From: a virus
Taxonomy: Duplodnaviria > Heunggongvirae > Uroviricota > Caudoviricetes
IMG/VR virus record: IMGVR_UViG_3300043427_004512
Reading direction: 5' to 3' (one strand)
DNA: 64,000 bases
The position numbers and the translations under genes are program-made. Below the pieces are notes generated by a model that was not told the origin of the DNA, searched no databases, and saw only the letters and a list, made by a program, of their open reading frames with translations. Below are positions 1 to 64,000 of this stretch, piece after piece. Within the stretch, counting starts at the first letter, position 1. Each line of letters begins with the position of its first letter.

Positions 1-190
1 ATTTGAACTAAATAATCTCCTTTGTCCAATATTTCATCTCCTTTTTTTACATACACAGTAAAATCGAATGGTTCAGCATCAAATTCGCTTGTCAGCCATT
101 CATTACCCAATTTGTTGTAAAGTTTTGTAAGTTGTTTTGAGAGTTGGAATAAATTCATTTTTCTATGTTTAAAATATACATTTAATTTAT

Positions 191-505
191 TTAATCCTCT
201 TCATTTTTTTTACCACTATCTTTTGTTCCGAAATAATACGAGAAAATCATAAGTACCAAAGTACGAATAAGTTCAAAAAGTTGTTCATTTTGCTCTGGAG
301 CAATCAAACTCACTTTCCACGCAATTGTTTTATCTACAATGAATAGAGCAACAAGAGAAGTAAAAATGACCAATATAAATCTCACCAATATTTCTTTGGT
401 ACTTTTTGCAAACATTTGATAAACGAAATAAGTACTACCGATTATGAATCCAAGAGCGGTAAAAATACCCAACACCATTACTAATACATTATCTGATGAA
501 AACAT
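191..505 (-). CDS. small membrane protein (about 3 predicted TM helices)
   Basis: ORF track; hydrophobic segments GIFTALGFIIGSTYFVY, ILVIFTSLVALFIV. Confidence 0.4.
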   Translation of the reverse strand: MFSSDNVLVMVLGIFTALGFIIGSTYFVYQMFAKSTKEILVRFILVIFTSLVALFIVDKTIAWKVSLIAPEQNEQLFELIRTLVLMIFSYYFGTKDSGKKNEED

Positions 506-511
506 TTTTTT

Positions 512-901
512 TTAATTTGGTAATTTTAATAAATTTTGATGTATTCCAACAACAGCTAATTGACTCACGCTCACCGACCATAATGACTCATATTCTCCCA
601 AATTTAAATTAAACATACTATTAAGGCTTTTTTTGATAATCGATTCAATTTCAAATAACTCGGTTTTTTTCAATAAGTTTTCGGAGTTGTCTAAAATAAT
701 ATTTATTCTTCTTTCATTAACAATCGGTTGTCCTGGAGTACTTCCTAATATTTTTCCTTGCTCCGTAAAATATACTTTTTTAACAATAGAAAATTTTTGA
801 TAGATGAATTTTTCAATTAAACTATCCATTTTACTTTCTTTTATTATGTATTTCATATTCAATAAATACAAGCAAAAGATTTTCAATCTTTCTACATTCA
901 A
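512..901 (-). CDS. hypothetical protein
   Basis: 129 aa ORF, no recognisable motif. Confidence 0.35.
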   Translation of the reverse strand: MNVERLKIFCLYLLNMKYIIKESKMDSLIEKFIYQKFSIVKKVYFTEQGKILGSTPGQPIVNERRINIILDNSENLLKKTELFEIESIIKKSLNSMFNLNLGEYESLWSVSVSQLAVVGIHQNLLKLPN

Positions 902-923
902 AGATATTTATAAAGAAAAAATA

Positions 924-1580
924 ATGAAAAAAGAAATTTTAAGTGAGATTGACCAAATGAAATATCTTTTTGGATACAAGGCCGGAAAAGTAATCTCAGA
1001 ACAGACAAAACCTCTAAATCAAGACACAAAAAATATTAATTTAATTAAGGAAGTTGTTAGAAATTTATCTGAAGGAAAATTTCTTTTTATGAGTAAAGAA
1101 AATCCAGGTTTTCTAATAACTTCTGTTTCTAAAGAACCTGAGGGAAGAGATGGTCAGGACGTTGAAATTACTTTTAGAATGTTTGGACCATACAATCAAG
1201 TAGTTGGTGATTACCATAAAAGAACTAGATTATCTGCAAATCCGTCCAAAAAAATGGAAACTCCTGACTTAGGTAATTTAGATTGGAAACAATTGAATGA
1301 ATTACTTAATAAAGGTAATATTGGAGTTGCAAAAAAGACTGATGGTACTCTTTGGATTATTGATGACTTTCCTCCAGACAATAGTCCGTTACATACCCTT
1401 TACATAATGGCCATATCGTCTGGTGGTACTATAAATGATGAAAAACGTAAAAATGTTATTGATTATTTAAAAAGTATCGAACCAAAATCAGGTGAATGGA
1501 TTCTAAATGGTCTTTATAAGAATGACAAAGAAGAATGGACTCAATTAAATAATCTACTGAATCAACAACAAGTGAAATAA
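924..1580 (+). CDS. hypothetical protein with leader-A-like N-terminus (MKKEILSEIDQMKYLFGYKAGKVISEQ)
   Basis: ORF track 804..1580 trimmed to first ATG that does not overlap the minus-strand ORF; N-terminus ends KVISEQ, identical to the leader-A end of the 6181..7155 protein. Confidence 0.45.
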   Translation: MKKEILSEIDQMKYLFGYKAGKVISEQTKPLNQDTKNINLIKEVVRNLSEGKFLFMSKENPGFLITSVSKEPEGRDGQDVEITFRMFGPYNQVVGDYHKRTRLSANPSKKMETPDLGNLDWKQLNELLNKGNIGVAKKTDGTLWIIDDFPPDNSPLHTLYIMAISSGGTINDEKRKNVIDYLKSIEPKSGEWILNGLYKNDKEEWTQLNNLLNQQQVK

Positions 1581-1608
1581 AAAAGGGAACTATATGTTCC
1601 CTTTTTTT
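1581..1608. terminator. bidirectional rho-independent terminator (GGGAAC-tatat-GTTCCC plus T7; A-run on the other side)
   Basis: perfect hairpin between convergent genes 924..1580(+) and 1590..2033(-). Confidence 0.6.
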
Positions 1609-2033
1609 ATGAAAGAAATTGAAATACCTTCTATTTTATTTATATCATATTTAGAAAACCACCATCTGACATTATAAATTTTATTATCCCCATATAACAT
1701 AATTACCCAATGTTTAGGACTGTCCAATAATGAATTGTTATTTAAAGTCATAAAAGAAATAATTCTTTTATTTTCAAAAAAAGGTCGTAGTGAGTGAAAT
1801 TCGTTTAGGAAATCTTCAGTATTTGTAAACTGACGATAGTCAAAATCCATAGTGGAACTTTTATTCACAATAGTATCGATGCTTAGAAACAAAGTTTTAT
1901 TCTCATAAAATTGAATTCCGTTGAAATCAAAATTCAAGGTCTGATAAACTAATGATGGTATTTCTTCTTTAGAATGTTGAGCAATACTGATGTTATAAGT
2001 GAATAAAAATAAAAATAAAAAAAACTTTTTCAT
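1590..2033 (-). CDS. secreted protein with Bacteroidetes-type signal peptide (MKKFFLFLFLFTYNISIAQ)
   Basis: start moved to internal Met; hydrophobic N-terminus ends AQ. Confidence 0.45.
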   Translation of the reverse strand: MKKFFLFLFLFTYNISIAQHSKEEIPSLVYQTLNFDFNGIQFYENKTLFLSIDTIVNKSSTMDFDYRQFTNTEDFLNEFHSLRPFFENKRIISFMTLNNNSLLDSPKHWVIMLYGDNKIYNVRWWFSKYDINKIEGISISFIKKGNI

Positions 2034-2090
2034 ATTCTTTACAATTTGTCTCAAAATTAAAAATAAAAAATTGTAAAAAAAAATTATTAC

Positions 2091-2549
2091 TTATTTATTT
2101 TTGTCAAATTCTTTTTGATACTTCAAAAATTTAGAATATCCTTGTCTTTCTTTTTTAATTTGTTCAGGAGATTTCTTTTCTTTTGGGGGTAATTTTTCTC
2201 TGACAGGTTTTTTTCTTTCTTTGGGAGGTTCATCAGCGCCAATGAGGTTGGAAAAATTTACACCCATAAATTTTTCAGCAGTTTTCCTCACGCCAAAATT
2301 ATCATTTATCCAATCTCTAACACCATCTCTCAAATCTTTCATAGATTCAAAAAATAAATTTTCAGTTAATTTTTTTAAAATAGTTTTATCGAGTGTTGCC
2401 GTAGTTGGGGAGAGAATCATCAATAATTTGTCTCCAACATAAAAATTTCTACTATCTTTTTCAAATTTCATTATATGTCCGTCAAAAATCTCATCGAGCA
2501 TGTTATGTAATATGGAATCACTTTGACTTTCTGATATAATGATTTTCAT
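2091..2549 (-). CDS. leader-B protein (MKIIISESQSDSIL..)
   Basis: N-terminal leader of the MKxIISE(R)Q family. Confidence 0.55.
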   Translation of the reverse strand: MKIIISESQSDSILHNMLDEIFDGHIMKFEKDSRNFYVGDKLLMILSPTTATLDKTILKKLTENLFFESMKDLRDGVRDWINDNFGVRKTAEKFMGVNFSNLIGADEPPKERKKPVREKLPPKEKKSPEQIKKERQGYSKFLKYQKEFDKNK

Positions 2550-2561
2550 CTTTTTTTTTAA

Positions 2562-2903
2562 TTAATTTTCATCTTTAATACAATTATCTTCAAAATAATA
2601 AACTAAAATTTCACCGAAAAGATTTCTACATACCCTTCTTAAGTAATCCGTAATTTCACTATAGTCATCAATTTCTTCCATTTTAGGACCAACTTCGGTA
2701 TAAAAATAATCAATGGCATCATCTATTACAGCATCAGCATAATCATAACCATCATTGTGTTCATCACAATAGGGTGGATTATTTTTTCGTGATAGTGAGA
2801 CGAACTTTTCTAATGTGTTTTTATTAGCCCTCCTTATAATGGATAATGGAATCTTGGATTCTATTATTACATTATATTGTCTCTCATTTAAAAGGTATTT
2901 CAT
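2562..2903 (-). CDS. leader-B protein; cargo domain paralogous to 17895..18371
   Basis: ATG at 2903 gives MKYLLNERQYNVIIES; the track start at 2909 is TTG; cargo IRRANKNTLEKF..YDYADAVIDDAIDYF matches IRRRANRETLKAY..YEYAVAVIDYAIDKL. Confidence 0.6.
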   Translation of the reverse strand: MKYLLNERQYNVIIESKIPLSIIRRANKNTLEKFVSLSRKNNPPYCDEHNDGYDYADAVIDDAIDYFYTEVGPKMEEIDDYSEITDYLRRVCRNLFGEILVYYFEDNCIKDEN

Positions 2904-2942
2904 TATCAATAAATACTTTCACTCATTTGTTTATATGAAATT

Positions 2943-2968
2943 AAAAACCCCTCAATATGCGAGGGGTT
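2943..2968 (-). terminator. rho-independent terminator (CCCCTC-aatatgc-GAGGGG plus T-run on minus strand)
   Basis: hairpin directly downstream of the 2998..3321 gene. Confidence 0.55.
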
Positions 2969-2997
2969 CAGTATAAAGTTTCTAATTCGATGAGGGA

Positions 2998-3321
2998 TTA
3001 AGACATTACAGGGTTCTTTGCAGAACTTAAGAATTTAGATGAAACACAAGCCAATAAAGAAAAAGCCTTCATGCCAAGGTCCGCACCTTTATTCGTAATC
3101 TCTTTCATACAATCTGCCGATGATTGTGGCATTTTCCCTTGCATTAGTTCTGCTCCTGCAGCCATACATTTTCCATAATTTCTCATATCTACGCCACTAT
3201 CCTCAAAACATTTTTGTATTACATTCATAGGATTCTGAGATGGTGGTGCAGTTTGTTCTTCGAGAACCTTTCTTACTATTCTTTCTAAATCATTTTCTGT
3301 TAATCTTACTATCTTTTTCAT
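2998..3321 (-). CDS. leader-A protein (MKKIVRLTENDLERIVRKVLEEQ), Cys-containing cargo
   Basis: internal Met at 3321 restores the family-A N-terminus; upstream TATTTATAATA box. Confidence 0.55.
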   Translation of the reverse strand: MKKIVRLTENDLERIVRKVLEEQTAPPSQNPMNVIQKCFEDSGVDMRNYGKCMAAGAELMQGKMPQSSADCMKEITNKGADLGMKAFSLLACVSSKFLSSAKNPVMS

Positions 3322-3346
3322 AAATTTTTTATTATAAATATATTGT

Positions 3347-4213
3347 TTAGAATTCAAAAGCAGCATCTCCCAATCTATTCGAACCGTTTTTCTCTAAAAA
3401 CTTAGCCATATCGGTCAAATACTGATTTTTACCACGAGAAAGGTCAATCAAATCCCAATCTTTTATGAACCACCCGTCTTCTCCAAAACCAGGAATTACT
3501 GACCACGTACCTTTTTCTTTACCAGTAGTAGCGGCATTTACACCTGATGAACTATTCCAAATTATTTCTTCACCATTCGGCATTTTTACTACGATTACTT
3601 CTCTACCTAAAGGGTCATGATAGGGACCTTCAACTACTTTGACATTCTGAGGGGAAAATTTAGTGTTAGATTTCGGTAATCTACTTATAAAATTACTTTT
3701 TATTGAATTAAAAGAAGGACATGATTTTTGAGTACATCCTTTGATAGCAAATTTATTTTTAATTTGTCTCGAAAGAGCTGTAGGATTTTTCGGGATATAG
3801 CTACCATCTAATGGTTTTTTGTTTTTTAAAAAGTCATCCATTACACTTCTAAAGTCCGTTCCATCCGCAAGTTTACTCGGAAAATATTTCAATACTTCTT
3901 CTCGTCTCAATCTACCCTTAGCAACATTTAACAAAATTTCTTCAACTGTTTCCATTGGTATTGGTGCTGTTTCTAAACTTTTGGATATTAAATATGATTT
4001 CCCTTTTTGTGTTATTACGTTTGGTGATTTGAATTTTATATATAAAAAGTTGTCAAAAGACTTTACAGCATCATCCGAAAAATATTTGAATATATCATCG
4101 AATGTATTTGAGAAGAACGATTTTAAATTTTTTTGTTCTTCGAGTCTTTTAACGGAATATAATTTATCAACTATTATTTTTTTTTGTTGTTCTGATATAA
4201 TCAACTTTTTCAT
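3347..4213 (-). CDS. leader-B protein (MKKLIISEQQKKIIVDKL..), 288 aa
   Basis: family-B leader; variable cargo. Confidence 0.55.
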   Translation of the reverse strand: MKKLIISEQQKKIIVDKLYSVKRLEEQKNLKSFFSNTFDDIFKYFSDDAVKSFDNFLYIKFKSPNVITQKGKSYLISKSLETAPIPMETVEEILLNVAKGRLRREEVLKYFPSKLADGTDFRSVMDDFLKNKKPLDGSYIPKNPTALSRQIKNKFAIKGCTQKSCPSFNSIKSNFISRLPKSNTKFSPQNVKVVEGPYHDPLGREVIVVKMPNGEEIIWNSSSGVNAATTGKEKGTWSVIPGFGEDGWFIKDWDLIDLSRGKNQYLTDMAKFLEKNGSNRLGDAAFEF

Positions 4214-4217
4214 ATTA

Positions 4218-5066
4218 TTAATTTTCTTTTATACTAGCAAGTAAATCCTGTAATCCTTTAAGATTATCTGGTCTGCTTTTATATGTATCTGTTTGAAATT
4301 CTACAGGTACAGGCTTATCAGGTCTCCACCCTTTATCCCAAGCCAAATTCAAAAGTTCATTATCTTTTTTGTTTCCTGAACTACCGAAAGCGGATTTAAC
4401 AAAATCCCAATCAAATCCTTCAACAGAGGTTTTAACTTTAGGAGTACCTCCTCGAACAATGTCATAACCCTTACTATATCCTACACCTGCTGCAGTATAA
4501 ACCGCGGCATCTTTACCTAAATTCTTGGCTCCTTGGACTACTGCTTGTTTTTTTAATTGTTTTTTTGCAAGTTCTTTTCCTGCACGAATTGAAGCATCTT
4601 GTCCAAGTTTCTTCATTCCATCTTCTATGAGTTTTCTATACTGAGCAACTTTTTTAACAACCTCCTCTTCTACTTGTGACAACTTGGTCCCGAATGATAA
4701 TTTTTTCCCGATTTCTGCCAAAGCTTTGCTTCCCCAACCAGATAAACCGATTTTTACAGCCAACCCTCCCACTAAAGGAATTGCACTAAATAATCCAACT
4801 AAACCAGCAGTTTTTTTATCACCATCATCCCAGTACAATTTAGCGTCAGCTAAACCAATTCCAATAGATATTAGAGGACCAATGACTGGAACGAACGATG
4901 TACCAATTTGGTGAATAGTGAGTATTTCATGGGGCGATAAACCTGTTTGTTCAAAAGATTTTCTAATAACGTCTGGCTTTTGATAATCATACCCACCTGG
5001 TGGTGCTAACGTTATTGGTTGCTCAGAAACTATTTTATATTGTCTTTCAGAAATAATAATTTTCAT
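4218..5066 (-). CDS. leader-B protein (MKIIISERQYKIVSEQ) with glycine-zipper hydrophobic core
   Basis: leader plus GTSFVPVIGPLISIGIGLA...LVGLFSAIPLVGGLAVKIGLSGWG. Confidence 0.55.
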   Translation of the reverse strand: MKIIISERQYKIVSEQPITLAPPGGYDYQKPDVIRKSFEQTGLSPHEILTIHQIGTSFVPVIGPLISIGIGLADAKLYWDDGDKKTAGLVGLFSAIPLVGGLAVKIGLSGWGSKALAEIGKKLSFGTKLSQVEEEVVKKVAQYRKLIEDGMKKLGQDASIRAGKELAKKQLKKQAVVQGAKNLGKDAAVYTAAGVGYSKGYDIVRGGTPKVKTSVEGFDWDFVKSAFGSSGNKKDNELLNLAWDKGWRPDKPVPVEFQTDTYKSRPDNLKGLQDLLASIKEN

Positions 5067-5080
5067 AATCTATAAATACG

Positions 5081-6163
5081 TTATTTAATTAATTCAGCAA
5101 ACAAATACCAATCATATCCACCGGGTTTTGAGCTAGCAAATTCACCAGGTAGTTGTATTTTTCCACTCTTGATTAACTTATAACCTTTAGATTCTTGGGC
5201 TCTTTTAGATTCATCATTAATTGCCAAAACAACTTTTTTAATCTTTAGATTACCTAGACCTACCGTCATCCTGAAAAGGATTTCATTTCCATTTGGGATA
5301 TATTTTAGTTCAACAGAATCTATTGAGTATAATTCACCTTCAAAAATGTTTTCTTCAGACCACTTTTGTAGTTTTTTACTCAACTCATTGAAAGCATCTT
5401 TTTTCAAGTCTACGTGTACGAGAAAATTTTCACTTTCCACCGAACTATTAGGTTTTGTGTTATTAGTATTTGTTTTGTTCTCAGAATCAGTAGGAAAATA
5501 TTTTTCCATAATCTGTGAAATATCCGCACCATTCCACATTTCTGCTATAATCTTTGGTCTGTTTTTCCATGATATTTCAAATTTTTGTTTGTATTCTTTT
5601 ACTTTATCTTCAGTCGGTTGTTCACCTGGTTTCGTTGGCGGCGTTAAAGATTTGTATTGTTCAACAATTTTAGAAATATATTTATCATAATAGTCATTAA
5701 TAGTTCCATCTTTAATTTTCTGTTTTACTAAATTGTAGGCATTGTTTCTGTAATCAACATCCGAAATTATTTTACCCCTATCCAAAGAAGGGTTTATAGC
5801 TTGAGCTAATCCTGCAATCCATCTATATTCTTTACCCACAGAGGAACCCGCTTGAAACATGAAAGAGTATATCTGTATTCTAAACAAAGGGTCTATCTTA
5901 AACCATTCCTTTTCAGTCAATCCATTTGGAAAATCTTTTATATATTTTTTTATTACTCCTTCAAGTTCGTCTCCCTTATGAGGCGTAGGTGCAGGTTTCC
6001 ATGTACCTCCGACTTTTTCTGCCGTACCCATATTGTTCTCAATATCCTCAATTATTTCATACCCTTTGGAAGGTATTAAACCATCTTTATACTGTTCATT
6101 CAACAACCCGTACATTTTTAGAATTTCACTTCTATCTGATTCTGATATAATAACTTTTTTCAT
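5081..6163 (-). CDS. leader-B protein (MKKVIISESDRSEILKMYGLLNEQ)
   Basis: internal Met at 6163 gives the family-B leader; the track has an N-extension. Confidence 0.5.
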   Translation of the reverse strand: MKKVIISESDRSEILKMYGLLNEQYKDGLIPSKGYEIIEDIENNMGTAEKVGGTWKPAPTPHKGDELEGVIKKYIKDFPNGLTEKEWFKIDPLFRIQIYSFMFQAGSSVGKEYRWIAGLAQAINPSLDRGKIISDVDYRNNAYNLVKQKIKDGTINDYYDKYISKIVEQYKSLTPPTKPGEQPTEDKVKEYKQKFEISWKNRPKIIAEMWNGADISQIMEKYFPTDSENKTNTNNTKPNSSVESENFLVHVDLKKDAFNELSKKLQKWSEENIFEGELYSIDSVELKYIPNGNEILFRMTVGLGNLKIKKVVLAINDESKRAQESKGYKLIKSGKIQLPGEFASSKPGGYDWYLFAELIK

Positions 6164-6180
6164 TTCAAAAATATTTTTTT

Positions 6181-7155
6181 TTAATAGTAAAGGTAATTCC
6201 AAGTCTCTCTGCCGACAATACCATCTTTACCTTTTAATCCGCTTTTAATTTGCATTTGTTTAACTGCCTTTCGTGTTTTAGGACCATAGATTCCATCACA
6301 TGATTGTTCGTTTTCACCACAATTTCCGGGATTTGAATTATCGTCTTTTAACTCGAACTGAACTTTTTTAACCAAGTCTCCACTACTTCCATTTCCTAAT
6401 ATATGTGTACCATCTAAAATCTGTTGTTCTGTAGTTGCATATCCTTTAGCTCTTGTTGTTTGCTCGGTTTTATAATCTCCACTCAAAACCGGTTTTGTTC
6501 CGTCCCAAGTCCATTGGAGTATCCTAACATACCCTCCGTCAGCCATATCTTTTTTAGCAATCTTAACCTTCCCATCATTTAGAAAAGCTATAATGTGTTC
6601 ATTATTTTTGAGTAGTAATTTAGAATCTCCTTCTTTTTTGGTTAAACTTTCTTTCGAAAAATCAGGTGGAAATCCATTGGACTCAAGGTATTGTTTTACT
6701 TTTGTCCAATTATCAACATTTGGGCTTGCTGCGGGGGCTGCGACGGTTTTTGGAGACAACTTGAAATTTTTGTAAAGATGGTCTTCCAAAGTATACGGTA
6801 CTTTTAATTCTTTAAGTTTTTCCAAAACCTTTTTCATGTCATTTTTGTTGTTGAATCCAAAACCAATTATACTTCCGAGCTCAAATTCACCTCTAATCAT
6901 TTCATCAAACGAACCATATCCTGTTTTTTTATCCTTAAATGTATCATTTAATTTATAAAATTCTTCGGGAGTTTTAATTAATGAAAGTCCGCTGATAATA
7001 TCTTTTGGACGAGTTCCTCCCCATGATTCACCTTTAGCACCTTTTATCATGTATTGATAAGCTTTCGATATATTATCTGTTTGGGCCTGTTCAGAAATTA
7101 CTTTACTAACTAAACGAACCAACTCTGATTCAGTTAATCTTACAACTTTTTTCAT
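6181..7155 (-). CDS. leader-A protein (MKKVVRLTESELVRLVSKVISEQ) with C-terminal peptidoglycan-binding (PG_binding_1-like) domain
   Basis: leader; C-terminus KTRKAVKQMQIKSGLKGKDGIVGRETWNYL matches the PG-binding 1 motif (DGI.G..T). Confidence 0.6.
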   Translation of the reverse strand: MKKVVRLTESELVRLVSKVISEQAQTDNISKAYQYMIKGAKGESWGGTRPKDIISGLSLIKTPEEFYKLNDTFKDKKTGYGSFDEMIRGEFELGSIIGFGFNNKNDMKKVLEKLKELKVPYTLEDHLYKNFKLSPKTVAAPAASPNVDNWTKVKQYLESNGFPPDFSKESLTKKEGDSKLLLKNNEHIIAFLNDGKVKIAKKDMADGGYVRILQWTWDGTKPVLSGDYKTEQTTRAKGYATTEQQILDGTHILGNGSSGDLVKKVQFELKDDNSNPGNCGENEQSCDGIYGPKTRKAVKQMQIKSGLKGKDGIVGRETWNYLYY

Positions 7156-7221
7156 ATTAAATTATTCTCTACAATAAATACCGCATCCGACCTGATTTGG
7201 ATTAATTAAACGATAGGAAAT

Positions 7222-7245
7222 AAAAAACCCCTCACAATGGAGGGG
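7222..7245 (-). terminator. rho-independent terminator (CCCCTC-acaatg-GAGGGG)
   Basis: hairpin plus T-run on the minus strand downstream of 7270..8286. Confidence 0.55.
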
Positions 7246-7269
7246 TAATTTATTTTTTAAAAGTTTTTT

Positions 7270-8286
7270 TTAATAAAGTCTTAATCCTTCAATTCTAATT
7301 CCATTACTTCCACAATCAACTTGGTATTGACTCTTTCCGGGTCTCGTTGAAACAACACTCTTGAGGTGGTTACAAATTTCCAAATATGTATCAGAATCTA
7401 ATGGCTTTTTGTTTAAGTATGTAGCCAAATCCATTCTTCTTGCGTTATAGATTTCTTGATTTAGTTGTTCCAAGTCTGAGAAAGTTTCAAGTCTTTTGAT
7501 TCCAAAAATAATACTATCTTCATCGGGCACTGAGTAAGTATCATATTTATCTTCACCAAGTCCTATATAATCTAAAATTTTATCGATAAAATCTTTACCT
7601 CTTTTAACACTAAGTAGTTTGTTAGGTGATTGAACATCTCTACTGCTTAAAGCTACACCTCTTTGGTCCAAACCTCTTGTTTCAATCGGTCTCATAATTA
7701 TTGTTCCAAATCTCTCTTTATCATTTGGTTTTACCTTATTCGAATCATAAAAATTGAAATTGAATTTTGTTGGTTCATAATTACTTGATTGCATCGAAAT
7801 GAGTTGTTCTATTTTGTCTGTTCTAATACCCAATTCTTTGAAAACTTCCGTTATTATATCAATGAATAATTTTTTTCTCATCCTCGAAACATTTACATTT
7901 TGGTCAGGTGTACCTGTTTGAGAAGTACCAACGTTAATTTCAAAAATCTGAGGTAATTTATACTTACTATCGATAAATCTTTCAATAGTATCTTTCATAT
8001 TCTCAAGATAAGATTTGATTTTATCTTTAACCATTTTTCTTGTTTCAGGTCTCATATTAGCCTTTCCTTCATCAAATGCAAAACCTCCCTGAAGTGCTTG
8101 TCCAGTATGAACTGGTTCAGGTTCCATTTCGTTTAAAATTACAGATTCAGAAATTGGCTTAACATCTCCAAGTTTCGATTCTATTAAAGTTTTAAATTTT
8201 GACGTATCAATTTTAATTCTGTCTGTGTGTTGTTCACGGATTGCATTTTTTTCTTGCTCCGTCAAATTATTCAATATGTGTTTCAT
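7270..8286 (-). CDS. hypothetical protein, 338 aa
   Basis: long ORF flanked by terminators. Confidence 0.5.
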   Translation of the reverse strand: MKHILNNLTEQEKNAIREQHTDRIKIDTSKFKTLIESKLGDVKPISESVILNEMEPEPVHTGQALQGGFAFDEGKANMRPETRKMVKDKIKSYLENMKDTIERFIDSKYKLPQIFEINVGTSQTGTPDQNVNVSRMRKKLFIDIITEVFKELGIRTDKIEQLISMQSSNYEPTKFNFNFYDSNKVKPNDKERFGTIIMRPIETRGLDQRGVALSSRDVQSPNKLLSVKRGKDFIDKILDYIGLGEDKYDTYSVPDEDSIIFGIKRLETFSDLEQLNQEIYNARRMDLATYLNKKPLDSDTYLEICNHLKSVVSTRPGKSQYQVDCGSNGIRIEGLRLY

Positions 8287-8317
8287 AAATTTATTTTTAT
8301 ATAAATATTAAAATTAA

Positions 8318-8343
8318 ATAAAAATCCCCTCTTGTGAGAGGGG
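8318..8343 (-). terminator. rho-independent terminator (TCCCCTC-ttgtga-GAGGGGA)
   Basis: hairpin plus T-run downstream of 8356..8715. Confidence 0.55.
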
Positions 8344-8355
8344 ATTTGATATTTT

Positions 8356-8715
8356 TTAATCCATTCTTTTCATTCTGAGTTTAACAGGACCATCTTGTTG
8401 ATACCTGTCCCAATATCCTTTACCAGGACTTCTGTCTCCCTTGAAACCTTTTGCACCAAACGACCACTTGTTTTCAGGGAAATCTGTATCTGTTTGAGAA
8501 ATATATTCTTCAAAATCCTCAGGACCAAATTCAATTTCTTCATCATAATCAAATTCACCTTTTACTGGTGAGTCCATTTCATCATACCATCTATCCTTGT
8601 GTCCCAAATAGCCCTTTTTTCTCATGGGTAATTCTTTATCCAATTCTGACTCTTTAACTATTTTTCTAACCAATCTGACCAGCTCAGATTCAGTTAATCT
8701 TACAACTTTTTTCAT
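8356..8715 (-). CDS. leader-A protein (MKKVVRLTESELVRLVRKIVKES)
   Basis: first 17 aa identical to 6181..7155, with synonymous nucleotide differences. Confidence 0.6.
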   Translation of the reverse strand: MKKVVRLTESELVRLVRKIVKESELDKELPMRKKGYLGHKDRWYDEMDSPVKGEFDYDEEIEFGPEDFEEYISQTDTDFPENKWSFGAKGFKGDRSPGKGYWDRYQQDGPVKLRMKRMD

Positions 8716-8765
8716 ATTAAATTATTTTACAATAAATATATTGTCTGACCCATTTGTTTAAGATA

Positions 8766-9044
8766 TTATTCATATGAACTCAGGACATCATCAACCATAT
8801 CAAAAAAATCATCCTTTTCATCCTGACTTATATCTTCGTTAAATTCTACCATCCTTGCCAATTGTTTAACCTGTCCCAACATATCATAAAGTTCATCAGA
8901 GCCAGGTTCCAAAGATTCCATTTGACTAACAATTACTTCCAACTCCACTATATAATCTTGTAAGTTATCAAACCTTTCCTCGTTTATTAATCTATATATT
9001 ATTCCCTTCAAATCAGATTCAGTCAACCTTATAACTTTTTTCAT
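8766..9044 (-). CDS. leader-A protein (MKKVIRLTESDLKGIIYRLINEE), acidic cargo
   Basis: family-A leader. Confidence 0.55.
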   Translation of the reverse strand: MKKVIRLTESDLKGIIYRLINEERFDNLQDYIVELEVIVSQMESLEPGSDELYDMLGQVKQLARMVEFNEDISQDEKDDFFDMVDDVLSSYE

Positions 9045-9195
9045 CTTAATTTATTTACAATAAATACTCCGACCCATTTGTTTTAGATGGTCCGTCATGA
9101 GGGGGGATATTCGACCCGACGAAGTCGGTCGGGGACCGTCGGTCAAAAAAAGGGGGTATGGGGGATTGTTGTTCGTTTCCGGCTGCAGACAGAGA

Positions 9196-9435
9196 TTATG
9201 GATACAACATAGTTCTGCTTTCAACACCAGCAGCTCTTTTAAGTTCAAAAACATAACGGGAAATACTATCATGAGCCTTAAAATATTCTTTAATATCACT
9301 AGGAATCATAACAATATCAATATATTGTCCATACTTATCAACCGATACTCGTTCTATAACGGGAAACTTCTTCATAAAAAGTTCGCTATTCAATAACTTT
9401 CTTAAAATTGCAATATCACGTTCCAACTTGTCCAT
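9196..9435 (-). CDS. hypothetical protein
   Basis: 79 aa ORF. Confidence 0.35.
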   Translation of the reverse strand: MDKLERDIAILRKLLNSELFMKKFPVIERVSVDKYGQYIDIVMIPSDIKEYFKAHDSISRYVFELKRAAGVESRTMLYP

Positions 9436-9441
9436 ATATAA

Positions 9442-9747
9442 TTAACAATTTTTTCTATGATTATAATAATATTCAGTAAGGTCAACATAAAATAGGTCCT
9501 TCAATTCTTCAAAAACACCATTATAGTCAAAACCATCAATTAAATAATATGACTCATGAATATCATCCATTAAATTATGATAAAATAGGGGTTCGTATTG
9601 TTCAAAGGAATCATAAACACAAGGGTCCATATACTTTAATGTTTCCATAAAAGTTTTTTTAACCAACTTGTATCTCCTTATTATCCATAACCTGTTAGAA
9701 GAATTAAGTATTCTTTCATATTGGTCTTCTGTTATGACATATTTCAT
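9442..9747 (-). CDS. leader-B variant protein (MKYVITEDQYERIL..)
   Basis: internal Met at 9747; the track N-extension is hydrophobic junk. Confidence 0.45.
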   Translation of the reverse strand: MKYVITEDQYERILNSSNRLWIIRRYKLVKKTFMETLKYMDPCVYDSFEQYEPLFYHNLMDDIHESYYLIDGFDYNGVFEELKDLFYVDLTEYYYNHRKNC

Positions 9748-10037
9748 ATAAGATAAATAGAACCACAAATAAAAAACCCCTCGTAAAACCTGAGTTGTTT
9801 CCAAAATGGAAATAGTTCAAAAAAAGAATGGTTCGTCATCAATCCATCCATACTTATTTCCCAAATAAACAAGAGTACAAGATAAAATAATTGCTCCCAA
9901 TAAAACGAGTAAGACTATCATAAACACAAAGGTAATACATTTTCCAAAAATTTCCAGAAATTTTTTTTTCTCGTTGGGAAGGTAAATTAAAATAGGGGGG
10001 GTCTTGTTTTAGAAGAGACAATACTCATAATTAAATT

Positions 10038-10208
10038 ATGAGAAACTACTACGACTTTTGGTCAAAGAAAATTATCAGACAAGGATTAAAAGCAATCAAG
10101 AGCGTTATTGGTCTTGGATTATCTTTCACATTTACACTTGAGAACCGGCTAATCGGTGGACTATTCTTTGGATGGGTATTGATGGAATCACTTATCGATA
10201 GAGAATAA
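10038..10208 (+). CDS. small membrane protein (56 aa; MRNYYDFWSKKIIRQGLKAIKSVIGLGLSFTFTLENRLIGGLFFGWVLMESLIDRE)
   Basis: not in the ORF track (under 60 aa); followed immediately by the terminator hairpin at 10211. Confidence 0.35.
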   Translation: MRNYYDFWSKKIIRQGLKAIKSVIGLGLSFTFTLENRLIGGLFFGWVLMESLIDRE

Positions 10209-10210
10209 AA

Positions 10211-10236
10211 AACCCCTTACTAAGAAGGGGTTTCAA
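10211..10236. terminator. hairpin CCCCTT-actaag-AAGGGG flanked by A6 and a weak T-run
   Basis: lies between the small plus-strand ORF and the minus-strand gene 10244..10462. Confidence 0.5.
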
Positions 10237-10243
10237 TTATTCA

Positions 10244-10462
10244 TTAAGGTACTCTAATTTGAAATCTTGTTTTTAAGTCTGGAACAAATACAGTGAAACT
10301 ATCTCCCTTTCGTTTGATAGATACTTGACGATAAACAGTATTATCAGGAATTTCCCTCAGATTAGAACTATTTTTTATATTAACCACATTAGGTTGTTCA
10401 TTTAAAACTTTATTAACCAAACGAGATAAATGCTCTTCTGTCAATCTTACCGTCTTTTTCAT
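10244..10462 (-). CDS. leader-A protein (MKKTVRLTEEHLSRLVNKVLNEQ), 72 aa
   Basis: family-A leader. Confidence 0.55.
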   Translation of the reverse strand: MKKTVRLTEEHLSRLVNKVLNEQPNVVNIKNSSNLREIPDNTVYRQVSIKRKGDSFTVFVPDLKTRFQIRVP

Positions 10463-10493
10463 TTTTTGTGTTTATAATAAATACCATAGACAA

Positions 10494-10515
10494 GTCAATT
10501 TTTCCCAAAAATTTT
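10494..10515. repeat. direct repeat copy 1 (gtcaatttttcccaaaaatttt)
   Basis: 22 nt identical to 11006..11027; degenerate copies at 9938..9960 and 10952..10972. Confidence 0.7.
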
Positions 10516-10517
10516 AT

Positions 10518-10964
10518 TTATGAATTATTCCTTGAATTAATTTGACGGGTCTTTTTTTTCTTTATCCTTAAATGAGGAGGTATTAATTTTCTAACCTTGA
10601 TAATTGTTTTATTACTCGCTCCCGTAAGTTCTATTATTCTTTTAATAGTCAAACCCTCTTTCAGATACTCACCAATTTCCCTATTCATAGGTTTATTCAA
10701 AAAAGTTGTTTCATCTTCCACACTACCCTTAGGTCTACCTTCTATATAAGACAATGGGAGACCCATTGCAATTTTTTCTTCCTTTCTCTTCTTTCTTCCA
10801 ATTGATGCCAACTTCTGTATCTTTAACATATGGTCCCCATGAACTTTTGAATGACATAATTCACATAACGGAATAGTCTTAGTCCCACCTTTAACTCTCG
10901 GTACAACATGATGATTATGAATTCTTTCATCCGACCCACATTCGAAACATACAATTTTTTCCAA
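10518..10964 (-). CDS. HNH homing-type endonuclease with C-terminal HTH
   Basis: CFECGSDERIHNHHVVP...CELCHSKVHG HNH motif; apparent TTG start; bracketed by 22-bp direct repeats. Confidence 0.75.
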   Translation of the reverse strand: MEKIVCFECGSDERIHNHHVVPRVKGGTKTIPLCELCHSKVHGDHMLKIQKLASIGRKKRKEEKIAMGLPLSYIEGRPKGSVEDETTFLNKPMNREIGEYLKEGLTIKRIIELTGASNKTIIKVRKLIPPHLRIKKKKTRQINSRNNS

Positions 10965-11005
10965 AAATTTTTGTTTTGATTATAATAACAAATTACCAAA
11001 GGGGG

Positions 11006-11027
11006 GTCAATTTTTCCCAAAAATTTT
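11006..11027. repeat. direct repeat copy 2 (gtcaatttttcccaaaaatttt)
   Basis: identical to 10494..10515. Confidence 0.7.
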
Positions 11028-11077
11028 TTTTGCTTAATCGAGGGGATTATCCCCCTATATACGACATTCTGACAGGA

Positions 11078-11146
11078 GGGGAGGGGGGATACGGGGTACA
11101 GGAGGGGGTAGGGACCCCATGCCAAGGGGGGTATATGACAGGGGGG
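11078..11146 (+). other. cluster of G-runs with G-quadruplex potential (GGGG A GGGGGG ATAC GGGG .. GGGGG TA GGG .. GGGGGG .. GGGGGG)
   Basis: seven G3+ runs within 70 nt in an otherwise AT-rich genome. Confidence 0.5.
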
Positions 11147-11188
11147 AGTTATACACATAATATCCCCCACCCCCTATAAAATTATTAA

Positions 11189-11644
11189 CTATTTCTCCAC
11201 CTTATAATGTGAAGGTCTTATTCTGAATACAGAACGTGAAAGGTGTGCAGGTAGTTTCTTATCTTCGGGTATGTTGGCATGTTCATTAAACCTATGAATG
11301 ATTTTGGATACATCATTATTAACTTTATCAGCGAGTGATTCATCGTTTAGGAATTTTTTAAATGATATACCAATGTGTTCATAGTTTTCCCATGGTAAGA
11401 ACTTGGGGTCCATTACTTGTTTGGTAAGGTTCTCTATCTTATCCTCCCCGAAGTATTCCACGAGTTTGTTGTAGTCGATAATAATATCAAAGAAGACTAA
11501 ACTATTATATGCTTCGGGGTCATCATTGGCATCAATATCAACAATGAATGGGAGTCTGTGCTTAAGAAGACTTCTAAGCAATTTAAACTCCGTTGAGTTT
11601 TCCACCATCTCTTTTGTAAGTCCTTTGGTTAAATTAAATGCCAT
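11189..11644 (-). CDS. hypothetical protein (tandem paralog 1)
   Basis: ENSTEFKLLRSLLKHRLPFIV matches ENSREFRVILNALRRSFPFVK in the next gene. Confidence 0.5.
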   Translation of the reverse strand: MAFNLTKGLTKEMVENSTEFKLLRSLLKHRLPFIVDIDANDDPEAYNSLVFFDIIIDYNKLVEYFGEDKIENLTKQVMDPKFLPWENYEHIGISFKKFLNDESLADKVNNDVSKIIHRFNEHANIPEDKKLPAHLSRSVFRIRPSHYKVEK

Positions 11645-12086
11645 GTGTTTTTATATATTCGTTTACATCATCTTTTGTTACATAGTATGATGATATGTTA
11701 ATTGCATAGAAAGGGATTTTTTCTTCCTCAGGTAGTATTGAATCAGACTGATGAACTACATTAATCTTCTTATGCATTATCTCACTAATCTTCATTGTAT
11801 CTGAAAGACTAAGTCCGAATGTAGATAGGGTCCCTTTAATAACTGTATCAAGTGAATCTTTGTTTAAAACATATTTGATGTATGATGGCAATCTTCTATT
11901 ACCCCCAAGGTATTTAAAAAACTTATCAATATCAATTTCACATTCCAAGAATAATGTTGTTTTATAGTCTTCCCAATTGTCAGTTAATCTTATACTCTTC
12001 ACAAATGGGAAGGACCTTCTTAGAGCATTTAATATTACTCTGAACTCTCTTGAATTTTCAATACCTTCTCTTGTCTTCGGGACCAT
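11634..12086 (-). CDS. hypothetical protein (tandem paralog 2)
   Basis: paralog of 11189..11644; 11-nt overlap. Confidence 0.5.
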   Translation of the reverse strand: MVPKTREGIENSREFRVILNALRRSFPFVKSIRLTDNWEDYKTTLFLECEIDIDKFFKYLGGNRRLPSYIKYVLNKDSLDTVIKGTLSTFGLSLSDTMKISEIMHKKINVVHQSDSILPEEEKIPFYAINISSYYVTKDDVNEYIKTHGI

Positions 12087-12287
12087 GTAAAAAACATTTT
12101 TTGGTTATATCATAAATACATTATACCTTTGCTTTGTCTGAATATAAGTAGGACGGGCTGGAGTGAACCTCTTGGAGCTGAATCAAAGGCAGGTTGCTTA
12201 ATAATAATATTAAGGTCAAGTTTTCCGTTCGAAAAACTTGACCTTAATATGTGGATAAGTTTATTTGGCAGTTTGGGAAATATTTCG

Positions 12288-12295
12288 TATCTTTG
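12288..12295 (+). promoter_or_regulatory. Bacteroidetes-type -7 box TATCTTTG
   Basis: matches the TAnnTTTG consensus; duplicated at 12348. Confidence 0.35.
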
Positions 12296-12347
12296 TAGGT
12301 TATTCCCCCCTATATAAAATTCTTTTGGCCATGTCAGAAAATAGTCG

Positions 12348-12355
12348 TACCTTTG
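12348..12355 (+). promoter_or_regulatory. Bacteroidetes-type -7 box TACCTTTG next to the start of 12360..12767
   Basis: tcgtaCctttgtag repeats tcgtaTctttgtag at 12283. Confidence 0.35.
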
Positions 12356-12359
12356 TAGT

Positions 12360-12767
12360 ATGAAAATGACAAAGAACATACTATTAAAGACTGACACTCG
12401 GGACCTTAGTCAAACCAAGGTTAAGGAGATTGCCAAGCTTACCATCATGTATGGTGTTGGGAAGTTTGGGGTCCATAACTATAAGAAGGTCCCCACCGTT
12501 TCAGTTGTCAATAACCCTGACGATAAGTTCTATGGTATGTTTGACTGTGGGACCAATAAGATAGTTGTCAATAGAGCTTATGCTGTCAATGTTAAATTGT
12601 TGGTCCAAACTATTCTCCATGAATATACCCACTACCTTCAGAACATGAGCAAGTATATACAACTCTATAAGAAGGTTGGGTATGACAACCACCCCTACGA
12701 AGTGGAAGCAAGAAACAGTGAGAAGTTATATTCAGAAGCGTTCAAACAAATAAAACAATTGATATGA
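12360..12767 (+). CDS. HExxH metallopeptidase-like protein (LHEYTHYL)
   Basis: HExxH motif; 135 aa. Confidence 0.45.
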   Translation: MKMTKNILLKTDTRDLSQTKVKEIAKLTIMYGVGKFGVHNYKKVPTVSVVNNPDDKFYGMFDCGTNKIVVNRAYAVNVKLLVQTILHEYTHYLQNMSKYIQLYKKVGYDNHPYEVEARNSEKLYSEAFKQIKQLI

Positions 12768-12961
12768 GTATCTTAATGTATTTCCTGCTCGGACTATTTG
12801 TATTCTTCGTTGGGGTGTCGATGTTTATCGTCGTATTCAAATTCCTCTTTAATATATTTTGGTCATTCATTTCCTTCATGTGGTCCTACGCCAGACTCGT
12901 TGGGACCATCTTGGTTATGATTGTTGTCTATTGTTTCTTTAAGGTTTACATTCTTAATTAA
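12764..12961 (+). CDS. possible small hydrophobic membrane protein
   Basis: ATGA overlap with the upstream gene; 2 TM helices; but it overlaps the 3' end of the minus-strand ORF 12863..13207. Confidence 0.25.
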   Translation: MSILMYFLLGLFVFFVGVSMFIVVFKFLFNIFWSFISFMWSYARLVGTILVMIVVYCFFKVYILN

Positions 12962-13207
12962 CTCTTGACACCAAGCAACAATTTCCTTGGGAGTAATACT
13001 CTCCCCACCATAAACGTATAATCCCTCGACTTTTGCTTCCACACAAGCCCATCCATTCTGAAGGATGGGTTTTCTATTCCACCCCCTCTTAGCCTTCTCG
13101 AAGTACAAGGTCCCTAACTCTTGGTCCTCTACCCTTAGTACTATTCTCACTCTGTTCTCTTCTAACCACTCTATCTCAGGTACAATATATTCTTTCCATG
13201 ATTTCAT
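12863..13207 (-). CDS. hypothetical protein
   Basis: 114 aa ORF in the GC-elevated island. Confidence 0.4.
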   Translation of the reverse strand: MKSWKEYIVPEIEWLEENRVRIVLRVEDQELGTLYFEKAKRGWNRKPILQNGWACVEAKVEGLYVYGGESITPKEIVAWCQELIKNVNLKETIDNNHNQDGPNESGVGPHEGNE

Positions 13208-13861
13208 ACCATAAAATATACGTTGGGAACATATAAAAATAAAGATGACATTGTGTCTGTTAATATCAGGAAGGGGAATGTGGATAAAAAAATACCCCTA
13301 AAAATTTGGATTTGTCAGAATGTCAGGGGACTCGCCACGATGGGGATAATCCCTTTTCCACATTTTCCCCCACTTTCTCCCACCACTGATTCCCACTTTT
13401 TACCACCGAATTGTGTGTGTAGATAGTGTAGGGACCACTTTTTCCCCTGTGGCACTATCAGGAGGACCATATTTTTACTATATATATTTCCCAGATAAAA
13501 AAGGAATATTAAGTGTAATGTGGGGGGAGTGAGTGTAACGAACCTTTAACCCTATATAATACCCCTTCAACGAACCTGTTAGTTTGGTTTTATGACCTTC
13601 CACGAGATGGACAATCTATGTCCCCTTCGTAGCGGACATCTCATATGGTGGGTAAAAGTGGGAAGAGTATAATTTTGTCATTAGTACCACAAAGTGGTAC
13701 CTTTAACATAAAATTACTCTTAAGGGAATATAAGTGTCATACCCTAATGGGTGTAATTATTTACCGAAGGTATTGTCTTATACCCTTATGGGTGTAGACA
13801 CAATATATCACCATCTCACTGATGTCCTGTCATTATATGGGGGACAAGATATAAGGTGGGG

Positions 13862-13946
13862 ATTATAGAGTAAGGTGGTGAACGTAAGGACTTCCGAACG
13901 AAGTGAGGAATGTATTGTCCTGAAGTGAACTAACTTACTCTATAAT
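13862..13946. other. stem-loop element copy A (13-bp inverted repeat attatagagtaag / cttactctataat enclosing ccgaacgaagtgagg and gtgaact)
   Basis: perfect inverted repeat read from the sequence; a second copy with compensatory stem changes at 15511..15610. Confidence 0.5.
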
Positions 13947-13951
13947 ATACG

Positions 13952-14479
13952 TTAAAGAGAGATTGTAATTCCTCCAGTAACCATAACTATTTCACCTAAA
14001 CCCATGTTTAGAGTTACGCCGATTAGTTTACTAACTTGGGAATCAAATCCGTATCTGAAGAAAGGAAGTATCTTGTTTTGAAAAACTGGGTCGGTATTGA
14101 CCGCTTTAGCAGTAAAAGAATGTGCTAAACCGAGTCCGATATTACCTACATATCTATCGTCTCTTTTTGTTTTATAATATACGGAATATATACGCGTGAC
14201 CATACCAGCGTCGTATGTATTTGTAACTCCGTTGATATAGTCATTAATATCGTTTGTTGAGTTATTTATACGCCAAGAATACCCAAACTCGAATCCTATT
14301 CTATCGTTAAATTCAACACCGTGAGAAAGAACAGGTGCAAATTTGTTGATTATATCTGTTTTCATCGTGGTAAAAGTCCCGAAAGATGTGGTGAACTTAA
14401 TAGGTGAGAAGTCAGTGTTTTGACCATAAGAGAAAACCGATGCAATTAAGGAGATTGCAACCATAAAAAATCTTTTCAT
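13952..14479 (-). CDS. outer-membrane beta-barrel-like protein with signal peptide (MKRFFMVAISLIASVFSYGQ)
   Basis: signal peptide plus alternating aromatic/Gly strands, ends ..GGITISL. Confidence 0.45.
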   Translation of the reverse strand: MKRFFMVAISLIASVFSYGQNTDFSPIKFTTSFGTFTTMKTDIINKFAPVLSHGVEFNDRIGFEFGYSWRINNSTNDINDYINGVTNTYDAGMVTRIYSVYYKTKRDDRYVGNIGLGLAHSFTAKAVNTDPVFQNKILPFFRYGFDSQVSKLIGVTLNMGLGEIVMVTGGITISL

Positions 14480-14505
14480 ATATGTGTTTGTTTATTTATA
14501 AGATA

Positions 14506-14513
14506 CAAAGATA
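14506..14513 (-). promoter_or_regulatory. -7 box TATCTTTG (minus strand) 27 nt upstream of the 14479 start
   Basis: gtatctttgta, same core as 12283, 28707 and 29671. Confidence 0.35.
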
Positions 14514-14575
14514 CTATTTCTTTCTACTTCCCCAAATATTTTTTTCTCACTTAATTGGGAGACAACCTATAGGGT

Positions 14576-14584
14576 GGGGGGGGG
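14576..14584. repeat. G9 homopolymer tract
   Basis: gggtggggggggg upstream of the family-D gene array. Confidence 0.6.
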
Positions 14585-14588
14585 AACT

Positions 14589-14605
14589 GTCAAGTAATAC
14601 TTGAC
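14589..14605. promoter_or_regulatory. perfect 17-bp palindrome GTCAAGTAaTACTTGAC (candidate operator)
   Basis: 20 nt upstream of the ATG at 14625. Confidence 0.4.
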
Positions 14606-14624
14606 AACTGAAATATTTATTAAT

Positions 14625-15188
14625 ATGGAAGAAATTTTAAAAAAATTAATTGAAAGACTTGTATTACCGAAATATCCTATTATAAAGGATTTTGCTATTA
14701 CAGAAGTAAATAGAAAAGTTGGAATACATAATTACGAGGCAAAGAATTTTTATAGTGTTCATTATTTTGTTGTGGATGATTTGAATTATGAAAACAATAG
14801 GAAAATAAAAGAAGATATAACATCTGATACTGTAAAATTATTTAAGGCTTTAGGAATTGAAAAATATGATGTACATGAAAGTGTTATGTTTGCTAGTTAC
14901 CAAGTTAATAAAATGGTAAACTCATTAGAAAAATTAATTGGAAATGTTATGCCACCGAAATACCCTTGGATAAAGAATTTTGAGGTTTTTGGAAATGAAG
15001 ATTTCGGAGAGAATTTTTATACAATTCATTACTATGTTGATGAAAATGAATATAAGAAAAAAAACAGCAGTGAAATCAACCGCATTATATCCGAAACTAG
15101 GAATTTATACAGTAGTCTCGGACCGAGTGAAAATGATTTTTTAAAAGATATATCATTCGAGAATTATGGAGAATGGTTTAAGAATTAA
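14625..15188 (+). CDS. family-D protein 1 (MEEILKKLIERLVLPKYPIIKDF..), internal duplication
   Basis: ATG at 14625 (the track start at 14601 is TTG); the LPKYP motif occurs twice. Confidence 0.55.
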   Translation: MEEILKKLIERLVLPKYPIIKDFAITEVNRKVGIHNYEAKNFYSVHYFVVDDLNYENNRKIKEDITSDTVKLFKALGIEKYDVHESVMFASYQVNKMVNSLEKLIGNVMPPKYPWIKNFEVFGNEDFGENFYTIHYYVDENEYKKKNSSEINRIISETRNLYSSLGPSENDFLKDISFENYGEWFKN

Positions 15189-15200
15189 AAAAATATTGTG

Positions 15201-15506
15201 ATGATGAAAGATTCGTTAGATAAGTTAATTAAAAAATTAGTTCTCCCTAAGTATCCCATTATAAAGGATTACGAAATAACGGTAGATGTTTACAAACCCA
15301 CATTACCTTTAGCTGGAGGTAAGAAGAAAATTGCGTCAGAACATTATACAGTTAGTTATGATTTATCTTCTGATGAGGATGGTAATTTTACTGTCACTGA
15401 TGACCTCGGTAAAATAGATAAACTAACGGTGACTTTGTTTAAAATGCTCGGACCTGAACATTATCAGAAGTTGAACAACGTTGATTTTTATAGTTATAAG
15501 GATTAG
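15201..15506 (+). CDS. family-D protein 2 (MMKDSLDKLIKKLVLPKYPIIKDY..)
   Basis: paralog of the previous gene. Confidence 0.55.
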   Translation: MMKDSLDKLIKKLVLPKYPIIKDYEITVDVYKPTLPLAGGKKKIASEHYTVSYDLSSDEDGNFTVTDDLGKIDKLTVTLFKMLGPEHYQKLNNVDFYSYKD

Positions 15507-15510
15507 ATAA

Positions 15511-15610
15511 GATTATAGAGTAATGTGTAGTTAGAGAACGAATGGAGATGACCCCGAACGATAGTGAGGTGTATTGGTCATCGGAGTGAGTGAACTATAC
15601 TACACATTAC
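15511..15610. other. stem-loop element copy B (stem taatgtgtagt / actacacatta; core ccgaacgatagtgagg, gtgaact)
   Basis: shares a 13-nt 5' end and internal motifs with copy A, but the stem sequence is different and still complementary. Confidence 0.5.
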
Positions 15611-15630
15611 AAAATATTATATTTATTAAT

Positions 15631-15939
15631 ATGAAGGAAACACTAACGAAATTAATAAACAAAATAATAATACGTAAATACAGGGATATTGCACCCGAAC
15701 TTAGTTTTGAGGTAATGCCAGCTAGTTTGGAATATGATTCTATGGGTGTTGGAGAGAATACCTATCTTGTAAGATTTAAGTTTACTGATGAGAATGATAA
15801 ATTCCCCTCGATTGTTGAGAAACCTTTGGTTAAGGACACGATATTTGTAATGAAGTCTGTTGGATTAAAAGGTGTACGACACAAACAGAGTAATATGACT
15901 TACTTTAGAGGTTATGTGGATATAATTGGAAATAATTAA
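15631..15939 (+). CDS. family-D protein 3 (MKETLTKLINKIIIRKY..)
   Basis: ATG at 15631 preceded by aaatatttattaat, identical to the sequence upstream of 14625. Confidence 0.5.
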   Translation: MKETLTKLINKIIIRKYRDIAPELSFEVMPASLEYDSMGVGENTYLVRFKFTDENDKFPSIVEKPLVKDTIFVMKSVGLKGVRHKQSNMTYFRGYVDIIGNN

Positions 15940-15961
15940 ATTTCACGTTATTTATAGTTAT

Positions 15962-16237
15962 ATGAACGTTGTCTCATTACAGAAAATAATTAATAAGTTA
16001 GTACTCCCTAAGTATGATTGGATAGTATCCTATGAGATAGATTCTTTCTATTATCGTCCGTTTGAGAATTTTAGAGTAGTATATTATGTAGATTCCCCCG
16101 ACATAACAGATAAAGAGGATGAGGTTAAGAAAGTAGAGAAAATGACTGAGAATTTGTTTGAAGTTCTTGGACCTGTGGGTACTCAGGTATTACGAGGAGT
16201 TGTATTTGAATACGATGAGGATAGAGTGAAGAACTAA
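15962..16237 (+). CDS. family-D protein 4 (MNVVSLQKIINKLVLPKYDW..)
   Basis: paralog; internal Met start. Confidence 0.5.
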   Translation: MNVVSLQKIINKLVLPKYDWIVSYEIDSFYYRPFENFRVVYYVDSPDITDKEDEVKKVEKMTENLFEVLGPVGTQVLRGVVFEYDEDRVKN

Positions 16238-16239
16238 CT

Positions 16240-16614
16240 CTAAAATTTTGTCAAAGCATAACTCGTGACTGAAAAAGAATAAGGAGGTAATCCCAAAATC
16301 TTGGTAATATTTCTTACTTTTCTCTCGTTTGATTCGAGGTGGTCAGAGAAATCTGTATCAGTTTCATCGTATTTTAATTTGATTTGGTACATCCCCTGAA
16401 GTTCATTCCATATTACCTCGACATCGAAAACATGTGGTAAAGACATTTTGGACAACAATCTTTTAATAATGTTGTATGTTGATTCTGAATACTCGACATT
16501 CTCATATTGAGCCAATTCGTTAATATTCATCATCTGTTTAATCCTGTCTATGTTTTCCTGTAAGTTCATGTTTATAAATATATTTGTAAGATAATTATAT
16601 GGTATGAAATACAT
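16240..16614 (-). CDS. leader-C protein (MNLQENIDRIKQMMNINE..)
   Basis: internal Met restores the MNLQENI leader. Confidence 0.5.
   Translation of the reverse strand: MYFIPYNYLTNIFINMNLQENIDRIKQMMNINELAQYENVEYSESTYNIIKRLLSKMSLPHVFDVEVIWNELQGMYQIKLKYDETDTDFSDHLESNERKVRNITKILGLPPYSFSVTSYALTKF
16579..16586 (+). promoter_or_regulatory. -7 box TATATTTG 17 nt upstream of the ATG at 16604
   Basis: matches the TAnnTTTG consensus. Confidence 0.3.
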
Positions 16615-16984
16615 TATATCTGAAAGACAATATCAATTAATAAGTGAAACTTTGGACACGAGTTCTTTAGCACTTAGAAGAAGATTATCTTTAATCGAAA
16701 AATTAATCGACGAGGAATTAGCAGAGATTCATAAAGAAGGTGGTAGTGAATTCACGGACCTAATCGAATTCATGAACATTGTAATTAATATCGTTGTGGA
16801 TAAAGTTTTTACGGAAACAGGTGGAGAAGAAGAATTAGACCAAGAAGAATTAAAAGAATTTATTGAAGAGCATTATGGTGATTACATACTTTCTATGTTC
16901 CCACATGATTTGGAAGGCGATGAAGAGGATGATGAAGACTATGAAGAAGATGAAGACTATGAAGAAGAGGATGATGAATTCTAA
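16604..16984 (+). CDS. leader-B protein (MKYIISERQYQLISE) with poly-acidic C-terminal tail
   Basis: leader; DE-rich tail containing an 18-nt tandem repeat gatgaagactatgaagaa x2. Confidence 0.55.
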   Translation: MKYIISERQYQLISETLDTSSLALRRRLSLIEKLIDEELAEIHKEGGSEFTDLIEFMNIVINIVVDKVFTETGGEEELDQEELKEFIEEHYGDYILSMFPHDLEGDEEDDEDYEEDEDYEEEDDEF

Positions 16985-17034
16985 ATGAATACTTTTTAAT
17001 TGAATATAAAATAATATTAATTCTAAAATAACCA

Positions 17035-17421
17035 ATGCGTTATATTATTACACAATCTCAGTTTCATACTTTGATATACAAATATCTTGATGGTTTATTT
17101 GCTAATGAAGATTTCAGAAAAGAGATTAATCCATATGTAAAAGACGGAAACACTTATAGTATAGACATGTTCACAGATAAGGGAAAAGAATTAATGAGTT
17201 ATTTTTGGTATGGTCCTGGCGAATATGATGATGGAACAGAACATAATGGAATCGGTAATTTACATATACATCACGAATTAGTGGATTCATTAAGAAGTAA
17301 ATTAACCGTAAGAGAATCTAAGATATTGGACATTATTGCGGATTGGGTTAGTGAAAAATTTAATTCTGACGTAGATGATACGACTATATATCCGAAGAAT
17401 CCAAAGCCCACAAATTATTAA
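17035..17421 (+). CDS. leader-B-like protein (MRYIITQSQFHTLIYKYL)
   Basis: degenerate family-B N-terminus. Confidence 0.45.
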   Translation: MRYIITQSQFHTLIYKYLDGLFANEDFRKEINPYVKDGNTYSIDMFTDKGKELMSYFWYGPGEYDDGTEHNGIGNLHIHHELVDSLRSKLTVRESKILDIIADWVSEKFNSDVDDTTIYPKNPKPTNY

Positions 17422-17898
17422 TTATCCAGGTGTCATGTTGTCCAAGTAATATTCCTCTATCTCATCAGAGAAATAATCTTCAACATATTTTGTAATGTAT
17501 GGTTCGATTTTCTCTCTCATTTTTAATATTTCTTCGTAATTTAGGTCTCCTGAAGAATTAGAAATTTCTCTTATAACATTAAAAATAATTCTTGACATAT
17601 ACTCATCATAACTGTTAAAAGACCATGGTACAAGATGTTCGTAAGTATCTCTAACATATCTCGGCAAAAAATCAAATAATCTTCTTTTGATGTATAGTGG
17701 GATTTCTGATTCTGTGACTAAGTCGTTATTTGTGCCACAGTGTGGACAGATGGGTAAAGACTTCTTTCCCTTGTGTATTGTCTGTGTAAACTTCTTTTTA
17801 CAATTGAAACATTTAATCCATTTTTCTCCTGACTCTTTTTCTTCGAGAGAAACTCCCATCACTTCCTTAATCCTTGATATGTTTTCTTGTAAGTTCAT
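17422..17898 (-). CDS. leader-C protein (MNLQENISRIKEVMGVSLEE) with zinc ribbon (CFNCKKKF..CPHCG)
   Basis: internal Met gives the leader and an ATGA overlap with the upstream gene; the track N-extension is spurious. Confidence 0.55.
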   Translation of the reverse strand: MNLQENISRIKEVMGVSLEEKESGEKWIKCFNCKKKFTQTIHKGKKSLPICPHCGTNNDLVTESEIPLYIKRRLFDFLPRYVRDTYEHLVPWSFNSYDEYMSRIIFNVIREISNSSGDLNYEEILKMREKIEPYITKYVEDYFSDEIEEYYLDNMTPG

Positions 17899-18371
17899 TT
17901 CTTTTTCTTTTTTACACAGTTTGGATATTTTTTCCCGAACATTGTCTTCATCCCTTTTTGTGTATATCCTTTCCAACACCTTTCAGTTATTTCTGACTCG
18001 TTCTGTTCCTGTCTTCCTGAATCTGACATATATTCAGAACAAGTTGTTTTATATACTTCAATCAAATACTGACCAAACATAATCTCAGTCATACTTCTTA
18101 AATAATCCAAAACATCACTGATGTAATCCTGCTCAAATATGTCATCATCCACATCATCCAATAATTTATCAATCGCATAATCAATTACAGCAACAGCATA
18201 TTCATATTCATCACCAAAATCGTCACACAGAGTTGGATATTCCAATTCTGCTCTGTTTATATAAGCTTTCAGTGTCTCACGGTTAGCTCTTCTTCTAATT
18301 GAACTAGGAACAGTGGATTCATTTATACCCATCACGTCCTTAATCCTTGATATGTTTTCTTGTAAATTCAT
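17895..18371 (-). CDS. leader-C protein; cargo paralogous to 2562..2903
   Basis: MNLQENISRIKDVMGINES followed by the IRRRANRETL..YEYAVAVIDYAID domain. Confidence 0.6.
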   Translation of the reverse strand: MNLQENISRIKDVMGINESTVPSSIRRRANRETLKAYINRAELEYPTLCDDFGDEYEYAVAVIDYAIDKLLDDVDDDIFEQDYISDVLDYLRSMTEIMFGQYLIEVYKTTCSEYMSDSGRQEQNESEITERCWKGYTQKGMKTMFGKKYPNCVKKKKK

Positions 18372-18949
18372 TTCATTAACTCTAATGCATGTTCGAGACT
18401 TTTAACCCCAAATTTACGTGCTTGAACCAAACGTCTACCCTTGGATGAGTCTTTGTCCCAACATAGAATACACGGACGTTTTTTATTTAACTCATCTTCC
18501 CAATGGTTGTATTGTGTTGTATAGTCCCATATTTTTTTAGTATTTCCCCATCCTTTGGAATATAACCAACCTCCAACATTTCCTCCTGTTCTATCCATTC
18601 CGTTTCTACAATGAATTAAAGTATAACCCTTATCCAAAATTGAATTTACTTTGCTTTGGTCGTTTTCTGCGTCCAAGAGGAAGAAATTACATCCCAAAGA
18701 CTCACAAATCTTTTTTTCCTCGGCTACAGACAAACCTTTACTGTCTCCTCCATCTGCGTTAAACCTAATTATGTTTTTGATTTTGTTAACTCTAATTGTA
18801 TTTTTCAGAACCTCTGAAGGTAATTCACCTGAGCGGAAATTGTTTTTTCCTAATGGGATTTGATGTAAGTTAGTCTGAGTAATACTCGATTGTTCTTTGA
18901 TAAGACCCATGACCTCCTTGATTCTATTTAAGTTTTCAGTTAAGTTCAT
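18368..18949 (-). CDS. leader-C dual-specificity/tyrosine protein phosphatase
   Basis: MNLTENLNRIKEVMG leader; active-site loop HCRNGMDRTG (CX5R). Confidence 0.7.
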   Translation of the reverse strand: MNLTENLNRIKEVMGLIKEQSSITQTNLHQIPLGKNNFRSGELPSEVLKNTIRVNKIKNIIRFNADGGDSKGLSVAEEKKICESLGCNFFLLDAENDQSKVNSILDKGYTLIHCRNGMDRTGGNVGGWLYSKGWGNTKKIWDYTTQYNHWEDELNKKRPCILCWDKDSSKGRRLVQARKFGVKSLEHALELMK

Positions 18950-18954
18950 CTTGA

Positions 18955-19239
18955 TTATAAATTGTCAATAGATTTTATAAGTTTATGACATTTTTGGGAC
19001 ACTTTACCTTTTTCATGGTCTGTTATTGATATTTTGACTTTGTTGTATTTGATTTCAATATCAGGATGATGGTCTTGTTTTTCCGCTATTTTAGCAACTT
19101 TATTAACAAAATCTATGGATTGGTCAAAATTTTTAAATTCAAATGTTTTTTCCAACTTTTTTTCAGAGTCGCCCCATCCTTTAGATTCACTCAAAGTCAT
19201 CACTTCCTTAATCCTTTGTATGTTTTCTTTTAGGTTCAT
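18955..19239 (-). CDS. leader-C pterin-4a-carbinolamine dehydratase-like protein
   Basis: MNLKENIQRIKEVM leader; EKQDHHPDIEIKYNKVKISITDH matches the PCD/DCoH signature. Confidence 0.65.
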   Translation of the reverse strand: MNLKENIQRIKEVMTLSESKGWGDSEKKLEKTFEFKNFDQSIDFVNKVAKIAEKQDHHPDIEIKYNKVKISITDHEKGKVSQKCHKLIKSIDNL

Positions 19240-19907
19240 TACTTTTTAAGTTCTGATGATATTTTAACCGCAATGTCTGCGTCTTTTTTTAAATCTTGAA
19301 CAAGCGTATTAAAATTTTGTAAAGGCTCTTTGAAATATTTCAACTTTGGTGTTTTATTTACTTCTTGAATTAATTGAGAAAGTTTTTTTGATACTTCAGT
19401 TAAACTTTCAGCTAATTCTCCTCCTAAAAATTTGGCAAGTACTAAAAGAAATAAGTATTGAAATTTATTCTTGAATAGAAAAAATTTGGTTCTATCAACT
19501 ATCCCCAACTTTTGACCAATAATCATAATTTCCGCTGGTGTATACTTTAAAACTTGTTTTATTCCTGTTCTAACCATAATTGGTAATGAGTTTCCCGCAA
19601 TTGGAATAAAAGTTGCGCCAAGAGTTATGAAGGCGAGTGTCGCATTTTCTATTCTTTCTTCATCAGTTTTACTGAAAAAATACCTAACAATGTAAGAAAT
19701 AGTGTGGATAATATCTATACCAGCAGATACGAGATTACCAATTCCAGGTATTCCATCAATCGCAGCTGAAACAAGGTCAATTGTGTCATCAAGACCAATT
19801 GAAGGTAAATCTTCATGTTTAGTCCTTGGTTGAAATCTACTGTCAGGAATTTGTTCGTTAATTCCCATGACTTCCTTTATCCTTTGTATATTTTCTTGTA
19901 AGTTCAC
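19239..19907 (-). CDS. leader-C protein with glycine-zipper membrane segment; GTG start
   Basis: leader MNLQENIQRIKEVMGINEQ encoded from the GTG at 19905-19907; IDGIPGIGNLVSAGIDIIHT. Confidence 0.5.
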   Translation of the reverse strand: MNLQENIQRIKEVMGINEQIPDSRFQPRTKHEDLPSIGLDDTIDLVSAAIDGIPGIGNLVSAGIDIIHTISYIVRYFFSKTDEERIENATLAFITLGATFIPIAGNSLPIMVRTGIKQVLKYTPAEIMIIGQKLGIVDRTKFFLFKNKFQYLFLLVLAKFLGGELAESLTEVSKKLSQLIQEVNKTPKLKYFKEPLQNFNTLVQDLKKDADIAVKISSELKK

Positions 19908-19962
19908 AGATTATAAATACAAAAGAAAAAACAATTTTTTCAAGTACTATTGGAATTAATCT

Positions 19963-20250
19963 CTAATAACCATTCTTGATTACAGCTTCCAAAACCTCTA
20001 TTGCTTCTTTGTCTTTTTTAGTTTTGAAAGATTTTAACTTGAGTTCGTTAAGCGCAGTTTGAGCGTCATAACTCCTCGATTCTTTGTATGATTCTACAGG
20101 GATAGTTTTTGAAACGTAATTAGGTAATTGATTTTGAATTGGTTCATTAACCATAACCTTATCACCTTGATATAAAACTTGGTATACTTTTGCTGCTATG
20201 AGTGCATCCTTGATGAAGACTTTCAGAGTCAAATATCTAAATAATTTCAT
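19963..20250 (-). CDS. hypothetical protein
   Basis: 95 aa ORF. Confidence 0.4.
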   Translation of the reverse strand: MKLFRYLTLKVFIKDALIAAKVYQVLYQGDKVMVNEPIQNQLPNYVSKTIPVESYKESRSYDAQTALNELKLKSFKTKKDKEAIEVLEAVIKNGY

Positions 20251-20277
20251 GTAGCTAAGATAAGAAAAACCTTGGTT

Positions 20278-20583
20278 TCAAAATAATTTTCTTTTCCTAA
20301 CTATCAATTTTTCCTTGTCTGAAAGTTTTCGAATTTTTTGGTAAACTTTAAGTAAACGTTCTGTAAGAATCTCATCGAGAAAATCAAACCATTCGTCAAG
20401 TTTATAATCCGAGTCCTCATGGTAATCATTAAGTATTTTCGTAAATATTCTATTTTTGAAACTAGTGAACCACAAAAAATCAGTTCTTTTTGGGTCATTA
20501 ACTATATCATTAATTGTACGGTTGATTACCTTTACAAATCTTTCAACATCAAGTCTTCTTTTTAAATGAATGAAATTATCCAT
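20278..20583 (-). CDS. hypothetical protein
   Basis: 101 aa ORF. Confidence 0.4.
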   Translation of the reverse strand: MDNFIHLKRRLDVERFVKVINRTINDIVNDPKRTDFLWFTSFKNRIFTKILNDYHEDSDYKLDEWFDFLDEILTERLLKVYQKIRKLSDKEKLIVRKRKLF

Positions 20584-20631
20584 ATCTGATTTTGATTAAT
20601 TATAAATAATTCAAAAACTTTTTATTAAAAA

Positions 20632-20880
20632 TCAACTTTGGTTTTCCCACTCGCCATTAAGAATAATCGGAACTATTTCTAAATCAAGATATGGTCCTTC
20701 AGCGGTAGTAAGTGAAGGAATAAAAGTTGGTGTTGGTTGTTCTTGCTCATCCCAAATTAGAATTGTTTTCGTACCAGCTAAATTGAGTCTAAAATAATAT
20801 GAGGACCCATAAAGTTCACTCACAAGTTGTTTGGTGTCAACCAAAGGAATTTCTACAACATTTATGATTAAGTGTGTCAT
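20632..20880 (-). CDS. hypothetical protein
   Basis: 82 aa ORF. Confidence 0.35.
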   Translation of the reverse strand: MTHLIINVVEIPLVDTKQLVSELYGSSYYFRLNLAGTKTILIWDEQEQPTPTFIPSLTTAEGPYLDLEIVPIILNGEWENQS

Positions 20881-20886
20881 ATTTTT

Positions 20887-22050
20887 TTAATAACTTATAC
20901 CAAAAACCAAATTATTAACATTATCATTAATTACATTCAATTCATAATTAGTTAATGCTCTATTATAAAACAATCCCCATTGTATCCCACCAGGCGTATA
21001 TAAATTAAGGAGAGGATTATTATGAAGATATACCGGAATATCAGGCCGAGGAATACTCCAATCTGTAATTGTTACTTCCCACATAAGTGTAAGTGCTGAG
21101 TAAACTGTAAATGGTTGAGACCAATAAAGTTGCACATTATTACCTGATTTTACTAATGTGGTAATCCTGTTTTGAGTATATGTGGTACCGAAAGCTGAAG
21201 CAACTCCAGTTGTGAATCCGTTATATCTAGTACCTGTGGTAGCAGCACTATAAACACTTGAAGGTGTTTCTATCACCATTGAGACTGTAGTAGCTGTTGC
21301 ATTCCAATATTTAATTGCAAAGTTTTTTGTTGCCCCAGTACCCGAGGTAATTATATATTGATTAGGACCATATGTTCCATTTACAGAATGATACATTGAA
21401 AAAGTAAAATCTCCGCTATAATCGTTTGTATTACCTGATATTTCTATTTTACCTGTAAGCCCGTTCATAGCCCAACCACTGTAGGACCTTGACCTTCCTT
21501 GTCCCGCAGGTTGTCCAGCTAATACAGTACTAAAGTCATATCTATTGAATGAAAACTCTTTTCTACCTCCGGAAACATTTGTTGGCAGAAAATTTGAAAT
21601 AAATCCAGTACTCAAACCGCTTGTTGGCATATTCTTGAAATAGAAGTTCATACAAGTAGTATTTTGTAATCCAGAATTATTAATTGCGGAAATGATTGTT
21701 GAGCTCGCTTGAGGAACTCCAGTAGTTGCGGTGGGGGGTTGTGATGAACCTGAAAGCCACTGTATTGTTGCCGAATTATCCGTAGTACTTGATAATGTCA
21801 TGAAACTTGGTGTATCACCTGTGAATATCACCAATTGAGATTTTCCGGGAACAGTATCAAGTGTATTTTGTGTATAAGTAGAATTTTGTCCATTTAGATA
21901 CTCAGGACCAGGATAAAAACCAGTCGTAGCGGTACCCCCATAATCCGCGGTAAATCCTGACCATCCTGTTTCCACTGCAACTGTCAATCCATTCAAGTAG
22001 ATACATCCTGGTGTCTGAACTAATCCTTTTTTGAAATAATTAGGAACCAT
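20887..22050 (-). CDS. LamG/concanavalin-like domain structural protein (tail fibre / receptor-binding candidate)
   Basis: T/S/G/N-rich; C-terminus ..LFYNRALTNYELNVI is typical of a LamG_3 end. Confidence 0.55.
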   Translation of the reverse strand: MVPNYFKKGLVQTPGCIYLNGLTVAVETGWSGFTADYGGTATTGFYPGPEYLNGQNSTYTQNTLDTVPGKSQLVIFTGDTPSFMTLSSTTDNSATIQWLSGSSQPPTATTGVPQASSTIISAINNSGLQNTTCMNFYFKNMPTSGLSTGFISNFLPTNVSGGRKEFSFNRYDFSTVLAGQPAGQGRSRSYSGWAMNGLTGKIEISGNTNDYSGDFTFSMYHSVNGTYGPNQYIITSGTGATKNFAIKYWNATATTVSMVIETPSSVYSAATTGTRYNGFTTGVASAFGTTYTQNRITTLVKSGNNVQLYWSQPFTVYSALTLMWEVTITDWSIPRPDIPVYLHNNPLLNLYTPGGIQWGLFYNRALTNYELNVINDNVNNLVFGISY

Positions 22051-22053
22051 TTT

Positions 22054-22587
22054 TTATTGTTCTTTGTCAAAATTATTTGTACCGTCAGGTTTGACAAAAT
22101 ACACATTTATTTTTTCCTCATCTTGAATAGAATCTAAAGGAACTCCCTTATTATTTTCTGATTTCCAAGGTTTTTCCATAAGAATGGTTTTGTTGTGAGG
22201 TACGATTATTGTAGGAATCATTTTTACTTTAGCCATTTTGTGAGCTGCGAGTCTATGATTTCCATCGACGACTAAATATTTTTTTTCATCTAATGGATGT
22301 TGAACTACGAGAACAGGTGGAAGTTCCATTCCACTTTTGAGAGACATTACCATTTTTGAAACATTTTCACTATTTTGCATGTAATCAAAATCCTTGAATG
22401 GTTCGTTGGGAATCATATCTTTCAAGGGTAAATAAAATTTCTCTCCCTTATTTAATTCTTCACCCGTGTCACTTCCTCCACCATTCGGATATATTCTCAA
22501 TAAGTCTTCATATGGACTTTCTTCTTCAGTTGGAAGTTCCATTATTTCTAATATTCTTTTAATGGTTTCATCTAGCTTCATCATCAT
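22054..22587 (-). CDS. ParB-like nuclease domain protein
   Basis: PVLVVQHPLDEKKYLVVDGNHRLAAHKMA resembles the ParB/Srx fold motif. Confidence 0.45.
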   Translation of the reverse strand: MMMKLDETIKRILEIMELPTEEESPYEDLLRIYPNGGGSDTGEELNKGEKFYLPLKDMIPNEPFKDFDYMQNSENVSKMVMSLKSGMELPPVLVVQHPLDEKKYLVVDGNHRLAAHKMAKVKMIPTIIVPHNKTILMEKPWKSENNKGVPLDSIQDEEKINVYFVKPDGTNNFDKEQ

Positions 22588-22611
22588 AAATACTAAATAA
22601 AAATAAAGATA

Positions 22612-24300
22612 TTAGATGTATCGATATCGAGTTGCGTTATAGTTTTGTAAAACTTGAGAATCATCTAATGAATTTCCATAAAACAAAGTGTATCCTATTT
22701 GTCCTGGAAAAAACTCAGTCCCCGATATACTCGTACCAATTAAAACATTTTGAACTGGGTCTCTAAATCCTTTTATTCCTCCGGCACCAGCTTCAAGAAC
22801 ACCATTCACATAAAGAAGAGCACCTGCACTAAATTGGTCGGATACAATTGCTAAATTTGTCCAACTTGTAGTTGCCGGGACAGTGGTTTCTCCAGAATAA
22901 AAATTTCCGCCTATCAAGATTGAAACACCCCATTTATTTGTACTAGTTTTACTAATACTAAATAACCCATCATCTCCCACATTAAATCCAACTGAATTGA
23001 CAATTTGATGAATATTATTATCCGTTGCTCCTGTATCTCTAACCCATATCTGAATAGAACTGCTTGATGTAACTGAAGGGTCGGATAGAAAATTAACATA
23101 ATCATCGACACCATCAAAGTTGAAAACTCCTCCTGAATCGCTCGAAAATGTTGGAGAGCCTACCAATGTACCTCCTGAAAAAGTACCACTCAAATCTATC
23201 CACCGTGTACCGGTTCTTGGATAACTAATAATACTACCCGGGTCAAATTGTCCGTATATAAAATCATTAATTGAGTTCGAAATATCTTGAACTGTACTAT
23301 TACTAATGATTCCCATGGTAAAACAAACCCATTGGTCGTTGTTTGCCCCCAAACTAAATGTTCCAGGATTCGCCGTTCCTGATAGAGTTTGATAAAGATA
23401 GGCAGCTGCGGTAGTCCCTTGAGTAGCGGATGGTGAACCGATTAAAGTATATCCTGATGGTGGTGTCGCAGTTCCCACTAAATCATCGATAAATACCCAA
23501 GGAACAATCATTGCACCATCTAAGTTTTGGACAAGAGAGGGTGGGTCAGGAGCTCCTGTCGTTGCATTTGCATAAGTTAAACCATTTATGGGTACTGTAA
23601 AACTCACATTTCTGAACGCAGCAACTAAAGTCACATATTGACCGGCAGATGGTGGACTAATGACGACTTCACTGTCAGCAAAACTACTTTGTATGATTTT
23701 ATACGATAATCTATACCTTGTCGCAGTTGCTAAGACACCAGTACCTCCTGATATGTTTATATACCCTAATGTTAGTGGCATTGCAACTGCATTATCATCC
23801 GCATAAGTACCAACAACAACCATATCCAACCTTGTTAAATTAAGAGAAGAAATATCAATTGTTGTTGTATTTGCACTACCCACAAAACCTACGAACTCGA
23901 CATCTGTAAAAACACTTGCAGATGTCCAATACCCATTATTAGTAAGCCAAAGTACCGCTTCTGTTCCCCCTGTAAAAGTTTGAGGAGTATTATTGACCCG
24001 TGAAACCGATTGAGCCAAATTTACCAAACCTGTTTGGTTTTGCCCTTCTGTTCTGTAAAACCCTAATTGAGCCGTGGATGGAATAACAGGTGTTGGTTGA
24101 GTACTTGCAGTTAATGATTGTCCTATTACATAACCCAACTCTTCATCAGGACCCATCCAAAATCTTATTCCATTCGTATTCGTTATATTGTAAAATCCAT
24201 AATCAAAAGTAGTTGCAGTACCTATCATTAGGTTTCCTACCTTGTAAGCCTCAGGAATCGATGTTCCTGTCCAATAAGCAATAGGAGTAGATGTTGGCAT
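22612..24300 (-). CDS. LamG domain fibre-like structural protein, 562 aa
   Basis: FNFDGVDDYVNF...LFYGNSLDDSQVLQNY LamG_3 signature; T/S/G-rich. Confidence 0.6.
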   Translation of the reverse strand: MPTSTPIAYWTGTSIPEAYKVGNLMIGTATTFDYGFYNITNTNGIRFWMGPDEELGYVIGQSLTASTQPTPVIPSTAQLGFYRTEGQNQTGLVNLAQSVSRVNNTPQTFTGGTEAVLWLTNNGYWTSASVFTDVEFVGFVGSANTTTIDISSLNLTRLDMVVVGTYADDNAVAMPLTLGYINISGGTGVLATATRYRLSYKIIQSSFADSEVVISPPSAGQYVTLVAAFRNVSFTVPINGLTYANATTGAPDPPSLVQNLDGAMIVPWVFIDDLVGTATPPSGYTLIGSPSATQGTTAAAYLYQTLSGTANPGTFSLGANNDQWVCFTMGIISNSTVQDISNSINDFIYGQFDPGSIISYPRTGTRWIDLSGTFSGGTLVGSPTFSSDSGGVFNFDGVDDYVNFLSDPSVTSSSSIQIWVRDTGATDNNIHQIVNSVGFNVGDDGLFSISKTSTNKWGVSILIGGNFYSGETTVPATTSWTNLAIVSDQFSAGALLYVNGVLEAGAGGIKGFRDPVQNVLIGTSISGTEFFPGQIGYTLFYGNSLDDSQVLQNYNATRYRYI

Positions 24301-24348
24301 AACAATAAATACTTTATCTACCGTTTATAAAGAAAAATAAATATCTAA

Positions 24349-24549
24349 TTAATCATACCACTTTTTATTTTTTTTCTTTTTTTCTCCAATTGAGTAATCA
24401 ATTGCAAAACCCAAAAAATAAGCACTTATAAGTAATAAAATATCAACGAATCTATCTGTCCAACTTGACATCACCCATTTTATAATCAAATATGTAAAAA
24501 CCAGTATAAGGGAGCCTAATATTAATCTTTCAATATGTTTGAACCACAT
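24349..24549 (-). CDS. small membrane protein
   Basis: 2 TM helices, KKKKNKKWYD tail. Confidence 0.4.
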   Translation of the reverse strand: MWFKHIERLILGSLILVFTYLIIKWVMSSWTDRFVDILLLISAYFLGFAIDYSIGEKKKKNKKWYD

Positions 24550-24552
24550 AAA

Positions 24553-24768
24553 TTATTTTTTTTCTTCTTGAATAATTCTAAAGTTTAAGACTCTTTTTCC
24601 ATTTACTGTCGGCATCCCATATTCATCTTTGCCAATTGTTTTAACGGTAGTTTTTTTGTTTCTAAAACGACCGGTATAAATAATGTCCCCAACTTTGAGA
24701 GGAACATAAATTCCGTTGATTCTATTATCCTTCATGTGGTGTAGATACTCCTCTTTTTCTAACAACAA
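24553..24768 (-). CDS. hypothetical protein (71 aa)
   Basis: ORF track; overlaps the next gene by 44 nt. Confidence 0.35.
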   Translation of the reverse strand: MLLEKEEYLHHMKDNRINGIYVPLKVGDIIYTGRFRNKKTTVKTIGKDEYGMPTVNGKRVLNFRIIQEEKK

Positions 24769-25480
24769 TTGACGACAATCTATTCGCTTCGTTTATTGAA
24801 AATTCTATATCTTCAGTTTTGAGAAACGAGACCACGAATCCTGCAACGAATGTATCACCCGCACCACTTACGTCTATGGTTTCTTGTGGCGAATCTGAAG
24901 AGTAAATTTTTCCCTTGTATTTTGCACCTTTACTACCTAACGTTATTATTATTCTTTTTAATAATTCCTCATCTTCTGTAAAATTATTTTCAAACTCTTT
25001 TTCATTTAATTTTACAAAACTGAAACATTTAATAGTTTCACTCTTAAGTTTTTTCTTCGTATCTAAAACAGAAATCTTTGCATATTGAGCTAACTCACAC
25101 AAATCATCTTCATGAAGAAAACCCTTATCATAATCCGATATTATCAACGCATCAGCCTTTCTTATGTAATGAATTAATATATCGGTAATTTTAATTCTTC
25201 TAACTTTTGATTCTTCATCTACTCTGATGAACGGATAATTACTTTTTCTATCAACGTATCGTGTTTTTTTAATAACTTCATCTTGATGAAAACCCTTGAT
25301 GTTTGATGAATGGTCTCGTGTTATTGCACTAATATTTCTTACTACATTTCCCGCCATACCATCAGTTGATGTTGTATGCTGTGGAAGAAAAACAGGAATA
25401 GGTGCCTCAGGTGATAATCTATCTGCATCACCATAAACAAACACATCAAAACACTTTTCCCCAATCACTACTATATTCAT
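24725..25480 (-). CDS. hldE: D-beta-D-heptose 7-phosphate kinase-like (RfaE/HldE domain I, PfkB family)
   Basis: IVVIGEKCFDVFVYGDADRLSPEAPIPVF matches the HldE N-terminus; the GAGDTF ribokinase motif is near the C-terminus. Confidence 0.7.
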   Translation of the reverse strand: MNIVVIGEKCFDVFVYGDADRLSPEAPIPVFLPQHTTSTDGMAGNVVRNISAITRDHSSNIKGFHQDEVIKKTRYVDRKSNYPFIRVDEESKVRRIKITDILIHYIRKADALIISDYDKGFLHEDDLCELAQYAKISVLDTKKKLKSETIKCFSFVKLNEKEFENNFTEDEELLKRIIITLGSKGAKYKGKIYSSDSPQETIDVSGAGDTFVAGFVVSFLKTEDIEFSINEANRLSSIVVRKRGVSTPHEG

Positions 25481-25883
25481 AATTAAAAATCTCTGTTGTT
25501 GATTTATTACTTAGTTTAGGAAAGTACAATATCTGTTTTGCGAACTCTGAACCAACGACTTCTTTTTCCTTATACTCTTCACCGACAACAATTATATCGG
25601 TTTCGTATTCCTTAATTTTTTGTCTCAACTCATCATCTGAACCAAATGAAACTACACTATCAACAAACTTTATCGAGGATATAAACTCTACCCTTTCTTC
25701 AAGTCTGTTGAATGGTCTTGTAAGTCCTTTTCTATCTCTAATTCTTTCATCTGTGTCTAATCCTACTCGGACCTTACCAAAAGTACTGGCAAATTCCAAT
25801 AGTCTAATATGACCCAAATGCATTACATCAAATGTTCCGTTTACCCAAATATTCATAACTTTTTTTGTGAGTCTCCTTTCCAA
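25446..25883 (-). CDS. hldE: heptose 1-phosphate adenylyltransferase-like cytidylyltransferase (RfaE/HldE domain II)
   Basis: WVNGTFDVMHLGHIRLLEFA contains the nucleotidyltransferase HxGH motif. Confidence 0.65.
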   Translation of the reverse strand: MERRLTKKVMNIWVNGTFDVMHLGHIRLLEFASTFGKVRVGLDTDERIRDRKGLTRPFNRLEERVEFISSIKFVDSVVSFGSDDELRQKIKEYETDIIVVGEEYKEKEVVGSEFAKQILYFPKLSNKSTTEIFNYEYSSDWGKVF

Positions 25884-26245
25884 ACCCTATAAGAATCAGA
25901 GTCAAAATGTTGTGTTGATACTTCAAATATTTCCCCTTCTTCCAAACATTCTAGTTGATGCGGTTGACCTGGTCTTTGTCTAACAGTATCACCACTTTTT
26001 AAAATTATCTCTTTAACATCCGCAGTTTCAGTATCAATCCATCTATACATGAACTCCCCATAATTCACATACCATGTTTCATCTTTAATCATGTGGTAAT
26101 GCATGGAGAACTTTGCGCCTAACTTGAAACGTAGAAGTTTTCCGCAATAAAGTTCGTGATTACAAATTATAATCTCTTCACCCCATCCTTTTGGAATTTT
26201 ACATCCAGGACATTCATTTACATTTATAACTTCAGGTCTTTCCAT
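25853..26245 (-). CDS. cupin-fold protein (possible sugar-phosphate isomerase/epimerase)
   Basis: small beta-barrel cupin pattern; lies in an operon with the heptose enzymes. Confidence 0.4.
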   Translation of the reverse strand: MERPEVINVNECPGCKIPKGWGEEIIICNHELYCGKLLRFKLGAKFSMHYHMIKDETWYVNYGEFMYRWIDTETADVKEIILKSGDTVRQRPGQPHQLECLEEGEIFEVSTQHFDSDSYRVWKGDSQKKL

Positions 26246-26556
26246 GATTCAAATTTTAAACCTTTATCATCGATATAAACATCCGCATCAGGCTTACCAA
26301 AGTAAATCTCATCGTAGGGTATTTCGTATTTTTTTAACCAATCAAATAATACTGGACCCTGTATTGCATTAATCTTTCCAAGATTACCTGCAAGAGTTTT
26401 CATGTTTCTCGCAGTATATAAAATGATGTAATGACCCTGTTCACTTAACTTTTTTAAAGTTTCAACAGCACCCTCTTTTGGTTTAACGTCCTTATAAAAT
26501 TGTTTTTCTTCTCTTAATTCTGCAATAGTTCCATCAATATCGAAACAATATCTCAT
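26224..26556 (-). CDS. HAD-superfamily phosphatase (GmhB/KdsC-like mini-HAD)
   Basis: CFDIDGTI motif I, YTAR motif II, GKPDADVYIDDK motif III. Confidence 0.55.
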   Translation of the reverse strand: MRYCFDIDGTIAELREEKQFYKDVKPKEGAVETLKKLSEQGHYIILYTARNMKTLAGNLGKINAIQGPVLFDWLKKYEIPYDEIYFGKPDADVYIDDKGLKFESWKDLKL

Positions 26557-26573
26557 TAAGAAAATATAATAAA

Positions 26574-26822
26574 TTATAACAGTAGAATCAATTTATTATC
26601 ATGTAAAATAGGTTCTCCGTTTTTTGTTTCAATAGTACAAATAGTTTGTTCTTCCGATAGTTTTTCCAAAAGGAATATAGTAATTGGATAATAATTTATT
26701 AGACTATCATCACCAATATTTTTTTCAGATTTGACGTATCCTATCTCAAAATTCAGTATCTTTGTATCAGAACTAAACTTAAATCCATCATTTTCAAATG
26801 TAATTATTCCTTTCATTTTCAT
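26574..26822 (-). CDS. hypothetical protein
   Basis: 82 aa ORF. Confidence 0.35.
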   Translation of the reverse strand: MKMKGIITFENDGFKFSSDTKILNFEIGYVKSEKNIGDDSLINYYPITIFLLEKLSEEQTICTIETKNGEPILHDNKLILLL

Positions 26823-26851
26823 TTAATTAATACAATAAATATTTAATTTAT

Positions 26852-27136
26852 ATGTCTAACATTACAAACGAACAAATGAAAAAACTTATTCAGAGAGTTG
26901 TGAACAAAATTCTCAATGAAAAAGAATTTCAGGACATAAAAAAAATAGAAATATTTTTTGTTTTTGGCTCCAAAACCAAAAGTGCGTTCTGTAATTGGGC
27001 TTATGGAATGAAAATTAATTCACCAAAAAGATTCAACGATAATTTTATAATTTCTAAAATCCAAAGACTAACTCAATCTACTTTGGATAGGATGCTCGAT
27101 ACAAAAGTGTGTTGTACAGATGTTATTTTCGAATAA
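26852..27136 (+). CDS. hypothetical protein with leader-like N-terminus (MKKLIQRVVNKILNE)
   Basis: resembles the A/D leader style. Confidence 0.4.
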   Translation: MSNITNEQMKKLIQRVVNKILNEKEFQDIKKIEIFFVFGSKTKSAFCNWAYGMKINSPKRFNDNFIISKIQRLTQSTLDRMLDTKVCCTDVIFE

Positions 27137-27539
27137 CCTGTTCGTTGTATAATACTTTTTTTGACCCCTCATTATTCTTTTCGAATGATTTTACCATAAT
27201 TCCTGAAACGACGTTTGCGAAGTCTTCTACTGGACCACCTATATTTGGTGTTTTTTCGTCGTTTTTAAGACCTAATTTCTGATGTTGGAACTCATGAGCC
27301 CACTCGTGAGAAAGTGTCCTTAAAACGTCTATAACCATCCTATTTTTCGATAATACAAATAGTTCATGTGGAGGCATCCTCAACCCTGTAGTCATATGTG
27401 GTTCTCTACTACTTGTAAAATTGATATTGATTTCATCTTTTAAAGGTAGTTCCCTTTGTAGATACTCGATGAAATTCTTAATCGTAATCACCTGCTCCTC
27501 TGAGAAGTTATTTTTGATGTTTTTTAAATGAACTCGCAT
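27123..27539 (-). CDS. HExxH metallopeptidase-like protein (SHEWAHEF)
   Basis: HExxH motif. Confidence 0.4.
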   Translation of the reverse strand: MRVHLKNIKNNFSEEQVITIKNFIEYLQRELPLKDEININFTSSREPHMTTGLRMPPHELFVLSKNRMVIDVLRTLSHEWAHEFQHQKLGLKNDEKTPNIGGPVEDFANVVSGIMVKSFEKNNEGSKKVLYNEQVIRK

Positions 27540-27561
27540 ACTAAAATAAATATAACATTCA

Positions 27562-27924
27562 TTAGTCTGCGTCAGTTTCCCACTCCGAAACTATGAATTC
27601 GAGATGGAGAGATGTAATATGTTTGTACTTATTAACGAAACAATATGCCTTAAATCCTCCTGTGGCATTGAAATATGGTTCATATTGCCTAAGTCTGTCG
27701 CATTTTTTGGCCCCTTCCATGGCACCATTGAGGAGACCTTTAGCTGTATCAATCATTCTTTCTTTGGTTGGTATAGTCCTGTCTCCCCACCAAGTCCAGT
27801 TCAGTGCTTTCATGGTAAGTTGAACTTTATTGAAATCAAAATTTTCAATTGTTTCATTAACCATTTGTTCCATGGTTTTTAATTCTTTTGTTTGTTTCAT
27901 GAGATAAAAGTTTAACTCCTCCAC
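27562..27924 (-). CDS. hypothetical protein
   Basis: 120 aa ORF. Confidence 0.4.
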   Translation of the reverse strand: MEELNFYLMKQTKELKTMEQMVNETIENFDFNKVQLTMKALNWTWWGDRTIPTKERMIDTAKGLLNGAMEGAKKCDRLRQYEPYFNATGGFKAYCFVNKYKHITSLHLEFIVSEWETDAD

Positions 27925-27946
27925 GAAGGAGGAGTTATTAATTATT

Positions 27947-28687
27947 TTAGATTGCTTGAAGAACTCTTCTCATCTTACCTTCCCACTTCTCGATTTTGGC
28001 TTTTGGAACCCAAAACTCCATCTCTCCAATTTCTTCAACTCTTTTGAGATATTCATTTCTGAATTTTTCTACCTCAGAAACGTCCTTGATGTATTCTACT
28101 CCCATATGTTTAGCACATATCTTTCCCATATGTGTTGCCATAGAAAATTCATCGGTAAGTGTTTTAGCACAACACATACAAACATCACCACGTTTAACGG
28201 TCATCTTACCTGAAAATTTAATCGCTTTCGGTGAGATTGCAAGGATTTTAGTTATGTCCAAAAGAATTGGATTGAATTTGAGACCATATTGCTCCTTGAG
28301 CCTTTGACCTACTGTGCGACCGATTTTAATTGTCTCACCAGGAGTTGGCCATTTTACTTGAATAGTTTTTTCTTTATCTTGGTCTTTTTGAATTTGTCTG
28401 TTGGCGGCTTCTACTTGCTTGTGAGTCAAAGTACCGTATGTTTGGAGTTTCTTTTTGATGTCCAAGACAAACTCACTTGGTCCTTGATAATCAAAAATAG
28501 TTTTCATTTCAGGGGTCAATGAATCAGGAGAAACAATATTTGACTTACTGTTCAATGCCTTCTCGACTGCTTCAAGTTGTTTACCAGTAAGTGAACCCCA
28601 CTTTTTGAGACTTTCCTTAATTTTCAAAACGAAAGGATTTTCTCCGTTGTAGTTTCTAACTCTGTCGATGATAGTAGAATGTGTCAT
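27947..28687 (-). CDS. hypothetical protein (start moved to MTHSTIIDRV)
   Basis: the track N-extension contains the conserved promoter box, so the internal ATG at 28687 is preferred. Confidence 0.45.
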   Translation of the reverse strand: MTHSTIIDRVRNYNGENPFVLKIKESLKKWGSLTGKQLEAVEKALNSKSNIVSPDSLTPEMKTIFDYQGPSEFVLDIKKKLQTYGTLTHKQVEAANRQIQKDQDKEKTIQVKWPTPGETIKIGRTVGQRLKEQYGLKFNPILLDITKILAISPKAIKFSGKMTVKRGDVCMCCAKTLTDEFSMATHMGKICAKHMGVEYIKDVSEVEKFRNEYLKRVEEIGEMEFWVPKAKIEKWEGKMRRVLQAI

Positions 28688-28706
28688 ATGTTTGTGTTTT
28701 GTTACA

Positions 28707-28714
28707 CAAAGATA
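28707..28714 (-). promoter_or_regulatory. -7 box TATCTTTG 20 nt upstream of the ATG at 28687
   Basis: aatgtCCTATCTTTGTgtaacaaaacacaaacatATG is nearly identical to the region upstream of 29650. Confidence 0.45.
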
Positions 28715-28747
28715 GGACATTATTTTTAATCCACCAAAAATATTTTT

Positions 28748-29038
28748 TTAGGGTAAATTATCTAACCATTCCTGTAGCGGAATGTGGTTCCCATTGTATT
28801 GTTTTTTTCTTAATTGATTTGCCTGTATTTGCTCCTCAGTTGGATATGAACCATCGGATAATGGACCTTTAGGGTTTGGTTGACTACCTACAAATTGTAG
28901 TATGTTTTGAAAACAGTGTGCAGTATAAGCATACAATTCACATAAAAAGGCAACTTTTTTTTCTTCATATTCTGGAAAATAAAAGGTTTCCACATATGTT
29001 AGTCCTGTCGTGTCGTAATTTAAGTCATCCATGTTCAT
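28748..29038 (-). CDS. hypothetical protein (start probably MNMDDLNYD)
   Basis: the track start overlaps the terminator hairpin. Confidence 0.35.
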   Translation of the reverse strand: MNMDDLNYDTTGLTYVETFYFPEYEEKKVAFLCELYAYTAHCFQNILQFVGSQPNPKGPLSDGSYPTEEQIQANQLRKKQYNGNHIPLQEWLDNLP

Positions 29039-29048
29039 AAATACTTGG

Positions 29049-29082
29049 AAAAAAAAATCCCTCAATTCGAGGGACCTTTTTT
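29049..29082. terminator. bidirectional terminator (A9 TCCCTC-aattc-GAGGGA cc T6)
   Basis: perfect hairpin with flanking A and T runs. Confidence 0.6.
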
Positions 29083-29176
29083 CTTAAATTTTCCAAAAAA
29101 AGAACTAAGAATTATGATACAAGCAAGAATCAAAGGTATACTGAAAAGGTACATCAAAATTGAAATTTTGAATACA

Positions 29177-29650
29177 TTAATTATTTCTAAAAGCATAGTC
29201 TGCCCAAGTTTTAGCATTAACAAGTTCCCACAAATTCATATCACACATATCAGGGAAAGAAGTTCTCATATTACCCACAGTCAACACTTTCAAGAAACCC
29301 AAGTCAATACTATACCACTTACCACCTTTAGTTGTTAGTACATTGAACCAAAGAACTTTACCGTTCTCGTAGGTATGTTTCATTTGAATATTGACGAGAC
29401 TGTTTTTATCCCATGAAGCAATTGCATCATAAGGAGTTCCTGTTATATCAGTGATATTGATAAACCCTGCTTGACACTTTGCGGCTACACGGAACTCATA
29501 TTTTCCATTTTCATCTTTGAGATGATTGGAAACCATGATAGAAGTTCTTTTACCTTTAACTGTGGTGTCAAAAGAACCGTAGAAAACATCTCCTGCCATT
29601 ACTGGGTCTGTACTAACTTTAACTGATGGGATTGTGATTGTGGTAGTCAT
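29177..29650 (-). CDS. hypothetical protein
   Basis: 157 aa ORF. Confidence 0.45.
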   Translation of the reverse strand: MTTTITIPSVKVSTDPVMAGDVFYGSFDTTVKGKRTSIMVSNHLKDENGKYEFRVAAKCQAGFINITDITGTPYDAIASWDKNSLVNIQMKHTYENGKVLWFNVLTTKGGKWYSIDLGFLKVLTVGNMRTSFPDMCDMNLWELVNAKTWADYAFRNN

Positions 29651-29670
29651 ATTGTTTTGTTTTGTGAATA

Positions 29671-29678
29671 CAAAGATA
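29671..29678 (-). promoter_or_regulatory. -7 box TATCTTTG 20 nt upstream of the ATG at 29650
   Basis: aatgaCCTATCTTTGTAttcacaaaacaaaacaatATG. Confidence 0.45.
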
Positions 29679-29735
29679 GGTCATTCTCAATTACCGGCCA
29701 AATATTTTTTTTAAAATATTTTAACTGATTGATTT

Positions 29736-30080
29736 TCAAGAATTTACACATTTATTAGGTTGGAAACACCCTTGTCCAGCTCCTTCTACATACCCAACCC
29801 TGAAATTAATATCAGTTGTGGTCTTATATGGTGATACTTTACCACACATAACGCACTTATCATACCCATTTTCAACATATGAATCAGATTCTTTTGGTAA
29901 ATGAATTCCTTTAACCAAACCTGTTTCATCTGCGATAATGATAAATTTTTCATCATCATAGTCTCTCAAATCTTCATATTTTTTTTCCGACCAATAACGT
30001 TGTCTAACAAACTCTCCAAGTTCATAATCGTTGGGATGGTCAAGTACATCTTTTTCTGTAATAGTTAAATAAATTGACAT
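29736..30080 (-). CDS. zinc-ribbon protein (CVMCGKV...CFQPNKC)
   Basis: two Cys pairs. Confidence 0.4.
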   Translation of the reverse strand: MSIYLTITEKDVLDHPNDYELGEFVRQRYWSEKKYEDLRDYDDEKFIIIADETGLVKGIHLPKESDSYVENGYDKCVMCGKVSPYKTTTDINFRVGYVEGAGQGCFQPNKCVNS

Positions 30081-30161
30081 AGTTTATATTTTCAACAAAG
30101 ATAATACAAAGTATCTTAATCAACAATCTTTTTTTTTAATATTTATTATTTAAAATTATTG

Positions 30162-31040
30162 ATGCAACCAATCAAAAGACCCGATACAACATTAATTAAA
30201 ATTTCAGAAAAATTATCTAAAACTATTAATTCTGGAGATATTAATGAAGTTTTGAAGTTAGTCGGAAAAAAAATAAAAAGAGACCGTGATTTTTTTGACT
30301 CATTTACCGCACAGGATTTATTGAAAATTTGTTTTTACACGTATTCAATTTGTCTAACGAAGAGTTCAGAACTTGGTCAAAAAATTATTGATAATCTTTC
30401 AATAATTTATTTACTTGAGGTGGAAGATTTTGAAGAATTTGAGCAACAAACATGTGACAATTGTGCGGGTGATGGCACCGTTGAGTGTTCATATTGTGGT
30501 GGAAATGGTGACTACCCTTGTGATACTTGTGAGGAAAGTGAAGTTGTTAGTTGTGATGACTGTGAGGGGAAAGGAACAACAACAGATGAAGATGGTAATG
30601 TAGAACCTTGTGATAATTGTGATGGTGAGGGAGAAATTTCATGTCCAAATTGTACTAATGGAAGAGAAACTTGTATGGAATGTTCGGGTAGAGGATATGA
30701 AGATTGTAATGAGTGCGATGGAAATGGGACCTATGAAACAAACCGAGTTCAATATTATCATCACATAATTCTTAATTGGGACAATAGATTCAAAGATGAA
30801 TGTGAAATCAGAGAAGAAATGAGAAAACCTGTAGATTACGATTATGAACAAGAAAATCAGATAGAATTGATGACAATGTTGGATTATGAAACGTTCAATA
30901 AAGATGTTGTAGAAGAAGATAAATTTTATTGTTATGACATTGAATCATTATCAGACTCGTCTTTGAGGTTAAATATTAATTCTCCGTATATCTTTACAAG
31001 TTTGAATTCACCAAGTGCTAGCAGTGGTTTAATAAAATAA
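30162..31040 (+). CDS. DnaJ-type zinc-finger repeat protein (about 8 CxxCxGxG repeats, no J domain)
   Basis: CDNCAGDG..CSYCGGNG..CDTCEES..CDDCEGKG..CDNCDGEG..CPNCTNG..CMECSGRG..CNECDGNG. Confidence 0.6.
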   Translation: MQPIKRPDTTLIKISEKLSKTINSGDINEVLKLVGKKIKRDRDFFDSFTAQDLLKICFYTYSICLTKSSELGQKIIDNLSIIYLLEVEDFEEFEQQTCDNCAGDGTVECSYCGGNGDYPCDTCEESEVVSCDDCEGKGTTTDEDGNVEPCDNCDGEGEISCPNCTNGRETCMECSGRGYEDCNECDGNGTYETNRVQYYHHIILNWDNRFKDECEIREEMRKPVDYDYEQENQIELMTMLDYETFNKDVVEEDKFYCYDIESLSDSSLRLNINSPYIFTSLNSPSASSGLIK

Positions 31041-31045
31041 GAAAA

Positions 31046-31069
31046 GAGAGGTTTGACCCTCTCTTTTAA
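31046..31069 (+). terminator. rho-independent terminator (AGAGAGG-tttgac-CCTCTCT plus TTT)
   Basis: directly after the stop at 31040. Confidence 0.5.
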
Positions 31070-31112
31070 TTGGGACTATCCGGTATTTTGGATAATCGCT
31101 CCACCACCAAGT

Positions 31113-31415
31113 TTAAGAACTTGGAAATTCTTGATTCATAACAATTCTAACAATTTCTTCAACGTCCTTCCCACTCTGATAAGGTAAGACATCATCTTCC
31201 GAGTGAAAAAATAATTTGGTGACAAATTGAGAATTTTCTTTTGTCATGATAGCAACTTCAAAGTCTTCAACAAAGTCTCCGTAAAGTCCTTGTCTTCCTC
31301 CAACAATTGAAATTTTGAAGTTGTTGACTTCGATACTTGTTCTTCTACCACCCATTCCGTCTTCAACAGAAAGGTCAATTACATCCTGAATTGTATATGT
31401 TTTATTTTGTGACAT
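31113..31415 (-). CDS. hypothetical protein
   Basis: 100 aa ORF. Confidence 0.4.
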   Translation of the reverse strand: MSQNKTYTIQDVIDLSVEDGMGGRRTSIEVNNFKISIVGGRQGLYGDFVEDFEVAIMTKENSQFVTKLFFHSEDDVLPYQSGKDVEEIVRIVMNQEFPSS

Positions 31416-31677
31416 CTGCTTCGATTTTTGACTTTTTTTCTAAATGTTCGCTCAAGGTATAAGGTATTGAATTTCCCAACACCAAAGAGTTTGAAAGTAT
31501 TTTTGTGGGTATATGAACCAAGAAGTCTTCTCCATTGAAAAAGGAAAGGTCATTTTTCAATTCTATACATCCATGAACCATTTTCAAGAATAATTTGAAC
31601 TGTGTTTTATTCATGAATGTCTCGTTCAAGATTTCTCCGTGTGTCTCGTGTGTTATTTTAATAGTGTATATATTCAT
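31402..31677 (-). CDS. hypothetical protein
   Basis: 91 aa ORF. Confidence 0.35.
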   Translation of the reverse strand: MNIYTIKITHETHGEILNETFMNKTQFKLFLKMVHGCIELKNDLSFFNGEDFLVHIPTKILSNSLVLGNSIPYTLSEHLEKKSKIEADVTK

Positions 31678-31715
31678 ACCACAAATTTAGTTCTTTTTAC
31701 TCAAACACCAAAATA

Positions 31716-32264
31716 TTATTCGTGTGTATTACTCATTATAGTAGTTCCTAAGTTATTACTCGAATCACTAATTATCCTGTAAGTTTTGATTTCACCTAAA
31801 TCAGGAAAGCTGACTTGTTCTACGGTTATACCCCATTTCTGTACTTGTTCGTTCACATCAGGAATAACAACACTTCCCAAATCATACAAATCAACCCATT
31901 TACACCCTTCAACGACATCTCGTATAATACCCTGAGTTGTATCAATCAACACGTCATTTGCGTGCATGACACCGAGCAAAAACTTTTCTACATCGTGTAT
32001 GTGGTACCTAACAATACTAGAAAGAACAACACTTTTTTCGTCCTCTGTGGTCACAGTTTGAGCTTTGAGATTAACTGTTTGTGTAATTACAGGAGTTGTT
32101 AAGATTTGGTCAAAAAAAGGTATTTTCCAACTCAAACCAGGTTCAACTACTTTTCTGAATATACCCAAACGTAGATGTACTCCCTTTTCCCATTGGTCTA
32201 CTATTTTGAAAGGTAGGAAGTCTACGATAAAGGTGACAACCAAGTCAATTAATTTGTCAAACAT
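31716..32264 (-). CDS. SPFH/band-7 (prohibitin-like) domain protein
   Basis: N-terminal TM then KIVDQWEKGVHLRLGIFRKVVEPGLSWKIPFFD, an SPFH pattern. Confidence 0.5.
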   Translation of the reverse strand: MFDKLIDLVVTFIVDFLPFKIVDQWEKGVHLRLGIFRKVVEPGLSWKIPFFDQILTTPVITQTVNLKAQTVTTEDEKSVVLSSIVRYHIHDVEKFLLGVMHANDVLIDTTQGIIRDVVEGCKWVDLYDLGSVVIPDVNEQVQKWGITVEQVSFPDLGEIKTYRIISDSSNNLGTTIMSNTHE

Positions 32265-32326
32265 AGTTTCAGAATTTATATACTAAGGTACAAAAATCTT
32301 TTAACATTACAAAATATTTATTTTTT

Positions 32327-32602
32327 ATGGAAGAAGATTTAAAAATGATAAAAAAAATACTTCTGTCGATGCAAATCACAGAAAATTATATAGATGGGGT
32401 CTTAATTCCTCACATAATTAGGTCCTTAGAACAATTTGAGGTTGATAAACTTACTCCTAACTTTTTATACAGAATTTTAATGTTCGAACTCGGTAGAAAT
32501 CATGCAGAAGATGTAAGAGATTATTTTCAACAATATAGAGAAAAAGGTTATTTTACAGACAAATTAACGGATTTTCTTAGGAAATCAAAGTGGACCAAGT
32601 AA
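32327..32602 (+). CDS. hypothetical protein
   Basis: 91 aa ORF. Confidence 0.4.
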   Translation: MEEDLKMIKKILLSMQITENYIDGVLIPHIIRSLEQFEVDKLTPNFLYRILMFELGRNHAEDVRDYFQQYREKGYFTDKLTDFLRKSKWTK

Positions 32603-32608
32603 TAGATT

Positions 32609-32941
32609 ATGCCAAAAGATTTTAAGAAAATTTTAGACAAGATTTCTGGTAGACAAAAACACACTATCAATGTGACTGTAAGAGCGCCTTATGATGATAA
32701 AAGGTATAGACTTTCTTTCGATGTAGAAATTCAGAGCGCAATTTTTACTTCCGTAATGACAATCACCTTTGTAGTATCTAACAGAACGGTAAACGGGGAA
32801 ATTGATGACCAAGAGTTTGAATATTGGTTTAATAAATCAAATTTCCAAGAAGAATTAAAAGATGATACGTATGATTTCTTCAAATTATCTGCTTTGGGTG
32901 TTGAGTACGATGATTTTGAGATGAGATTTATTTTCGATTAA
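32609..32941 (+). CDS. hypothetical protein
   Basis: 110 aa ORF. Confidence 0.4.
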   Translation: MPKDFKKILDKISGRQKHTINVTVRAPYDDKRYRLSFDVEIQSAIFTSVMTITFVVSNRTVNGEIDDQEFEYWFNKSNFQEELKDDTYDFFKLSALGVEYDDFEMRFIFD

Positions 32942-33630
32942 GAATTATATACCTTTCTATATTTCTTACTTAACGACTTCAATATATTTTTCTTGACACC
33001 TTTACTGAACTTCTTACTTTCCCAACCAAAATTAAGATACGCCTGAATCTCATCATAAACCACACCTTCAGTATAACCCATCTCAAGTAGATTGTTCTTG
33101 AGTGTCTCACGAACTTCAGGGTCTATTGAATCGGTAATCTCATCAACAGCCTTCTTATATTCCTTATTGGTATAATATAACCCGTGACAAACCTCGTGTT
33201 TGAATGTATTACCTTCCATATCCTCGGTTCCGATGATATAGGCATTCATGTCTCTCGTATGTTTTTTGTGGAACATACGACCTTGAACTGCCCATACAAT
33301 ATTTTTCATTACTTCATCCCATTTACTCTTCCAAGTGTCTTTCATTGTACTAACACCATCATAACACTCCCAAGCAACAGGTAATGGAATATTGAATCCA
33401 CTCCAATCAGAAGCATAAGTGAAACTTCCATTATTCTGAAAACTGTACCATGCAATATAATCCCAAATGTCAAACTTTTTACCTCTGAAGTCAGGATTTG
33501 GTGATTCATAAAACTCCTGAACTCTGAGAAAAGTCATTGCCCTTTCATATGAATCAGGAATGATTGCCGCGAATATTCTGTCTTTTACTTCGGTGATTTT
33601 TGGTGTCATATCTTGTGATTGTGTAGACAA
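32938..33630 (-). CDS. HExxH motif protein (HEVCHGLYY), 230 aa
   Basis: putative zinc metallohydrolase motif. Confidence 0.4.
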   Translation of the reverse strand: MSTQSQDMTPKITEVKDRIFAAIIPDSYERAMTFLRVQEFYESPNPDFRGKKFDIWDYIAWYSFQNNGSFTYASDWSGFNIPLPVAWECYDGVSTMKDTWKSKWDEVMKNIVWAVQGRMFHKKHTRDMNAYIIGTEDMEGNTFKHEVCHGLYYTNKEYKKAVDEITDSIDPEVRETLKNNLLEMGYTEGVVYDEIQAYLNFGWESKKFSKGVKKNILKSLSKKYRKVYNS

Positions 33631-33677
33631 AGATACGACTTATCTTGTGAATTAAAAAAAAACTATTTTTCTAATAG

Positions 33678-34598
33678 TTATAAACTACTTTCGAATATTT
33701 CTTTGGCCTTTGGATTAATGTCTAGTAATACGTAATTTCTACCCAAATTAATACAAGCCCTTCCTGTTGTTCCTGAACCTGCAAATGGGTCTAACACACT
33801 ATCCCCGATGTCACTATACATTTTAACCAATCTTTCAAGGAGTTCAACTGGTTTCTGAGTTGCATAATTTAATTTTTCACTTCCCTGTATTTGATTAATA
33901 TCGACCCATAAGTCACGAACAGGTATTCCTTCCATTTCACTTAAATATTTTTTGACTCGGGGAATTCCTTTTGAATTATACTCTAACCTATCCTCGTTAT
34001 GAAGTTGTTTCATTTTTTCTAAAGACCACCACCACTGCATGTGATGACCATTCCACTCATACCTGAGATTAGGTCTTTGAATTACGTCAGGTTGGCTATT
34101 ATGTGCCGCACTAGTTGTATACTCCCCTCTTAAATCTTTTTTGATTGTATTTGATTTCTTATATTCTTCATTGTATGGAATATAAATTGGATTATATTTG
34201 AATGTTTTCGATTTAGAATATACGATTAAAACGTCATGAAATCTCATGAGTTTTTTGGAACTTTTTTTATTTCCTCCACTTTTCCAAACAATTTCGTTTT
34301 GGAAGTTTTTTATTCCGAAAACATCGTCTAAAACCAGTCTTACATAATGTGAGATTTTAGGTTCGACATGAACTACAATAATCCCATCATTTTCCAACAA
34401 ATCTTTCATTATTTCCAACCTTGGCTTCAAAAACTCATACGCATAGTTTTGTATTGTTTCAAATTTATCATCAAAATCAAAAAAGTCTCTACCAGTATTG
34501 TATGGCGGGTCGAGATATATAAATCTGAATTTGTAATTTTCACTTCTGAGTCTTGACAGTTGTTCGAGATTTTCTCCGAGAAAAAAGTTATTGTACAT
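33678..34598 (-). CDS. DNA methyltransferase, beta-class N6A/N4C (DPPY then FAGSGTT)
   Basis: IYLDPPYNTGRDF (motif IV) precedes LDPFAGSGTTGRA (motif I). Confidence 0.7.
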   Translation of the reverse strand: MYNNFFLGENLEQLSRLRSENYKFRFIYLDPPYNTGRDFFDFDDKFETIQNYAYEFLKPRLEIMKDLLENDGIIVVHVEPKISHYVRLVLDDVFGIKNFQNEIVWKSGGNKKSSKKLMRFHDVLIVYSKSKTFKYNPIYIPYNEEYKKSNTIKKDLRGEYTTSAAHNSQPDVIQRPNLRYEWNGHHMQWWWSLEKMKQLHNEDRLEYNSKGIPRVKKYLSEMEGIPVRDLWVDINQIQGSEKLNYATQKPVELLERLVKMYSDIGDSVLDPFAGSGTTGRACINLGRNYVLLDINPKAKEIFESSL

Positions 34599-35208
34599 GG
34601 TTCGATAAATTTATAAGTTTAGTTGTTAACATATAAATATTATCGTATGAATTTTCTAAAAGTAAAGCTGATGGTACATGTGGCAAACAATATCCACGAT
34701 TGTTAACATCTTCTAACTCCTCAGATTTTATTAAAGAATAGGACCAATCTTTATATTTTTTTCTTAATCCCTCTTCTATGTGACAAATCACGATAAGAAC
34801 ATAATCAAACTCATTTATACTATATCTAACATGACCTGTATTTGAAGAACTATTTTGATTTTTTTCAGATAAACGTCTAGTATTTTCAAAATGAATTTGT
34901 TTACTATATGGTGTTTTACCATTTACTTGACGAAATTTAATCTGAATTTTTTTCTTTACTGGTAAAAGTAGTCGGTCAAATCCAGGACCATTATTGGAAT
35001 ACTTGAATTCTTCCACTAAATTGGGGTTTTTGTCCAAATTAAACAAGATTTGTTTATCGGCAATTTCATTGACCTTATAATGAATATATTCCTCTACAGC
35101 ACTCTGTATTGCCTTTCCGAAGTCTATAGGTTTTAAATTTTGTATGAAAGGGTTTTCCAGTGCAGAAATAACATCTTCAAAAGAATAGTCAACATTTCTA
35201 ATCTCCAT
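34588..35208 (-). CDS. hypothetical protein adjacent to the MTase (restriction endonuclease candidate)
   Basis: overlaps the MTase by 11 nt on the same strand; no confident PD-(D/E)xK assignment. Confidence 0.3.
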   Translation of the reverse strand: MEIRNVDYSFEDVISALENPFIQNLKPIDFGKAIQSAVEEYIHYKVNEIADKQILFNLDKNPNLVEEFKYSNNGPGFDRLLLPVKKKIQIKFRQVNGKTPYSKQIHFENTRRLSEKNQNSSSNTGHVRYSINEFDYVLIVICHIEEGLRKKYKDWSYSLIKSEELEDVNNRGYCLPHVPSALLLENSYDNIYMLTTKLINLSNHVQ

Positions 35209-35250
35209 GTATTTTTTTAAAAAAAATAATAAAATAAACTCAAAAAACAA

Positions 35251-36257
35251 AAAACCCCATTTGTAGAAACAAACGGGGTCAATTAGTTAAAAAAACTTTG
35301 AGAATACAAGTTCTATTTGAGAATCTTTAGAAGGATTATTGTTTCCCTTCGTTTCCACTTCCTTTTGAGAAGTAATCCTCAGTGACGATTAATTAGGTTA
35401 ATCAAACCTTGAGTTGTCAGATACTCTCTTGATACTTGCTACTCCTCGATGATGCCTCACCGATACTTCCTTGCGAGAATAGAGAACTTTTTCAAAAATC
35501 GTGTCGGGCTTGGGACCCTTCACGTCCGTGAACATCTCACGAATATGTAGTCACCTTTCACTGACAACTGACGGACACTTTTCCGTTTGTAATTATTATT
35601 GTTAATAACATTTAACAAATGAATTGGTTGTGGATTTGGAAAGTAGCGGTCCGTCAACCTGCTTCCCCATCTTTTGAACGAGGAAATACTGAACTACTCT
35701 CTGAAACATCCCTGTCTCCATACTTTAAGTCTACTTCATAACTCATGCCTTGGTAGGCTAAGGTTAAGGAGAACAACAGCACCACCTGTACGAACTCATA
35801 CCTTTCGGTTTTAAGTCAACTCTGATATTGAATCACGCAATTGTATAGTTGGATGACCATACTTCTTGCAAGAGTTCTACGGGTTATTCTTATTGGTGTT
35901 CCCACCTCAACCAAACGACCCACATCGCTTGGTCATCATTCCATTTCGCCTACAGTGTCACCCTCAGCTACTCAGGAACAATGATGTCCCGCTTGTCTAC
36001 TCGAGCTCAACAGGGGACACCCCTATCGAGCCGCAACCTACTTCAACCGAGGTAGGTCACTTTATACTGCTTTCACAGTTTATTTTATGGACTATAGACC
36101 GCCCAATATCTTAAATCAAAGAACTATCAAGTTTGAAGGAAAAAGGTATTTTTACGACCTGAAACCTTTCAGGGACCTTTACAACCCGTTTCCTTCAATT
36201 GTTCTACAAAATTAAGAAAGGTTTTTCATACTTCCAAATTTTTTAGAACTTTTTTTG
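35251..36257. other. about 1 kb ORF-free, GC-elevated region 3' of the tRNA (candidate structured ncRNA or gene remnant)
   Basis: no ORF over 80 aa in any frame; local hairpins such as CCTGAAAccTTTCAGG nested inside GAAGGAAA...TTTCCTTC. Confidence 0.4.
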
Positions 36258-36330
36258 TTGCGTGAGTAAGAATCGAACTTACGACCTAAAGGTTATGAGC
36301 CTTCCGAGCTACCGCTGCTCTATCACGCGA
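36258..36330 (-). tRNA. tRNA-Met (CAT), initiator-like
   Basis: minus-strand sequence CGCGTGATAGAGCAGCGGTAGCTCGGAAGGCTCATAACCTTTAGGTCGTAAGTTCGATTCTTACTCACGCAA has a cloverleaf; C1:A72 mismatch; close similarity to bacterial tRNA-fMet; CCA not encoded. Confidence 0.75.
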
Positions 36331-36646
36331 TGTAAAATTAAATTCTACCCATTCCCCGTCGTCACCATCCAAGTCATGCTCTGGTTGTACATGGGTAGAA
36401 TCAATATGTTAAAGAACTTTATTCGATTAAAAAGTCCCACAAATCTACGATACTTTTCTCAAACTACCAAATTCGTGGGACTAAGGGGTGAGATGTTTGA
36501 CCATCTCATTTGTTTCACAAAGTTAAGAAGAATTTCTCAATTCGTCAAATTTTTCTTGTAAAACTTTTTTTGTGGGGTGTCCACCTTTTTACAGGTGTGG
36601 ATTAATAAATATAATAAAAAAATTGAAAAGTCAACTATTTGTTGAA

Positions 36647-36880
36647 TTATGCTGTCAAGTTCAAGATAGTTTTACTAGTATATAAATCAATAACAGCATT
36701 AGTCCATCCTACAGATTTATAGATATTTTCTACCTCTGTCGCAACTGATTGATTCATTGGATAAATAATGAGAATACTATATTGGTCCAATCCTAAAGAC
36801 ATAGTTCCTAAAACTCTATCGAAGGCATCCACATATTCATTAGCAGATACTGGATTCATTTGTGTGGGTGTGAGCGCCAT
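36647..36880 (-). CDS. hypothetical protein
   Basis: 77 aa ORF. Confidence 0.35.
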   Translation of the reverse strand: MALTPTQMNPVSANEYVDAFDRVLGTMSLGLDQYSILIIYPMNQSVATEVENIYKSVGWTNAVIDLYTSKTILNLTA

Positions 36881-37299
36881 TAGTTAAGAATTGTTTCAAG
36901 AAGTTTATATAAATAAGTACCAGTTTTTCCTATTTCTATTTGTGGTAAAGTAAAATATTTCCAGTCAGAATGTTCATCTCCATCAATTGCATTTTCAAAA
37001 TCAGGTTCCAACTCTTTATCACATTCATGAAGATAAACGTACATAAGACCTTTAACTTTTTTTCCATCACGAGTATGCCTTGGGACTAATCCAACAAATT
37101 TTAATTCGACATCAGACAAATCTATATTTGTTTCTTCGAAGAATTCTCTTTTTGCACCCTCAATTGTAGATTCCTCGTCTTCCAACTTTCCGGCGGGTAT
37201 TGACCACATTCCGGGAAAACTTCCTTCATGATTTCTTTTACATAGTAAAACCTTATTATTACATTTTACTGCTACTCCAACATATCTTTTCTTTTCCAT
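36880..37299 (-). CDS. Nudix hydrolase
   Basis: Nudix box GKLEDEESTIEGAKREFFEETNI. Confidence 0.8.
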   Translation of the reverse strand: MEKKRYVGVAVKCNNKVLLCKRNHEGSFPGMWSIPAGKLEDEESTIEGAKREFFEETNIDLSDVELKFVGLVPRHTRDGKKVKGLMYVYLHECDKELEPDFENAIDGDEHSDWKYFTLPQIEIGKTGTYLYKLLETILN

Positions 37300-37313
37300 T
37301 TGTATTTATAATT

Positions 37314-37676
37314 ATGTTGATAAAAATTAATCAAAAAGAATTTCAAGTCAAAGTTTTAGTTGATAAAAAGTCTCAAGAAATCGGTATGAAAAAAAATAAA
37401 TTTTCTTCACCGAACGAAGGATTACTTTTTTTAATGGGTGGAAACCGTCAGTGTTTTTGGATGAAAGATTGTATAGTTCCGTTAGATATTATAATAATTG
37501 AAAATAATACTATAAAGAAAATACATCACAATTGTCCTCCTTGTGATAATGAAAATTGTCAATCATATTGTGGTAATGGAAATATAGTTTTGGAACTAAT
37601 GGGAAATTCCTGTAAAAAACACAATATAGAAGAAGGGGATTCTGTGGAATATGTTTTAAAATCAAAAAAGTCCTAA
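37314..37676 (+). CDS. DUF192-like protein
   Basis: LDIIIIENNTIKKIH...NIVLELMGNSCKK resembles COG1430/DUF192; start moved to the ATG at 37314. Confidence 0.45.
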   Translation: MLIKINQKEFQVKVLVDKKSQEIGMKKNKFSSPNEGLLFLMGGNRQCFWMKDCIVPLDIIIIENNTIKKIHHNCPPCDNENCQSYCGNGNIVLELMGNSCKKHNIEEGDSVEYVLKSKKS

Positions 37677-38012
37677 AAATTTACTTTCAAACTTATCAAG
37701 ACCGTCTTCTCTCATTTTAGTAAACGTTTCACGCCCTAAAATACCATCAGGATATATTCTTTTTTCTGATTGATATTTTTTAATTGCCGCCTCAGTTTTA
37801 GAGTTAGGTCCGGTCTTTCCATCAACTTTTAATGGAACGAATGTTTTGTCTTTCTTATATCTGTTGTTTAAAAATTTTTGAACCGAAGTGACTGTTTCAT
37901 ATTCTTCTTCGTCGTGTTGTTCTGTAATCACTCTCTTAATAATCATTCTCAAATCAGACTCTGTAAGTCTTATAACTTTCGGTTCCACTGAAAATTTATC
38001 TTTATTTTTCAT
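37662..38012 (-). CDS. leader-A protein (..KVIRLTESDLRMIIKRVITEQ) with C-terminal peptidoglycan-binding domain
   Basis: AIKKYQSEKRIYPDGILGRETFTKM is a PG_binding_1 motif; 12-aa N-extension before the leader; possible GTG start. Confidence 0.55.
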   Translation of the reverse strand: MKNKDKFSVEPKVIRLTESDLRMIIKRVITEQHDEEEYETVTSVQKFLNNRYKKDKTFVPLKVDGKTGPNSKTEAAIKKYQSEKRIYPDGILGRETFTKMREDGLDKFESKFLGLF

Positions 38013-38013
38013 T

Positions 38014-38385
38014 TTAGTATTTTAATGTCAATAAGTATTTTGATTTATTTATCAGACCTAACATTTCATCTCTAAGGTTAAGTAAATCGGTGTCGTATCT
38101 AGAATCTAAATGGTCAGATAATCCTACCAAGAATTCAGTGATTCCATCCATAAAGTTTTGCATTGTCAGGTTTTTGATGTCTTGAAACATCATACCAAAT
38201 TCTGCTTGAAACTCAGGTCTACCTTGTTTTCCCATCATGGTCTCTGTAAATTCATCGATAAGGTCACCTAATTTATCGTATATATCTCCATACAATCTAT
38301 GTTTAGAATCTCCTGTAGTTTGCCAATGTAAAAATTTAAATTGTGTTTGTATTTGGACCAACTTTATAATAATTTCCTCTTTCAT
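38014..38385 (-). CDS. hypothetical protein
   Basis: start moved to the Met downstream of the terminator hairpin. Confidence 0.4.
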   Translation of the reverse strand: MKEEIIIKLVQIQTQFKFLHWQTTGDSKHRLYGDIYDKLGDLIDEFTETMMGKQGRPEFQAEFGMMFQDIKNLTMQNFMDGITEFLVGLSDHLDSRYDTDLLNLRDEMLGLINKSKYLLTLKY

Positions 38386-38420
38386 TAGAAAAACATTTAT
38401 TATAAATACTACAGTAATAA

Positions 38421-38445
38421 AAAAAGGGTCAGAGACCCTTTTCAA
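38421..38445 (-). terminator. hairpin AAGGGTC-aga-GACCCTT with T7 on the minus strand, overlapping the MTase stop codon
   Basis: read from the sequence. Confidence 0.5.
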
Positions 38446-39295
38446 ATTCTAATTTTGTTTGTTTCATTTTATCCTCAAAGGATTTAACCCTTTTGTTTGC
38501 AACCTTTAAATATTCTTCACTCAATTCTATTCCAATCCATCTTCTATCATTAATTACCGCACTCACCAAACTAGTTCCGCTACCAGCGAAAGGGTCAAGA
38601 ACAATATCGTTTTTATATGTGAGTATTTTGATTGCTTTATTAGGTATATCCATAGAAAAAGTTGCTTTAGTCAAAGATTTAGTATCTGCAAAATATTCCC
38701 ATTGACCGAAAACTAAATCCATAAATTCTTTTTTCTGTTCTTCAGTATAAATTATTTTTTTCTTCGATACTCCTTCTTCATTTTCTACCATAGTTTCAAC
38801 ACCAACCCACTCTGGCTCACCTTTTATCTTCTTAATGTGGAATTTTTTATAAGCAAGTATTATACATTCTTTGGGGTTATAAATGTATGGTGAGGATGGC
38901 GACATCCAAGAACCCCAAGCAGTGGTCTTACTCCTATGTGGGGAATTCTCTTCCAAATCTACCACACCAAAAAATTTGAATCCTACCTCTTGCATTATTT
39001 TCCATAATTCAGCAACCATGAAAATTCTTCCTCCCTTAGCCTGTCTGTTAATTTCATATGGAATGTTTATTGCAATTCTTCCATCATCTTTTAATACTCT
39101 GAATGCCTGCTCAATCCACTCTTTGGAAAATTTCTTATACTCCTCGAAATGAACATCATCATCATGAACATCATAGTCAATTCCAACACCATAAGGAGGG
39201 GAGGTGACGATTAAGTCAACTGAATTTTCAGGTATTTCGGACATGACCTGTCTACAATCACCCAAGTGAATTTTGTTTATATAATTTTCAATCAT
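38429..39295 (-). CDS. DNA methyltransferase, beta-class N4C/N6A (SPPY then FAGSGTS)
   Basis: DLIVTSPPYGVGIDYD then LDPFAGSGTSLVSAV. Confidence 0.7.
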   Translation of the reverse strand: MIENYINKIHLGDCRQVMSEIPENSVDLIVTSPPYGVGIDYDVHDDDVHFEEYKKFSKEWIEQAFRVLKDDGRIAINIPYEINRQAKGGRIFMVAELWKIMQEVGFKFFGVVDLEENSPHRSKTTAWGSWMSPSSPYIYNPKECIILAYKKFHIKKIKGEPEWVGVETMVENEEGVSKKKIIYTEEQKKEFMDLVFGQWEYFADTKSLTKATFSMDIPNKAIKILTYKNDIVLDPFAGSGTSLVSAVINDRRWIGIELSEEYLKVANKRVKSFEDKMKQTKLEFEKGL

Positions 39296-39576
39296 TTTAG
39301 TTTTTTTATTTCGATTTCTGTTGTATCAAACAGAATTATAGAGCTAATTTCTGGAACAATCAAAGTTCTAATCTTTTCTTCATTGAGTTTTCTCCAAAAT
39401 CTTTCTTTTAACTTTTTTTCTACTTCTTCAGGATTTGTTATTGAATCGGGAATTAACAATAGAACGTTTTCATTATTTTCCAATATTTCGTTCACTTGGG
39501 AATTTAAATCAATTAAAGACACATTTTCTTCAACAAGAATATACTTGTATTTCTTTTTAGGAAGTATTGGGCTCAT
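39292..39576 (-). CDS. hypothetical protein
   Basis: 94 aa ORF. Confidence 0.4.
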   Translation of the reverse strand: MSPILPKKKYKYILVEENVSLIDLNSQVNEILENNENVLLLIPDSITNPEEVEKKLKERFWRKLNEEKIRTLIVPEISSIILFDTTEIEIKKLK

Positions 39577-40037
39577 TTTTCAAGATTTTTAATTTTTCTT
39601 TCCAAATAAAATTTGGCCTTTTTCAAATCTTCAATTTCTTTTTTAATGTCTTTTTTTCCTGCCCTTGCAATATATTTTACAACGTTGAATAGGTAGGCGT
39701 CCTTATCTAAATCCCAAGCTTCACAAACCTTTATGACTTCATATGGATTATTCTCTCCTCCGTAATAGTTGGGGTGATTAACTGCGTGTTTGTGAATTAA
39801 ATATCTAACATTAGTGGTGACATAGTTTTCTGTAATATCATTCATATGAACTTCATATTCTACTTTCAAACCTAAGCCATCATTATTAAAGAAATCAAAA
39901 TGTTGATTACAAAACTTTTCTTCTTCGGGAATAAGTTCTATCGCTTCAGTCCATCTTCCACCATACATGACGGTATACACTAACCATTTAGGTGGAGTAA
40001 GAAGTGTGTTGTCGAATTTTAATAATCCTTCAGGCAT
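39573..40037 (-). CDS. DUF3310-family phage protein
   Basis: YEVIKVCEAWDLDKDAYLFNVVKYIARAGKKD...DLKKAKFYLERKI matches the DUF3310 consensus. Confidence 0.55.
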   Translation of the reverse strand: MPEGLLKFDNTLLTPPKWLVYTVMYGGRWTEAIELIPEEEKFCNQHFDFFNNDGLGLKVEYEVHMNDITENYVTTNVRYLIHKHAVNHPNYYGGENNPYEVIKVCEAWDLDKDAYLFNVVKYIARAGKKDIKKEIEDLKKAKFYLERKIKNLEK

Positions 40038-40185
40038 AATATCATTATTTAGAATTGTTATTCCATTTATTATTCATGTATTCGTGGTACTTATGTCGTT
40101 TATTCCCATTATACAGCATGTAAGCAATATAATAATCGAATAACCACTCAATTTTTTTTAATATTTTTTTCATAAATTAAGAATT

Positions 40186-40380
40186 TTATTTATTCTTAAC
40201 TTTTTTTTGACTTGGTTCAGAGTCAGTACTATCTTGAATTTTGTTCAAGTTTTTCCATTCTGATTTAGAAATGTACATCCAACTATTTCCTACCATGTTG
40301 AATGCAGTTTTATCATCTACTCTTCTAATTTCACCTAATTGAACGTCTTTGGTTGCACGAGTGGCTTTAATTGTCTTCAT
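40186..40380 (-). CDS. hypothetical protein
   Basis: 64 aa. Confidence 0.3.
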   Translation of the reverse strand: MKTIKATRATKDVQLGEIRRVDDKTAFNMVGNSWMYISKSEWKNLNKIQDSTDSEPSQKKVKNK

Positions 40381-40567
40381 ACTTTTCGTTTTTGATTATT
40401 TCTAATATTTCGTTTTCTTTTTTTCCTGATTTGTATAGGTCAAATATTTTTGAACTTTTATTATCCATAAAAATAAGAGATTCTGAACTATACAAAATAG
40501 ATAGTTTTTCTTCCTTAAGATAAGAATCACTGACTTCTGAATTAATTATTCTTCTATGAAAACCCAT
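40367..40567 (-). CDS. hypothetical protein
   Basis: 66 aa. Confidence 0.3.
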   Translation of the reverse strand: MGFHRRIINSEVSDSYLKEEKLSILYSSESLIFMDNKSSKIFDLYKSGKKENEILEIIKNEKYEDN

Positions 40568-40585
40568 AAATCAAAAATAACTAAT

Positions 40586-41365
40586 TTATTTTAATTCGTC
40601 AAAATTTTGGAGTTTTTTGAAATTAACAATTTGGAAAATGTATGCAGTAATTTTTCTCCTTATCATTGGTACTAAAGTTTCATTCAAAGGAAACTTTTGA
40701 CTGGTTTTGACTTCAAACACTGGCAAAAATTTGAAACCGTCATTATCTTTCCATGTTGTATAATCAGAAATGATTGACGTTAAAGTTTTTTCTTTGTGTT
40801 CTCCTTCATAAATCAGATTGAGATAGTTTTTGTTTGTTTGATTCTTTTTACCTTGTTTTTTGATGTTATATTCCCAAATGTAGACTTTACTAATTTCTTT
40901 ATCGAAAAAAACAACAAATCCTGTACCAGATTCTATGTTTTCCTTATTTTTTTTGAGACTAATTGAAATATTATCATATGCAATATTCCAAATTGATTTT
41001 CCGATATTAAATGTGTCGAAAACTCTTGGTGCGGAAAACTTTAAAGTTTTAGTAAGTTCTTCTTGTCCTTCTTCATCTAGAGTTGGAGGTTTTTTCGTTG
41101 TAAGTTCTTTTAGTAAAATCTCATCATCACAATCTTCGAATTTTTTATCGGTTGAGAATATTGTATTTTCTTTGATTAAAGATTGTAAATTTGCTAAATG
41201 CAAAGATAATTCAACAAAATCAGGATATATTTCTAATTTATCAAACCTGTTTTCACATTTTTGTAAATAATCAAGCAAAGTATACTTGTTATATTCAAAA
41301 TCAATCGGTTCCTTGAACATCCACTCAGGATTCAATCTAAAGGATATTTTTTTCTTTCTCGGCAT
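40586..41365 (-). CDS. hypothetical protein
   Basis: 259 aa. Confidence 0.45.
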   Translation of the reverse strand: MPRKKKISFRLNPEWMFKEPIDFEYNKYTLLDYLQKCENRFDKLEIYPDFVELSLHLANLQSLIKENTIFSTDKKFEDCDDEILLKELTTKKPPTLDEEGQEELTKTLKFSAPRVFDTFNIGKSIWNIAYDNISISLKKNKENIESGTGFVVFFDKEISKVYIWEYNIKKQGKKNQTNKNYLNLIYEGEHKEKTLTSIISDYTTWKDNDGFKFLPVFEVKTSQKFPLNETLVPMIRRKITAYIFQIVNFKKLQNFDELK

Positions 41366-41401
41366 ATAAAAATATAGATACTTTTTCTAATCTACTGAAG
41401 T

Positions 41402-43183
41402 CTATTCTATCCTCATTACATAAAAAATCTCACCATTAACTTCTTGTGTGTCATAATTACCGTCGTAGGAATTTACTATTCCATAACCATCACTATTAAT
41501 CAATCCCTTTATAAAATCATCCCTGTTAATAAATTCTGTCACCTCCATACCAAAATCTTTCACGTAAGAAATTGGACTATCTCTAACATTATCCAATAAC
41601 TCTTCCAATTTTTCTTCGATTAAATCATCAGGAAAATCTCCTTCAGGACTTTCTGTAATCTCGTCTATTTCAATGTTCAAATCTTCAATTTCGGACTCAG
41701 CTTCCTCTATTTTTTCCTGAAACTCCTGTATCTCATCTTCATTTTCAATAGTATCTATAAATTCGTTAATCCTTTCAATTTCGTTCTTATATTGTTCTAT
41801 TTTATTTTTTAATATTTCAACTTCAGACATTTGACTTCTCGATAATTTTCTTTGGGAGTCTTCGAAATAATTTTCAGGTTCACTATACAAATCTTCGTTA
41901 TAAAAATCTCTGAAATGGTCAACCACCAATTCTTCATCGACATGGTCTTCAACAAAACTTTTATTGAAACTTTCGTAACCTATATCATCTATCAGTCCGT
42001 CACAATATTCTCTTGCAGATTTTTCCATTTCATCTTCATCACCCACAGCATATCTTACGTCTTCAGTATCACCTAAGACTTTGAACGTTGTCATGTCGAA
42101 GAAATTTCCCTCGGGAATTAAATAATAAACGTCTATATATTCTTCATCGAAAGTTTCCAACTCATCTTCATACTCCTCAATCATGTCTAGCAAGTCAACT
42201 CTTGTATCCTCACTTTCATTATATTCGTTATTTAATCTTTCTATTTCCGATTTCAAAAAATTGATTCTTTCTATCTGTTCTTCACCAAATTTCTTATATT
42301 GGTCATCATCTACCAAATGATTTAACAGAGCATTTGCCTCTAAACCTTCTTCGTCTATATTAGGATTACTCAAATCCCACTCCCTATTTACCCTTCTTTC
42401 TTCCGCTTCAGCTTTTTGTAGTTCGTAAATCCTTTGTTGTCTCAATTTTGCCAACCTTTCTCTTTCTGTTCTAGCCCTTTCTTTATCTTTGAAAATTTCA
42501 AGTTGTTGTTTGAATTCTGTCTGAAGATAATCGTCCATTTCAGAAATTAGTTTTTGTGCAATTGGGCTATGCTTTATATACCATTCAACAGACAATTTTT
42601 CGTCTTTAGCATTCCAAAATGATTTATCGCCATCAAACTTATACAAAAGTGCTATTTTATAATTTACATCATTTGTTGGAAGTTTTTTGTCTATAATATA
42701 GAATAATTTACCATCAACGTTGTATTGATTGAAGTGGTGGTCGCTGTCTGCGGCTGTACACCATTTGGTTCCTCTACCATAATAACATGAAGAACCATGA
42801 GTTAATGGATTTACAATATAATACCTATCATCTTCATAAACTAAATTACCACCCTCAACTTGTTTATATTCTCTACGAGGTCTATTTTCATACTTTGTTA
42901 ATTCAGATTCAAGCTCTTCTAAACTCTGATATTGATTTATATCTGGTTTAGGTAAATTACTCGATATTTTTTCAAATTTTTTGATACTGTCAACTAATTT
43001 CATTAGAAATTGGTCAAACCCTTTGTCAATTAGAGAATAGTCAACAATTTTCCCCACCCACTCTAAAAATTTTGGTGGAATTAATTTAATAATTCTGTTT
43101 ATAGTATTCTCATCGAACTTCTTGGAATATTTTTCTTTGAATCTCTCCGCCCTATCTTCCTTTAATATCTGCAAAAATTTCAT
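41402..43183 (-). CDS. large acidic coiled-coil protein with a GxGTxWCT domain shared with 48001..49368
   Basis: HGSSCYYGRGTKWCTAADS aligns with GGWHMESGKGETNWCTSSAG. Confidence 0.5.
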   Translation of the reverse strand: MKFLQILKEDRAERFKEKYSKKFDENTINRIIKLIPPKFLEWVGKIVDYSLIDKGFDQFLMKLVDSIKKFEKISSNLPKPDINQYQSLEELESELTKYENRPRREYKQVEGGNLVYEDDRYYIVNPLTHGSSCYYGRGTKWCTAADSDHHFNQYNVDGKLFYIIDKKLPTNDVNYKIALLYKFDGDKSFWNAKDEKLSVEWYIKHSPIAQKLISEMDDYLQTEFKQQLEIFKDKERARTERERLAKLRQQRIYELQKAEAEERRVNREWDLSNPNIDEEGLEANALLNHLVDDDQYKKFGEEQIERINFLKSEIERLNNEYNESEDTRVDLLDMIEEYEDELETFDEEYIDVYYLIPEGNFFDMTTFKVLGDTEDVRYAVGDEDEMEKSAREYCDGLIDDIGYESFNKSFVEDHVDEELVVDHFRDFYNEDLYSEPENYFEDSQRKLSRSQMSEVEILKNKIEQYKNEIERINEFIDTIENEDEIQEFQEKIEEAESEIEDLNIEIDEITESPEGDFPDDLIEEKLEELLDNVRDSPISYVKDFGMEVTEFINRDDFIKGLINSDGYGIVNSYDGNYDTQEVNGEIFYVMRIE

Positions 43184-43272
43184 TAACTTTTATTTAATAA
43201 ATATTATTTGTTTCATATAATTAAAATATTAGTATTTATAATTAAAATAAACTTTTTCTAAATTTAAAAAAA

Positions 43273-43434
43273 ATGGGTTGCGGTTGTAAAGGCAAAGGAA
43301 CTACAGCACCGGCTCCTTCTACTCAAACTTCTCAGACTACTCAAACTCAGAAAACTGCAGTAAATGAGTCAATCAAACAATCGATTAAGAAAACGATTGA
43401 GAAGTATTATCATTTGAACAAAACTTCAAGGTAG
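43273..43434 (+). CDS. small Cys-rich peptide (53 aa; MGCGCKGKGTTAPAPSTQTSQTTQTQK..)
   Basis: not in the ORF track; sole gene in a divergent AT-rich intergenic region; strong terminator follows. Confidence 0.4.
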   Translation: MGCGCKGKGTTAPAPSTQTSQTTQTQKTAVNESIKQSIKKTIEKYYHLNKTSR

Positions 43435-43458
43435 TCGGGCTGAGGAACAAAGTAAGAA

Positions 43459-43486
43459 GGGGCGTCAAAAACGTCCCTTTTTTTAT
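43459..43486 (+). terminator. rho-independent terminator (GGGGCG-tcaaaaa-CGTCCC plus T9)
   Basis: read from the sequence. Confidence 0.6.
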
Positions 43487-43496
43487 ATTTATACTT

Positions 43497-44459
43497 ATGA
43501 ATTGGAATAGACTAATTGATTCTTATAATAATGACACCCTGAATATCGAATCAATGTTCGGAGATGAAGAAACTTTCTTCAAAATTATTGGAAAAAAAGG
43601 TTTACTGAATGAATTAGACCCAGAAAAAAATGAAAATCGAATATTTTTAGCATATTTTGAATTTGACAGAAACCAATTTATTGAAAACGTATTGAATTGT
43701 TTAACAAACGTTGTTTTCGAAAATGATAAATTTTATTTTGTAACATACAACAGAGAAGACCTCGCAGAACTTTTCCGTTATGGTGGAAGAAATTACGATT
43801 TTCAAGCATTAGCAAAAAGAATGTTGTCAGAAGATTCTGACTATGATTTTTACGATTATTATCCTGAAAACATTTTTACGGAAGTTATTGAAGAGTTGAA
43901 CTCATCCAATATAAAAAAATTAGAGTCAATAATAATAAAAGAATTAGATGGAAAAATGATTGAACCCGAAACCGAATTGTTAGAAACTTTGAGTTCATCA
44001 GATGAAAATGGTGGAGGTGTTGTTGTAAACTCAGAAAATATTTCCGACATAATAAATGATGAAGAAACTATAACATATCTTTTAAACAATGAACTACAAG
44101 ATATAAAATCTAATTTAAGTCAACTCTATAATAGTGCATACAATGATGCATATCATAAAGAATTGTGGGAAGAAATGTGGAGTGAACTTCAACATTATTT
44201 CGTTGGCCAAGGTGATTGGGAACTGGAACAAAACAAAAAAAATTATTTTTTCAAAATAGAAATATCGGATTTTATGGGAGAAATATTAGATTTCTTGAGG
44301 ACTAACGCAAACTATACGAGCCCAACGTTATGTTATGAGGGAAGTTATATTTTTGTATTAAATGAAGTTAATGAAGGTTTAAAACTTTATCCTCCAGATT
44401 ATGCAAATAGTCAATTAGTCGACGAATATATCAACTCAGAATTCGACTCATTTTTATAA
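43497..44459 (+). CDS. hypothetical protein, 320 aa
   Basis: ORF track. Confidence 0.45.
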   Translation: MNWNRLIDSYNNDTLNIESMFGDEETFFKIIGKKGLLNELDPEKNENRIFLAYFEFDRNQFIENVLNCLTNVVFENDKFYFVTYNREDLAELFRYGGRNYDFQALAKRMLSEDSDYDFYDYYPENIFTEVIEELNSSNIKKLESIIIKELDGKMIEPETELLETLSSSDENGGGVVVNSENISDIINDEETITYLLNNELQDIKSNLSQLYNSAYNDAYHKELWEEMWSELQHYFVGQGDWELEQNKKNYFFKIEISDFMGEILDFLRTNANYTSPTLCYEGSYIFVLNEVNEGLKLYPPDYANSQLVDEYINSEFDSFL

Positions 44460-44511
44460 AAAACACTTCATGTTCTGAAATTTTAATTTTATTTTTTCAA
44501 AAAATTATAGT

Positions 44512-45123
44512 TTGAAAGAAAATCTTTTTTCAGAATTTATTTTGAATAAGTTCGATGTAAAATACAAAACAAGAATTCAAGTTTGTATCTGTGAAAATTT
44601 CACAATAATAAAAGGGGAAACAGAATCAGAAGATGTAATTTCCGTTAAAGACTTAACTTCTGAATTTTCTAAAGAGTATGAAGAGTTTGAAATAAAAAAT
44701 ACATTTGACCTTATAATCTATAAGGAAAAGGTCGAGTCTCTAACTAAAATTTCTTTGATTTTTTCTGAGGTTCCGAATACTGAAAATTTGAATTATTTTC
44801 AGGTCTCTTCTTTTCCTTTCGGTTGTCCTATAGAAGAAAAGGCTGTCTTCTTGTTGTTTGAAAACATTACTCAAATTATTCCATCAGTATACCCTTATAA
44901 TTGGATAAAGTTTGATGTATTAATTGACGAAAATAATCAAATTGATTTTCAGGTATTCGATGATTATATCAATAATGAAAACGACGTATTAAGGTCTGCA
45001 ATCTTAGATTCAGTCAATTTGAATTTAGAATATTACGTTGAACAATTGAAAAACCTTGAGTCGAATTTTCTATTTGAAGAGAGAAATAATATTTTTTCGC
45101 TTAAGATGTTAGAAATAATTTAA
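44512..45123 (+). CDS. hypothetical protein (apparent TTG start)
   Basis: 203 aa ORF. Confidence 0.35.
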   Translation: MKENLFSEFILNKFDVKYKTRIQVCICENFTIIKGETESEDVISVKDLTSEFSKEYEEFEIKNTFDLIIYKEKVESLTKISLIFSEVPNTENLNYFQVSSFPFGCPIEEKAVFLLFENITQIIPSVYPYNWIKFDVLIDENNQIDFQVFDDYINNENDVLRSAILDSVNLNLEYYVEQLKNLESNFLFEERNNIFSLKMLEII

Positions 45124-45413
45124 ATTATTTCCATGTGTTTTTTAACAATCTCTAATGCCTCATTCAAATCATCGTAATTTCTGTCAGGAGCATACAAAAA
45201 TGACTTTGGTGAAACTTCATTGATATTCTCAATTATCAACATCGAGGGTATTAATTCATTATCAGTTGCTTTCACAAACAAATCGTACTCATCTTTGTGT
45301 TCGTGAATATCTCTATCAACATATTCAATATTTTCATTTTTCAAAGTTTCTTTGAATTGCTCACAGAATGGACAACCTTTCATTGTATATACTATAACAG
45401 AAACGTCTTTCAT
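45120..45413 (-). CDS. glutaredoxin/NrdH-like redoxin (CPFC)
   Basis: MKGCPFCEQFKETL. Confidence 0.55.
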   Translation of the reverse strand: MKDVSVIVYTMKGCPFCEQFKETLKNENIEYVDRDIHEHKDEYDLFVKATDNELIPSMLIIENINEVSPKSFLYAPDRNYDDLNEALEIVKKHMEII

Positions 45414-45414
45414 A

Positions 45415-45723
45415 TTAATTGTTTGAAATAATGTTTAACATTTCGGATGGTTGCATAATACCAGATTTTGAAAAGTATTCTTCTCCACCCTTGAAAAATT
45501 TTATTGTTGGGACACTTCTAATTCCCATTTCATTCATAGCAAATTCTCTATCACTGTCTATATCAAATTTGTATATTTTTGTTGTAGTAATATTTTCATT
45601 AAGTTTTTGTAAGTTGTTTAACATAACTTTACAAGGTCCGCACCAAGTAGCATAAAAGTCTATAATTAAATTTTCTCCGCTTTTAATTTTTTCTACCAAT
45701 TGTTCTGATGTTAGTTGTTCCAT
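45415..45723 (-). CDS. trx: thioredoxin
   Basis: WCGPCK active site. Confidence 0.85.
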   Translation of the reverse strand: MEQLTSEQLVEKIKSGENLIIDFYATWCGPCKVMLNNLQKLNENITTTKIYKFDIDSDREFAMNEMGIRSVPTIKFFKGGEEYFSKSGIMQPSEMLNIISNN

Positions 45724-45726
45724 TAT

Positions 45727-46089
45727 TTATTTTTTATTTAGTTGATTAAGAAATATTATTACTTCGTTTAATTCACTTGGTTTATGATAAATACAAACTC
45801 CAAATGAATATGTGGATTTTTTATCACCAAAGGGTGGAATAAATAATTTATCCCAACATATATAAAATCCACTCGAGGATTGATAAGTTTTTTTCAAGTA
45901 TTCGACTTTCCCATCTTGAATTTCAGAATCACAATAAACTAATTTTAGGTTTCTGTTATTATCAATTTTAGAAGTTTCCTCTAAATCTTTTTTTAATTTC
46001 ATGACTGAGAAAACCCCTTGTTCTGATTCCAATTTTTTTATATAATCATTTTTTACCATAAGAAATTTGTTATATCTACGCTGTTCCAA
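45727..46089 (-). CDS. hypothetical protein
   Basis: 120 aa. Confidence 0.4.
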   Translation of the reverse strand: MEQRRYNKFLMVKNDYIKKLESEQGVFSVMKLKKDLEETSKIDNNRNLKLVYCDSEIQDGKVEYLKKTYQSSSGFYICWDKLFIPPFGDKKSTYSFGVCIYHKPSELNEVIIFLNQLNKK

Positions 46090-47657
46090 AATGGAGAACC
46101 ATACTTATCCCAATCTGAATCAGAGACTAATTTTTTTCCATTTGGGAACTCTCTTGTTATGGATGGACTACCAAACTCCTTTGAGGTGATGTTGCTCAAT
46201 CTATCCATAATAGTATTTTTAGGTAAAATCCATTCCTCGCTGAGTTTACCATTAAATCTTCCCAAATATTGTGGACAAGTAAATATTAATTTTTCTTTTT
46301 CTTTATAGAACTGTATTTCCATTGTCGCCCTTTCCTCAGAGTCTTTAGAATTTTTTCTTATTGATAATATTAATGATGATGGCTTACCGATATAACTCCT
46401 AACACAATTAGATTGAATTGAACTCTCCTGATTATAATTTTCACTCGACAACAATATGATTGGAAAATATGTATTTTTTTCTAACTCGATGGGTTGTTGT
46501 AATTTGTATATTAAATCATTTGAATAAACTCTGAAATATTTTCCATCATTATATTGTTGTACTAAATCGGTGAGGTAAATATGTTCATCGTTAAACGAAC
46601 TTACATCAATCGCTTTCCACTTCAAATTAGTTTCTCCAAATGACTTCAGTTGATTTATAAATCTTATGTGGTCTCTAAATGAATGTATATTAATTTTCTC
46701 ATCTAAAACTTCTAAAAATATTTTGAACATTTTTTTAAGTTCTGATTTGGTGAACTTGTCCGTGTGATTATAGTTCGGAAATAGATAATGATTATCTAAA
46801 GAGGTTGAGGGTTCTTTTTCGAGAATCTTTATGATTAATTTATAATCTTTATTTATCCAATCGTGAGGAAAAATATCATAAGCATCTTTCAAAAATTTTA
46901 AACCTATTTTATTTGTTAGATGAAGTGCTTTTTTCAAATTATTACCACTCAAATCGTTTTTTTCCATGAACGAATCAACCAATTTAAGATTTGTTTTTTT
47001 TAAATCTTTCATTTTCAAGGAATTTAAATTTGTGTTATAATAAACCTTAAAATTATTTGGATACTTGATATTTTTTTTATCTAAGTAGAATTTTAGAATT
47101 TGTTCCTGACAACTTGTATCTTGTTCAAAATTCAATGCTTTTTTAAACTCTGTGAGACAATCAAGAAAGATTGAATTACAATTCTCAGTAGCAATTTCTC
47201 TCCACACATTCATAATAACTTTAATGTAGTCGATTGAAAAATTATTTTTCTGAAAACTACTCCTGAATTTTCTCTTCTTATTATAATTCAATATTTGACC
47301 TTGGAAACAATCACCTGTTTTAGTATTAACAGTAAGGTATTTCATGTTTTTACTTACCATGAAATAAAATCTACCTGCCAATCTATTTCTTTTCCCCCAA
47401 AAAACTTTTAAAGAAACTTTATTTTCTTTTTTTTCTACGAGCAACATAGCATACTGTTTCTCTACAGAACACATGTAGTTGCCATAATTCTCAACAAAAG
47501 ATTCTTCAGTATAAAAAATTTGGTCGGGTAGAAATGCCTGTATTTTTTTCTTTGAGTAGAAATTTAATTCTCCCTCAGAGAACCCTTCAATATTACAATA
47601 ATCCTTGTTTTTACACGTAATGAACTTAACAAAAGAATGTTTGAAGACTTCGGACAT
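46053..47657 (-). CDS. hypothetical protein, 534 aa
   Basis: ORF track. Confidence 0.45.
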   Translation of the reverse strand: MSEVFKHSFVKFITCKNKDYCNIEGFSEGELNFYSKKKIQAFLPDQIFYTEESFVENYGNYMCSVEKQYAMLLVEKKENKVSLKVFWGKRNRLAGRFYFMVSKNMKYLTVNTKTGDCFQGQILNYNKKRKFRSSFQKNNFSIDYIKVIMNVWREIATENCNSIFLDCLTEFKKALNFEQDTSCQEQILKFYLDKKNIKYPNNFKVYYNTNLNSLKMKDLKKTNLKLVDSFMEKNDLSGNNLKKALHLTNKIGLKFLKDAYDIFPHDWINKDYKLIIKILEKEPSTSLDNHYLFPNYNHTDKFTKSELKKMFKIFLEVLDEKINIHSFRDHIRFINQLKSFGETNLKWKAIDVSSFNDEHIYLTDLVQQYNDGKYFRVYSNDLIYKLQQPIELEKNTYFPIILLSSENYNQESSIQSNCVRSYIGKPSSLILSIRKNSKDSEERATMEIQFYKEKEKLIFTCPQYLGRFNGKLSEEWILPKNTIMDRLSNITSKEFGSPSITREFPNGKKLVSDSDWDKYGSPFWNSVDITNFLW

Positions 47658-47676
47658 GGAACAAAATTAATAAAAA

Positions 47677-47700
47677 AAGAGGATAAAATCCTCTTTTTTC
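47677..47700. terminator. bidirectional terminator (A7 AGAGGAT-aaa-ATCCTCT T6)
   Basis: read from the sequence. Confidence 0.55.
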
Positions 47701-47709
47701 AAATTATTT

Positions 47710-47994
47710 TTAGTTCCAACAAATATACCCCCATTTAGTCTGAAGATGAATTCTATCTAAGTTCTTTTTAACTAAATGTTCTTTATCGTTAATTTCTAAA
47801 CAAATATCAATGAATTGTTGTTGGGTTAAAACAACCTCATCTCCTTTTTCAGCGTTTTCCAAAGCTCTTTGTTTAATCTTATCGAAGAAAATGTATTTTT
47901 TTTCCTCCGAGACAAAATTGTAGAGGTCGGAAGGGTTTTCACTAAAAAACTTGATGACTCCATTCATATAAATTTCTACATCAAGGTTATTCAT
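47710..47994 (-). CDS. hypothetical protein
   Basis: 94 aa. Confidence 0.4.
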   Translation of the reverse strand: MNNLDVEIYMNGVIKFFSENPSDLYNFVSEEKKYIFFDKIKQRALENAEKGDEVVLTQQQFIDICLEINDKEHLVKKNLDRIHLQTKWGYICWN

Positions 47995-48000
47995 ATTAAA

Positions 48001-49368
48001 TTAATTTGATTCGCTTTGAAAATCCCAAATATTGTCTCCCATGTCCTGTGCTCGTGTCTTAAAGTTTTCAGGTACTTTAACGTTATTTGAACCTCTCAAA
48101 TTAACAACAACAATCGACTCCATTTCACCGATACACTCAGGGATTTCCTGAAGTTCGGAGTTGTTAATTAATGAAATAAAGTTAAGATTTTTGAGTTCAC
48201 AAATCTCTTGAGGTACACTTCTTATACAATTGAAACAAGCAAGGAACTCTAAATTTTTGAATCTAGTTATACTTGGTGGAATGTCTATAATGACGTTGTC
48301 TCCTGCTCTATTACTCATGGATATTTGTTCAAGAGTTTCAGGTAATGTTTCAAAAAGGTCTTCCAATCCATAAAGTGCTGCATACTTACCAACGGGTCCG
48401 CTTGAAAAAGAACTGATGTCCAAAACATCACCTTTCGTGACCAATCCTTGAGCAAAATATGGTTTAAACAATTCCTTTAATTCGGACATTTTTCCGTTCA
48501 GTAGCCCTATTAAATCCACTTGTCTGTCATTTACGTCCATAAATTGTTGGTCTTCGAAATGAAACTGATACCTCTCAGCGGGAAGTCCAGATTTTTCACC
48601 TACTTTACCAGTCCAATTATTTGGAATGACTACATATAAAGGACCTTTGGCAATATATCTTTCGAACCAATTATATCCAGCAGATGAAGTACACCAGTTG
48701 GTTTCTCCTTTACCTGATTCCATATGCCAACCACCGAAGAAACAAGCTGCATTCTTTCCGAGTGCTCCTGTGTCAGTAATTTTAACAACTGTCCAATCTT
48801 TACCTCTAAAAATTACTTCACTACCAGGGTATTCATATGTTTTTTTTGCCTCTTCTTTTTCTTGTTTTGTACCCTTTGTCTTCTCTAAAGAAAAATCTTT
48901 TACTTTATCATAAAGTTGGTCAGGAGTAAGTTTTTGGAGGTCTCTTTCACCTTCTATTCTTTCCTTAAACCTCATAAACTTTTGAAGGTTTGTGGTAATT
49001 TTGTATAAATTTTCCAAATATAGTTCTCTTGCAGTCTTGAGTGCATTTTTATACTCTGCAGAGTCTTTCGGAAAATCTTTGTATTCACCTAAGTCAGGAT
49101 TGAGATAGTGTTTGATAATCCATGGGACATATCCTCCAGGTTTTATTTGTCTTAGCTCTTCATCATTAGCATTTTCGATGTCTACTTGATTTAATTTAGT
49201 TCTTGGGTCGCCTTGTACTAATTGAATAAACTCCTCTCTACTTAAAAGAGGCTTAAGTTTTTTACCTTCTTTGGATTCTGTTGGCTTCAAGAATTTATCT
49301 ATCATGAAGTCAATCTTCTCAGCTTCACTAATAAGTTGTTTTAAAATTGACGTAAATTTGACTGACAT
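48001..49368 (-). CDS. protein with GxGxTNWCT domain and C-terminal leucine-rich repeats
   Basis: FKNLEFLACFNCIRSVPQEICELKNLNFISLINNSELQEIPECIG has LRR-like periodicity. Confidence 0.5.
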   Translation of the reverse strand: MSVKFTSILKQLISEAEKIDFMIDKFLKPTESKEGKKLKPLLSREEFIQLVQGDPRTKLNQVDIENANDEELRQIKPGGYVPWIIKHYLNPDLGEYKDFPKDSAEYKNALKTARELYLENLYKITTNLQKFMRFKERIEGERDLQKLTPDQLYDKVKDFSLEKTKGTKQEKEEAKKTYEYPGSEVIFRGKDWTVVKITDTGALGKNAACFFGGWHMESGKGETNWCTSSAGYNWFERYIAKGPLYVVIPNNWTGKVGEKSGLPAERYQFHFEDQQFMDVNDRQVDLIGLLNGKMSELKELFKPYFAQGLVTKGDVLDISSFSSGPVGKYAALYGLEDLFETLPETLEQISMSNRAGDNVIIDIPPSITRFKNLEFLACFNCIRSVPQEICELKNLNFISLINNSELQEIPECIGEMESIVVVNLRGSNNVKVPENFKTRAQDMGDNIWDFQSESN

Positions 49369-49413
49369 TTCGAAAATAATTTAATTATAAATACTAGCTC
49401 AACACAAAAATAA

Positions 49414-50253
49414 CTAATAATTCAATATCAACAACTCTTCTGCTAAATTTTGTTTTATCCCTTTTTTTGCCGACGCAGCTTTAGCAAAACTCTTTTTTTC
49501 CCATCTATACTCTTCTTCAGGAAACCACTCGTGTAATTGTGGAAAATCATAATAAGAAAGACTGAATTTAGACTGAACTTTATTTAATACATTTGCCAGC
49601 CTTTCGTGGTCATTTCTATCAAAATCATGATTGGAATAATAGTTCTCAGTTTTCCAATAAGGTGGGTCCAAATATATGTAGGTACTTTTACTATCAAACT
49701 CGTCAATAACTTGTTGGAAATCCATATTTCTAACTTCAGTAATCTTCAAGAAATGTTCCAACCAAACAGGCTTACTCAGTTTGTCTCTAAATGCAAGATA
49801 CTTGGACCTATATTTACCCTTCAAGTCGATGAATGAGGATGATTCAGGTTTACTACCTGAAAAGACTTGCGTGACCACATAAACATATTTTGCCGCAACT
49901 TCATAACTTGGGTAGTTAATCGTAAATCCTGATGAGAATACTTCTCTTTGGTATTCTTCGAACCTTGTACGAAATTCTAATGGTGTGTTCTCTACCCCAA
50001 ATTGTTGTACTGGAAGCTGGTCCAAAGCTCTTTGTAGCTCAGAGGGATTTTGGACACACATGAAGAGGTTATAATTAAGTGGGTTAAAGTCATTATAGAC
50101 AACTTGTTTGAGGTTCGGGAATTGACTTAAATCCATGTTATAGAAACACCAAAACATTCCTCCGAATGTTTCCAAGTATACCTCCATATCTTTCGGATAA
50201 AGGTCAACAATCCATTTTCCTATTTTTGATTTACCTCCAATATAACTTAACAT
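49414..50253 (-). CDS. dam: Dam-like N6-adenine DNA methyltransferase (D12 class)
   Basis: N-terminal YIGGKSKIG and DPPY (LDPPYWKTENYY). Confidence 0.75.
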   Translation of the reverse strand: MLSYIGGKSKIGKWIVDLYPKDMEVYLETFGGMFWCFYNMDLSQFPNLKQVVYNDFNPLNYNLFMCVQNPSELQRALDQLPVQQFGVENTPLEFRTRFEEYQREVFSSGFTINYPSYEVAAKYVYVVTQVFSGSKPESSSFIDLKGKYRSKYLAFRDKLSKPVWLEHFLKITEVRNMDFQQVIDEFDSKSTYIYLDPPYWKTENYYSNHDFDRNDHERLANVLNKVQSKFSLSYYDFPQLHEWFPEEEYRWEKKSFAKAASAKKGIKQNLAEELLILNY

Positions 50254-50289
50254 GAATCAAATGTAATAAATAAATTTCAAAAAGCAAAC

Positions 50290-50571
50290 TTACTTATAAC
50301 AATTCTTGTAGGGTCTACAACTGGCTTTCTGTGTAAAACCCATCTCATCACAAGGAGTAGAATTACAATAGGATTTACTATATTTTCTTGGCTTCTTAAA
50401 TTTCTTTGAGTTCTTTTCTTCCAAATATTGGTGAATAACTCTACGAATAATTTGTTCCGAAATCATAATTATAAATATGGCAGAAAAAAAATGTAAATCA
50501 TGTAGTAAACCAATAAGAAATGTTGAGTTTCGTATGGTTTTTTGGGGAATTGTTATTTCATCGTTCACCAT
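50290..50571 (-). CDS. small membrane protein with Cys-rich tail
   Basis: TM plus CNSTPCDEMGFTQKASCRPYKNC. Confidence 0.35.
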   Translation of the reverse strand: MVNDEITIPQKTIRNSTFLIGLLHDLHFFSAIFIIMISEQIIRRVIHQYLEEKNSKKFKKPRKYSKSYCNSTPCDEMGFTQKASCRPYKNCYK

Positions 50572-50605
50572 TTACGGATTCTACGAAGCCGTAAGCAAAC
50601 TAATA

Positions 50606-51532
50606 TCACTTATTAATTGAGTCTCTTTCGAATTTTACATGTAGTTTGACATAAAAATCTCCTCCATTAAATCCTTTACCTCTTATCCTCAACGGTTTAG
50701 AGCTGTCAAATATTTTCGGTGCACTAATTTTGAGTTCTCCGTCAGGATGTGGGACAATATAGTTGTCATTACATAATGATTCATAATTTAGAGACAAATT
50801 ATATATTAAATCATTATTGAGTTTTTCGAATTCATTTGGAGTTATTTGAATTTGTAAAACCAAATCTCCGAATTGACCACTGTTGAAATCCCCTAAATTT
50901 TCTAACTTCAGAAACTGACCATCATCAACTCCATGTGGTAAATTAATTTTTATATCATTAGATTCGGATTTAACACCTCTACCATCACAATAAAAACATT
51001 TATGAACTAGTGTAAACCCTCTACCCCCACATGTCTCACAAGCGGTTAATATTTGTTGAACCATAAACCCAGTTCCGAATGTTTTCACTTTTTGTCCTGC
51101 ACCATTACATGATGCACAAGTTTGTCTTTCTCCACCTGAGCCATTACAATTAACACAAGGATTATTTCTCATGTAAATTATTGATTTCTCAGAACCGAGA
51201 TAAGATTCTAAAGGATTTACTTGCACTTTTAAGACTTTGTCAGGAGCACTTTTCCTTTGTTGTCTTTGACCGAACGGATTTCTACCAAAGATATTATTAA
51301 AAATGTTGTCAAAATTTCCTCCTTGGAATGGGTTATTTTTTTTATTGTTATATTCCGCTCTTTTTTGAGGTGTCCCGATGTTCTCGTATGCCTCGGCAAT
51401 TTCCTTGAATTGTTCTTCTCCCTGTGGATTAACGTCGGGATGATATTTCCTTGATAGGATTCTGTATTGTTTTTTTATTTCTTCATCAGACGCATTCTCT
51501 TCAACTCCTAAAATTTTATAGTAATCTTTCAT
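50606..51532 (-). CDS. dnaJ: DnaJ-like chaperone (J domain plus CxxCxGxG zinc finger)
   Basis: DYYKILGVEENASDEEIKKQYRILSRKYHPDVN; CVNCNGSGG, CASCNGAG, CETCGGRG, CFYCDGRG. Confidence 0.8.
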   Translation of the reverse strand: MKDYYKILGVEENASDEEIKKQYRILSRKYHPDVNPQGEEQFKEIAEAYENIGTPQKRAEYNNKKNNPFQGGNFDNIFNNIFGRNPFGQRQQRKSAPDKVLKVQVNPLESYLGSEKSIIYMRNNPCVNCNGSGGERQTCASCNGAGQKVKTFGTGFMVQQILTACETCGGRGFTLVHKCFYCDGRGVKSESNDIKINLPHGVDDGQFLKLENLGDFNSGQFGDLVLQIQITPNEFEKLNNDLIYNLSLNYESLCNDNYIVPHPDGELKISAPKIFDSSKPLRIRGKGFNGGDFYVKLHVKFERDSINK

Positions 51533-51533
51533 T

Positions 51534-52184
51534 ATGGAAAATTATTTGATTGTATTATTTGATAATAAACTTAAAAAGAAAATAATAAAAAAATATATAA
51601 CTTACAACAAGGCAAAAAATTATTTTGATTCATGTTTAAAGAAAAATGAGGAAGTCATTTTTAATAAAGAGGTGAAAAATGGTTTTGAAGCCAAATACGA
51701 GTTAGGACTGGTTGAGATGAGTAATAAACAATTATTACCTGTGTACCTTACCGATGAGATGGGAAGAAATATCAAAGTAAGACTCGAAAATGAAAACATG
51801 ACGCTAATTCAAATTTCAGATTATAAGATAGAAGAAGAAATTTACGACCATCAGTCAAAGAAAAAAATTGATTCTCATACATTGATTAAAAAATATATAA
51901 AAAAAGAAAACATCAAGTTAGTTTCAAATCTAAATAACAAATTGATAATACAGAATGAAGAACAAATAAGTATTTTTTCAACCAAAAATGAAAATGAATC
52001 TTTGAGACTTTTGGATAGTTTATCTATGTATTTTTTCAAAAACAAAAGGGGAGATTGTATCTTTGTGAAAACAATATCGTCAGCTCAAAAAAAATATCTT
52101 ATTGACCTATTATCTTCAAAAGGATTCGATAAAAAAATGCTTTACAGGAAATATACTACTTTTCCTCGTCAGTCTTCAAAATGA
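51534..52184 (+). CDS. hypothetical protein
   Basis: 216 aa. Confidence 0.4.
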   Translation: MENYLIVLFDNKLKKKIIKKYITYNKAKNYFDSCLKKNEEVIFNKEVKNGFEAKYELGLVEMSNKQLLPVYLTDEMGRNIKVRLENENMTLIQISDYKIEEEIYDHQSKKKIDSHTLIKKYIKKENIKLVSNLNNKLIIQNEEQISIFSTKNENESLRLLDSLSMYFFKNKRGDCIFVKTISSAQKKYLIDLLSSKGFDKKMLYRKYTTFPRQSSK

Positions 52185-52389
52185 ACACGAAGTCTATCCC
52201 CGAAATTTCTATCGTAAATTGTTTGTGATGTCTATCTATTTCTCTGAAATGATTTATAACACCATTATATTCCTCTTTGTCTAACTCGAAAACGACCATT
52301 GTTTGTCCTTTGAATAAATCTTGAAAAGAGTCGGCAAGAAGTGCCAATTTTTCTAAGACCCCCAAATCATTATTTTTATTTTCTTCCAT
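52156..52389 (-). CDS. hypothetical protein
   Basis: 77 aa. Confidence 0.3.
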   Translation of the reverse strand: MEENKNNDLGVLEKLALLADSFQDLFKGQTMVVFELDKEEYNGVINHFREIDRHHKQFTIEISGIDFVFILKTDEEK

Positions 52390-52556
52390 ATTGATATTTT
52401 TTCTGTTTGGGGTTTGAAAATTTTATTTTTATCTAAACCTTTAATCTCGTTAATATAATCAAGTTTAGACTTGTCTAATTGAATCTGGTCTTTTCTTTTT
52501 TCTTTTTCAAGCCAATTCAATATCGTCTGAAATCTGTCTTTCTTCTGTGTCATCAA
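52353..52556 (-). CDS. hypothetical protein
   Basis: 67 aa. Confidence 0.3.
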   Translation of the reverse strand: MMTQKKDRFQTILNWLEKEKRKDQIQLDKSKLDYINEIKGLDKNKIFKPQTEKISIWKKIKIMIWGS

Positions 52557-52935
52557 TCAACGGTTGTTCTATTTTGAAGTCAAAATATAAATTTTTCAAC
52601 TTTTCTAAATCATTTTTCTCAAAAGTCTTTTTCAAGGAGTCTATTGTTTCTTTGAAGAGTTTTTCTTTGATTTCCTTATCCTTATTTAACTTTATAGTTT
52701 TTTTGATTTTATCGATTGTCATGTCAATTTCAGAATCTGAAATACTACAAACGAATGAATACCCTTTGAATCCGTCGTCCTGCAAGTCAAAAGGTACTAA
52801 TTTACCCTCATCAACTATACTTTTGGGAATACCCCACTTCTCAGGAATTCTAAGGTCAAAAGTAATAAAGTCTTCTAACTTTCTTATCGAAATTAAGAAT
52901 TCCGAAAGGAAAAAAATTGTTTCGTTAAATGTCAT
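52507..52935 (-). CDS. hypothetical protein
   Basis: 142 aa. Confidence 0.4.
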   Translation of the reverse strand: MTFNETIFFLSEFLISIRKLEDFITFDLRIPEKWGIPKSIVDEGKLVPFDLQDDGFKGYSFVCSISDSEIDMTIDKIKKTIKLNKDKEIKEKLFKETIDSLKKTFEKNDLEKLKNLYFDFKIEQPLIDDTEERQISDDIELA

Positions 52936-53003
52936 TATAATGAATGTAAGTAGGTTATAATATAACTTAAAGATAATCCTAAATAAATTAGGTCCCTATT
53001 ACT

Positions 53004-53068
53004 AAATTGAACTTGTTGTGGTTCTTTTTGTAATAGGGTTCCTAATATTTTAAAAAGGAATTTGACAT
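53004..53068. other. two adjacent intergenic hairpins (CCCTATTAC..26 nt..GTAATAGGG; TTCCT-aatattttaaaa-AGGAA) followed by an (AAAAT)3 tract
   Basis: perfect 9-bp and 5-bp inverted repeats downstream of the histone-like gene. Confidence 0.4.
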
Positions 53069-53115
53069 GTGTTAAAATGCTGAATATTAAAATAAAATAA
53101 AATAATGATTCAGTA

Positions 53116-53298
53116 TTAAGCATTTTCATTTTCTTTTTTGGATTCTAAAATTTCACCTCTGAGTTTTTGGAGTAGTGCCTTCAACTCTTGTGCAGATTTT
53201 CTAGCTCTCGTTCCTGCACTTTTGTTTCCTGCGAAGAACTTGGTAGTATCAACTGAAAGTTGTTCTGTGAGGGTTTTGATTTTTTCTAACGTTTCCAT
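53116..53298 (-). CDS. Bacteroidetes histone H1-like small DNA-binding protein
   Basis: FFAGNKSAGTRARKSAQELKALLQKLRGEI resembles the 60-aa Bacteroides histone-H1-like family. Confidence 0.45.
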   Translation of the reverse strand: METLEKIKTLTEQLSVDTTKFFAGNKSAGTRARKSAQELKALLQKLRGEILESKKENENA

Positions 53299-53371
53299 CT
53301 TATATATTTTATAAAATTTATTATCACTAAAATATAAAATAATCTTAGTATAGTCAATAAAGGGAGTTTAT

Positions 53372-53824
53372 TTATTCCATGTTTTTTTCCAAAAGATGAT
53401 AAACTTCTGTTAATATATCTAAATCAGATTTTGTAAATGGCTTTTCTAATTCGAAGACATCTTCTAAAAATTCAGGAATAGCAACTTTAAGGTTTTTATT
53501 ATTATAGAATGTGTCCGCAAAAAATGATTTGAAATAATCTTTATGTTGACCTTCTTTCTTGAACTTTATATTCTCTTTAGAGAAATTTTCTAAGTTGGTA
53601 GTCCAACACCATTCGAAATGAGATATTTTGTCTTCATCAGATAAAGCAATTTTGGTTTCACCATTTTCTTCACCCAGATACGTGTCTCTCATTATTTCAT
53701 AGAGTGATTTGAAAAAATCTCCAAATAGTTCAATTTTTTCATAATTCAAATTATGAACATTGAACCAAATAACTATTTCTTCTGCAGGTATAGGTTTAGA
53801 CATCCAATTAAAAAAATTCTCCAT
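53372..53824 (-). CDS. hypothetical protein
   Basis: 150 aa. Confidence 0.4.
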   Translation of the reverse strand: MENFFNWMSKPIPAEEIVIWFNVHNLNYEKIELFGDFFKSLYEIMRDTYLGEENGETKIALSDEDKISHFEWCWTTNLENFSKENIKFKKEGQHKDYFKSFFADTFYNNKNLKVAIPEFLEDVFELEKPFTKSDLDILTEVYHLLEKNME

Positions 53825-53869
53825 AGTTTTTTCTATGGAGAATATAATTAATAAATTATGATTGTGAAT

Positions 53870-55408
53870 TTATTGTGTTTTTTTGTTGTAATCGATTAAT
53901 CTGAACATTTTTATTACGTCTTCGTTAATCAATTTTTCTTTTTTGTCATTAGTAGACTCAAGTTTAGCAAACATAGAATCCAATTGCTCTTCCCCTTTAC
54001 CTTCTCCAGCCTCATCTACCGGTTGTGTCACTCTATTGTATGACCTCTTTTTCTCTTTTGAATATAAATTCAGTTCTCTTTTCTTATTTGCCTTTTCACC
54101 AACATCAGTCTTAACAGCGTTTGCCCATTCAGGGTTATTACCAGTTTTTGAAGAGCCAACTAAATTATTTTTTAACCATTCATCGTTAGGTTTGATTTCA
54201 TCATAGTCTGTATTTTCCAATCCAGGATATGCTAAATTCTCGATATATTCTTCAACCGCTTTGGATGGTTTATATGCCTTTTTTGTCATTTCACCTAATT
54301 CTCCATTTCCCTTAGGAAAGTTTTTCGGATTCATTTCAAATTTACCCTTTGAACCGTTTTTTAAATACTCTTTCATTTTCTTGGTTACTTCCTTTGCTTC
54401 TTCTTTATTGTCTTTTTCAGTTTTACTATTTGATTTTTCAACTTCCTTTAACCCGATTGGTGTTTGGACATTGATATTGTTTTTTACCTTACCTAATGTC
54501 TCTTCATTAACTATTTTTTCAATCAAGTCAATCAATTCATTTTCTGATAATACTAAAGTTTTTTTGTTGATATTTTCATCGAGCTTCCCCAAAGTCAAAG
54601 CCAAGTTTACTTGTTTAAGTAATTTAGAATCAGATGCAGAAAGTTTTTTGTCTCCTTCACTTTTTTTCATTAACTCTTTTTTTAAGGAGTTCAATTTAGA
54701 TTTTGGAATTTTTTCTCCTTCAGGAACTCCTAATTTTTTTCTCAAAGCACCCTTTTTCATTCCTGTCTTTTGAATCCATTTTTCTTCTTCCTTCATATCT
54801 TTTTTCTTAACAGATTCTTTAACAGGATAAGTTTTACCGTCAACATCAAAAGTTTTCTTGTTTTCTTTTCTCGCTTTTTCTAATTCACCTGAGAATGCAT
54901 TACCTTCTTCAGTTTCAGCTTCTCCTAAACCTTTAGCATGTCTAATTTTCAAAGGACCGAATTTTTCTTTATATCTGTTAAACATAGATTCACCTGATTT
55001 ATCAGGTGAAAACCATTTCACTTTATCTCCATACTTTTGGTTGAATGAATCAAATTCATCAAATTCTTCTTCGTCGTAATCAAAATCAAATTCGCCTGTA
55101 TATGGATAATCAGTCTCATCAAACCAATCTTCATCGTTAAAAGAAGCAAACCTTGTTCCTCTGTATCTTGGTTCTTTTTGTGAAAGTTTCTCAGCTTGGT
55201 GTTCTTCCTGCTCATCACCTTCATAGTCCCCAAATTCTTCTTTCGTTTCTTTTTTCTTACTTCCTAATTTTTTAAAATCAGCTTTATTTAATATACCTTT
55301 TGGTTTTGCAACATCTAATTTATGTTGACCTCCATGAAGTTTTTCAGAAAGCACTTCAGATAATATATCAGAAATTTTTTCCTCTATTTTTTTTTGGTAA
55401 TTTTTCAT
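53870..55408 (-). CDS. highly charged (K/E-rich) protein, 512 aa
   Basis: ORF track; low-complexity charged repeats. Confidence 0.45.
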   Translation of the reverse strand: MKNYQKKIEEKISDILSEVLSEKLHGGQHKLDVAKPKGILNKADFKKLGSKKKETKEEFGDYEGDEQEEHQAEKLSQKEPRYRGTRFASFNDEDWFDETDYPYTGEFDFDYDEEEFDEFDSFNQKYGDKVKWFSPDKSGESMFNRYKEKFGPLKIRHAKGLGEAETEEGNAFSGELEKARKENKKTFDVDGKTYPVKESVKKKDMKEEEKWIQKTGMKKGALRKKLGVPEGEKIPKSKLNSLKKELMKKSEGDKKLSASDSKLLKQVNLALTLGKLDENINKKTLVLSENELIDLIEKIVNEETLGKVKNNINVQTPIGLKEVEKSNSKTEKDNKEEAKEVTKKMKEYLKNGSKGKFEMNPKNFPKGNGELGEMTKKAYKPSKAVEEYIENLAYPGLENTDYDEIKPNDEWLKNNLVGSSKTGNNPEWANAVKTDVGEKANKKRELNLYSKEKKRSYNRVTQPVDEAGEGKGEEQLDSMFAKLESTNDKKEKLINEDVIKMFRLIDYNKKTQ

Positions 55409-55432
55409 TTTAACTTTTTATAATAAATATAT

Positions 55433-56185
55433 TTATTTGACCTTATTTACAACTTTTTCATACTCATACTCCAAAATAGCCTTAATCACTGTTTCACTTA
55501 TATTCATTTTTTGAGAGACATTTTTTATAGCATCTCTCACACTTTCATTTTTGTAAATGTGTAATGCATTTATATCCCCTTTATTACAATATGGAAATTT
55601 AGTACACTTTTTCTTAACTGAAACAAAAGCACCTCCAGGAATTTGAGTTTTCGATTTACCTCTCCAATCTTTTTTATTTGTAGATTTAGCCCACATTGCA
55701 GGACTTTCATATGCACCCACAGAACCTGATGTTGTTGCTTCTTTAGCCTCAACTTTTTTTGGTACTTCAGACTCACTTTTTTTCATAAAATCATCTTCAC
55801 CACCAAACAAAGGTGCTGAATATGCACCTGATGAACCTGAACCCGTCGCTTCTTTATTTTCTACTTTTTTTAACTTTGTATAGTAATTAGGGTCTTCAGC
55901 CAAATGGTCCGTGGCAATTTCTGATGCAAGACTTTTATCTTTTGTATGTTCCATTTCAACTTTTACACCCTTGAGAAATTCTTTAGTCAATTTTTCAACA
56001 TCAACTTTGTGTTTAACTGCAATGTCTCCTAAACTCATATTATCTGAAAGACCTCCACTTAAAACATCTTCTTCTCCTAAACTAGTTTTATATTTCGAAA
56101 CATCTTGCATAATTCCAGAAACATTTGGCTCGGAAGATAATGCCTTGTCGAAAGATTTTTTAAATACTTCAGTACTATTTCTCAT
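55433..56185 (-). CDS. hypothetical protein
   Basis: 250 aa. Confidence 0.45.
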   Translation of the reverse strand: MRNSTEVFKKSFDKALSSEPNVSGIMQDVSKYKTSLGEEDVLSGGLSDNMSLGDIAVKHKVDVEKLTKEFLKGVKVEMEHTKDKSLASEIATDHLAEDPNYYTKLKKVENKEATGSGSSGAYSAPLFGGEDDFMKKSESEVPKKVEAKEATTSGSVGAYESPAMWAKSTNKKDWRGKSKTQIPGGAFVSVKKKCTKFPYCNKGDINALHIYKNESVRDAIKNVSQKMNISETVIKAILEYEYEKVVNKVK

Positions 56186-56188
56186 ATG

Positions 56189-56599
56189 TTATTTTGTTAT
56201 TATAAATGCCCCTATTACCAATAATCCTATAGTGGTTAAGGAACCGAATAATCTAGATTTTATTTTTTCTATTTTGAGTTGTTTTTCAACTTTACCGTTA
56301 TGATTTTCCAATAATTTGAATTTGTCTTTTTCTAATCCAAGGATATATCCATCATACTCAATCTTTGTATTTAAATTACTTATCACACTATCTTTCAGAA
56401 CAACAATTTGTCTAGTTTTTTCCAACTCTTTATTAACAAGCTCAAGTTGAGCCTTAGCCGAATCACCGCTAAGTAAATCCTTAACTATGAGTTTCACTAC
56501 AGGTATTGGAAAACTTTTAGTAGGGATAGTTGTATCTTTCTGTGAAAAAGCTGTCAAGCTGCTTATCACTATAATTGTTGACATTATTAATTTTTTCAT
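56189..56599 (-). CDS. secreted/lipoprotein-like protein (signal peptide ..TAFSQ)
   Basis: MKKLIMSTIIVISSLTAFSQ. Confidence 0.4.
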   Translation of the reverse strand: MKKLIMSTIIVISSLTAFSQKDTTIPTKSFPIPVVKLIVKDLLSGDSAKAQLELVNKELEKTRQIVVLKDSVISNLNTKIEYDGYILGLEKDKFKLLENHNGKVEKQLKIEKIKSRLFGSLTTIGLLVIGAFIITK

Positions 56600-56870
56600 A
56601 ATAAACTTCTCTTATTATTGTTTTGTCCCCTTGGATTCCGTTTATTTCAGTCTCAACATTCAGAATTTGACTATTGAAACCATTTATATTTGAATCTAAC
56701 TTTTTTTGGAATGTTTGAATCTCTTTAATCGATGTTTCCAAGTTTTTGATTTCTTTTTTGTAAGAATCATCTATCTTGGTTCCTCTTAACAAAATTACAT
56801 AGATGAGTATTCCCCATGTAATTACATAAAATATTGTTTTAGCATTTTTCTTCAAGAATGAAATTACCAT
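56517..56870 (-). CDS. single-pass membrane protein with coiled coil
   Basis: TM YVITWGILIYVILL; overlaps the next ORF by 83 nt. Confidence 0.3.
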   Translation of the reverse strand: MVISFLKKNAKTIFYVITWGILIYVILLRGTKIDDSYKKEIKNLETSIKEIQTFQKKLDSNINGFNSQILNVETEINGIQGDKTIIREVYYEKINNVNNYSDKQLDSFFTERYNYPY

Positions 56871-56876
56871 ATAATA

Positions 56877-57443
56877 TTAATTTACCGATTTTGTTCTCTT
56901 TCTTTGTGCCAATATTTTGGACCATTTTGATTTGAATTTTTCGTAGAATTGTTGTAATTTATTTACCATCTCCAAAAAATCTTCATCTACCTTGATTGCT
57001 GTGCCATTAACATAAATTCCAGATGATTCACCAATTGTAAGAATAAATTCAATATCCTCATCAATAATTTTACCTGACCATTCCACACTATTTGAATAAA
57101 CATTTAGCTCATTAAAATCTGCTAAGTCAGAGACTTCATCAACAAACTCCTCCATGGTTTCTTGGAAAGCAAGTTTCTCATCCGTAGTTATTTCCACATC
57201 ACTTTTATCTTTTCCGTGAAGGGCAATTATTCCACCCGAAATTCTGTATTTTTGTACAACATCATCTGGTGATTCCTCGACATCAGTTTCAGAAGAATCA
57301 TATTTTTCTTCATCTTGGTCAATTTTATCTTCAATACTTTGAGCAACATTGTCTCTTTGTATTGATACTTGTTCATTAAGAAGTCTCATGGTGTTTAACA
57401 TGGATTTCATTTGGTCGTATTTTTCGTCAATATATCTGCTCAT
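56877..57443 (-). CDS. acidic hypothetical protein
   Basis: 188 aa. Confidence 0.4.
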   Translation of the reverse strand: MSRYIDEKYDQMKSMLNTMRLLNEQVSIQRDNVAQSIEDKIDQDEEKYDSSETDVEESPDDVVQKYRISGGIIALHGKDKSDVEITTDEKLAFQETMEEFVDEVSDLADFNELNVYSNSVEWSGKIIDEDIEFILTIGESSGIYVNGTAIKVDEDFLEMVNKLQQFYEKFKSKWSKILAQRKRTKSVN

Positions 57444-58032
57444 GTCCTATTTTTTTTAAAAAAAATTCAAAGTCGAATGAAGGGCTCAAATCAGTAAATC
57501 TTGTTTCGTAATTACTCCTTGAGGTTATACCTTCAAAATTTATTATTCCGTCTATTTTAGTGTTGTGTCCTGAACATTTTTTATCGATTCCAAATTCTTC
57601 GCAAATCTTGTTTGTCAATTGACTTAATGAATCCATTTGATGTTCAGTGTACATGTCCCAAAAAAAGTAGTCTCTCCACTTTTTTTCATAGACTTCACCT
57701 TTATAAATAGTCCCATTCCAATTAATGTAGTCTTTGGAAAGTGGTTTTCTTTCCAACCAACCTAAGTTTTCAAGGGTGATTATTATACTATTTTTGTTAA
57801 TTTTTGGGTCTTCAAAAAAACGACTATACTTTATGTCTTCTATTAGTTGAATAACGTTCCCATCTTTTTTTAAAAGGTAATGAGGAATCTTGTTATACTT
57901 TTTATTGTATCTAAATTTAAGGGAGGTCAAATATTCATTTGCCTCCCTAGATGTATGACACAAAATTATCTGTGTTTTTTTCTTGTGAATCCCCTCGGTT
58001 TTAAATTCTTTGAGTAAGGACGTTTGGACCAT
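57427..58032 (-). CDS. possible N-acetylmuramoyl-L-alanine amidase (amidase_2-like) endolysin
   Basis: IILCHTS, ITLENLGW, CSGHNTKIDG are candidate zinc-ligand positions; weak. Confidence 0.3.
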   Translation of the reverse strand: MVQTSLLKEFKTEGIHKKKTQIILCHTSREANEYLTSLKFRYNKKYNKIPHYLLKKDGNVIQLIEDIKYSRFFEDPKINKNSIIITLENLGWLERKPLSKDYINWNGTIYKGEVYEKKWRDYFFWDMYTEHQMDSLSQLTNKICEEFGIDKKCSGHNTKIDGIINFEGITSRSNYETRFTDLSPSFDFEFFLKKIGHEQIY

Positions 58033-58906
58033 TTCTGTTTATATAAGATAGTCTATTTATTTTTTTCTCTTCGATATTAGTAGGGTCAAGATTTTCTTTT
58101 TCATCAATCAGGACCTCTATTTCTGTAGGAACAATGTCTGTTTCCACTTCTTCAATTCCAATTGTTGTTTCAGGTTCTTCTGTTCCTATAGGTTCCTCGG
58201 GTTTTTCTTCAGGTAAAATTTCTTCAATTTCGATTTCAACTTTTTGTTCATCTTCATTGTTTGTGAATTTTTGCTCATCAACTTTTTTCAAATATTCCTC
58301 AATAATTTTCAGTTGTTCATCGGATGGAGTAAATTTTTCTTTTTCTATGCTTGCTTCAAGTTTACCGGCCTCCAAACTCAATTCATCAATATTCATTACT
58401 GGTTGAGTATTCGTATCTGCGATTGTGGTACTCTTTTTCAATCTTTCTTCCTCTTCGAACTTCACTAACATGTGTAGGAAAGATAAAGAAATTATCGGGA
58501 GCATTCCCCCTGAAAATAAAGCCAAAAATCTTTTATGACCAACGAAATCACCTGACTCTACACCCATAAAACTTACTATTGGGTCAACCAAATCAACCCA
58601 ATCTAAAAATCCTTTTGAGTTAATGTCAATAAATTGGTATGCAAAAAAAATGTTTCCAATAAATTGTATTAAAGTCACAATTAAAAAAGGGAAGTAGACC
58701 TTTCTACCCATTTGGGCTGAAATTGCCGCTAATGCTGAAAGAGCGGCAATTTCAATTCCAAATGATAGGTACAAAGCCCAACTAAAAGGGTTTGATAGCC
58801 CATACCAAGATGCTACGTGTGAAATAGACACGAATGCAACAGTTAGGATAGGGACCAAAAAAGCCACATAAATTAAAGTCTTAAAATTTCTTTGTACCCA
58901 GTTCAT
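58001..58906 (-). CDS. multi-pass membrane protein with acidic C-terminal tail (holin-like candidate)
   Basis: about 4 TM helices then E-rich tail. Confidence 0.4.
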   Translation of the reverse strand: MNWVQRNFKTLIYVAFLVPILTVAFVSISHVASWYGLSNPFSWALYLSFGIEIAALSALAAISAQMGRKVYFPFLIVTLIQFIGNIFFAYQFIDINSKGFLDWVDLVDPIVSFMGVESGDFVGHKRFLALFSGGMLPIISLSFLHMLVKFEEEERLKKSTTIADTNTQPVMNIDELSLEAGKLEASIEKEKFTPSDEQLKIIEEYLKKVDEQKFTNNEDEQKVEIEIEEILPEEKPEEPIGTEEPETTIGIEEVETDIVPTEIEVLIDEKENLDPTNIEEKKINRLSYINRNGPNVLTQRI

Positions 58907-58908
58907 CT

Positions 58909-59193
58909 TTACTTTTTTAGAGATTTAATCTCTTCTTCAATTTCTGTTTGTCTTCTTACATCCAATAATTTTCTATCGGTAGCTTGAATCATTCTTTTTT
59001 CAGCTTCTAACCCACTTATCTTTAATTCTTTTTCGAGTTCAGACTTAGTGAAAGTAGAATCTTTGATGGAGGTGATTTCTTTTTTGATTTTTGATAATTC
59101 TCTTGAATCACTACAACCTTTGAAAAAAGATAAAATCGCAATTACTAACACAATAATAGTAAAATTATCTTTGATAAATTTTTTCATATACAA
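58909..59193 (-). CDS. membrane-anchored coiled-coil protein (spanin-like candidate)
   Basis: N-terminal TM IIVLVIAILSFFKGC then coiled coil. Confidence 0.35.
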   Translation of the reverse strand: MYMKKFIKDNFTIIVLVIAILSFFKGCSDSRELSKIKKEITSIKDSTFTKSELEKELKISGLEAEKRMIQATDRKLLDVRRQTEIEEEIKSLKK

Positions 59194-59204
59194 ACTTTTG
59201 TTTA

Positions 59205-59612
59205 TTAATCTTTGTGAAACCTGTATACAGGTACTTTGAATCCAATAGTTCTCAATCTGTCGTTGAATGATGAACTAAATGCCAACCTTACTTGATTTGA
59301 TATTTTCAAATCTAAACCAAATGTTGGTAAAAATGTGTGGTTTTGTAAGTAAGCACCGTTGAGTTGAACACCGAGTTTGTCTTTCCACAAAGAATGTCTA
59401 ACACCAACTGTAGAAACATCATATCCTGCAAGTACTTTAGAATACGTTCCTACTACTGATACGTTTTTGGTTATGCTTCCACTTACCTCCAATTGAGAAA
59501 AACCGTAGTTTTTACCTCTGTAGGTTAAGTTTCCACCTTGAACTGATACTAATTGTGCTTTGGTCGCCATCATCGATAGTACTAAAGCTAGAGACATAAT
59601 TAATCTTTTCAT
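59205..59612 (-). CDS. outer-membrane beta-barrel-like protein with signal peptide (MKRLIMSLALVLSMMATKAQ)
   Basis: internal Met start; alternating beta-strand pattern. Confidence 0.45.
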   Translation of the reverse strand: MKRLIMSLALVLSMMATKAQLVSVQGGNLTYRGKNYGFSQLEVSGSITKNVSVVGTYSKVLAGYDVSTVGVRHSLWKDKLGVQLNGAYLQNHTFLPTFGLDLKISNQVRLAFSSSFNDRLRTIGFKVPVYRFHKD

Positions 59613-59652
59613 AGTTAATTTATTTGTATAATAAATATAAAAAAAAATGGGA

Positions 59653-60450
59653 TTATAAATAATCGAACAATGAAACCGACTCATTTCTGAGTTTTCTGAG
59701 TGCTTTTTCTTTGATTTGTCTCACTCTTTCCTTCGTCAAATCGAAATCATTACCAATATCCTCTAATGTTCTGGTATTACCTGTAAGTCCGAAATAATCT
59801 TCAATAATAATTCTTTCTCTATCGTCAAGAATATCTAACATGGCAATTAACTTATCTTTCAAGGTGTCCTCAGTTGAAAATATTTCATCAGGACTCTCTA
59901 CGTTAGGGTTCTTGATTACGTCCATTAATGTGTCTCCTTCCTCGTTCAATGGAGTGTCTAAATCTACAGTATAAGGAAGATTAGCAAACTTATCAGAAAG
60001 TTCTTCTCCTGTTATTTCTTGTTCTTTTTTTGCCTTGTGTAGCTCTTGTACTACATTGACAGGAAAACGTATGGTTCGAGAATTTTCATTCAAGGATTGT
60101 AAAATTGATTGTCTAATCCACCATACGGCATATGAAATAAATCTTAGATTTTTTGACCAATCGAAATTTTCAATTGCCTTTAAAAGACCATAATTACCTT
60201 CAGCAATAAGGTCTGGCAAGTCTAACCCTTGATTCTGATATTGTTTTGAGACAGTAATCACAAACCTTAAATTACCTTCTAAAATTTCTTGTTTAATCTC
60301 TTCCTTTTCGAATTTAGAAAGTTCATTACTCAACATTCTTTTGGCCAACTCCTTTTCTCTTTCTACAGTCATTACTTTCAGCTTTCTAATATCTTTAAGG
60401 TAAACTGAAATTTCTTCTTGATTGATAGGGATAATTGATTTCTCTTTCAT
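59653..60450 (-). CDS. RNA polymerase sigma-70 family factor
   Basis: region 2 DLIAEGNYGLLKAIENFDWSKNLRFISYAVWWIRQSI; region 4 TLEDIGNDFDLTKERVRQIKEKALRKLR. Confidence 0.85.
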   Translation of the reverse strand: MKEKSIIPINQEEISVYLKDIRKLKVMTVEREKELAKRMLSNELSKFEKEEIKQEILEGNLRFVITVSKQYQNQGLDLPDLIAEGNYGLLKAIENFDWSKNLRFISYAVWWIRQSILQSLNENSRTIRFPVNVVQELHKAKKEQEITGEELSDKFANLPYTVDLDTPLNEEGDTLMDVIKNPNVESPDEIFSTEDTLKDKLIAMLDILDDRERIIIEDYFGLTGNTRTLEDIGNDFDLTKERVRQIKEKALRKLRNESVSLFDYL

Positions 60451-60462
60451 ATTTTGTTTTAA

Positions 60463-60960
60463 TTATTTTGAATAATCGTTTAATGTATCTCTCTCATAAT
60501 CAGATAAGGAACTCAAACCTTTAGATTTTATTTTTTCTAATAAAAAATCCAAGGATGGTTTTTTTACTTTGGACTTTATTTCCTCCAAAAGTAATGCCAC
60601 ATTTTCATGGTAGTCATCTTCAACCGAATCGTCTCTATCAATTTCTTCATTATTTATTTGGTTGTCATTCTTCTCCAAATTGAAAAGATGGTCGCTATAC
60701 ATTTTGGGCATGTTTACTGACACTTTGTCGGTTAATTCTACGAGCACATAAATTTTAATTATACCGTAGGTAATAACACCGATAAATTCATGAATCTCAA
60801 TATGGTCTACTTCGGATTCAAAGTGTATCAACATAGAACCCTGAGCATAATGATATTTGAGATTAGGAGAATCCACTATAGGGGTTAATTCATTTGCAAT
60901 GAGATTACATACTTCTGAGTTAAAATCCCCCAAAATCGTCAACAAATACTTTTTCTTCAT
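60463..60960 (-). CDS. hypothetical protein
   Basis: 165 aa. Confidence 0.4.
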   Translation of the reverse strand: MKKKYLLTILGDFNSEVCNLIANELTPIVDSPNLKYHYAQGSMLIHFESEVDHIEIHEFIGVITYGIIKIYVLVELTDKVSVNMPKMYSDHLFNLEKNDNQINNEEIDRDDSVEDDYHENVALLLEEIKSKVKKPSLDFLLEKIKSKGLSSLSDYERDTLNDYSK

Positions 60961-60986
60961 GTTTATTTTTTTTTTTCAAAGTTAAG

Positions 60987-61514
60987 CTAAACTCTTTTAG
61001 AATGTGAAATTATTTGGTAAAAATCTTTTTTTCCTTGACAATATTCTTTAACTAAACCTAACATGTTTTTAAACATGTATGCGTCAGGGGATTGTTTTTC
61101 ACATTTAATGAACAATTCTATTAGAGCACATAAAAAATCTGTTCTATATTCTCCAATCATCCCCAATGCAGAATATTTAAATTCGAACTTTTGTAAGTAT
61201 CTTAGCTCGTAATTGTTTCTTTCTTCAATAGAAGTAAAGGGATTTATAATATCGTAATGCTCAATCCAATCATTTACAAAATTAAGTACTTGTGGTTTAA
61301 CACTCTCACTCTTAATCAATAAGTCTACAATCCAATGAGTGTGTGAAGGTGCTCTTAACCTTTTTCCTGGTGATAGATATTTTATGACAAAATCAAGTTC
61401 AGGATTTGCACCTCTACTTCCTTGATATATTGCTATAGTTGTTCCATCACTCATAATCCAATGTTTCAAAGGACTATGTTGTAATCCTTCTTTTTTGAAA
61501 ATTAATTTACTCAT
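60987..61514 (-). CDS. hypothetical protein
   Basis: 175 aa. Confidence 0.4.
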   Translation of the reverse strand: MSKLIFKKEGLQHSPLKHWIMSDGTTIAIYQGSRGANPELDFVIKYLSPGKRLRAPSHTHWIVDLLIKSESVKPQVLNFVNDWIEHYDIINPFTSIEERNNYELRYLQKFEFKYSALGMIGEYRTDFLCALIELFIKCEKQSPDAYMFKNMLGLVKEYCQGKKDFYQIISHSKRV

Positions 61515-61993
61515 AGATAAACTCTCCCTTTTTTTCCTGAGTGTTGTTCATACCACTTGCCATCTTTATCCATCCAAACATATGGGTCTAACGGATTTTC
61601 AGTCCATCCATATTGTGAATAAAAGTCGGGGTCTTTCTTCAGTAAATTAGCTCTATGTGAAGAGTGAAATTTTTCATTACCAAACCAATTTGGAAAACTA
61701 ATGTTGTCTTCATTATAAGTTTCAAATTGCATGGTATTTTTGAAACCACGACTAACCCATTCAGTTATTGAATAATTTAAATAAACCTTAAGTGCTGGCA
61801 GATAATCTTTCCACATTATTGTACAGGGATGATTTAACCATCCCTTATAAGGTGTTCCGTCCAATTTGGGTCTTTGTGTTATTGCTGATATAATCTGATA
61901 TGTCTCTACTCTCTGTTTGCCCAATCTCTTATTATCAAGAGACTGTAAAGATTTTCTCATATCAGAGTATGGTAAAAATATTTGCATGAACAA
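61511..61993 (-). CDS. denV: pyrimidine-dimer DNA glycosylase (T4 endonuclease V / DenV-like)
   Basis: LQSLDNKRLGKQRVETYQI and SITEWVSRGF align with T4 EndoV LVSELADQHLMAEYREL and IAECLKRGF. Confidence 0.5.
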   Translation of the reverse strand: MFMQIFLPYSDMRKSLQSLDNKRLGKQRVETYQIISAITQRPKLDGTPYKGWLNHPCTIMWKDYLPALKVYLNYSITEWVSRGFKNTMQFETYNEDNISFPNWFGNEKFHSSHRANLLKKDPDFYSQYGWTENPLDPYVWMDKDGKWYEQHSGKKGRVYL

Positions 61994-62002
61994 ATATACA
62001 AA

Positions 62003-64000
62003 TTATTGCGATACTTTGGAAATATTTTCTGTTTTTGTGATTCTTATTGTGTTATTTGCCCAATTATTTACCAAAGGGTTATGTGTAATAACAAATATTT
62101 TTTCAAAATATTCTCTCATTTTTGTGAAGAATTCACCAACCATTTCCAAGTTTTCATTACTAATTTTTCCGAACACTTCATCCCAAACAATGATATTAGG
62201 TTTAGGTAATGAACAGACTTTACTAAGAACTGCACGTAGAGCCATTGCCGCAATAGTTCTCTCATAGCCAGAACCAGATGTCATAAGTTTTTCTATACCT
62301 GTACTATTATCAATCATTATGAATTCAACTTCATTTTTGTCATTGATTCTAATCTCCAAATTGAAATAACAAGAATCTTGAAGTAGTCTTTGAAGTTCTG
62401 AGTTTATAATCGGCATCATGTTTTTCATGATTAGTTTTGAGATTCCGTTCTTGCCAAATATATCCAAATAAATTTTATAAATTTTTTCTTTCTGTGATTC
62501 TTCTGAGATTTTTAAAATAAATTCATTGTTTCTAATAATTCTCTCTTGTGAGTTTGATACGCTAATTTGGTTTGAAGTAATTATTCTTTCATATCCCCTT
62601 TTTTCATCAATCAATTCGTCTATTCTCAAATTAGCTTTCATAAGTTGAGCATCGACTTCTTTATTTTTCTTAATTTTTTCTTGGACTTCTTCGTATCGTC
62701 TTTTTTTATCTTTGAGTTGATTGATTTTCATTTCGTATGAGTCCAATGTTGCATCATACTTTTCTTTTATCAACTTATTTTTTTCATACTCGTCGAAGTC
62801 CCTCTTCAGTTTTGTGTATGATTTCTCTTTTATTTCAAGGTCTTCCCAGTTTTTGGATAGTTCAAATACCTTATTTTCCCAACTTCCTAACTCGTCAATT
62901 TTTTTCTTTGTTAAAGTTGCCTCCATCAATTTAATACCACAGTGTTCACACTTTATCCCACCTCCAAAGTCCTTAACCAGTTGTTCAATTTCCTCAACTT
63001 TGTTTTGAGATAAAATTAACTCACCATTAACTTTTCTCATAGACTCTTTAATCTCATCATGTTTGTCTTCATGATAAAACTCAGTTGGTTCAACAACTTT
63101 TGTTTCTTTGATTTTGAATTTTATATCTTCAATTTTGAAGTTGAAATCTTTAATATCATTTTCTAACACGACAGGATTCAGGATAATCAACTCTTGCTCC
63201 AAATCATTAAACTTGGATTTGAGAAGATTCTCTTTATATTCTTGTCCCTTCTGAAGTCTTAAATCAACGTCTTTAATGTTATTTTCCGCATCGGAGATTT
63301 CTTTCTTCAAAGACTTTATAGACTCTTCGAGTTCTGAAATTTCCTGTCTCAATAATTCACTATTGTAAAGATTAGAGAGCATAGACTTTGAGAACTGAGA
63401 ATATAATTCTTTTGCAACTTCTTCTTTTCTCTTTAAAAACTCCAAACCCAAAAATCTCGAAAGAACCTGTCCCCTTGCAGTAGGTTTAGAATCCAACAAC
63501 TCTTCCAAGTTCGAAGCTGTTGTTAAAATAGTCATCAAGAAGTCATCCATAGTCCCTATGGATTTTTTTATGAATTCTTCAGTTTCTCTTCTTTGCTCTC
63601 CTGTAAAGTTTTGTAATTGACCGTCAGAAAGTTTTTTGAAAAAATCAAGTTCAGTTTTTACATTCCACTCACCTTGTTTAGATTTTTTTCTTTCTAATTG
63701 ACGAACAATTATATAATCCTCCCCATCAATTTCTATTTCACCTTTAACCGAAACTTTATTCTTATCCGTGAATCTATTGAATATTTCTTCTGCCTTACTA
63801 GTTTTTGTTGTCGTATTGAAAAACAAAAACATCAATAGGTCTACAGATAGTACAGTCTTCCCTCCGAAGTTAGGTGGGTCTGACTCGACAACAGTAATTC
63901 CATTACACTTTTCGAAATCTACCACTTGGTTTTCACCATATGAAAGAAAATTTGAAAATTCAATTTTTTTGATATACCATCTTTTAAATGGGGTTATATC
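62003..64000 (-). CDS. gp46/SbcC/Rad50-like recombination ATPase (5' end beyond the window)
   Basis: reading frame stays open upstream to 64000 (..KIEFSNFLSYGENQVVDFEKCNGITVVESDPPNFGGKT); coiled coil with CEHCGIKL hook; Walker B IIVWDE; the track start is a GTG. Confidence 0.65.
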   Translation of the reverse strand, partial: DITPFKRWYIKKIEFSNFLSYGENQVVDFEKCNGITVVESDPPNFGGKTVLSVDLLMFLFFNTTTKTSKAEEIFNRFTDKNKVSVKGEIEIDGEDYIIVRQLERKKSKQGEWNVKTELDFFKKLSDGQLQNFTGEQRRETEEFIKKSIGTMDDFLMTILTTASNLEELLDSKPTARGQVLSRFLGLEFLKRKEEVAKELYSQFSKSMLSNLYNSELLRQEISELEESIKSLKKEISDAENNIKDVDLRLQKGQEYKENLLKSKFNDLEQELIILNPVVLENDIKDFNFKIEDIKFKIKETKVVEPTEFYHEDKHDEIKESMRKVNGELILSQNKVEEIEQLVKDFGGGIKCEHCGIKLMEATLTKKKIDELGSWENKVFELSKNWEDLEIKEKSYTKLKRDFDEYEKNKLIKEKYDATLDSYEMKINQLKDKKRRYEEVQEKIKKNKEVDAQLMKANLRIDELIDEKRGYERIITSNQISVSNSQERIIRNNEFILKISEESQKEKIYKIYLDIFGKNGISKLIMKNMMPIINSELQRLLQDSCYFNLEIRINDKNEVEFIMIDNSTGIEKLMTSGSGYERTIAAMALRAVLSKVCSLPKPNIIVWDEVFGKISNENLEMVGEFFTKMREYFEKIFVITHNPLVNNWANNTIRITKTENISKVSQ

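Follow-up and report, generated by a model that had tools for sequence, protein, structure and literature searches.

The capsid-targeting sequence (CTS) of bacteriophage T4 is the short peptide MKTYQEFIAE, a tag by which assorted proteins enter the head and which is then removed. CTSs are the propeptides of the T4 internal proteins (IPs); they are conserved, N-terminal, and 10–19 residues long and end with L/I-x-E (PMC9026906, PMC3012670). The T4 protease gp21 cleaves after L/I-X-E, T4 propeptides often contain several cleavage sites, and the IPs are so diverse that the CTS is their sole common part (PMC9026906, PMC5694885, PMC3012670). The T4 Alt protein has a propeptide at both termini (PMC9026906).

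The DNA analyzed here is a 64,000-nt window (the whole stretch under study, about 31% G+C) of IMGVR_UViG_3300043427_004512, an uncultivated, probably T4-like phage. A first-pass annotation had described four families of conserved N-terminal leaders on at least 25 ORFs and stated that no named system matched them. The closest system, the T4 CTS, had been overlooked, and the tagged phages themselves are T4-like. Families A, B, and C proved to be real, comprising 21 solid ORFs and one weak family C ORF (22054), while family D and ORF 924 were not retained. The leaders are peptides of 15–24 residues, near-identical inside each family, which head small and otherwise unrelated genes. The genes, with family membership based on curated leader starts, are as follows (a slash marks the leader end or module junction):

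512..856, minus strand: family B gene (MKYIIKESKMDSLIE/K…; E=2e-6), absent from the first-pass list
924..1580, plus strand: ORF listed earlier as family A, not supported (HMM score ≤ -0.5)
2091..2549, minus strand: family B gene
2562..2903, minus strand: family B gene, cargo homologous to that of the C-leader gene at 17895 (cargo BLAST E=1.6e-11)
2998..3321, minus strand: family A gene (MKKIVRLTENDLERIVRKVLEE/Q…; leader-A HMM E=4e-12) with a small Cys-containing cargo
3347..4213, minus strand: B-like gene of the MKKiiITE sub-family
4218..5066, minus strand: family B gene with Gly-rich membrane-like segments in the cargo
5081..6163, minus strand: gene with a hybrid leader (MKKVIISESDRSEILKMYGLLNE/Q), weak family B match
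6181..7155, minus strand: family A gene with a PG_binding_1 domain at the cargo end
7270..8286, minus strand: gene whose leader belongs to an additional family (MKhLLNdlS.eEKNrIlEQH), detected in unsupervised clustering
8356..8715, minus strand: family A gene, acidic cargo without a family match
8766..9044, minus strand: family A gene (…RLINE/E…)
9442..9747, minus strand: family B gene
10244..10462, minus strand: family A gene, 72 aa
14625..16237, plus strand: former "family D", one paralogous small-domain family with homologous cargo regions, comprising the paralogues 14625-15188 (two tandem copies of the domain), 15201-15506, 15631-15939, and 15962-16237
16240..16569, minus strand: family C gene
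16604..16984, plus strand: family B gene with a very acidic C-terminus
17035..17421, plus strand: family B gene
17422..17898, minus strand: family C gene with a Zn-ribbon-like cargo (weak Zn_ribbon_8 match)
17895..18371, minus strand: family C gene, cargo homologous to that of the B-leader gene at 2562 (BLAST); C-terminal module attached via …SEITE/RCW…
18368..18949, minus strand: family C gene with an HCxxGxxRT phosphatase-type motif in the cargo (read from the sequence; no Pfam match)
18955..19239, minus strand: family C gene with a pterin-4a-carbinolamine dehydratase cargo (Pfam 3e-21; AF2; homologues)
19239..19907, minus strand: family C gene with a GTG start and a membrane-like cargo; public assemblies break at this repeat
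22054..22581, minus strand: gene with a weak C/C2-type leader (MKLDETIKRILEIME…; HMM 8.5 bits) and a ParB_N-like cargo (Pfam)
37662..38012, minus strand: family A gene located away from the main cluster, with a PG_binding_1 cargo (Pfam); leader (HMM 39 bits) offset by 11 residues, starting at residue 12 (HMM aligned to residues 12-32)
53870..55408, minus strand: long protein in which an A-like motif (…LVLSENELIDLIEKIVNEE…) lies internally, around residues ~282-303

A DnaJ-like protein, recognized from the sequence itself, is likewise encoded in the window. The "cargo" regions of the family D genes are homologous, which makes these genes full-length paralogues, and in unsupervised clustering family D never headed dissimilar cargo. 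ORF 924 has only MKK… and …VISEQ in common with family A.

In an AT-rich genome, short K/I/E-rich motifs are common, and leaders could arise by chance in low-complexity coding sequence or from mis-called starts. The N-termini of the window ORFs were compared, a pair being counted if at least 9 of 16 residues were in common; 20 pairs (16 ORFs) passed, while no pairs were obtained with internal segments of the same proteins or in ten shuffles. In a wider set of 593 leader ORFs from 2.96 Mb of related loci, position 1 of the models corresponded to the initiator Met in 92%–99% of the matches, and the upstream stop was located at a median of 5–7 codons from the leader. Therefore, the starts are not mis-called, which had been named earlier as a possible source of artefact. 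In an exhaustive search (E ≤ 1e-3) covering 1.84 billion representatives, leader A by itself was found on 7,222 protein clusters. These three results refute an origin by artefact or chance, for which we see practically no room.

The modular build suggested by the first-pass annotation, a conserved leader followed by unrelated cargo, was confirmed for families A, B, and C. Cargos in the window are mostly unrelated according to BLAST; the exceptions are the genes at 2562 and 17895, representing one cargo type under different leaders, and those at 6181 and 37662, which have the PG_binding_1 domain in common. Cargos of the 593 leader ORFs formed 295 clusters (162 singletons). The leader proteins are small, with medians of 128–172 aa, and their cargos are mostly acidic (median pI 5.1–5.9), although pI exceeded 8 in 24%–39%. 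Among the cargos are nuclease-like, phosphatase-like, kinase-like, sigma-factor, peptidoglycan-binding, amidase, and membrane-like types, as well as many without a known family. The tags are interchangeable, as orthologous pterin dehydratase cargos occur with B, C, or C2 leaders: 12 of 12 inspected homologues were headed by a leader of the C or C2 type, and others had B leaders. Loss of leaders in related phages had been considered earlier, but they were kept on the inspected homologous cargos.

Conservation is near-invariant up to residue ~22 in family A, ~15 in B, and ~19 in C, and then collapses. At the invariant residues, codons of every synonymous family occur and follow background usage, including TTR and CTN for Leu, TCN and AGY for Ser, and AGR and CGN for Arg. 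Since synonymous codons vary as in the background, it is the peptide that is under selection and not a 5' DNA element, in agreement with the earlier proposal. The latter was based on the leaders at 6181 and 8356, whose first 17 codons indeed differ by five synonymous and one non-synonymous substitution. Across the window, pairs of A leaders keep the peptide at a nucleotide identity of just 58%–80%, and amino-acid conservation of the leaders persists across contigs whose major capsid proteins (MCPs) are 63%–82% identical to the query MCP. These observations count against the 5' ends being recombination cassettes (promoter plus leader) that serve shuffling of a hyperplastic region, with a slight function of the peptide. 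The PeSL cassettes of T4-type phages, as outlined in (PMC4122927, PMC2839356), provide a precedent, with a conserved 5' element before many small variable genes and gene shuffling; PeSL is non-coding DNA (early promoter plus stem-loop), whereas the conserved part here is translated and selected as a peptide. Such cassettes would fit the clustering of leader genes among small genes, each with a TATTTAT motif, the occurrence of one cargo under different leaders, the breaks of assemblies at the repeats, and an extra codon bias of family C (N2 AAC, L3 CTA, and I7 ATA at 95%). However, shuffling may result from a portable tag rather than be its purpose, and we regard the cassette explanation as quite improbable.

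The promoter-like TATTTAT motif is common to many leader genes and head genes. It was found upstream of 71% of A, 49% of B, and 31% of C leader genes, and upstream of the protease (12 of 12 loci), terminase (71%), portal (60%), and scaffold (50%) genes, compared to 2.3% of random 45-nt windows. It was missing upstream of gp32, UvsX, and methyltransferase genes (0 of 12), in keeping with co-regulation of leader and head genes. On the other side, it was also present upstream of 32% of other long ORFs. In most B and C genes the distance from the end of the motif to the ATG is just 3–5 nt, suggestive of leaderless transcripts. In a host that does not use Shine-Dalgarno sequences, as is generally described for Bacteroidota, the leaders could aid expression, either by helping translation to start on mRNAs with no leader or a very short one or by helping early folding, and the location of the family C codon bias within the first seven codons would be consistent with this role. 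It is nevertheless very improbable, since selection operates at the amino-acid level on 15–24 conserved residues with a sharp end, copies are also found internally and at the C-terminus, and most highly expressed genes, such as that of the MCP, have no tags.

Leader A, with a charge of +3.5 and a hydrophobic moment of 0.65, is a basic amphipathic helix. The single-sequence AF2 model of 8356..8715 was poor (pLDDT 41) and placed a helix at residues 9-22; in the model of the protein encoded at 18955, a low-confidence leader helix (pLDDT ~50) is detached from a confident enzyme core (pLDDT 87–96). Sec or Tat signal peptides were rejected, since the consensus leaders are charged and amphipathic and lack a hydrophobic run (such signals have an h-region of about 10 or more residues, plus an RR motif for Tat, ahead of a signal-peptidase site). 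Double-glycine leaders of the bacteriocin type, which are cleaved after GG, were rejected because position profiles showed no GG at the boundary. The RLTESDLxRIV segment of leader A resembles the LSxxELxxI part of the double-glycine leader LSxxELxxIxGG.

[LIV]-x-E, the cleavage motif of T4 gp21, closes 90% of A, 64% of B, and 92% of C leaders, compared to 8%–12% expected with a background rate of 1.7% per position. A second [LIV]-x-E site near the N-terminus (E9, E7, and E5) is 96%–100% conserved, and junctions of fused modules are likewise of the Φ-x-E type (…SELTE/RCW, …EELTE/YAR). The MCP of the lineage contains the same motif (…LINE/A) at its predicted maturation site; the pattern …[LM][IL][NY]E/[AST] is conserved there and directly precedes the position where mature T4 gp23* aligns. 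A gp21 homologue is encoded in the lineage. On the other hand, [LIV]-x-E is short and could simply be part of an amphipathic helix.

The tag-bearing contigs are T4-like phages. Their Pfam matches include Gp23 (3e-73), Portal_T4 (2e-78), T4-type terminase, gp32, tail sheath, and Baseplate_J, and tag-bearing relatives encode the gp20 portal, gp21 protease, a gp22-like scaffold, and the gp23 MCP, as well as a ClpB-like AAA+ protein. At one locus (L063) the gene order is portal, core proteins, gp21 homologue (PDB 5JBL, 2e-12), acidic scaffold, and MCP, and two leader genes lie within 2 kb of this head module. Tags and MCP occur together on five single contigs, for example, the 287-kb 3300031787_000001. 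The window together with about 20 kb of flanks contains accessory, replication, and recombination genes only, and its own head module was not found there; its probable membership in the same lineage is indicated by common genes (30%–80% identity), tags, and promoter motif.

Each of the families A, B, and C has matches in at least 120 IMG/VR contigs, and in related uncultivated phages thousands of different proteins bear these tags. The unusual scale of the leader-tagged arsenal, pointed out in the first-pass annotation, was supported. Consensus leaders had no match in 50,697 GenBank phage records, many Tequatrovirus genomes included, and a scan of 185,579 species genomes of bacteria and archaea with a strict leader-C DNA pattern gave no match. 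Flavobacterium phage immuto, the nearest cultured relative, had no tags in the scanned 100 of 160 kb, which counts against a role in the capsid.

With somewhat better than even confidence, we interpret leaders A, B, and C, along with several smaller families, as capsid-targeting propeptides of a large uncultivated T4-like clade, greatly expanded, multi-family analogues of those of T4; packaging into virions was also implied by the first-pass annotation. The tag, a short N-terminal peptide forming an amphipathic helix in A and C and a short strand-like "IITES" motif in B, would dock the cargo on a gp22-type scaffolding core during prohead assembly. A gp21-type prohead protease would then cleave after Glu of the [LIV]-x-E motifs inside the tag and at its end, and the freed cargo would remain in the head to be delivered with the DNA or to act during entry. 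Since the tag is portable, cargos and tags could be freely shuffled, giving a hypervariable set of co-packaged proteins. Core binding, cleavage, packaging, and ejection are predicted here from sequence features. It speaks against this interpretation that some cargos, namely pterin dehydratase, a flavodoxin-like protein, and P-loop kinases, are not what a virion would obviously carry.

Alternatively, the leaders could be permanent docking or oligomerization helices, neither cleaved nor targeting the capsid, that tether many effectors to a common hub in the infected cell. The hub might be a phage chaperone (DnaJ or ClpB-like), an assembly or compartment built by the phage, or a target in the host. 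The DnaJ-like protein of the window, the ClpB-like protein of the relatives, and the basic amphipathic helix of leader A would fit this view, and near-invariance over 15–24 residues is more than the 10-residue T4 CTS needs. Acidic cargos, including cytoplasmic-type enzymes and a sigma factor, would also be compatible with docking. Copies of the A motif also lie inside some proteins and even at the very C-terminal end (P0150, P0237), a placement as compatible with a general-purpose docking helix as with a propeptide; T4 Alt, too, has a C-terminal propeptide. We consider permanent docking unlikely, given that the sharp [LIV]-x-E boundary is the same as at the MCP maturation site, tags were found only alongside T4-type head genes, and no protein with repeated receptor modules was identified as a candidate hub.

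As putative capsid-targeting propeptides, the leaders resemble the T4 CTSs of IPI, IPII, IPIII, and Alt in being short conserved N-terminal peptides, portable between unrelated, hypervariable small proteins, in ending at the prohead-protease motif L/I-x-E, often with more than one site (PMC9026906, PMC3012670, PMC5694885), and in occurring in phages with the gp20, gp21, gp22, and gp23 head genes. No sequence similarity to MKTYQEFIAE was detected beyond the Φ-x-E end seen by eye, in a comparison of low power as the peptides are short. Unlike in T4, the tags are 15–24 residues long, internal and C-terminal copies occur, packaging is a prediction, and the small cargos are mostly acidic, whereas T4 IPs are basic. 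In the giant phages phiKZ, 201phi2-1, and SPN3US, whose inner-body and ejection proteins have propeptides, about 50 head proteins are likewise loaded and cleaved after Glu by a gp21-related protease, paralogues have conserved N-termini in common, and a propeptide can contain multiple sites (PMC5694885). Most of those propeptides exceed 100 residues, their motif is A/S/G-x-E, and the proteins form paralogue families rather than unrelated cargos under one tag. Encapsulin cargo-loading peptides are also short and portable, act at either terminus, and bring diverse enzymes into an HK97-fold shell, but encapsulins are cellular nanocompartments, the peptide is not known to be removed by a protease, and it is unrelated in sequence to the leaders described here. 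Further differences from the T4 CTS concern scale: one genome combines at least three large families with several smaller ones, 64 kb contain at least 20 tagged genes compared to about four in T4, and there are thousands of cargo clusters.

Many ORFs of the window begin with near-identical leaders, as the first-pass annotation had proposed. Six-frame motif scans and ORF listing defined three large families in the window: A, MKKVVRLTESELVRLV..(I/L)xE; B, MK(I/Y)IISE(R/S)QY…; and C, MNLQENIxRIKEVMG…. An unbiased test of 95 window genes found 20 pairs, representing 16 ORFs, with at least 9 of the 16 N-terminal residues in common, while the same test yielded no pairs among internal segments of the proteins of this gene set or in ten shuffles. 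In unsupervised clustering, B, C, and A were the most populous families, and at least four smaller ones emerged. The fourth family originally claimed, D, did not stand as a leader family: its members are full-length paralogues with homologous "cargo" regions, one of them has two tandem domain copies, and no leader-like behaviour was seen in the unsupervised clustering. ORF 924-1580 (+), formerly assigned to family A, did not match the A profile. The following features were added:

512-856, a family B gene overlooked previously
7270-8286, a member of a further leader family, found by unsupervised clustering
22054-22581, a weak family C member, also overlooked previously
53870-55408, a stretch containing an internal A-like motif

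The family D domain (L.KLI.KLVLPKY…Y.V.Y…LF..LGP) represents a small domain family, located at 14625-16237 (+) and present in relatives behind a C leader (locus L053) or within longer proteins (locus L247). An HNH-endonuclease-like ORF (10518-10964, minus strand; CxxC…HNHH, read from sequence) lies within the leader-gene cluster.

A degenerate DNA pattern of each leader gave at least 120 IMG/VR matches per family, many of them on contigs of 200-330 kb, and A, B, and C leaders co-occurred on the same contigs. The census comprised 246 A, 144 B, and 203 C leaders in 344 loci (2.96 Mb); these loci were chosen by leader patterns, save 80 centred on the gp23-type major capsid protein (MCP), and the counts are lower bounds, with frequencies that are not population estimates. 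Mis-called starts, named in the first-pass annotation as a possible source of artefact, do not account for the leaders: methionine occupied model position 1 in 92%–99% of matches, a median of 5-7 codons past the upstream stop. The sequences were nearly invariant up to residue ~22 (A), ~15 (B), or ~19 (C), and conservation then fell abruptly; in family C, L3, E5, and R9 were each 100% conserved. An exhaustive hmmsearch of 1.84 billion 50%-identity representatives with a leader A profile, built solely from the six window A leaders, matched 7,222 clusters (E ≤ 1e-3), nearly always starting at residue 1.

None of the A, B, or C tags was found in 50,697 GenBank phage records, tblastn of one A-leader protein and the consensus leaders against GenBank phages returned nothing meaningful, and megablast of 20 kb against the same phages gave no match. 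For leader C, a strict DNA pattern had no matches in 185,579 bacterial and archaeal species genomes (GTDB). A concatenated A+B+C profile retrieved only short unnamed metagenomic proteins, with spuriously high "coverage" values, and a 455-aa window protein used as an IMG/VR query found no relatives. In the literature searched, we found no paper containing the peptide strings of the leaders, and a search on leaders like the capsid targeting sequence (CTS) outside the T-evens gave no description of these families. Three public short-read assemblies of the same phage (L344, L345, and L346) stop exactly at the start of the leader C gene 19239-19907. Metagenome assemblies appear to be broken by the repeated tags, a practical point for metagenomics.

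Selection acts on the leader peptide, since codon choice at invariant positions follows background synonymous usage, with both Leu, both Ser, and both Arg codon families used, and the window A leaders are only 58%–80% identical to each other in nucleotide sequence. The mostly synonymous divergence noted earlier between the leaders at 6181 and 8356 amounts to five synonymous changes and one non-synonymous change in the first 17 codons. Family C showed extra codon bias at N2, L3, and I7, which may reflect recent spread of the module or a constraint at the RNA level.

The cargos behind the leaders are highly diverse: 593 leader ORFs formed 295 cargo clusters, including 162 singletons. With leaders removed, the window cargos were mostly unrelated by BLAST, except that B_2562 and C_17895 have the same cargo behind different leaders (E=1.6e-11) and that A_6181 and A_37662 both end in a C-terminal PG_binding_1 domain. 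The leader proteins are small (medians 128-172 aa) and mostly acidic. Most cargos had no family match; those recognized were PG_binding_1, pterin-4a-carbinolamine dehydratase, ParB_N, LysM, thioredoxin, DUF5872, DUF6576, Amidase_2, and an ECF-type sigma factor, with a weak Zn-ribbon match. The sigma factor (Sigma70_r2 and r4_2) is encoded behind a family B leader at 4137.. (+) of locus L080 and in homologues. An HCxxGxxRT phosphatase-type motif in the C_18368 cargo and P-loop motifs in several cargos of relatives were read from sequence only.

The tags are interchangeable on orthologous cargos. The window's pterin dehydratase follows a C leader; several relatives encode the enzyme behind B leaders, and others behind a "C2" form (MNLQETIRRILRE…). 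Its junction …[ILV]NE|SKGW… is constant under all three. Many homologues that seemingly have no leader bear other tag variants. In an AlphaFold2 model of the tagged pterin dehydratase, the enzyme core was confident (pLDDT 87-96), and the tag formed a detached low-confidence helix followed by a linker; a single-sequence model of A_8356 was uninformative (pLDDT 41).

The T4 prohead protease gp21 cleaves after the Glu of L/I-X-E, and T4 internal proteins carry N-terminal propeptides of 10-19 residues, the CTS, which dock these proteins to the scaffolding core and are then removed; several cleavage sites are often present, and Alt has propeptides at both termini (PMC9026906, PMC5694885). The internal proteins are a highly diverse set in which only the CTS is conserved (PMC3012670). 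In our data, [LIV]-x-E, with a background of 1.7% per position, fell precisely where conservation ends in 90% of A leaders, 64% of B leaders, and 92% of C leaders, and a second such site near the leader N-terminus was 96%–100% conserved. The predicted cuts would follow E9 or E22 in A, E7 or E15 in B, and E5 or E17-19 in C. The MCP of the lineage has a conserved …YLINE|AAVSD… directly upstream of the region aligned with mature T4 gp23*, closely similar to the tag ends (…RVINE|Q, …MGIINE|G, …GLLNE|Q); its register relative to T4's own site is presumed from the T4 gp23 sequence. Φ-x-E is also found at the junctions of fused cargo modules. Sequence features argued against Sec/Tat signals and double-glycine leaders, and both readings were rejected. 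On the reading with the best support, the leaders would be targeting propeptides of the CTS type that have expanded greatly in an uncultivated clade of T4-like phages. Against this reading, no sequence similarity to the T4 CTS was detected, and the cargos are acidic and include some metabolic-type enzymes.

Some proteins (P0121-P0167, P0150, and P0237) contain two or three copies of the leader A motif, at the N-terminus and internally or at the extreme C-terminus. Such proteins resemble tag-plus-cargo modules strung together. The occurrence of an internal or C-terminal A motif could be explained equally well if the leader were a permanent docking helix.

As to the T4-like clade that the targeting-propeptide reading invokes, the recurrent large neighbours of leader genes are T4 hallmarks: Gp23 MCP (3e-73), Gp20 portal (2e-78), T4-type terminase, gp32, a RecA/UvsX-like protein, tail sheath, and Baseplate_J. 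Locus L063 has the T4 head-gene order, with an acidic scaffold, a 227-aa homologue of the gp21 prohead protease (5131-5814; PDB 5JBL, E=2e-12), and two tagged genes within 2 kb. Between the portal and protease genes, L063 (6560-7291, minus strand) and 48 other loci encode a conserved ~245-aa protein with the N-terminus M..FG.IK.K.L.KLTESY, whose "KLTES" resembles the leader A core; this protein is possibly a core protein with a link to the tags. Near the MCP gene in seven loci (L396, L403, L405, L406, L407, L411, and L417), a small protein recurs that combines an A-like leader with a poly-Lys tract (up to ~13 K) and a "YPSAYANGxAVQVCKG" domain in which Cys is present; like the T4 internal proteins, it is extremely basic.

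Tagged genes and the MCP gene occur together on at least five contigs, including ones of 287 kb and 201 kb, and the lineage MCP is encoded on at least 598 IMG/VR stretches, its gene being present on more than 600 IMG/VR contigs. Its nearest cultured counterparts are in Flavobacterium phage immuto (40% identity), Microcystis phage Mel-JY01, and Rhodothermus phage RM378. These affinities indicate a T4-like group that branches deeply, and they are compatible with a host in the Bacteroidota. A scan of the outer 100 of the 160 kb of immuto, the nearest cultured relative, revealed none of the A, B, or C tags. For the phage of the window, we infer a T4-like head from about 60 genes shared with lineage loci at 30%–80% identity, having observed no head genes within the 64-kb window or in the ~10 kb by which public assemblies extend the source genome on each side; this weighs against the targeting-propeptide reading. 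A search for loci in which T4 hallmark genes accompany several homologues of window genes turned up no more than single shared genes. The right flank encodes a full-length gp46-like protein, a Metallophos gp47-like nuclease, and a faint primase-like match, and the left flank contains lysis and accessory genes. Other features of the window are as follows:

12000-14000, local G+C up to 38% (~31% elsewhere), with few convincing ORFs at ~13200-13950
24725-26556 (-), four neighbouring genes of the PfkB kinase, cytidylyltransferase-like, cupin, and HAD-hydrolase families, which by Pfam names look like a sugar-nucleotide (heptose-type) pathway
35295-35701 (-), full-length GOLLD RNA (Rfam RF02032, 317 bits, E=5e-90) in an ORF-free stretch, adjoining tRNA-Met (CAT) at 36257-36329 (-)
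50606-51532 (-), DnaJ-like protein, read from sequence; a ClpB-like AAA+ protein is encoded in relatives (L124)
59653-60450 (-), full sigma-70-type factor with regions 2 and 4 (Pfam)

The motif TATTTAT(A/T), a putative promoter, was found 3-25 nt upstream of many tagged genes in the window (e.g., 19908-19920, 5067-5079, and 7156-7180) and in IMG/VR loci. TATTTAT is present in 2.3% of random 45-nt windows and upstream of 32% of other long ORFs.

Occurrence of TATTTAT upstream of gene classes
Prohead protease: 12/12
Three other likely structural genes: 100%
Terminase: 71%
Portal: 60%
Scaffold: 50%
Leader genes A / B / C: 71% / 49% / 31%
ClpB-like: 1/8
Methyltransferase: 0/12
gp32 and UvsX: 0% (n=2 and 3)

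These frequencies fit a late or structural promoter class common to head genes and tagged genes. The motif ends 15-20 nt before the ATG of A leader genes. For the majority of B and C leader genes this distance is only 3-5 nt, a spacing that suggests their mRNAs are leaderless.

A broader reading, which we consider unlikely, is that the tag families (A, B, C, C2, and others) would form a non-redundant address code specifying different destinations or release times for dozens of proteins per phage. Proteins would be directed to the inside of the capsid as opposed to the tail or the entry machinery, or to a site that the phage organises within the infected cell, and the T4 CTS would be only a minimal relative of a general sorting system based on ~20-residue helices.

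Should the leaders prove to be capsid-targeting propeptides, this clade would co-package, and probably inject, a protein repertoire well beyond that of any phage studied so far in both size and variety. The tags would identify this entire repertoire in sequence data, leader A by itself accounting for 7,222 clusters, and so offer a ready list of candidate effectors for host takeover and anti-defence, mostly without a known family. The tags, short and well defined, could then be tried as a means to load T4-type capsids with foreign proteins. The CTS principle of T4 would be a general and expandable mechanism, as proposed by T4 researchers (PMC9026906); compared with the T4 CTS, the leaders described here are greatly expanded in number, length, and family diversity.

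Follow-up and report, generated by a model that had tools for sequence, protein, structure and literature searches.

Leader peptides of a few shared types, usually ending in Leu/Ile-x-Glu, are common to about two dozen genes of an uncultured giant freshwater phage

The window, which is the whole analysed stretch of 64,000 nucleotides, comes from an uncultured giant freshwater phage in which about two dozen genes begin with leader peptides of a few shared types, 7-25 residues long and usually ending in Leu/Ile-x-Glu. The repertoire is very large, with more than 20 such genes in 64 kb. The curated set comprises 20 leaders, spanning 2091-19907 together with the distant gene 37662-38012, and falls into four families: A (six members), B (seven), C (six) and D (one). 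A preliminary description of this DNA recognised families A, B and C, which stand, and pooled gene 5081-6163 into B, from which it is now split off as family D. Genes named below lie on the minus strand unless the plus strand is given, and arrows mark junctions or candidate sites.

In family A, gene 2998-3321 (107 aa) encodes the leader MKKIVRLTENDLERIVRKVLEE followed by Q, with sites LTE-9 and LEE-22; its start at 3321 is supported by the motif TATTTAT 12 nt upstream. The leader of gene 6181-7155 (324 aa), MKKVVRLTESELVRLVSKVISE, is also followed by Q, and its cargo ends in a PG_binding_1 domain (PF01471, E 2e-11). The same domain (PF01471, E 4e-9) forms the cargo of gene 37662-38012, where 10 extra residues precede the leader and the sites are LTE-18 and ITE-31↓Q. 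The peptidoglycan-binding cargo proposed in the preliminary description is present in two genes, both without a signal peptide. Gene 8356-8715 (119 aa) has the junction IVKE↓S, with Val at P3, and an acidic cargo which, as judged by eye, resembles part of the 512-aa ORF 53870-55408. The leader of gene 8766-9044 (92 aa) ends in ...RLINE↓E before a strongly acidic cargo, and that of gene 10244-10462 (72 aa, identical to P0001) ends in ...KVLNE↓Q.

Family B includes gene 2091-2549 (152 aa), with the leader MKIIISE↓SQSDSILHNMLDE↓I, and gene 2562-2903 (113 aa), with the leader MKYLLNE↓RQYNVIIE↓S and a cargo of the 'RRR/PCxY' family, here called RRR. Gene 3347-4213 (288 aa) has the sites ISE-8 and LEE-26↓Q. 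Gene 4218-5066 (282 aa) carries MKIIISE↓RQYKIVSE↓Q, with Val at P3, and inspection of its cargo sequence suggests Gly-zipper-like hydrophobic stretches. RRR cargo also occurs in gene 9442-9747 (101 aa), which has an early ITE-7 alone and no terminal [LI]xE, and, with an acidic tail, in the plus-strand gene 16604-16984 (126 aa; MKYIISE↓RQYQLISE↓T). The sole clear exception is a degenerate member on the plus strand, 17035-17421 (MRYIITQSQ...), whose residues 1-40 contain no [LI]xE. The family D gene 5081-6163 (360 aa) begins with MKKVIISE↓SDRSEILKMYGLLNE↓Q, and a D-like N-terminus, MKKEILSEIDQMKYLFGYKAGKVISE followed by Q, opens the plus-strand gene 924-1580, outside the interval of the preliminary description. 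The genome also encodes, 3 kb upstream, a Phage_lysozyme protein with a D leader, and a relative encodes a separate GH19 endolysin without a leader.

Family C is represented by gene 16240-16569 (109 aa; MNLQE↓NIDRIKQMMNINE↓L) and by a run of five genes further along. In gene 17422-17898 (158 aa; sites LQE-5, IKE-12 and LEE-20↓K), a weak Zn_ribbon_8 match under the Pfam cut-off is followed by RRR-family sequence. Gene 17895-18371 (158 aa; leader end ...GINE↓S) has an RRR cargo as well, so that this cargo family is found behind both B and C leaders, and then a C-terminal module, EITE↓RCWKGYTQKGMKTMFGKKYPNCVKK, whose start is invariably E(I/L)TE↓(R/K)CWxGY. The leader of gene 18368-18949 (193 aa) ends in ...GLIKE↓Q. 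Its cargo, previously called a phosphatase, does contain the HCxxGxxR motif, but it has no Pfam match and its phosphatase matches are non-significant (E 0.7); HCRNGMDRTGG is best read as a Cys-phosphatase-like P-loop motif only. Gene 18955-19239 (94 aa; ...MTLSE↓S) encodes pterin-4a-carbinolamine dehydratase (PF01329, E 2e-23), a metabolic-type enzyme among cargo that is mostly soluble, acidic or enzymatic. Its AlphaFold model places the leader helix (residues 3-14) apart from a fold with pLDDT above 90, and the LSE↓S site falls within the low-confidence linker (residues 14-19, pLDDT below 50). Gene 19239-19907 (222 aa, GTG start; ...GINE↓Q) has a hydrophobic, Gly-rich cargo. Neither the leader consensus sequences nor the leader regions have a match in Pfam (Pfam-A 2025), and matches to PHROGs v4 are confined to the cargo.

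Leader modules also occur away from N-termini. A copy of the A module, KKTLVLSENELIDLIEKIVNEE, lies at 54497-54562 (minus strand) within the Lys/Glu-rich 512-aa ORF and is conserved in relatives, and two or three tandem A modules per ORF are found in at least 10 of the best 150 of 7,825 cluster representatives (50% identity) matched by the leader-A profile. The neighboring 250-aa ORF 55433-56185 (minus strand) contains two repeats of the form ...KE↓AT(G/T)SGS(S/V)GAY; its window-clade relatives (L043, L058, L081) match the 'p299' family, which in related phages is encoded next to the capsid gene.

All 15 junction strings quoted in the preliminary description are present in the translated ORFs, and its statement that leaders end in (L/I)xE is borne out: [LI]xE stands exactly at the junction in 15 of 20 leaders, or in 17 if Val is allowed (IVKE at 8715, IVSE at 5066). 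The terminal motif is absent from 9442-9747 and 17035-17421, and in the remaining gene, 37662-38012, ITE-31 lies one residue off the junction position entered for the test. The motif also exceeds what composition predicts: 5000 composition-preserving shuffles of residues 2-30, done protein by protein with a tolerance of +/-1 residue, gave 1.4 hits on average and never more than 7, compared with the 15 observed. The 20 junctions are not independent events, however, since members of a leader family are paralogues. Per residue, [LI]xE occurs at 0.079 in leaders, 0.011 in cargo parts and 0.015 in other ORFs of the window. A second, earlier [LI]xE lies within the conserved core of all leaders except one (LTE-9 in A, I(S/T)E-7 in B and D, LQE-5 in C, often plus IKE-12). 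Paralogues that share a residue in the family-A leader encode it with different codons in 56 of 124 codon pairs (45%), so that conservation acts at the protein level.

Because of this paralogy, the independent evidence is conservation in relatives. In metagenomic family-A proteins with distinct cargo, 64 of 65 have the junction Glu, P3 is Ile in 56, Val in 5 and Leu in 3, and similarity ends right after the junction, with none past P1'. In related loci totalling 3.6 Mb, the motif ends the leader in 111 of 134 family-A members, or 129 of 134 with V/M/F (83-96%), in 21 of 24 in family D (88%) and in 26 of 43 in family C, some members of which are without it. Family B, whose conserved start spans only 9 residues, has it in 42 of 109 (about 60% without) versus 26% in background N-termini; in AT-rich related phages generally, background ORF N-termini contain [LI]xE in comparable position ranges in 12-33% of cases. 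The leaders are essentially missing from 185,579 GTDB species genomes, where the five matches lie on MAG contigs, four of them of 1-4 kb, and the closest relatives among 50,697 GenBank phage records reach about 30-47% protein identity at best. Between near-identical genomes (the window versus L002, L105, L107 and L110), the leader-gene islands are hypervariable: both 3347-4213 and 4218-5066 are absent from L002, and the island at window 0-8 kb, as computed from coordinates, holds many assembly breakpoints. Hypervariability has likewise been described for T-even internal-protein genes (PMC3012670, PMC9026906).

In an abundant group of related phages, genes with A and D leaders are found downstream of a T4-like head module, at a distance of 5-12 kb; among 22 long head loci, leader genes occupy this position relative to the protease in eight and lie upstream in none. 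Three loci of relatives (L109, L153, L158) combine the gene of an acidic scaffold with those of a PF03420 protease and a Gp23 capsid protein of family PF07068. The protease (PF03420/Peptidase_S77; L109:960-1679), a type carried by more than 600 IMG/VR contigs, aligns to T4 gp21 through ELNHP and SSRG. In the capsid protein, the propeptide junction LINE↓A (...LINE↓ATS...) is invariant in 25 distinct N-termini; it stands 14 residues before the segment that aligns with T4 residue 95, where mature T4 gp23 begins. Leaders of the head-adjacent p299 family are short and variable and end in [IL]xE, for example MIQNLIKKIKQEILKE↓ATTDASGS; the AT(S)DxSGS motif behind them also stands behind LINE in the capsid protein. 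The N-terminal region of the scaffold (...LVKESLNE↓QDDEE) is similar to the last part of leader A. The motif TATTTAT, 3-25 nt before ATG, precedes most leader genes, the structural gene 22612-24300 and the protease and scaffold genes of L109. It precedes methylase and other non-structural genes as well and is therefore no proof of late timing.

For the window itself, the earlier statement that no prohead protease gene is present holds, and no capsid gene was found there either. IMG/VR scans and graph chaining yielded no contig joining window-type genes to the S77 module, and placed a protease or capsid gene on no contig of the window's own lineage. In place of the protease types S49/U9 named in the preliminary description, the appropriate type is S77, to which T4 gp21 belongs. 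The nearest GenBank matches of the window-clade primase, SbcD and SbcC are LR756508, which has the same order of these genes, Flavobacterium phage immuto and Microcystis phage Mel-JY01. The same three phages are among the top matches of the L109 capsid protein, and immuto is annotated with both an S77 protease and a capsid protein of the Gp23 type. By these gene matches, the window's own genome may also encode an S77-type protease.

The leaders may be modular targeting propeptides, a greatly expanded and sequence-unrelated analogue of the T4 capsid-targeting sequence (CTS), a reading whose chances appear about even. By analogy with T4, the leader would be a short amphipathic helix of 7-25 residues, of one of four families, fused to unrelated cargo. 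During head assembly it would bind the scaffolding core of a T4-type prohead, and the cargo would be enclosed. A gp21-type (S77) prohead protease would then cut after Glu in [L/I/V]-x-E at the leader/cargo junction, with second cuts probably inside the leader (LTE-9, ITE-7, LQE-5). Leader fragments would exit the head, and the mature cargo would remain with the DNA and enter the host at infection. The result would be a large, fast-evolving set of ejected effectors, for example cell-wall-binding or lytic, membrane-active and acidic proteins. Capsid targeting with cleavage by a prohead protease, as first proposed, is favored by the junction motif, the modularity and the S77/Gp23 module of relatives; the frequent lack of the motif in family B, the internal A module and the failure to find a protease in the phage's own lineage weigh against it. 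Internal and tandem A modules count against targeting since an N-terminal signal does not predict such copies. The size of the repertoire, the presence of pterin dehydratase among the cargo and the dissimilarity of the leaders to the T4 CTS in sequence were also counted against a propeptide. A further such point is that amphipathic helices built of Lys, Glu, Ile and Leu naturally contain [LI]xE when the genome is AT-rich.

Alternatively, the leaders could be uncleaved docking helices that gather diverse proteins at a single hub distinct from the prohead core, such as a tail or baseplate site, a phage-built compartment, a chaperone or a host machine, with the terminal φxE as a conserved helix end. 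This is possible but rather unlikely. The A module is indeed also an internal unit, the leader is helical in prediction, and the P3 residue is part of a conserved hydrophobic face. Docking leaves unexplained, however, why conservation in four unrelated families stops precisely at an invariant Glu, why the same φxE↓ pattern recurs at the capsid-protein and p299 propeptide junctions of relatives, and why clusters of leader genes follow closely on the head module. It is less probable still that the families reflect a lineage-specific expansion of paralogues, in which duplication and recombination keep the promoter, start region and first helix for expression or folding, and the motif is inherited rather than selected as a site. 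Hypervariable islands with a common start-proximal motif, their many breakpoints and the short conserved start of family B fit such an origin. The codon differences at identical leader residues speak against it, as does the near-invariance of the leader in many phage lineages and on cargo from thousands of clusters, with all sequence behind it diverging; such constancy requires strong selection on the peptide itself.

PG_binding_1 domains, lysozyme and Gly-rich hydrophobic proteins among the cargo could suggest export or lysis-related signals that take cell-wall- or membrane-active proteins out of the cytoplasm late in infection. This is very improbable: the leaders are highly charged and amphipathic, without a Sec hydrophobic core or a Tat twin-arginine motif, the cargo is mostly of other kinds, pterin dehydratase included, and the genuine signal peptides of the phage look different (13952-14479, MKRFFMVAISLIASVFSYGQ; 56189-56599). 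An artefact of chance and composition in Lys/Glu/Ile/Leu-rich N-termini is barely credible as a general explanation. The background frequency of [LI]xE and the modest excess in family B are compatible with it; for A, C and D it is largely refuted by the shuffle result, the near-invariant junction Glu and the frequencies in families A and D of relatives.

Compared with known systems, the leaders are closest in plan to the T4 CTS, a propeptide of 10-20 residues removed by gp21 (PMC5694885, PMC9026906). As in IPI/II/III (gp21, MEROPS S77), a short N-terminal propeptide-like segment ending in (L/I)xE stands on unrelated proteins, and gp21 has a homologue in related phages, whose Gp23 carries a propeptide junction of the LxE type. 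From one related phage to the next the cargo genes vary greatly, like those of the fast-evolving, non-essential T4 internal proteins (PMC3012670, PMC9026906, bioRxiv 10.1101/2021.01.19.427310). Unlike the T4 CTS (MKTYQEFIAE), with which the consensus sequences share the terminal φxE and nothing else, the leaders are longer (16-25 residues in A, C and D), form at least four families, have 2-3 candidate sites each and also occur as internal or tandem modules, and their cleavage and packaging are predictions. Dozens of leader genes per genome stand against 3-4 in T4, and A-D leaders were not found in T4 regions (about 71 kb) or in the immuto head region. T4 Alt, an ADP-ribosyltransferase that enters the host along with the DNA, is cut at ITE-6 and, C-terminally, at LTE-619 (PMC5694885, PMC9026906). 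Its N-terminus MELITE was confirmed in sequence, and MELITE↓LFDE resembles the family B core MK(I/Y)IITE↓SQ over only 3-4 residues; the E(I/L)TE↓ start of the C-terminal module recalls the C-terminal site of Alt, and no cargo homology to Alt was found.

The giant phages φKZ, 201φ2-1 and SPN3US pack tens of proteins, many cut after Glu by a gp21-related protease (gp175/gp245, S80), and SPN3US gp53 and gp54 are paralogues with identical N-termini (PMC5694885). Their propeptides differ from the window leaders in being mostly longer than 100 residues, with the motif (S/A/G)xE, and in not building extensive leader families across unrelated cargo. Encapsulin cargo-loading peptides, which usually sit at the C-terminus and stay on the protein, differ in sequence, whereas the N-terminal trafficking domains of polymorphic toxins are large folded domains. 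The leaders have no homology to either, and would share with both the logic of a short conserved tag or domain with exchangeable cargo, directed to a shell or a delivery machine.

Translation of the open reading frames (ORFs) in the window recovers all the junction strings quoted in the preliminary description, and the curated window set comprises 20 leader genes, in which a short shared N-terminal peptide precedes otherwise unrelated cargo. Four families are counted instead of the three reported earlier, as family D had been pooled with B. The consensus sequences are MKKVVRLTESELVRLVxKVIxE (A), MK(I/Y)IISE.Q.... (B), MNLQENIxRIKEVMGINE (C), and MKKxIISESxxxxILxxY..LLNE (D). The [LI]xE motif lies exactly at the leader/cargo boundary (↓ below) in 15 of the 20 genes, and two more have Val at P3, the third residue before the junction. 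Two B genes, 9442-9747 and 17035-17421, are without [LI]xE at the junction, and in 37662-38012 the ITE-31 site is one residue off the junction position entered for the junction test. Chance is largely excluded as the source of this pattern. Amphipathic K/E/I/L helices tend to contain [LI]xE anyway, which counts against the mechanism considered below; in the shuffle control proposed earlier (residues 2-30 of the leader proteins, composition kept, tolerance of +/-1 residue), the shuffles averaged 1.4 hits and none exceeded 7 of 20, against 15 of 20 observed. The motif density per residue is 0.079 in leaders, 0.011 in cargo, and 0.015 in other ORFs.

The paralogues are not independent, and the real test is therefore conservation. 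A leader-A profile retrieved 130 short metagenomic proteins, 65 of which, with distinct cargo, were used. Across these 65 the sequence M-K-K-(V/I)-(I/V)-R-L-T-E-S-D-L-x-R-(L/I)-(V/I)-x-(R/K)-V-I-x-E scarcely varies; 64 proteins keep the junction Glu and 64 have I, V, or L at P3, while P1', the first residue after the junction, differs between proteins (Q, E, S, N, A, D) and conservation does not extend past it. The claim that almost every member ends in [LI]xE has to be judged by family, from terminal-motif counts across 3.6 Mb of related loci: it stands for A (111/134, or 129 with V/M/F) and D (21/24), is fair for C (26/43), and is overstated for B, where only 42 of 109 relatives carry the motif, little above background. 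All window leaders but one have an additional, earlier [LI]xE inside the invariant core (LTE-9, I(S/T)E-7, or LQE-5 with IKE-12). Identical-residue codon pairs of family A use different codons in 56 of 124 cases, and the conservation of this leader acts at the protein level; a DNA-level repeat or gene conversion was rejected on the synonymous codon variation in leaders. The early core sites and the protein-level conservation are new points beyond the preliminary description. A full-text literature search with the leader strings gave no relevant match, and neither Pfam nor PHROGs has a model that spans them.

The leaders are autonomous modules. An example is the 'RRR/PCxY' cargo, found behind a B leader at 2562-2903 and a C leader at 17895-18371. 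This large paralogous family, with a (K/R)RR motif close behind the leader, a PC(D/Y)Y motif, and interchangeable B and C leaders, also includes 9442-9747, 16604-16984, 17422-17898, and 3042-3407 of metagenome contig L001. A leader-A module occurs internally at 54497-54562, inside ORF 53870-55408 (-), as well as in the metagenomic proteins P0362, P0363, P0364, P0367, and P0372. At least 10 of the top 150 representatives carry two or three leader-A copies per ORF in a leader-cargo-leader-cargo order; such ORFs may encode polyproteins or result from gene fusion. A conserved, basic, Cys-containing C-terminal module, E(I/L)TE↓(R/K)CWxGYTQKGMKTMFGKxYPNCVKK, always opens with (I/L)TE and is carried by proteins with A, B, or C leaders, some pterin dehydratases among them (the C-terminus of 17895-18371; loci L124, L097, L131, L138, L140, and L112; proteins P0265, P0288, and P0342).

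Near-identical genomes differ by entire leader-cargo genes. Six window genes, named by leader family and protein length (B288, B282, A324, A92, B101, and A72), are missing from the related locus L002, which carries B422, A262, and B436 instead, and the cargo sets of more distant relatives are entirely different. Many contigs of the clade end at window 0-8 kb, within the leader-gene island (L005, L022, L025, L035, L044, L081, and JGI contigs), and these assembly breaks fit strain-level hypervariability there. An exhaustive profile search (E <= 0.001) finds leader A in 7,825 cluster representatives at 50% identity. The 185,579 GTDB species genomes give only five matches, on MAG contigs, four of them of 1-4 kb, and a cellular origin of the leader was rejected given its absence elsewhere in these genomes.

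The window is densely coding, AT-rich (~31% GC), and phage-like, with a tRNA-Met, an HNH endonuclease, methylases, DnaJ, an SbcC-like gene, fibre-like structural genes, and a sigma-70-type factor (59653-60450). No near DNA relative exists among 50,697 GenBank phage records, and protein matches are only distant. The sigma gene matches ~80 IMG/VR contigs at 68-88% identity; nine of these are 309-326 kb long, which indicates a freshwater jumbo phage with a genome near 320 kb. Contig L001 matches window 1-2695 at 100% identity and adds 9.8 kb of genome upstream. Signal peptides of the ...SxxAQ type, together with a nearest cultured relative of the head genes that infects Flavobacterium, suggest a Bacteroidota host. 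Several further features accompany these genes. A full-length GOLLD RNA (RF02032) match at 35295-35701 (-) scores 317 bits against a gathering score of 150 (E 5e-90) and lies ~550 nt from the tRNA-Met (36258-36329, -). A ParB_N-domain protein (PF02195; 22054-22587, -) with the C-leader-like N-terminus MKLDETIKRILEIMELPTEEE is encoded between two fibre-like structural genes, and a four-gene sugar-nucleotide cluster (24725-26556, -; PfkB kinase, cytidylyltransferase, cupin, HAD hydrolase) directly adjoins the structural genes. The HNH endonuclease gene (10518-10964, -) lies within the leader-gene island. The 12-14 kb stretch has a G+C of 0.38 against about 0.31, few convincing ORFs, and no Rfam match. 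A second small-protein family outside leader families A-D, with N-termini ...L(I/V)xK(L/I)VLPKYPIIKD(F/Y)..., occurs in tandem copies at 14601-16237 (+), 16240-16569 (-), and 26852-27136 (+).

The heptamer TATTTAT, often within GTATTTATTGTA, is concentrated before genes: 52% of its 62 window copies lie 3-25 nt before an ORF start (e.g., at 7180, 8738, 9066, 10483, 24311, and 55429 on the minus strand), whereas for the other heptamers made up of five T and two A the share is about 10%. Most leader genes have it upstream, as do the structural gene 22612-24300 and the protease and scaffold genes of the related phage L109. TATTTAT also stands ahead of non-structural genes and is therefore no proof of late timing. 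Its spacing to the start, sometimes only 4-5 nt, suggests very short or absent 5′ leaders. T4-style TATAAATA late promoters were rejected, as only 3 of 22 TATAAATA copies lie ahead of an ORF.

The cargo is partly consistent with an injected-protein role. The peptidoglycan-binding cargo described earlier is present as two PG_binding_1 proteins, both without a signal peptide; for the proposed phosphatase, the HCxxGxxR motif is there, but the enzymatic identity could not be confirmed. Further cargo includes Gly-rich hydrophobic proteins and very acidic small proteins, and a D-leader lysozyme is encoded 3 kb upstream of the window; a relative has a leaderless GH19 endolysin. PHROGs and PDB sequence searches of the cargo were mostly empty. 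In an AlphaFold2 model of the pterin dehydratase 18955-19239, built from a 33-sequence alignment, the enzyme fold is confident (pLDDT above 90) and begins near residue 22, the leader is predicted as a separate helix (residues 3-14, pLDDT about 56), and LSE↓S falls in segment 14-19, with pLDDT below 50.

Homologues of T4 gp21 and gp23 occur on three of the 78 IMG/VR loci fetched by the leader-A profile (L109, L153, and L158). In L109 the protease (960-1679) is followed by an acidic scaffold (2092-3693), the capsid protein (3711-5564), and several leader genes (D-type at 7415 and 8430, A-type at 10001 and 13394). The protease and >8,000 relatives belong to PF03420 (Peptidase_S77), and it is alignable to T4 gp21 through ELNHP and SSRG; the capsid protein belongs to PF07068 (Gp23). 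Among 25 distinct capsid N-termini, LINE is invariant in ...ENQAS(F/H/Y)LINE↓(A/S)T(S/A/G)(D/E)xSxG(S/A)FETVVFPI, 14 residues ahead of the segment aligned with T4 gp23 residue 95; the candidate junction of the relatives is LINE↓(A/S), and T4 gp23 itself is cut at FLTE-65↓A. The p299 family, encoded directly after the capsid gene, has short, variable leaders (MIQNLIKKIKQEILKE↓ATTDASGSRGSF; MNIKDIVNKIIKE↓ASSESGSRGSY; MKNNKIHINE↓STSDGGGRGSY), and every example shows [IL]xE and then the same motif as after the capsid LINE. The scaffold N-terminal region ...EIKELVKESL(K/N/S)E↓QDDEE resembles the leader-A tail. This likeness has a parallel in T4, where gp22 starts MLKEQLIAE↓A and the capsid-targeting sequence (CTS) is MKTYQEFIAE (bioRxiv 10.1101/2021.01.19.427310). 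Across 22 long head loci, every leader gene that could be recognised is downstream of the protease, at a distance of 5-12 kb, with no example on the upstream side.

In agreement with the preliminary description, the window has no prohead protease gene: tblastn with T4 gp20-24 and the L109 protease and capsid found no match in the window or any window-clade locus. The S77 protease is abundant and conserved in IMG/VR, with at least 600 matches for each of two protease variants, and no window-clade contig was among the best 80 loci. Linking 242 loci through their orthologues did not connect the window to the head regions, and the two fell into separate components. A single step of walking upstream from the window led to lysis and signalling genes (an endolysin, holin-like genes, and a two-component system) and to no head genes. 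In the relative L290, positions 14137-19918 correspond to ~13-19 kb upstream of the window start and encode a leaderless endolysin of GH19 type that carries a PG-binding domain, membrane proteins resembling holins, a response regulator, and a phage-encoded 474-aa PAS histidine kinase. We infer from sequence comparison that the head module and the window clade are connected by lineage. The window-clade primase, SbcD, and SbcC have their best GenBank matches in LR756508 (same gene order), Flavobacterium phage immuto, and Microcystis phage Mel-JY01, and the L109 capsid protein has these three among its top matches as well. The immuto annotation includes a terminase, gp20 portal, S77 protease, and Gp23 capsid protein, with ...ENQAKQIVSE↓ANVTG in the capsid propeptide region. 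For the window structural protein 22612-24300, the closest match is a virion protein from cyanophage S-PM2, which is T4-like, and relatives of p299 are found in the window clade (L043, L058, and L081). The window and the L109 head genes further share TATTTAT ahead of their starts. The 250-aa ORF 55433-56185 (-) contains two KE↓AT(G/T)SGS(S/V)GAY repeats like those in L058. The capsid post-junction motif of the relatives, E↓AT(S/G)(D/S)xS(S)G(A/S)(Y/F), occurs twice inside this ORF and also at the p299 N-terminus (L058 9804-10925; L109 9105-10004); it may be either a cleavage context or a structural motif.

In T4, gp21 removes the CTS, a propeptide of 10-20 residues that attaches to the scaffolding core and is common to unrelated, non-essential, fast-diversifying internal proteins ejected into the host (PMC3012670, PMC5694885, PMC9026906). 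The leaders would act likewise, the propeptide binding the scaffolding core before a protease removes it. Refined by four families, several candidate sites per leader, and I/L/V at P3, this earlier reading is the best-supported mechanism, and we give about even chances to the leaders being cleavable capsid-targeting propeptides. The leader/junction observation is confirmed; the capsid-targeting interpretation is upheld in part, by the head modules of related phages, and not by a protease link in the window lineage. Family B is often without the terminal motif, the A module can be internal or tandem, and the repertoire is very large, all of which count against cleavage and loading. One rival, an uncleaved helix docking to another hub, would keep the leader in place and is to be set against the near-invariant junction Glu; another takes the leaders as inherited N-termini of a paralogue expansion, against which stand the cargo-distinct proteins that share leader A. 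An export signal is largely excluded, the leaders being without a hydrophobic core.

A broader proposal, which we advance tentatively and consider somewhat improbable, extends the capsid-targeting reading to T4-related freshwater jumbo phages: an 'address code' of at least four interchangeable, protease-removable leaders would load dozens of effectors per virion for injection, with thousands of cargo families environment-wide, and tandem leader-cargo ORFs would be polyproteins resolved by the head protease inside the capsid. If leaders load capsids, phages would inject a much larger and more modular arsenal of proteins than the handful of internal proteins in T4 implies. This arsenal would be readable from sequence, a 20-residue tag flagging thousands of candidate host-takeover or anti-defence effectors in metagenomes; leader A by itself matches 7,825 clusters. 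The hypervariability and assembly breaks of leader-gene islands would be explained, and the tags would be transferable sequences that direct foreign proteins into large capsids, a use to which the T4 CTS is already put. Uncleaved docking helices would still represent a very large, uncurated, virus-specific protein module.

Whether this is a CTS-like propeptide system, a variant of the T4 kind, seems to us evenly balanced. The leaders have no sequence similarity to the T4 CTS. In its minimal form, MK(I/Y)IITE↓, the B leader is similar to the propeptide of T4 Alt, MELITE↓ (PMC5694885), and the C-terminal module of the window and its relatives, opening E(I/L)TE↓(R/K)CWxGY, recalls the C-terminal LTE-619 cut of Alt.

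Follow-up and report, generated by a model that had tools for sequence, protein, structure and literature searches.

Do two phage genes that share a protein domain behind dissimilar N-termini reflect the exchange of separable modules, and, if so, what do the short N-terminal peptides do? The question is raised by two minus-strand genes, 2562..2903 and 17895..18371, within a 64,000-nt stretch of viral DNA (hereafter, the window), whose products had been proposed to carry the same 'cargo' domain under two different 'leaders'. The former encodes a 113-aa protein composed of leader B and an acidic xRRR helical cargo, with no tail (ORF; leader-B HMM, 29.9 bits; cargo HMM, 117 bits). Its leader (residues 1–16, MKYLLNERQYNVIIES; 2856..2903), modeled by AF2 as extended at 1–6 and helical at 7–15, terminates in I-I-E|S, and its cargo core (residues 17–108; 2580..2855) is an acidic domain of pI 4.5 that opens with an IIRR motif and is predicted to form four helices (20–25, 28–41, 52–70 and 81–108). 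This gene probably begins with the ATG at 2903, which we prefer over an alternative TTG at 2909 because a promoter-like TATTTAT (2909..2915, minus strand) begins 12 nt upstream of the ATG. The latter encodes a 158-aa protein with 1809 metagenomic relatives, composed of leader C, an xRRR helical cargo and a basic C-terminal tail (ORF; leader-C HMM, 43.6 bits). Its leader (residues 1–19, MNLQENISRIKDVMGINES; 18315..18371) is predicted to fold as a helix at 3–13 followed by a flexible linker with I-N-E|S (leader HMM, AF2), and its cargo core (residues 20–112, pI 4.1; 18036..18314) is the homolog of 2580..2855 (BLASTP, AF2). The third module of this protein, a linker and portable tail at residues 122–158 (EQNESEITERCWKGYTQKGMKTMFGKKYPNCVKKKKK; 17898..18008, minus strand; tail pI 10.2; predicted β-hairpin, with I-T-E|R before the tail), was absent from the original prediction and occurs as a single copy in the window.

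We found that the two proteins align by BLASTP with composition adjustment over 96 residues and no gaps (38/96 identical, 40%; 57/96 positive; E=3e-19), which confirms the proposed homologous core; all of the stretches on which that proposal relied were aligned (IRRAN.., YDYADAVIDDAIDYF with YEYAVAVIDYAIDKL, and DYSEITDYLRRV with DYISDVLDYLRSM). The alignment spans I13/I16 to C108/C111 and so begins exactly at IIES/INES, as expected if both leaders end in (I)xES where the homology starts, and the two N-termini do belong to different leader families as judged by the HMM scores above. Helix order is identical in both AF2 models (pLDDT 84.6 for the B-type protein, 77.2 for the C-type protein and 83–95 for the cargo blocks). 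At the DNA level, the pair shares 57% nucleotide identity (48% at third positions), with a longest identical run of 9 nt. The two window copies are old paralogs, not recent recombinants, and because of this divergence no breakpoint can be read from the window pair alone.

The xRRR cargo proved to be a phage-specific, acidic, four-helix domain. No Pfam family was found for either protein; no PHROG family covered the cargo domain, the only PHROG matches of the 17895..18371 protein lying in its C-terminal tail; a Foldseek search against BFVD gave a best E of 0.41; and no relatives were found in GTDB species genomes, leaving no host or prophage link. In 50,697 cultured-phage records, 20 kb queried by megablast matched nothing, and tblastn with the protein, leader A and leader C as queries yielded a single weak match, of a 44-residue tail segment to a T4-like cyanophage. 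Judged from these sequence and model comparisons, the domain appears to have no known fold relative, and the leader and tail motif strings were not found in the literature.

The pair is not isolated within the window, in which at least 19 genes carry an HMM-supported leader A (MKKVVRLTESELVRLV..E), B (MKYIITESQY..) or C (MNLQENIxRIKEVMGINES). Five consecutive minus-strand leader-C genes with overlapping stops and starts (19239-19907, 18955-19239, 18368-18949, 17895-18371 and 17422-17898; leader HMM) lie within 17422..19919, with a TATTTAT at 19913-19919; their products include a Pterin_4a protein (18955-19239; Pfam match), a CX5R phosphatase-like protein (18368-18949) and a fusion (17422..17898) in which leader C is followed by a Zn ribbon, 'LVTES' and a second, more divergent xRRR domain (orthologs in the related loci L006 and L004 match the cargo HMM at 21.8 and 18.4 bits, respectively). 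Further divergent xRRR-type domains follow leader B at 16604..16984 (plus strand; with an acidic tail; cargo HMM, 42.5 bits; leader-B HMM, 29.4 bits) and at 9442..9747 (minus strand; IIRRYK..; identical L001 copy, cargo HMM 28.4 bits; leader-B HMM, 29.4 bits). Another cluster of minus-strand leader genes was detected by the leader HMMs at 2091..10462, comprising leader-B genes (2091-2549 and 4218-5066, with sub-threshold B-like genes at 3347-4213 and 5081-6163) and leader-A genes (2998-3321; 6181-7155, encoding PG_binding_1; 8356-8715; 8766-9044; and 10244-10462). On the same strand, the leader HMMs also identified leader C on a ParB_N-like protein located between two virion-structural-type genes (22054..22581) and, on a small PG-binding-like protein (37662..37985), a leader A that the longest ORF extends N-terminally by 8 residues. 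We excluded 20278-20583 as a leaderless xRRR paralog: it is similar by eye and was not recovered by the cargo HMM. The window also encodes a DnaJ-like protein (50606-51532) and a sigma-70-type factor; phiKZ-type markers were not seen. Bacteroidota-type signal peptides, unlike the leaders, are present on window proteins 1590-2054, 13952-14479 and 56189-56599.

A census of 85 related loci (1.56 Mb; L-numbers denote these loci or contigs) yielded 464 leader hits, essentially all N-terminal, and 342 unique proteins, together with two additional modules, a leader D and the portable basic C-terminal tail (CWKGY..PNCV). The window pair is one instance of a large modular system in uncultured jumbo phages of roughly 270–326 kb, in which N-terminal peptides of 12–23 residues, in four classes (A–D), are combined with hundreds of unrelated cargos; approximately 15% of genes (about one in seven) in these regions bear leaders. 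Cargos are folded domains and enzymes of 60–737 aa and include PG_binding_1 (4/138), Acb1/2H phosphoesterase, NUDIX, HD, ParB_N, kinase and thioredoxin types, some with hydrophobic Gly-rich segments (4218-5066 and 19239-19907 in the window); one cargo, which is not among the 10 largest leader proteins, has a weak ART-PolyVal match (E=3.3e-5). Leader C alone occurs on Pterin_4a, ParB_N, CX5R phosphatase-like and Zn ribbon cargos and, in L004, on an AAA kinase and an Acb1-like protein. Reciprocally, matches to the xRRR cargo HMM are found under leaders A, B, C and D, under C/D hybrids, behind a Zn ribbon and in tandem arrays, and a single cargo clade (at least 60% identity) includes C+tail, B+tail, B without tail, D+tail and D+extra domain+tail combinations. 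Two or more leader types were present in 9/54 multi-member cargo clusters, and fused multi-unit proteins of L056, L077 and L032 retain internal leader copies.

These results support the claim that leaders and cargos are separable modules, with the qualification that the window pair, which had been offered as direct evidence of recombination, is itself ancient. A recent exchange could be resolved in a near-identical contig pair with different leaders, in which the 5′ half of the cargo is ~70% identical and identity reaches 100% in the DNA from the middle of the cargo across the downstream gene. Its breakpoint, the only resolvable recent one, falls inside the cargo (~codon 78) and not at the leader/cargo junction, where the original proposal suggested looking for it, which implies that the crossover used cargo homology; since one partner is a 645-bp contig, an assembly chimera cannot be excluded for this pair. 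We give almost no credence to the alternative that nothing was exchanged and that the N-termini of old paralogs merely drifted apart: the 57% DNA identity and lack of a detectable breakpoint in the window pair would be compatible with it, but each N-terminus falls in its own strongly conserved family, whose members occur on numerous unrelated cargos, cargos at least 60% identical occur under B, C and D leaders, 9 of the 54 clusters are mixed, and the mosaic contig pair remains. New leader/cargo combinations arise through paralog recombination and gene fusion.

Codon entropy within leaders peaks at position 3 (1.0–1.2, vs. 0.4–0.6 at position 2), and conserved leader L, T, R, S and I residues are each encoded by several synonymous codons; because variation concentrates at third codon positions, selection acts on the leader peptide and not on the RNA, and we reject an RNA-level cause of leader conservation. 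This bears on the idea that the N-termini are functionless as peptides and are conserved for expression, leaderless or near-leaderless mRNAs requiring a special 5′ coding sequence. In leader B, C and D genes, TATTTAT occurs most often at -11..-13, which leaves only 4–6 nt before the ATG, and transcription may accordingly begin at the AUG or close to it; codons at the leader start are A-rich, and an ORF resembling ribosomal protein S21 is encoded in related contigs. We nevertheless regard this idea as very improbable, given that the synonymous variation indicates selected amino acids, that many genes without a leader have TATTTAT at the same 11–13 nt distance (the leader is therefore not required for expression from this promoter), that operon-internal leaders lacking their own promoter (17895-18371, 18368-18949 and 18955-19239) are equally conserved, and that hydrophobic periodicity is common to all leader classes.

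The peptides themselves are charged amphipathic helices whose hydrophobic periodicity is kept across classes; AF2 places the helix before a low-confidence linker that contains the Glu. A hydrophobic-x-Glu motif stands at the leader end in 98% of leader A, 80% of leader C and 100% of leader D sequences (vs. 10–17% of background windows); for leader B the frequency is 39%, and I-(T/S)-E is present at residues 5–7 in ~94%. The enrichment is partly circular because the motif belongs to the conserved sequence used to find the leaders, and a motif this short is common in any Glu/Lys-rich amphipathic helix. As read from their consensus and sequences, the leaders do not meet Sec, Tat or lipoprotein signal features, nor those of Nif11/NHLP-type RiPP precursors, since the cargos are folded (60–737 aa) and no maturation genes are among the Pfam hits. 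That they are nonetheless export or membrane-targeting signals for proteins acting in the periplasm or envelope appears improbable to us. The peptidoglycan-binding cargos (6181-7155 in the window; 4/138 overall) and the hydrophobic Gly-rich segments noted above would suit such a role, but the leaders are charged and amphipathic without a hydrophobic core or signal-peptidase site, genuine Bacteroidota-type signal peptides on other window proteins look quite different, and many cargos are cytoplasmic-type enzymes (kinase, NUDIX, ParB_N, Acb1). Moreover, in the sequences RRR sits after the leader, in a cargo helix, and is followed by polar residues; with no hydrophobic stretch after it, RRR is not a Tat signal.

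In related phages, an S77/scaffold/gp23-type module co-occurs with leaders, cargo and tail in L124, L168, L057, L063, L069 and L106. L124 and L168 (316-kb contig) encode Portal_T4, Peptidase_S77 (81.9 bits, cutoff 27), an acidic scaffold and Gp23 (249.5 bits), and in L057, L063 and L069 leader-C xRRR and ParB+tail genes are located directly upstream of terminase and portal. A conserved leader-A protein is encoded 2–3 kb from the capsid gene in 8 head-module contigs. More than 7,900 proteins in the collection searched are related to the S77 protease, and the matches listed, which include the 316-kb contig with the head module, all have at least 74% identity. Five conserved hydrophobic-x-Glu sites lie in the N-terminus of the capsid protein, the last of which, LINE|A, is 11 residues before the segment aligning to mature T4 gp23; from its sequence position we predict it to be the capsid maturation site, and its tripeptide is the same as that at the end of leader C. 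TATTTAT, which precedes leader genes, also precedes portal, protease and scaffold genes; this sharing is not specific evidence, because the motif is found upstream of a methyltransferase and other non-structural genes too.

By analogy with T4, we consider that the leaders may be propeptides that target proteins to the capsid and are then cleaved off by the prohead protease, the system being a greatly expanded, multi-class counterpart of the T4 internal proteins; we judge this inference to have an even chance of being correct, and neither packaging nor cleavage has been shown. As amphipathic docking peptides acting in the manner of T4 capsid-targeting sequences (CTS), the leaders would bind the scaffolding core during prohead assembly, so that the capsid would come to enclose the cargo; subsequent cleavage by the T4-type S77 prohead protease after the terminal hydrophobic-x-Glu (IIE|S, INE|S) would release the mature cargo, which would later be ejected into the host with the DNA, and the leader classes may set the copy number, position or timing of loading. 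The range of cargos would suit proteins that are ejected or serve in host takeover. Direct evidence for the presence of any leader-bearing protein in the virion, or for its cleavage, is lacking. Against this hypothesis, the ~15% share of leader genes would amount to a very large packaged repertoire that includes odd cargos such as pterin-4a-carbinolamine dehydratase, and the head module comes from related leader-bearing contigs and not from the window or its closest relatives. The 64-kb window shows no head module, and neither do the L004 and L006 flanks or the 10 kb past the left end of the window, which carry lysis and other genes; when the L124 head proteins were compared by tblastn with every jumbo-contig locus, only L057-type loci matched.

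The comparison with T4 concerns the manner of working only. The T4 CTS has the sequence MKTYQEFIAE, to which, compared by eye, the leaders bear no resemblance beyond 'MK.Y' in leader B; owing to this lack of similarity, the four-class leader system with its C-terminal tail may work like the T4 system without being a sequence member of it. As in T4 and the T-even phages (IPI, IPII, IPIII, Alt and the variable Ip loci), a short N-terminal leader alone is common to unrelated small proteins, as shown here by the matches of leader HMMs A–D to 19 window genes and 342 distinct proteins; the leader ends in hydrophobic-x-Glu, the kind of sequence that the gp21 (Peptidase_S77) prohead protease cuts and here a putative cleavage site only; the loci are variable, with cargos resembling host-takeover or anti-defence proteins; and a gp20/gp21/gp22-like/gp23 head module is present in related leader-bearing phages. 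In contrast to T4, there are four leader classes instead of one, and they are longer (12–23 aa); where T4 has 3 such proteins and T-evens a reported number of about 10, the window has at least 19 genes within its 64 kb and the 1.56-Mb census 342 distinct proteins; enzyme cargos reach 737 aa, with multi-unit fusions and an extra portable C-terminal tail; and the hosts are non-enterobacterial and the genomes about 270–326 kb. T4 CTS propeptides are 10–20 residues long, and the proteases of T4, phiKZ and SPN3US all cleave after Glu (PMC5694885), while T-even internal proteins have only the packaging-directing leader in common (PMC12373910, PMC3012670). The jumbo phages phiKZ, 201phi2-1 and SPN3US likewise have a homologous prohead protease that cuts after Glu, and the N-terminal propeptides of giant phages have been proposed to direct proteins to the prohead interior, the paralogs gp53 and gp54 of SPN3US having conserved N-termini (PMC5694885). 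Unlike the leaders, however, the propeptides of these three phages are mostly longer than 100 residues, have the motif A/S/G-x-E and are processed from a handful of proteins, and no interchangeable leader classes have been described for them.

Bacterial microcompartment (BMC) encapsulation peptides and encapsulin cargo-loading peptides are short amphipathic helices with a flexible linker that bring diverse enzymes into a shell, which in encapsulins has the HK97 fold, like phage capsids; they are not removed by a protease. It is possible, though in our view unlikely, that the leaders are general docking helices of this kind, uncleaved, for a shared non-capsid partner such as a phage chaperone or hub, a host protein, or a replication or assembly compartment. 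Their form, an amphipathic helix followed by a linker, resembles that of BMC encapsulation peptides, internal leader copies are kept in the multi-unit fusions of L056, L077 and L032, and candidate partners exist in the DnaJ-like protein (window 50606-51532) and in a ClpB-like ATPase, whose gene adjoins leader genes in L057. A leader-D-like helix is also found at the C-terminus of a head-module protein (L124 p207), where, given that position, it fits a general docking helix as well as a cleaved propeptide. On the other hand, no partner has been identified, and general docking would leave unexplained both the hydrophobic-x-Glu leader ends within a flexible linker and the clustering of leader genes beside a T4-type, S77-containing head module. 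Pfam scans revealed neither BMC shell nor encapsulin genes, and we take this likeness as one of possible mechanism only, not of membership. The organization also recalls polymorphic toxin, polyvalent-protein and MuF-toxin architectures, in which a conserved N-terminal trafficking or packaging module precedes shuffled C-terminal effectors; unlike in polymorphic toxins, a peptide of 12–23 residues takes the place of a folded domain as the constant part, most cargos are single small domains whose fold is unknown, and there is no evident pairing with immunity genes.

More speculatively, the four or more interchangeable N-terminal classes and the C-terminal basic hairpin tag could form a combinatorial addressing code that reaches beyond a single T4-like function, with labels routing cargos to different destinations or stages (the capsid interior vs. 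a DNA-bound fraction vs. another phage-built compartment); we think this unlikely but worth stating. If true, the full set of proteins that an uncultured virus family delivers or sorts could be read from its sequence alone, and the leaders would be ready-made tags for foreign proteins. Should the leaders instead be capsid-targeting propeptides, they could be used in trials as loading tags for large capsids, as has been done with the T4 CTS, and they would allow head-packed, host-injected proteins of abundant uncultured jumbo phages to be listed by sequence alone. That list, in which an Acb1-like anti-CBASS enzyme, NUDIX, HD and ParB-like proteins, phosphatase- and kinase-like enzymes and hundreds of domains without a known fold already figure, would then be a rich source from which to draw candidate factors for anti-defence and host takeover. 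Paralogous cargos, and the short conserved labels flanking a cargo on either side, serve as recombination handles through which such arsenals diversify.

The original prediction held that the products of 2562-2903(-) (113 aa) and 17895-18371(-) (158 aa) carry one cargo under two different leaders, and both ORFs are indeed present on the minus strand. We found that the two proteins align over 96 ungapped residues that cover every segment quoted in that prediction (40% identity, 59% similarity, E=3e-19, BLASTP), starting at I13 (IIES) in the 113-aa protein and at I16 (INES) in the 158-aa protein. Their N-termini are mutually unrelated and were assigned by leader HMMs to leader B (29.9 bits) and leader C (43.6 bits), respectively, so that the claim of different leader families holds as well. 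AF2 models place helices in the same order in the B-type (20-25, 28-41, 52-70 and 81-108; pLDDT 84.6) and C-type proteins (23-28, 31-44, 55-74 and 84-119; pLDDT 77.2). Homology of the two cargos is confirmed, far beyond chance. The two genes are 57% identical in DNA (48% at third positions; longest identical run 9 nt); they are old paralogs, and a breakpoint could not be read from the DNA of these two genes alone.

An HMM of the cargo core, the acidic helical xRRR domain, retrieved about 50 distinct proteins, in which the domain lies under leaders A, B, C, D and hybrids, or follows a Zn ribbon or other domains; it is also arrayed in tandem, in up to four units, with internal leader copies preserved. 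Single ORFs with two to four successive leader-plus-xRRR units were observed in three related loci (L056, 10092-11243 region; L020, 13191-15182; L027, 14393-15676), which have the appearance of polyprotein precursors or of tandem genes fused by read-through.

HMMs support at least 19 leader genes in the window, and three further B-like genes fall below threshold. Leader A (MKKVVRLTESELVRLVxKVIxE) is found on genes 2998, 6181, 8356, 8766, 10244 and 37662, leader B (MKYIITESQY..) on genes 2091, 2562, 4218, 9442, 16604 and 17035, and leader C (MNLQENIxRIKEVMGINES) on genes 16240, 17422, 17895, 18368, 18955, 19239 and 22054. Besides the xRRR domain, leader C precedes Pterin_4a (E=1.9e-23), a Zn ribbon with a second xRRR domain behind it, a ParB_N-like protein, a protein containing hydrophobic segments, and the product of 18368-18949(-), which bears a CX5R protein-phosphatase-type signature (HCRNGMDRTG) and matched no Pfam or PHROG family; leader A precedes a PG_binding_1 protein. 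Separately, four tandem paralogous genes at 14601-16237(+), with relatives in the syntenic contig L004, have in common an N-terminal LxKLIxxLVLPKYPxIKD segment, which may be another repeated N-terminal module or merely mark a small paralog family.

To place these genes in a wider setting, the leader HMMs were applied to 85 loci (1.56 Mb), giving 464 matches (A, 124; B, 147; C, 170; D, 23) that correspond to 342 distinct proteins (median lengths 122-175 aa); nearly every match begins at model position 1, with its Met or Val. Leader D (MRxLIKKILKEE) is a fourth class found outside A-C, and C/D hybrids also occur (e.g. MNLQETIKRILKEE). After trimming of leader and tail, the cargos fell into 173 clusters, and 9 of the 54 multi-member clusters carried at least two leader types. 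Few cargos are known to Pfam (138 scanned): PG_binding_1 (4), Pterin_4a (2), NUDIX, Acb1/2H phosphoesterase, thioredoxin, AAA_18/33, HD, ParB_N and, weakly, ART-PolyVal. In L004, an Acb1-like (anti-CBASS 2H phosphoesterase) protein lies under a leader-C variant, MKLNEEVLRIKEVMGLNEN (12138-12704(+)), and an AAA_33-type kinase also has leader C (9158-9997).

The 158-aa protein recurs in exact form on JGI metagenome contigs (samples 3300044701 and 3300047510), and a syntenic relative lies on the 270,856-bp contig L004. IMG/VR relatives occupy contigs of 268-326 kb, several of which have 5-10 further genes in common with the window (44-50% identity); this places the window within an uncultured jumbo-phage family. 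Neither the GTDB species genomes nor a set of 50,697 cultured or deposited phage records contained a close relative. Rich in AT (about 32% GC) and phage-like, the window encodes an SbcC/gp46-like ATPase, a virion structural protein, a ParB-like protein, an amidase and, judged by eye, three apparent methyltransferase-like ORFs. Also present are a sigma-70-family factor (59653-60450(-); PHROG 351, E=3e-53), a DnaJ-like protein whose zinc-finger region is rich in Cys (50606-51532(-)) and two thioredoxin/glutaredoxin-like proteins (45120-45723(-)), the last three recognized by eye, and a single tRNA-Met (CAT; 36257-36329(-)) within 1.6 kb of sequence (35.25-36.88 kb) that has little coding potential.

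Leader and cargo had been proposed to be separable modules that recombine. This reading is supported by leader families on unrelated cargos, by a mixed clade and by at least one mosaic contig pair, with the correction that the one recent exchange that could be resolved relied on homology within the cargo, not at its junction with the leader. Among 1809 metagenomic matches, one clade with cargo identity of at least 60% holds leader C with tail, B with tail, B without tail, D with tail, D with an extra domain and tail, and C with Zn ribbon, cargo and tail. In the mosaic pair, P0026 (leader B) and P0018 (leader C) come from contigs of sister samples and have unrelated leaders; their DNA is about 70% identical across the 5' half of the cargo and becomes 100% identical at alignment column about 293, remaining so to the end of the gene, tail included, and across the gene downstream. 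This only resolvable recent breakpoint lies inside the cargo, near DEDYYSDVMDY, so that paralogs recombined and a leader was replaced along with half a cargo. Because the P0018 contig spans just 645 bp, an assembly chimera remains possible; the form with leader B and tail was seen on many contigs. Protein comparisons further indicate gain or loss of the tail exactly at ..TTCEEYN (P0051 vs. P0032) and an in-frame fusion keeping only the last residues of leader B (P0036; ..FLKES). Leader copies in the window have identical DNA runs of up to 29 nt, long enough to seed recombination. The leader-A/B gene cluster is separated from the next block by an HNH-endonuclease-like ORF (10518-10964(-); CxxC..HH motifs, by eye), possibly a mobile element that helps to rearrange this region.

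The basic C-terminal tail of the 158-aa protein (EQNESEITERCWKGYTQKGMKTMFGKKYPNCVKKKKK; pI 10.2, predicted beta-hairpin) adds a third portable module to leader and cargo; in the census, 36 of 339 cargos carry it (C, 20; D, 9; A, 6; B, 1). The tail EQNESEITERCWKGY..PNCVKKKK (17898-18008(-); also 3001-3129 in the related locus L003) is attached in metagenomes to cargos that include ParB-like, pterin dehydratase and Zn-ribbon proteins. Three PHROGs of unknown function (9737, 727 and 4359) match it, as does, weakly, an internal segment of a 665-aa protein adjoining the terminase of the T4-like cyanophage SynMITS9220M01. An I/L-T-E↓R/K sequence preceding it is predicted as another possible protease site.

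What might the leaders do? Within the leader codons, variation is greatest at the third position, and conserved residues are encoded by several alternative codons; it is therefore the peptide that is under selection, rather than an RNA or DNA element. A role in expression could be entertained, since a promoter-like (G/A)TATTTAT motif stands at a fixed distance from start codons across the window (39 of 62 sites are followed within 45 nt by an ORF of 50 aa or longer; e.g. 2909-2915(-), 5072-5078(-), 16574-16580(-), 19913-19919(-), 24305-24311(-) and 43486-43492(+)) and precedes leader genes, but leaderless genes lie at the same distance, so the leader is unnecessary for expression. Its start lies either at -11..-13, so that just 4-6 nt separate it from the ATG and leaderless or near-leaderless mRNAs are implied, or at -19..-25. 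It also precedes methyltransferase and other genes, and portal, protease and scaffold genes in related loci (L124, L106, L109), and was not detected upstream of the genes at 59.6-64 kb, among them those for the sigma factor and the SbcC-like protein; it is therefore a mark of a broad class of non-early genes, not of head genes in particular. As to export, Sec, Tat and lipoprotein signals were ruled out because the leaders have no hydrophobic core, and genuine signal peptides on other window proteins look different. Export and expression explanations retain only small weights. RiPP leaders were excluded, the cargos being folded proteins.

The leaders are predicted to form a short helix followed by a flexible linker, and end in hydrophobic-x-Glu in 98% (A), 80% (C) and 100% (D) of cases against a background of 10-17%; leader B does so in 39%, and in about 94% its residues 5-7 are I-T/S-E. 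In leader C the motif occurs in two registers, G-I-N-E and G-L-I-x-E, which, as far as sequence can tell, argues for a site over a helical repeat. T4 cleavage sites follow the consensus L/I-x-E, and hydrophobic-x-Glu is the specificity class of T4 gp21 family prohead proteases. The prohead proteases of T4, phiKZ, 201phi2-1 and SPN3US all cleave after Glu, and the capsid-targeting sequence (CTS) propeptides of T4 are 10-20 residues long (PMC5694885).

Phages with identical leader, cargo and tail families carry a T4-type head module. In three related loci (L057, L063, L069) a row of leader-C genes (xRRR, ParB, ParB with tail) lies directly upstream of terminase and portal, and in L124 the portal is followed by Peptidase_S77 (81.9 bits), a very acidic scaffold and a Gp23 capsid protein (249.5 bits), a module also found on the 315,966-bp contig L168. 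The capsid N-terminus has five conserved hydrophobic-x-Glu sites in 10 of 10 variants examined, the last of which, LINE↓A(S/A)ST, lies 11 residues ahead of the segment aligning to mature T4 gp23 and has the same tripeptide as leader C; we take it to correspond to ..LTE↓AEIGG of T4. In eight contigs the capsid gene has a conserved leader-A protein as a syntenic neighbour. Within these head modules we also observed a basic 207-aa protein ending in GLRDLIQKVLKESIG, a leader-D-like helix at the C-terminus rather than the N-terminus (L124, 18148-18771(+)), and, in L168, a portal gene with an intein (5697-8543; Intein_splicing and Portal_T4, 948 aa) and a small ribosomal-protein-S21-like ORF (9259-9444; weak match).

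We reasoned that the leaders would bind the prohead core and be cleaved, and that their cargos would be packaged and ejected, a scheme in which the window phage itself is inferred to have the same head module; none was found in the window, in L004 or the related locus L006, or within 10 kb past the window's left end. We give this capsid-targeting mechanism about even chances, and regard a docking function away from the capsid as an unlikely, though not negligible, account of the leaders.

Leader and tail motif strings had no literature matches, no Pfam or PHROG family covers the leaders, and none of 50,697 cultured or deposited phage records carries them (tblastn of leaders A and C). A constant leader on variable packaged cargo is a principle already known from T4; given this lack of matches, what appears undescribed is the scale of the system, its four leader classes with hybrids, the additional tail module at the C-terminus, cargos that are enzymes, fusions of several units, and its occurrence in an abundant family of uncultured jumbo phages.
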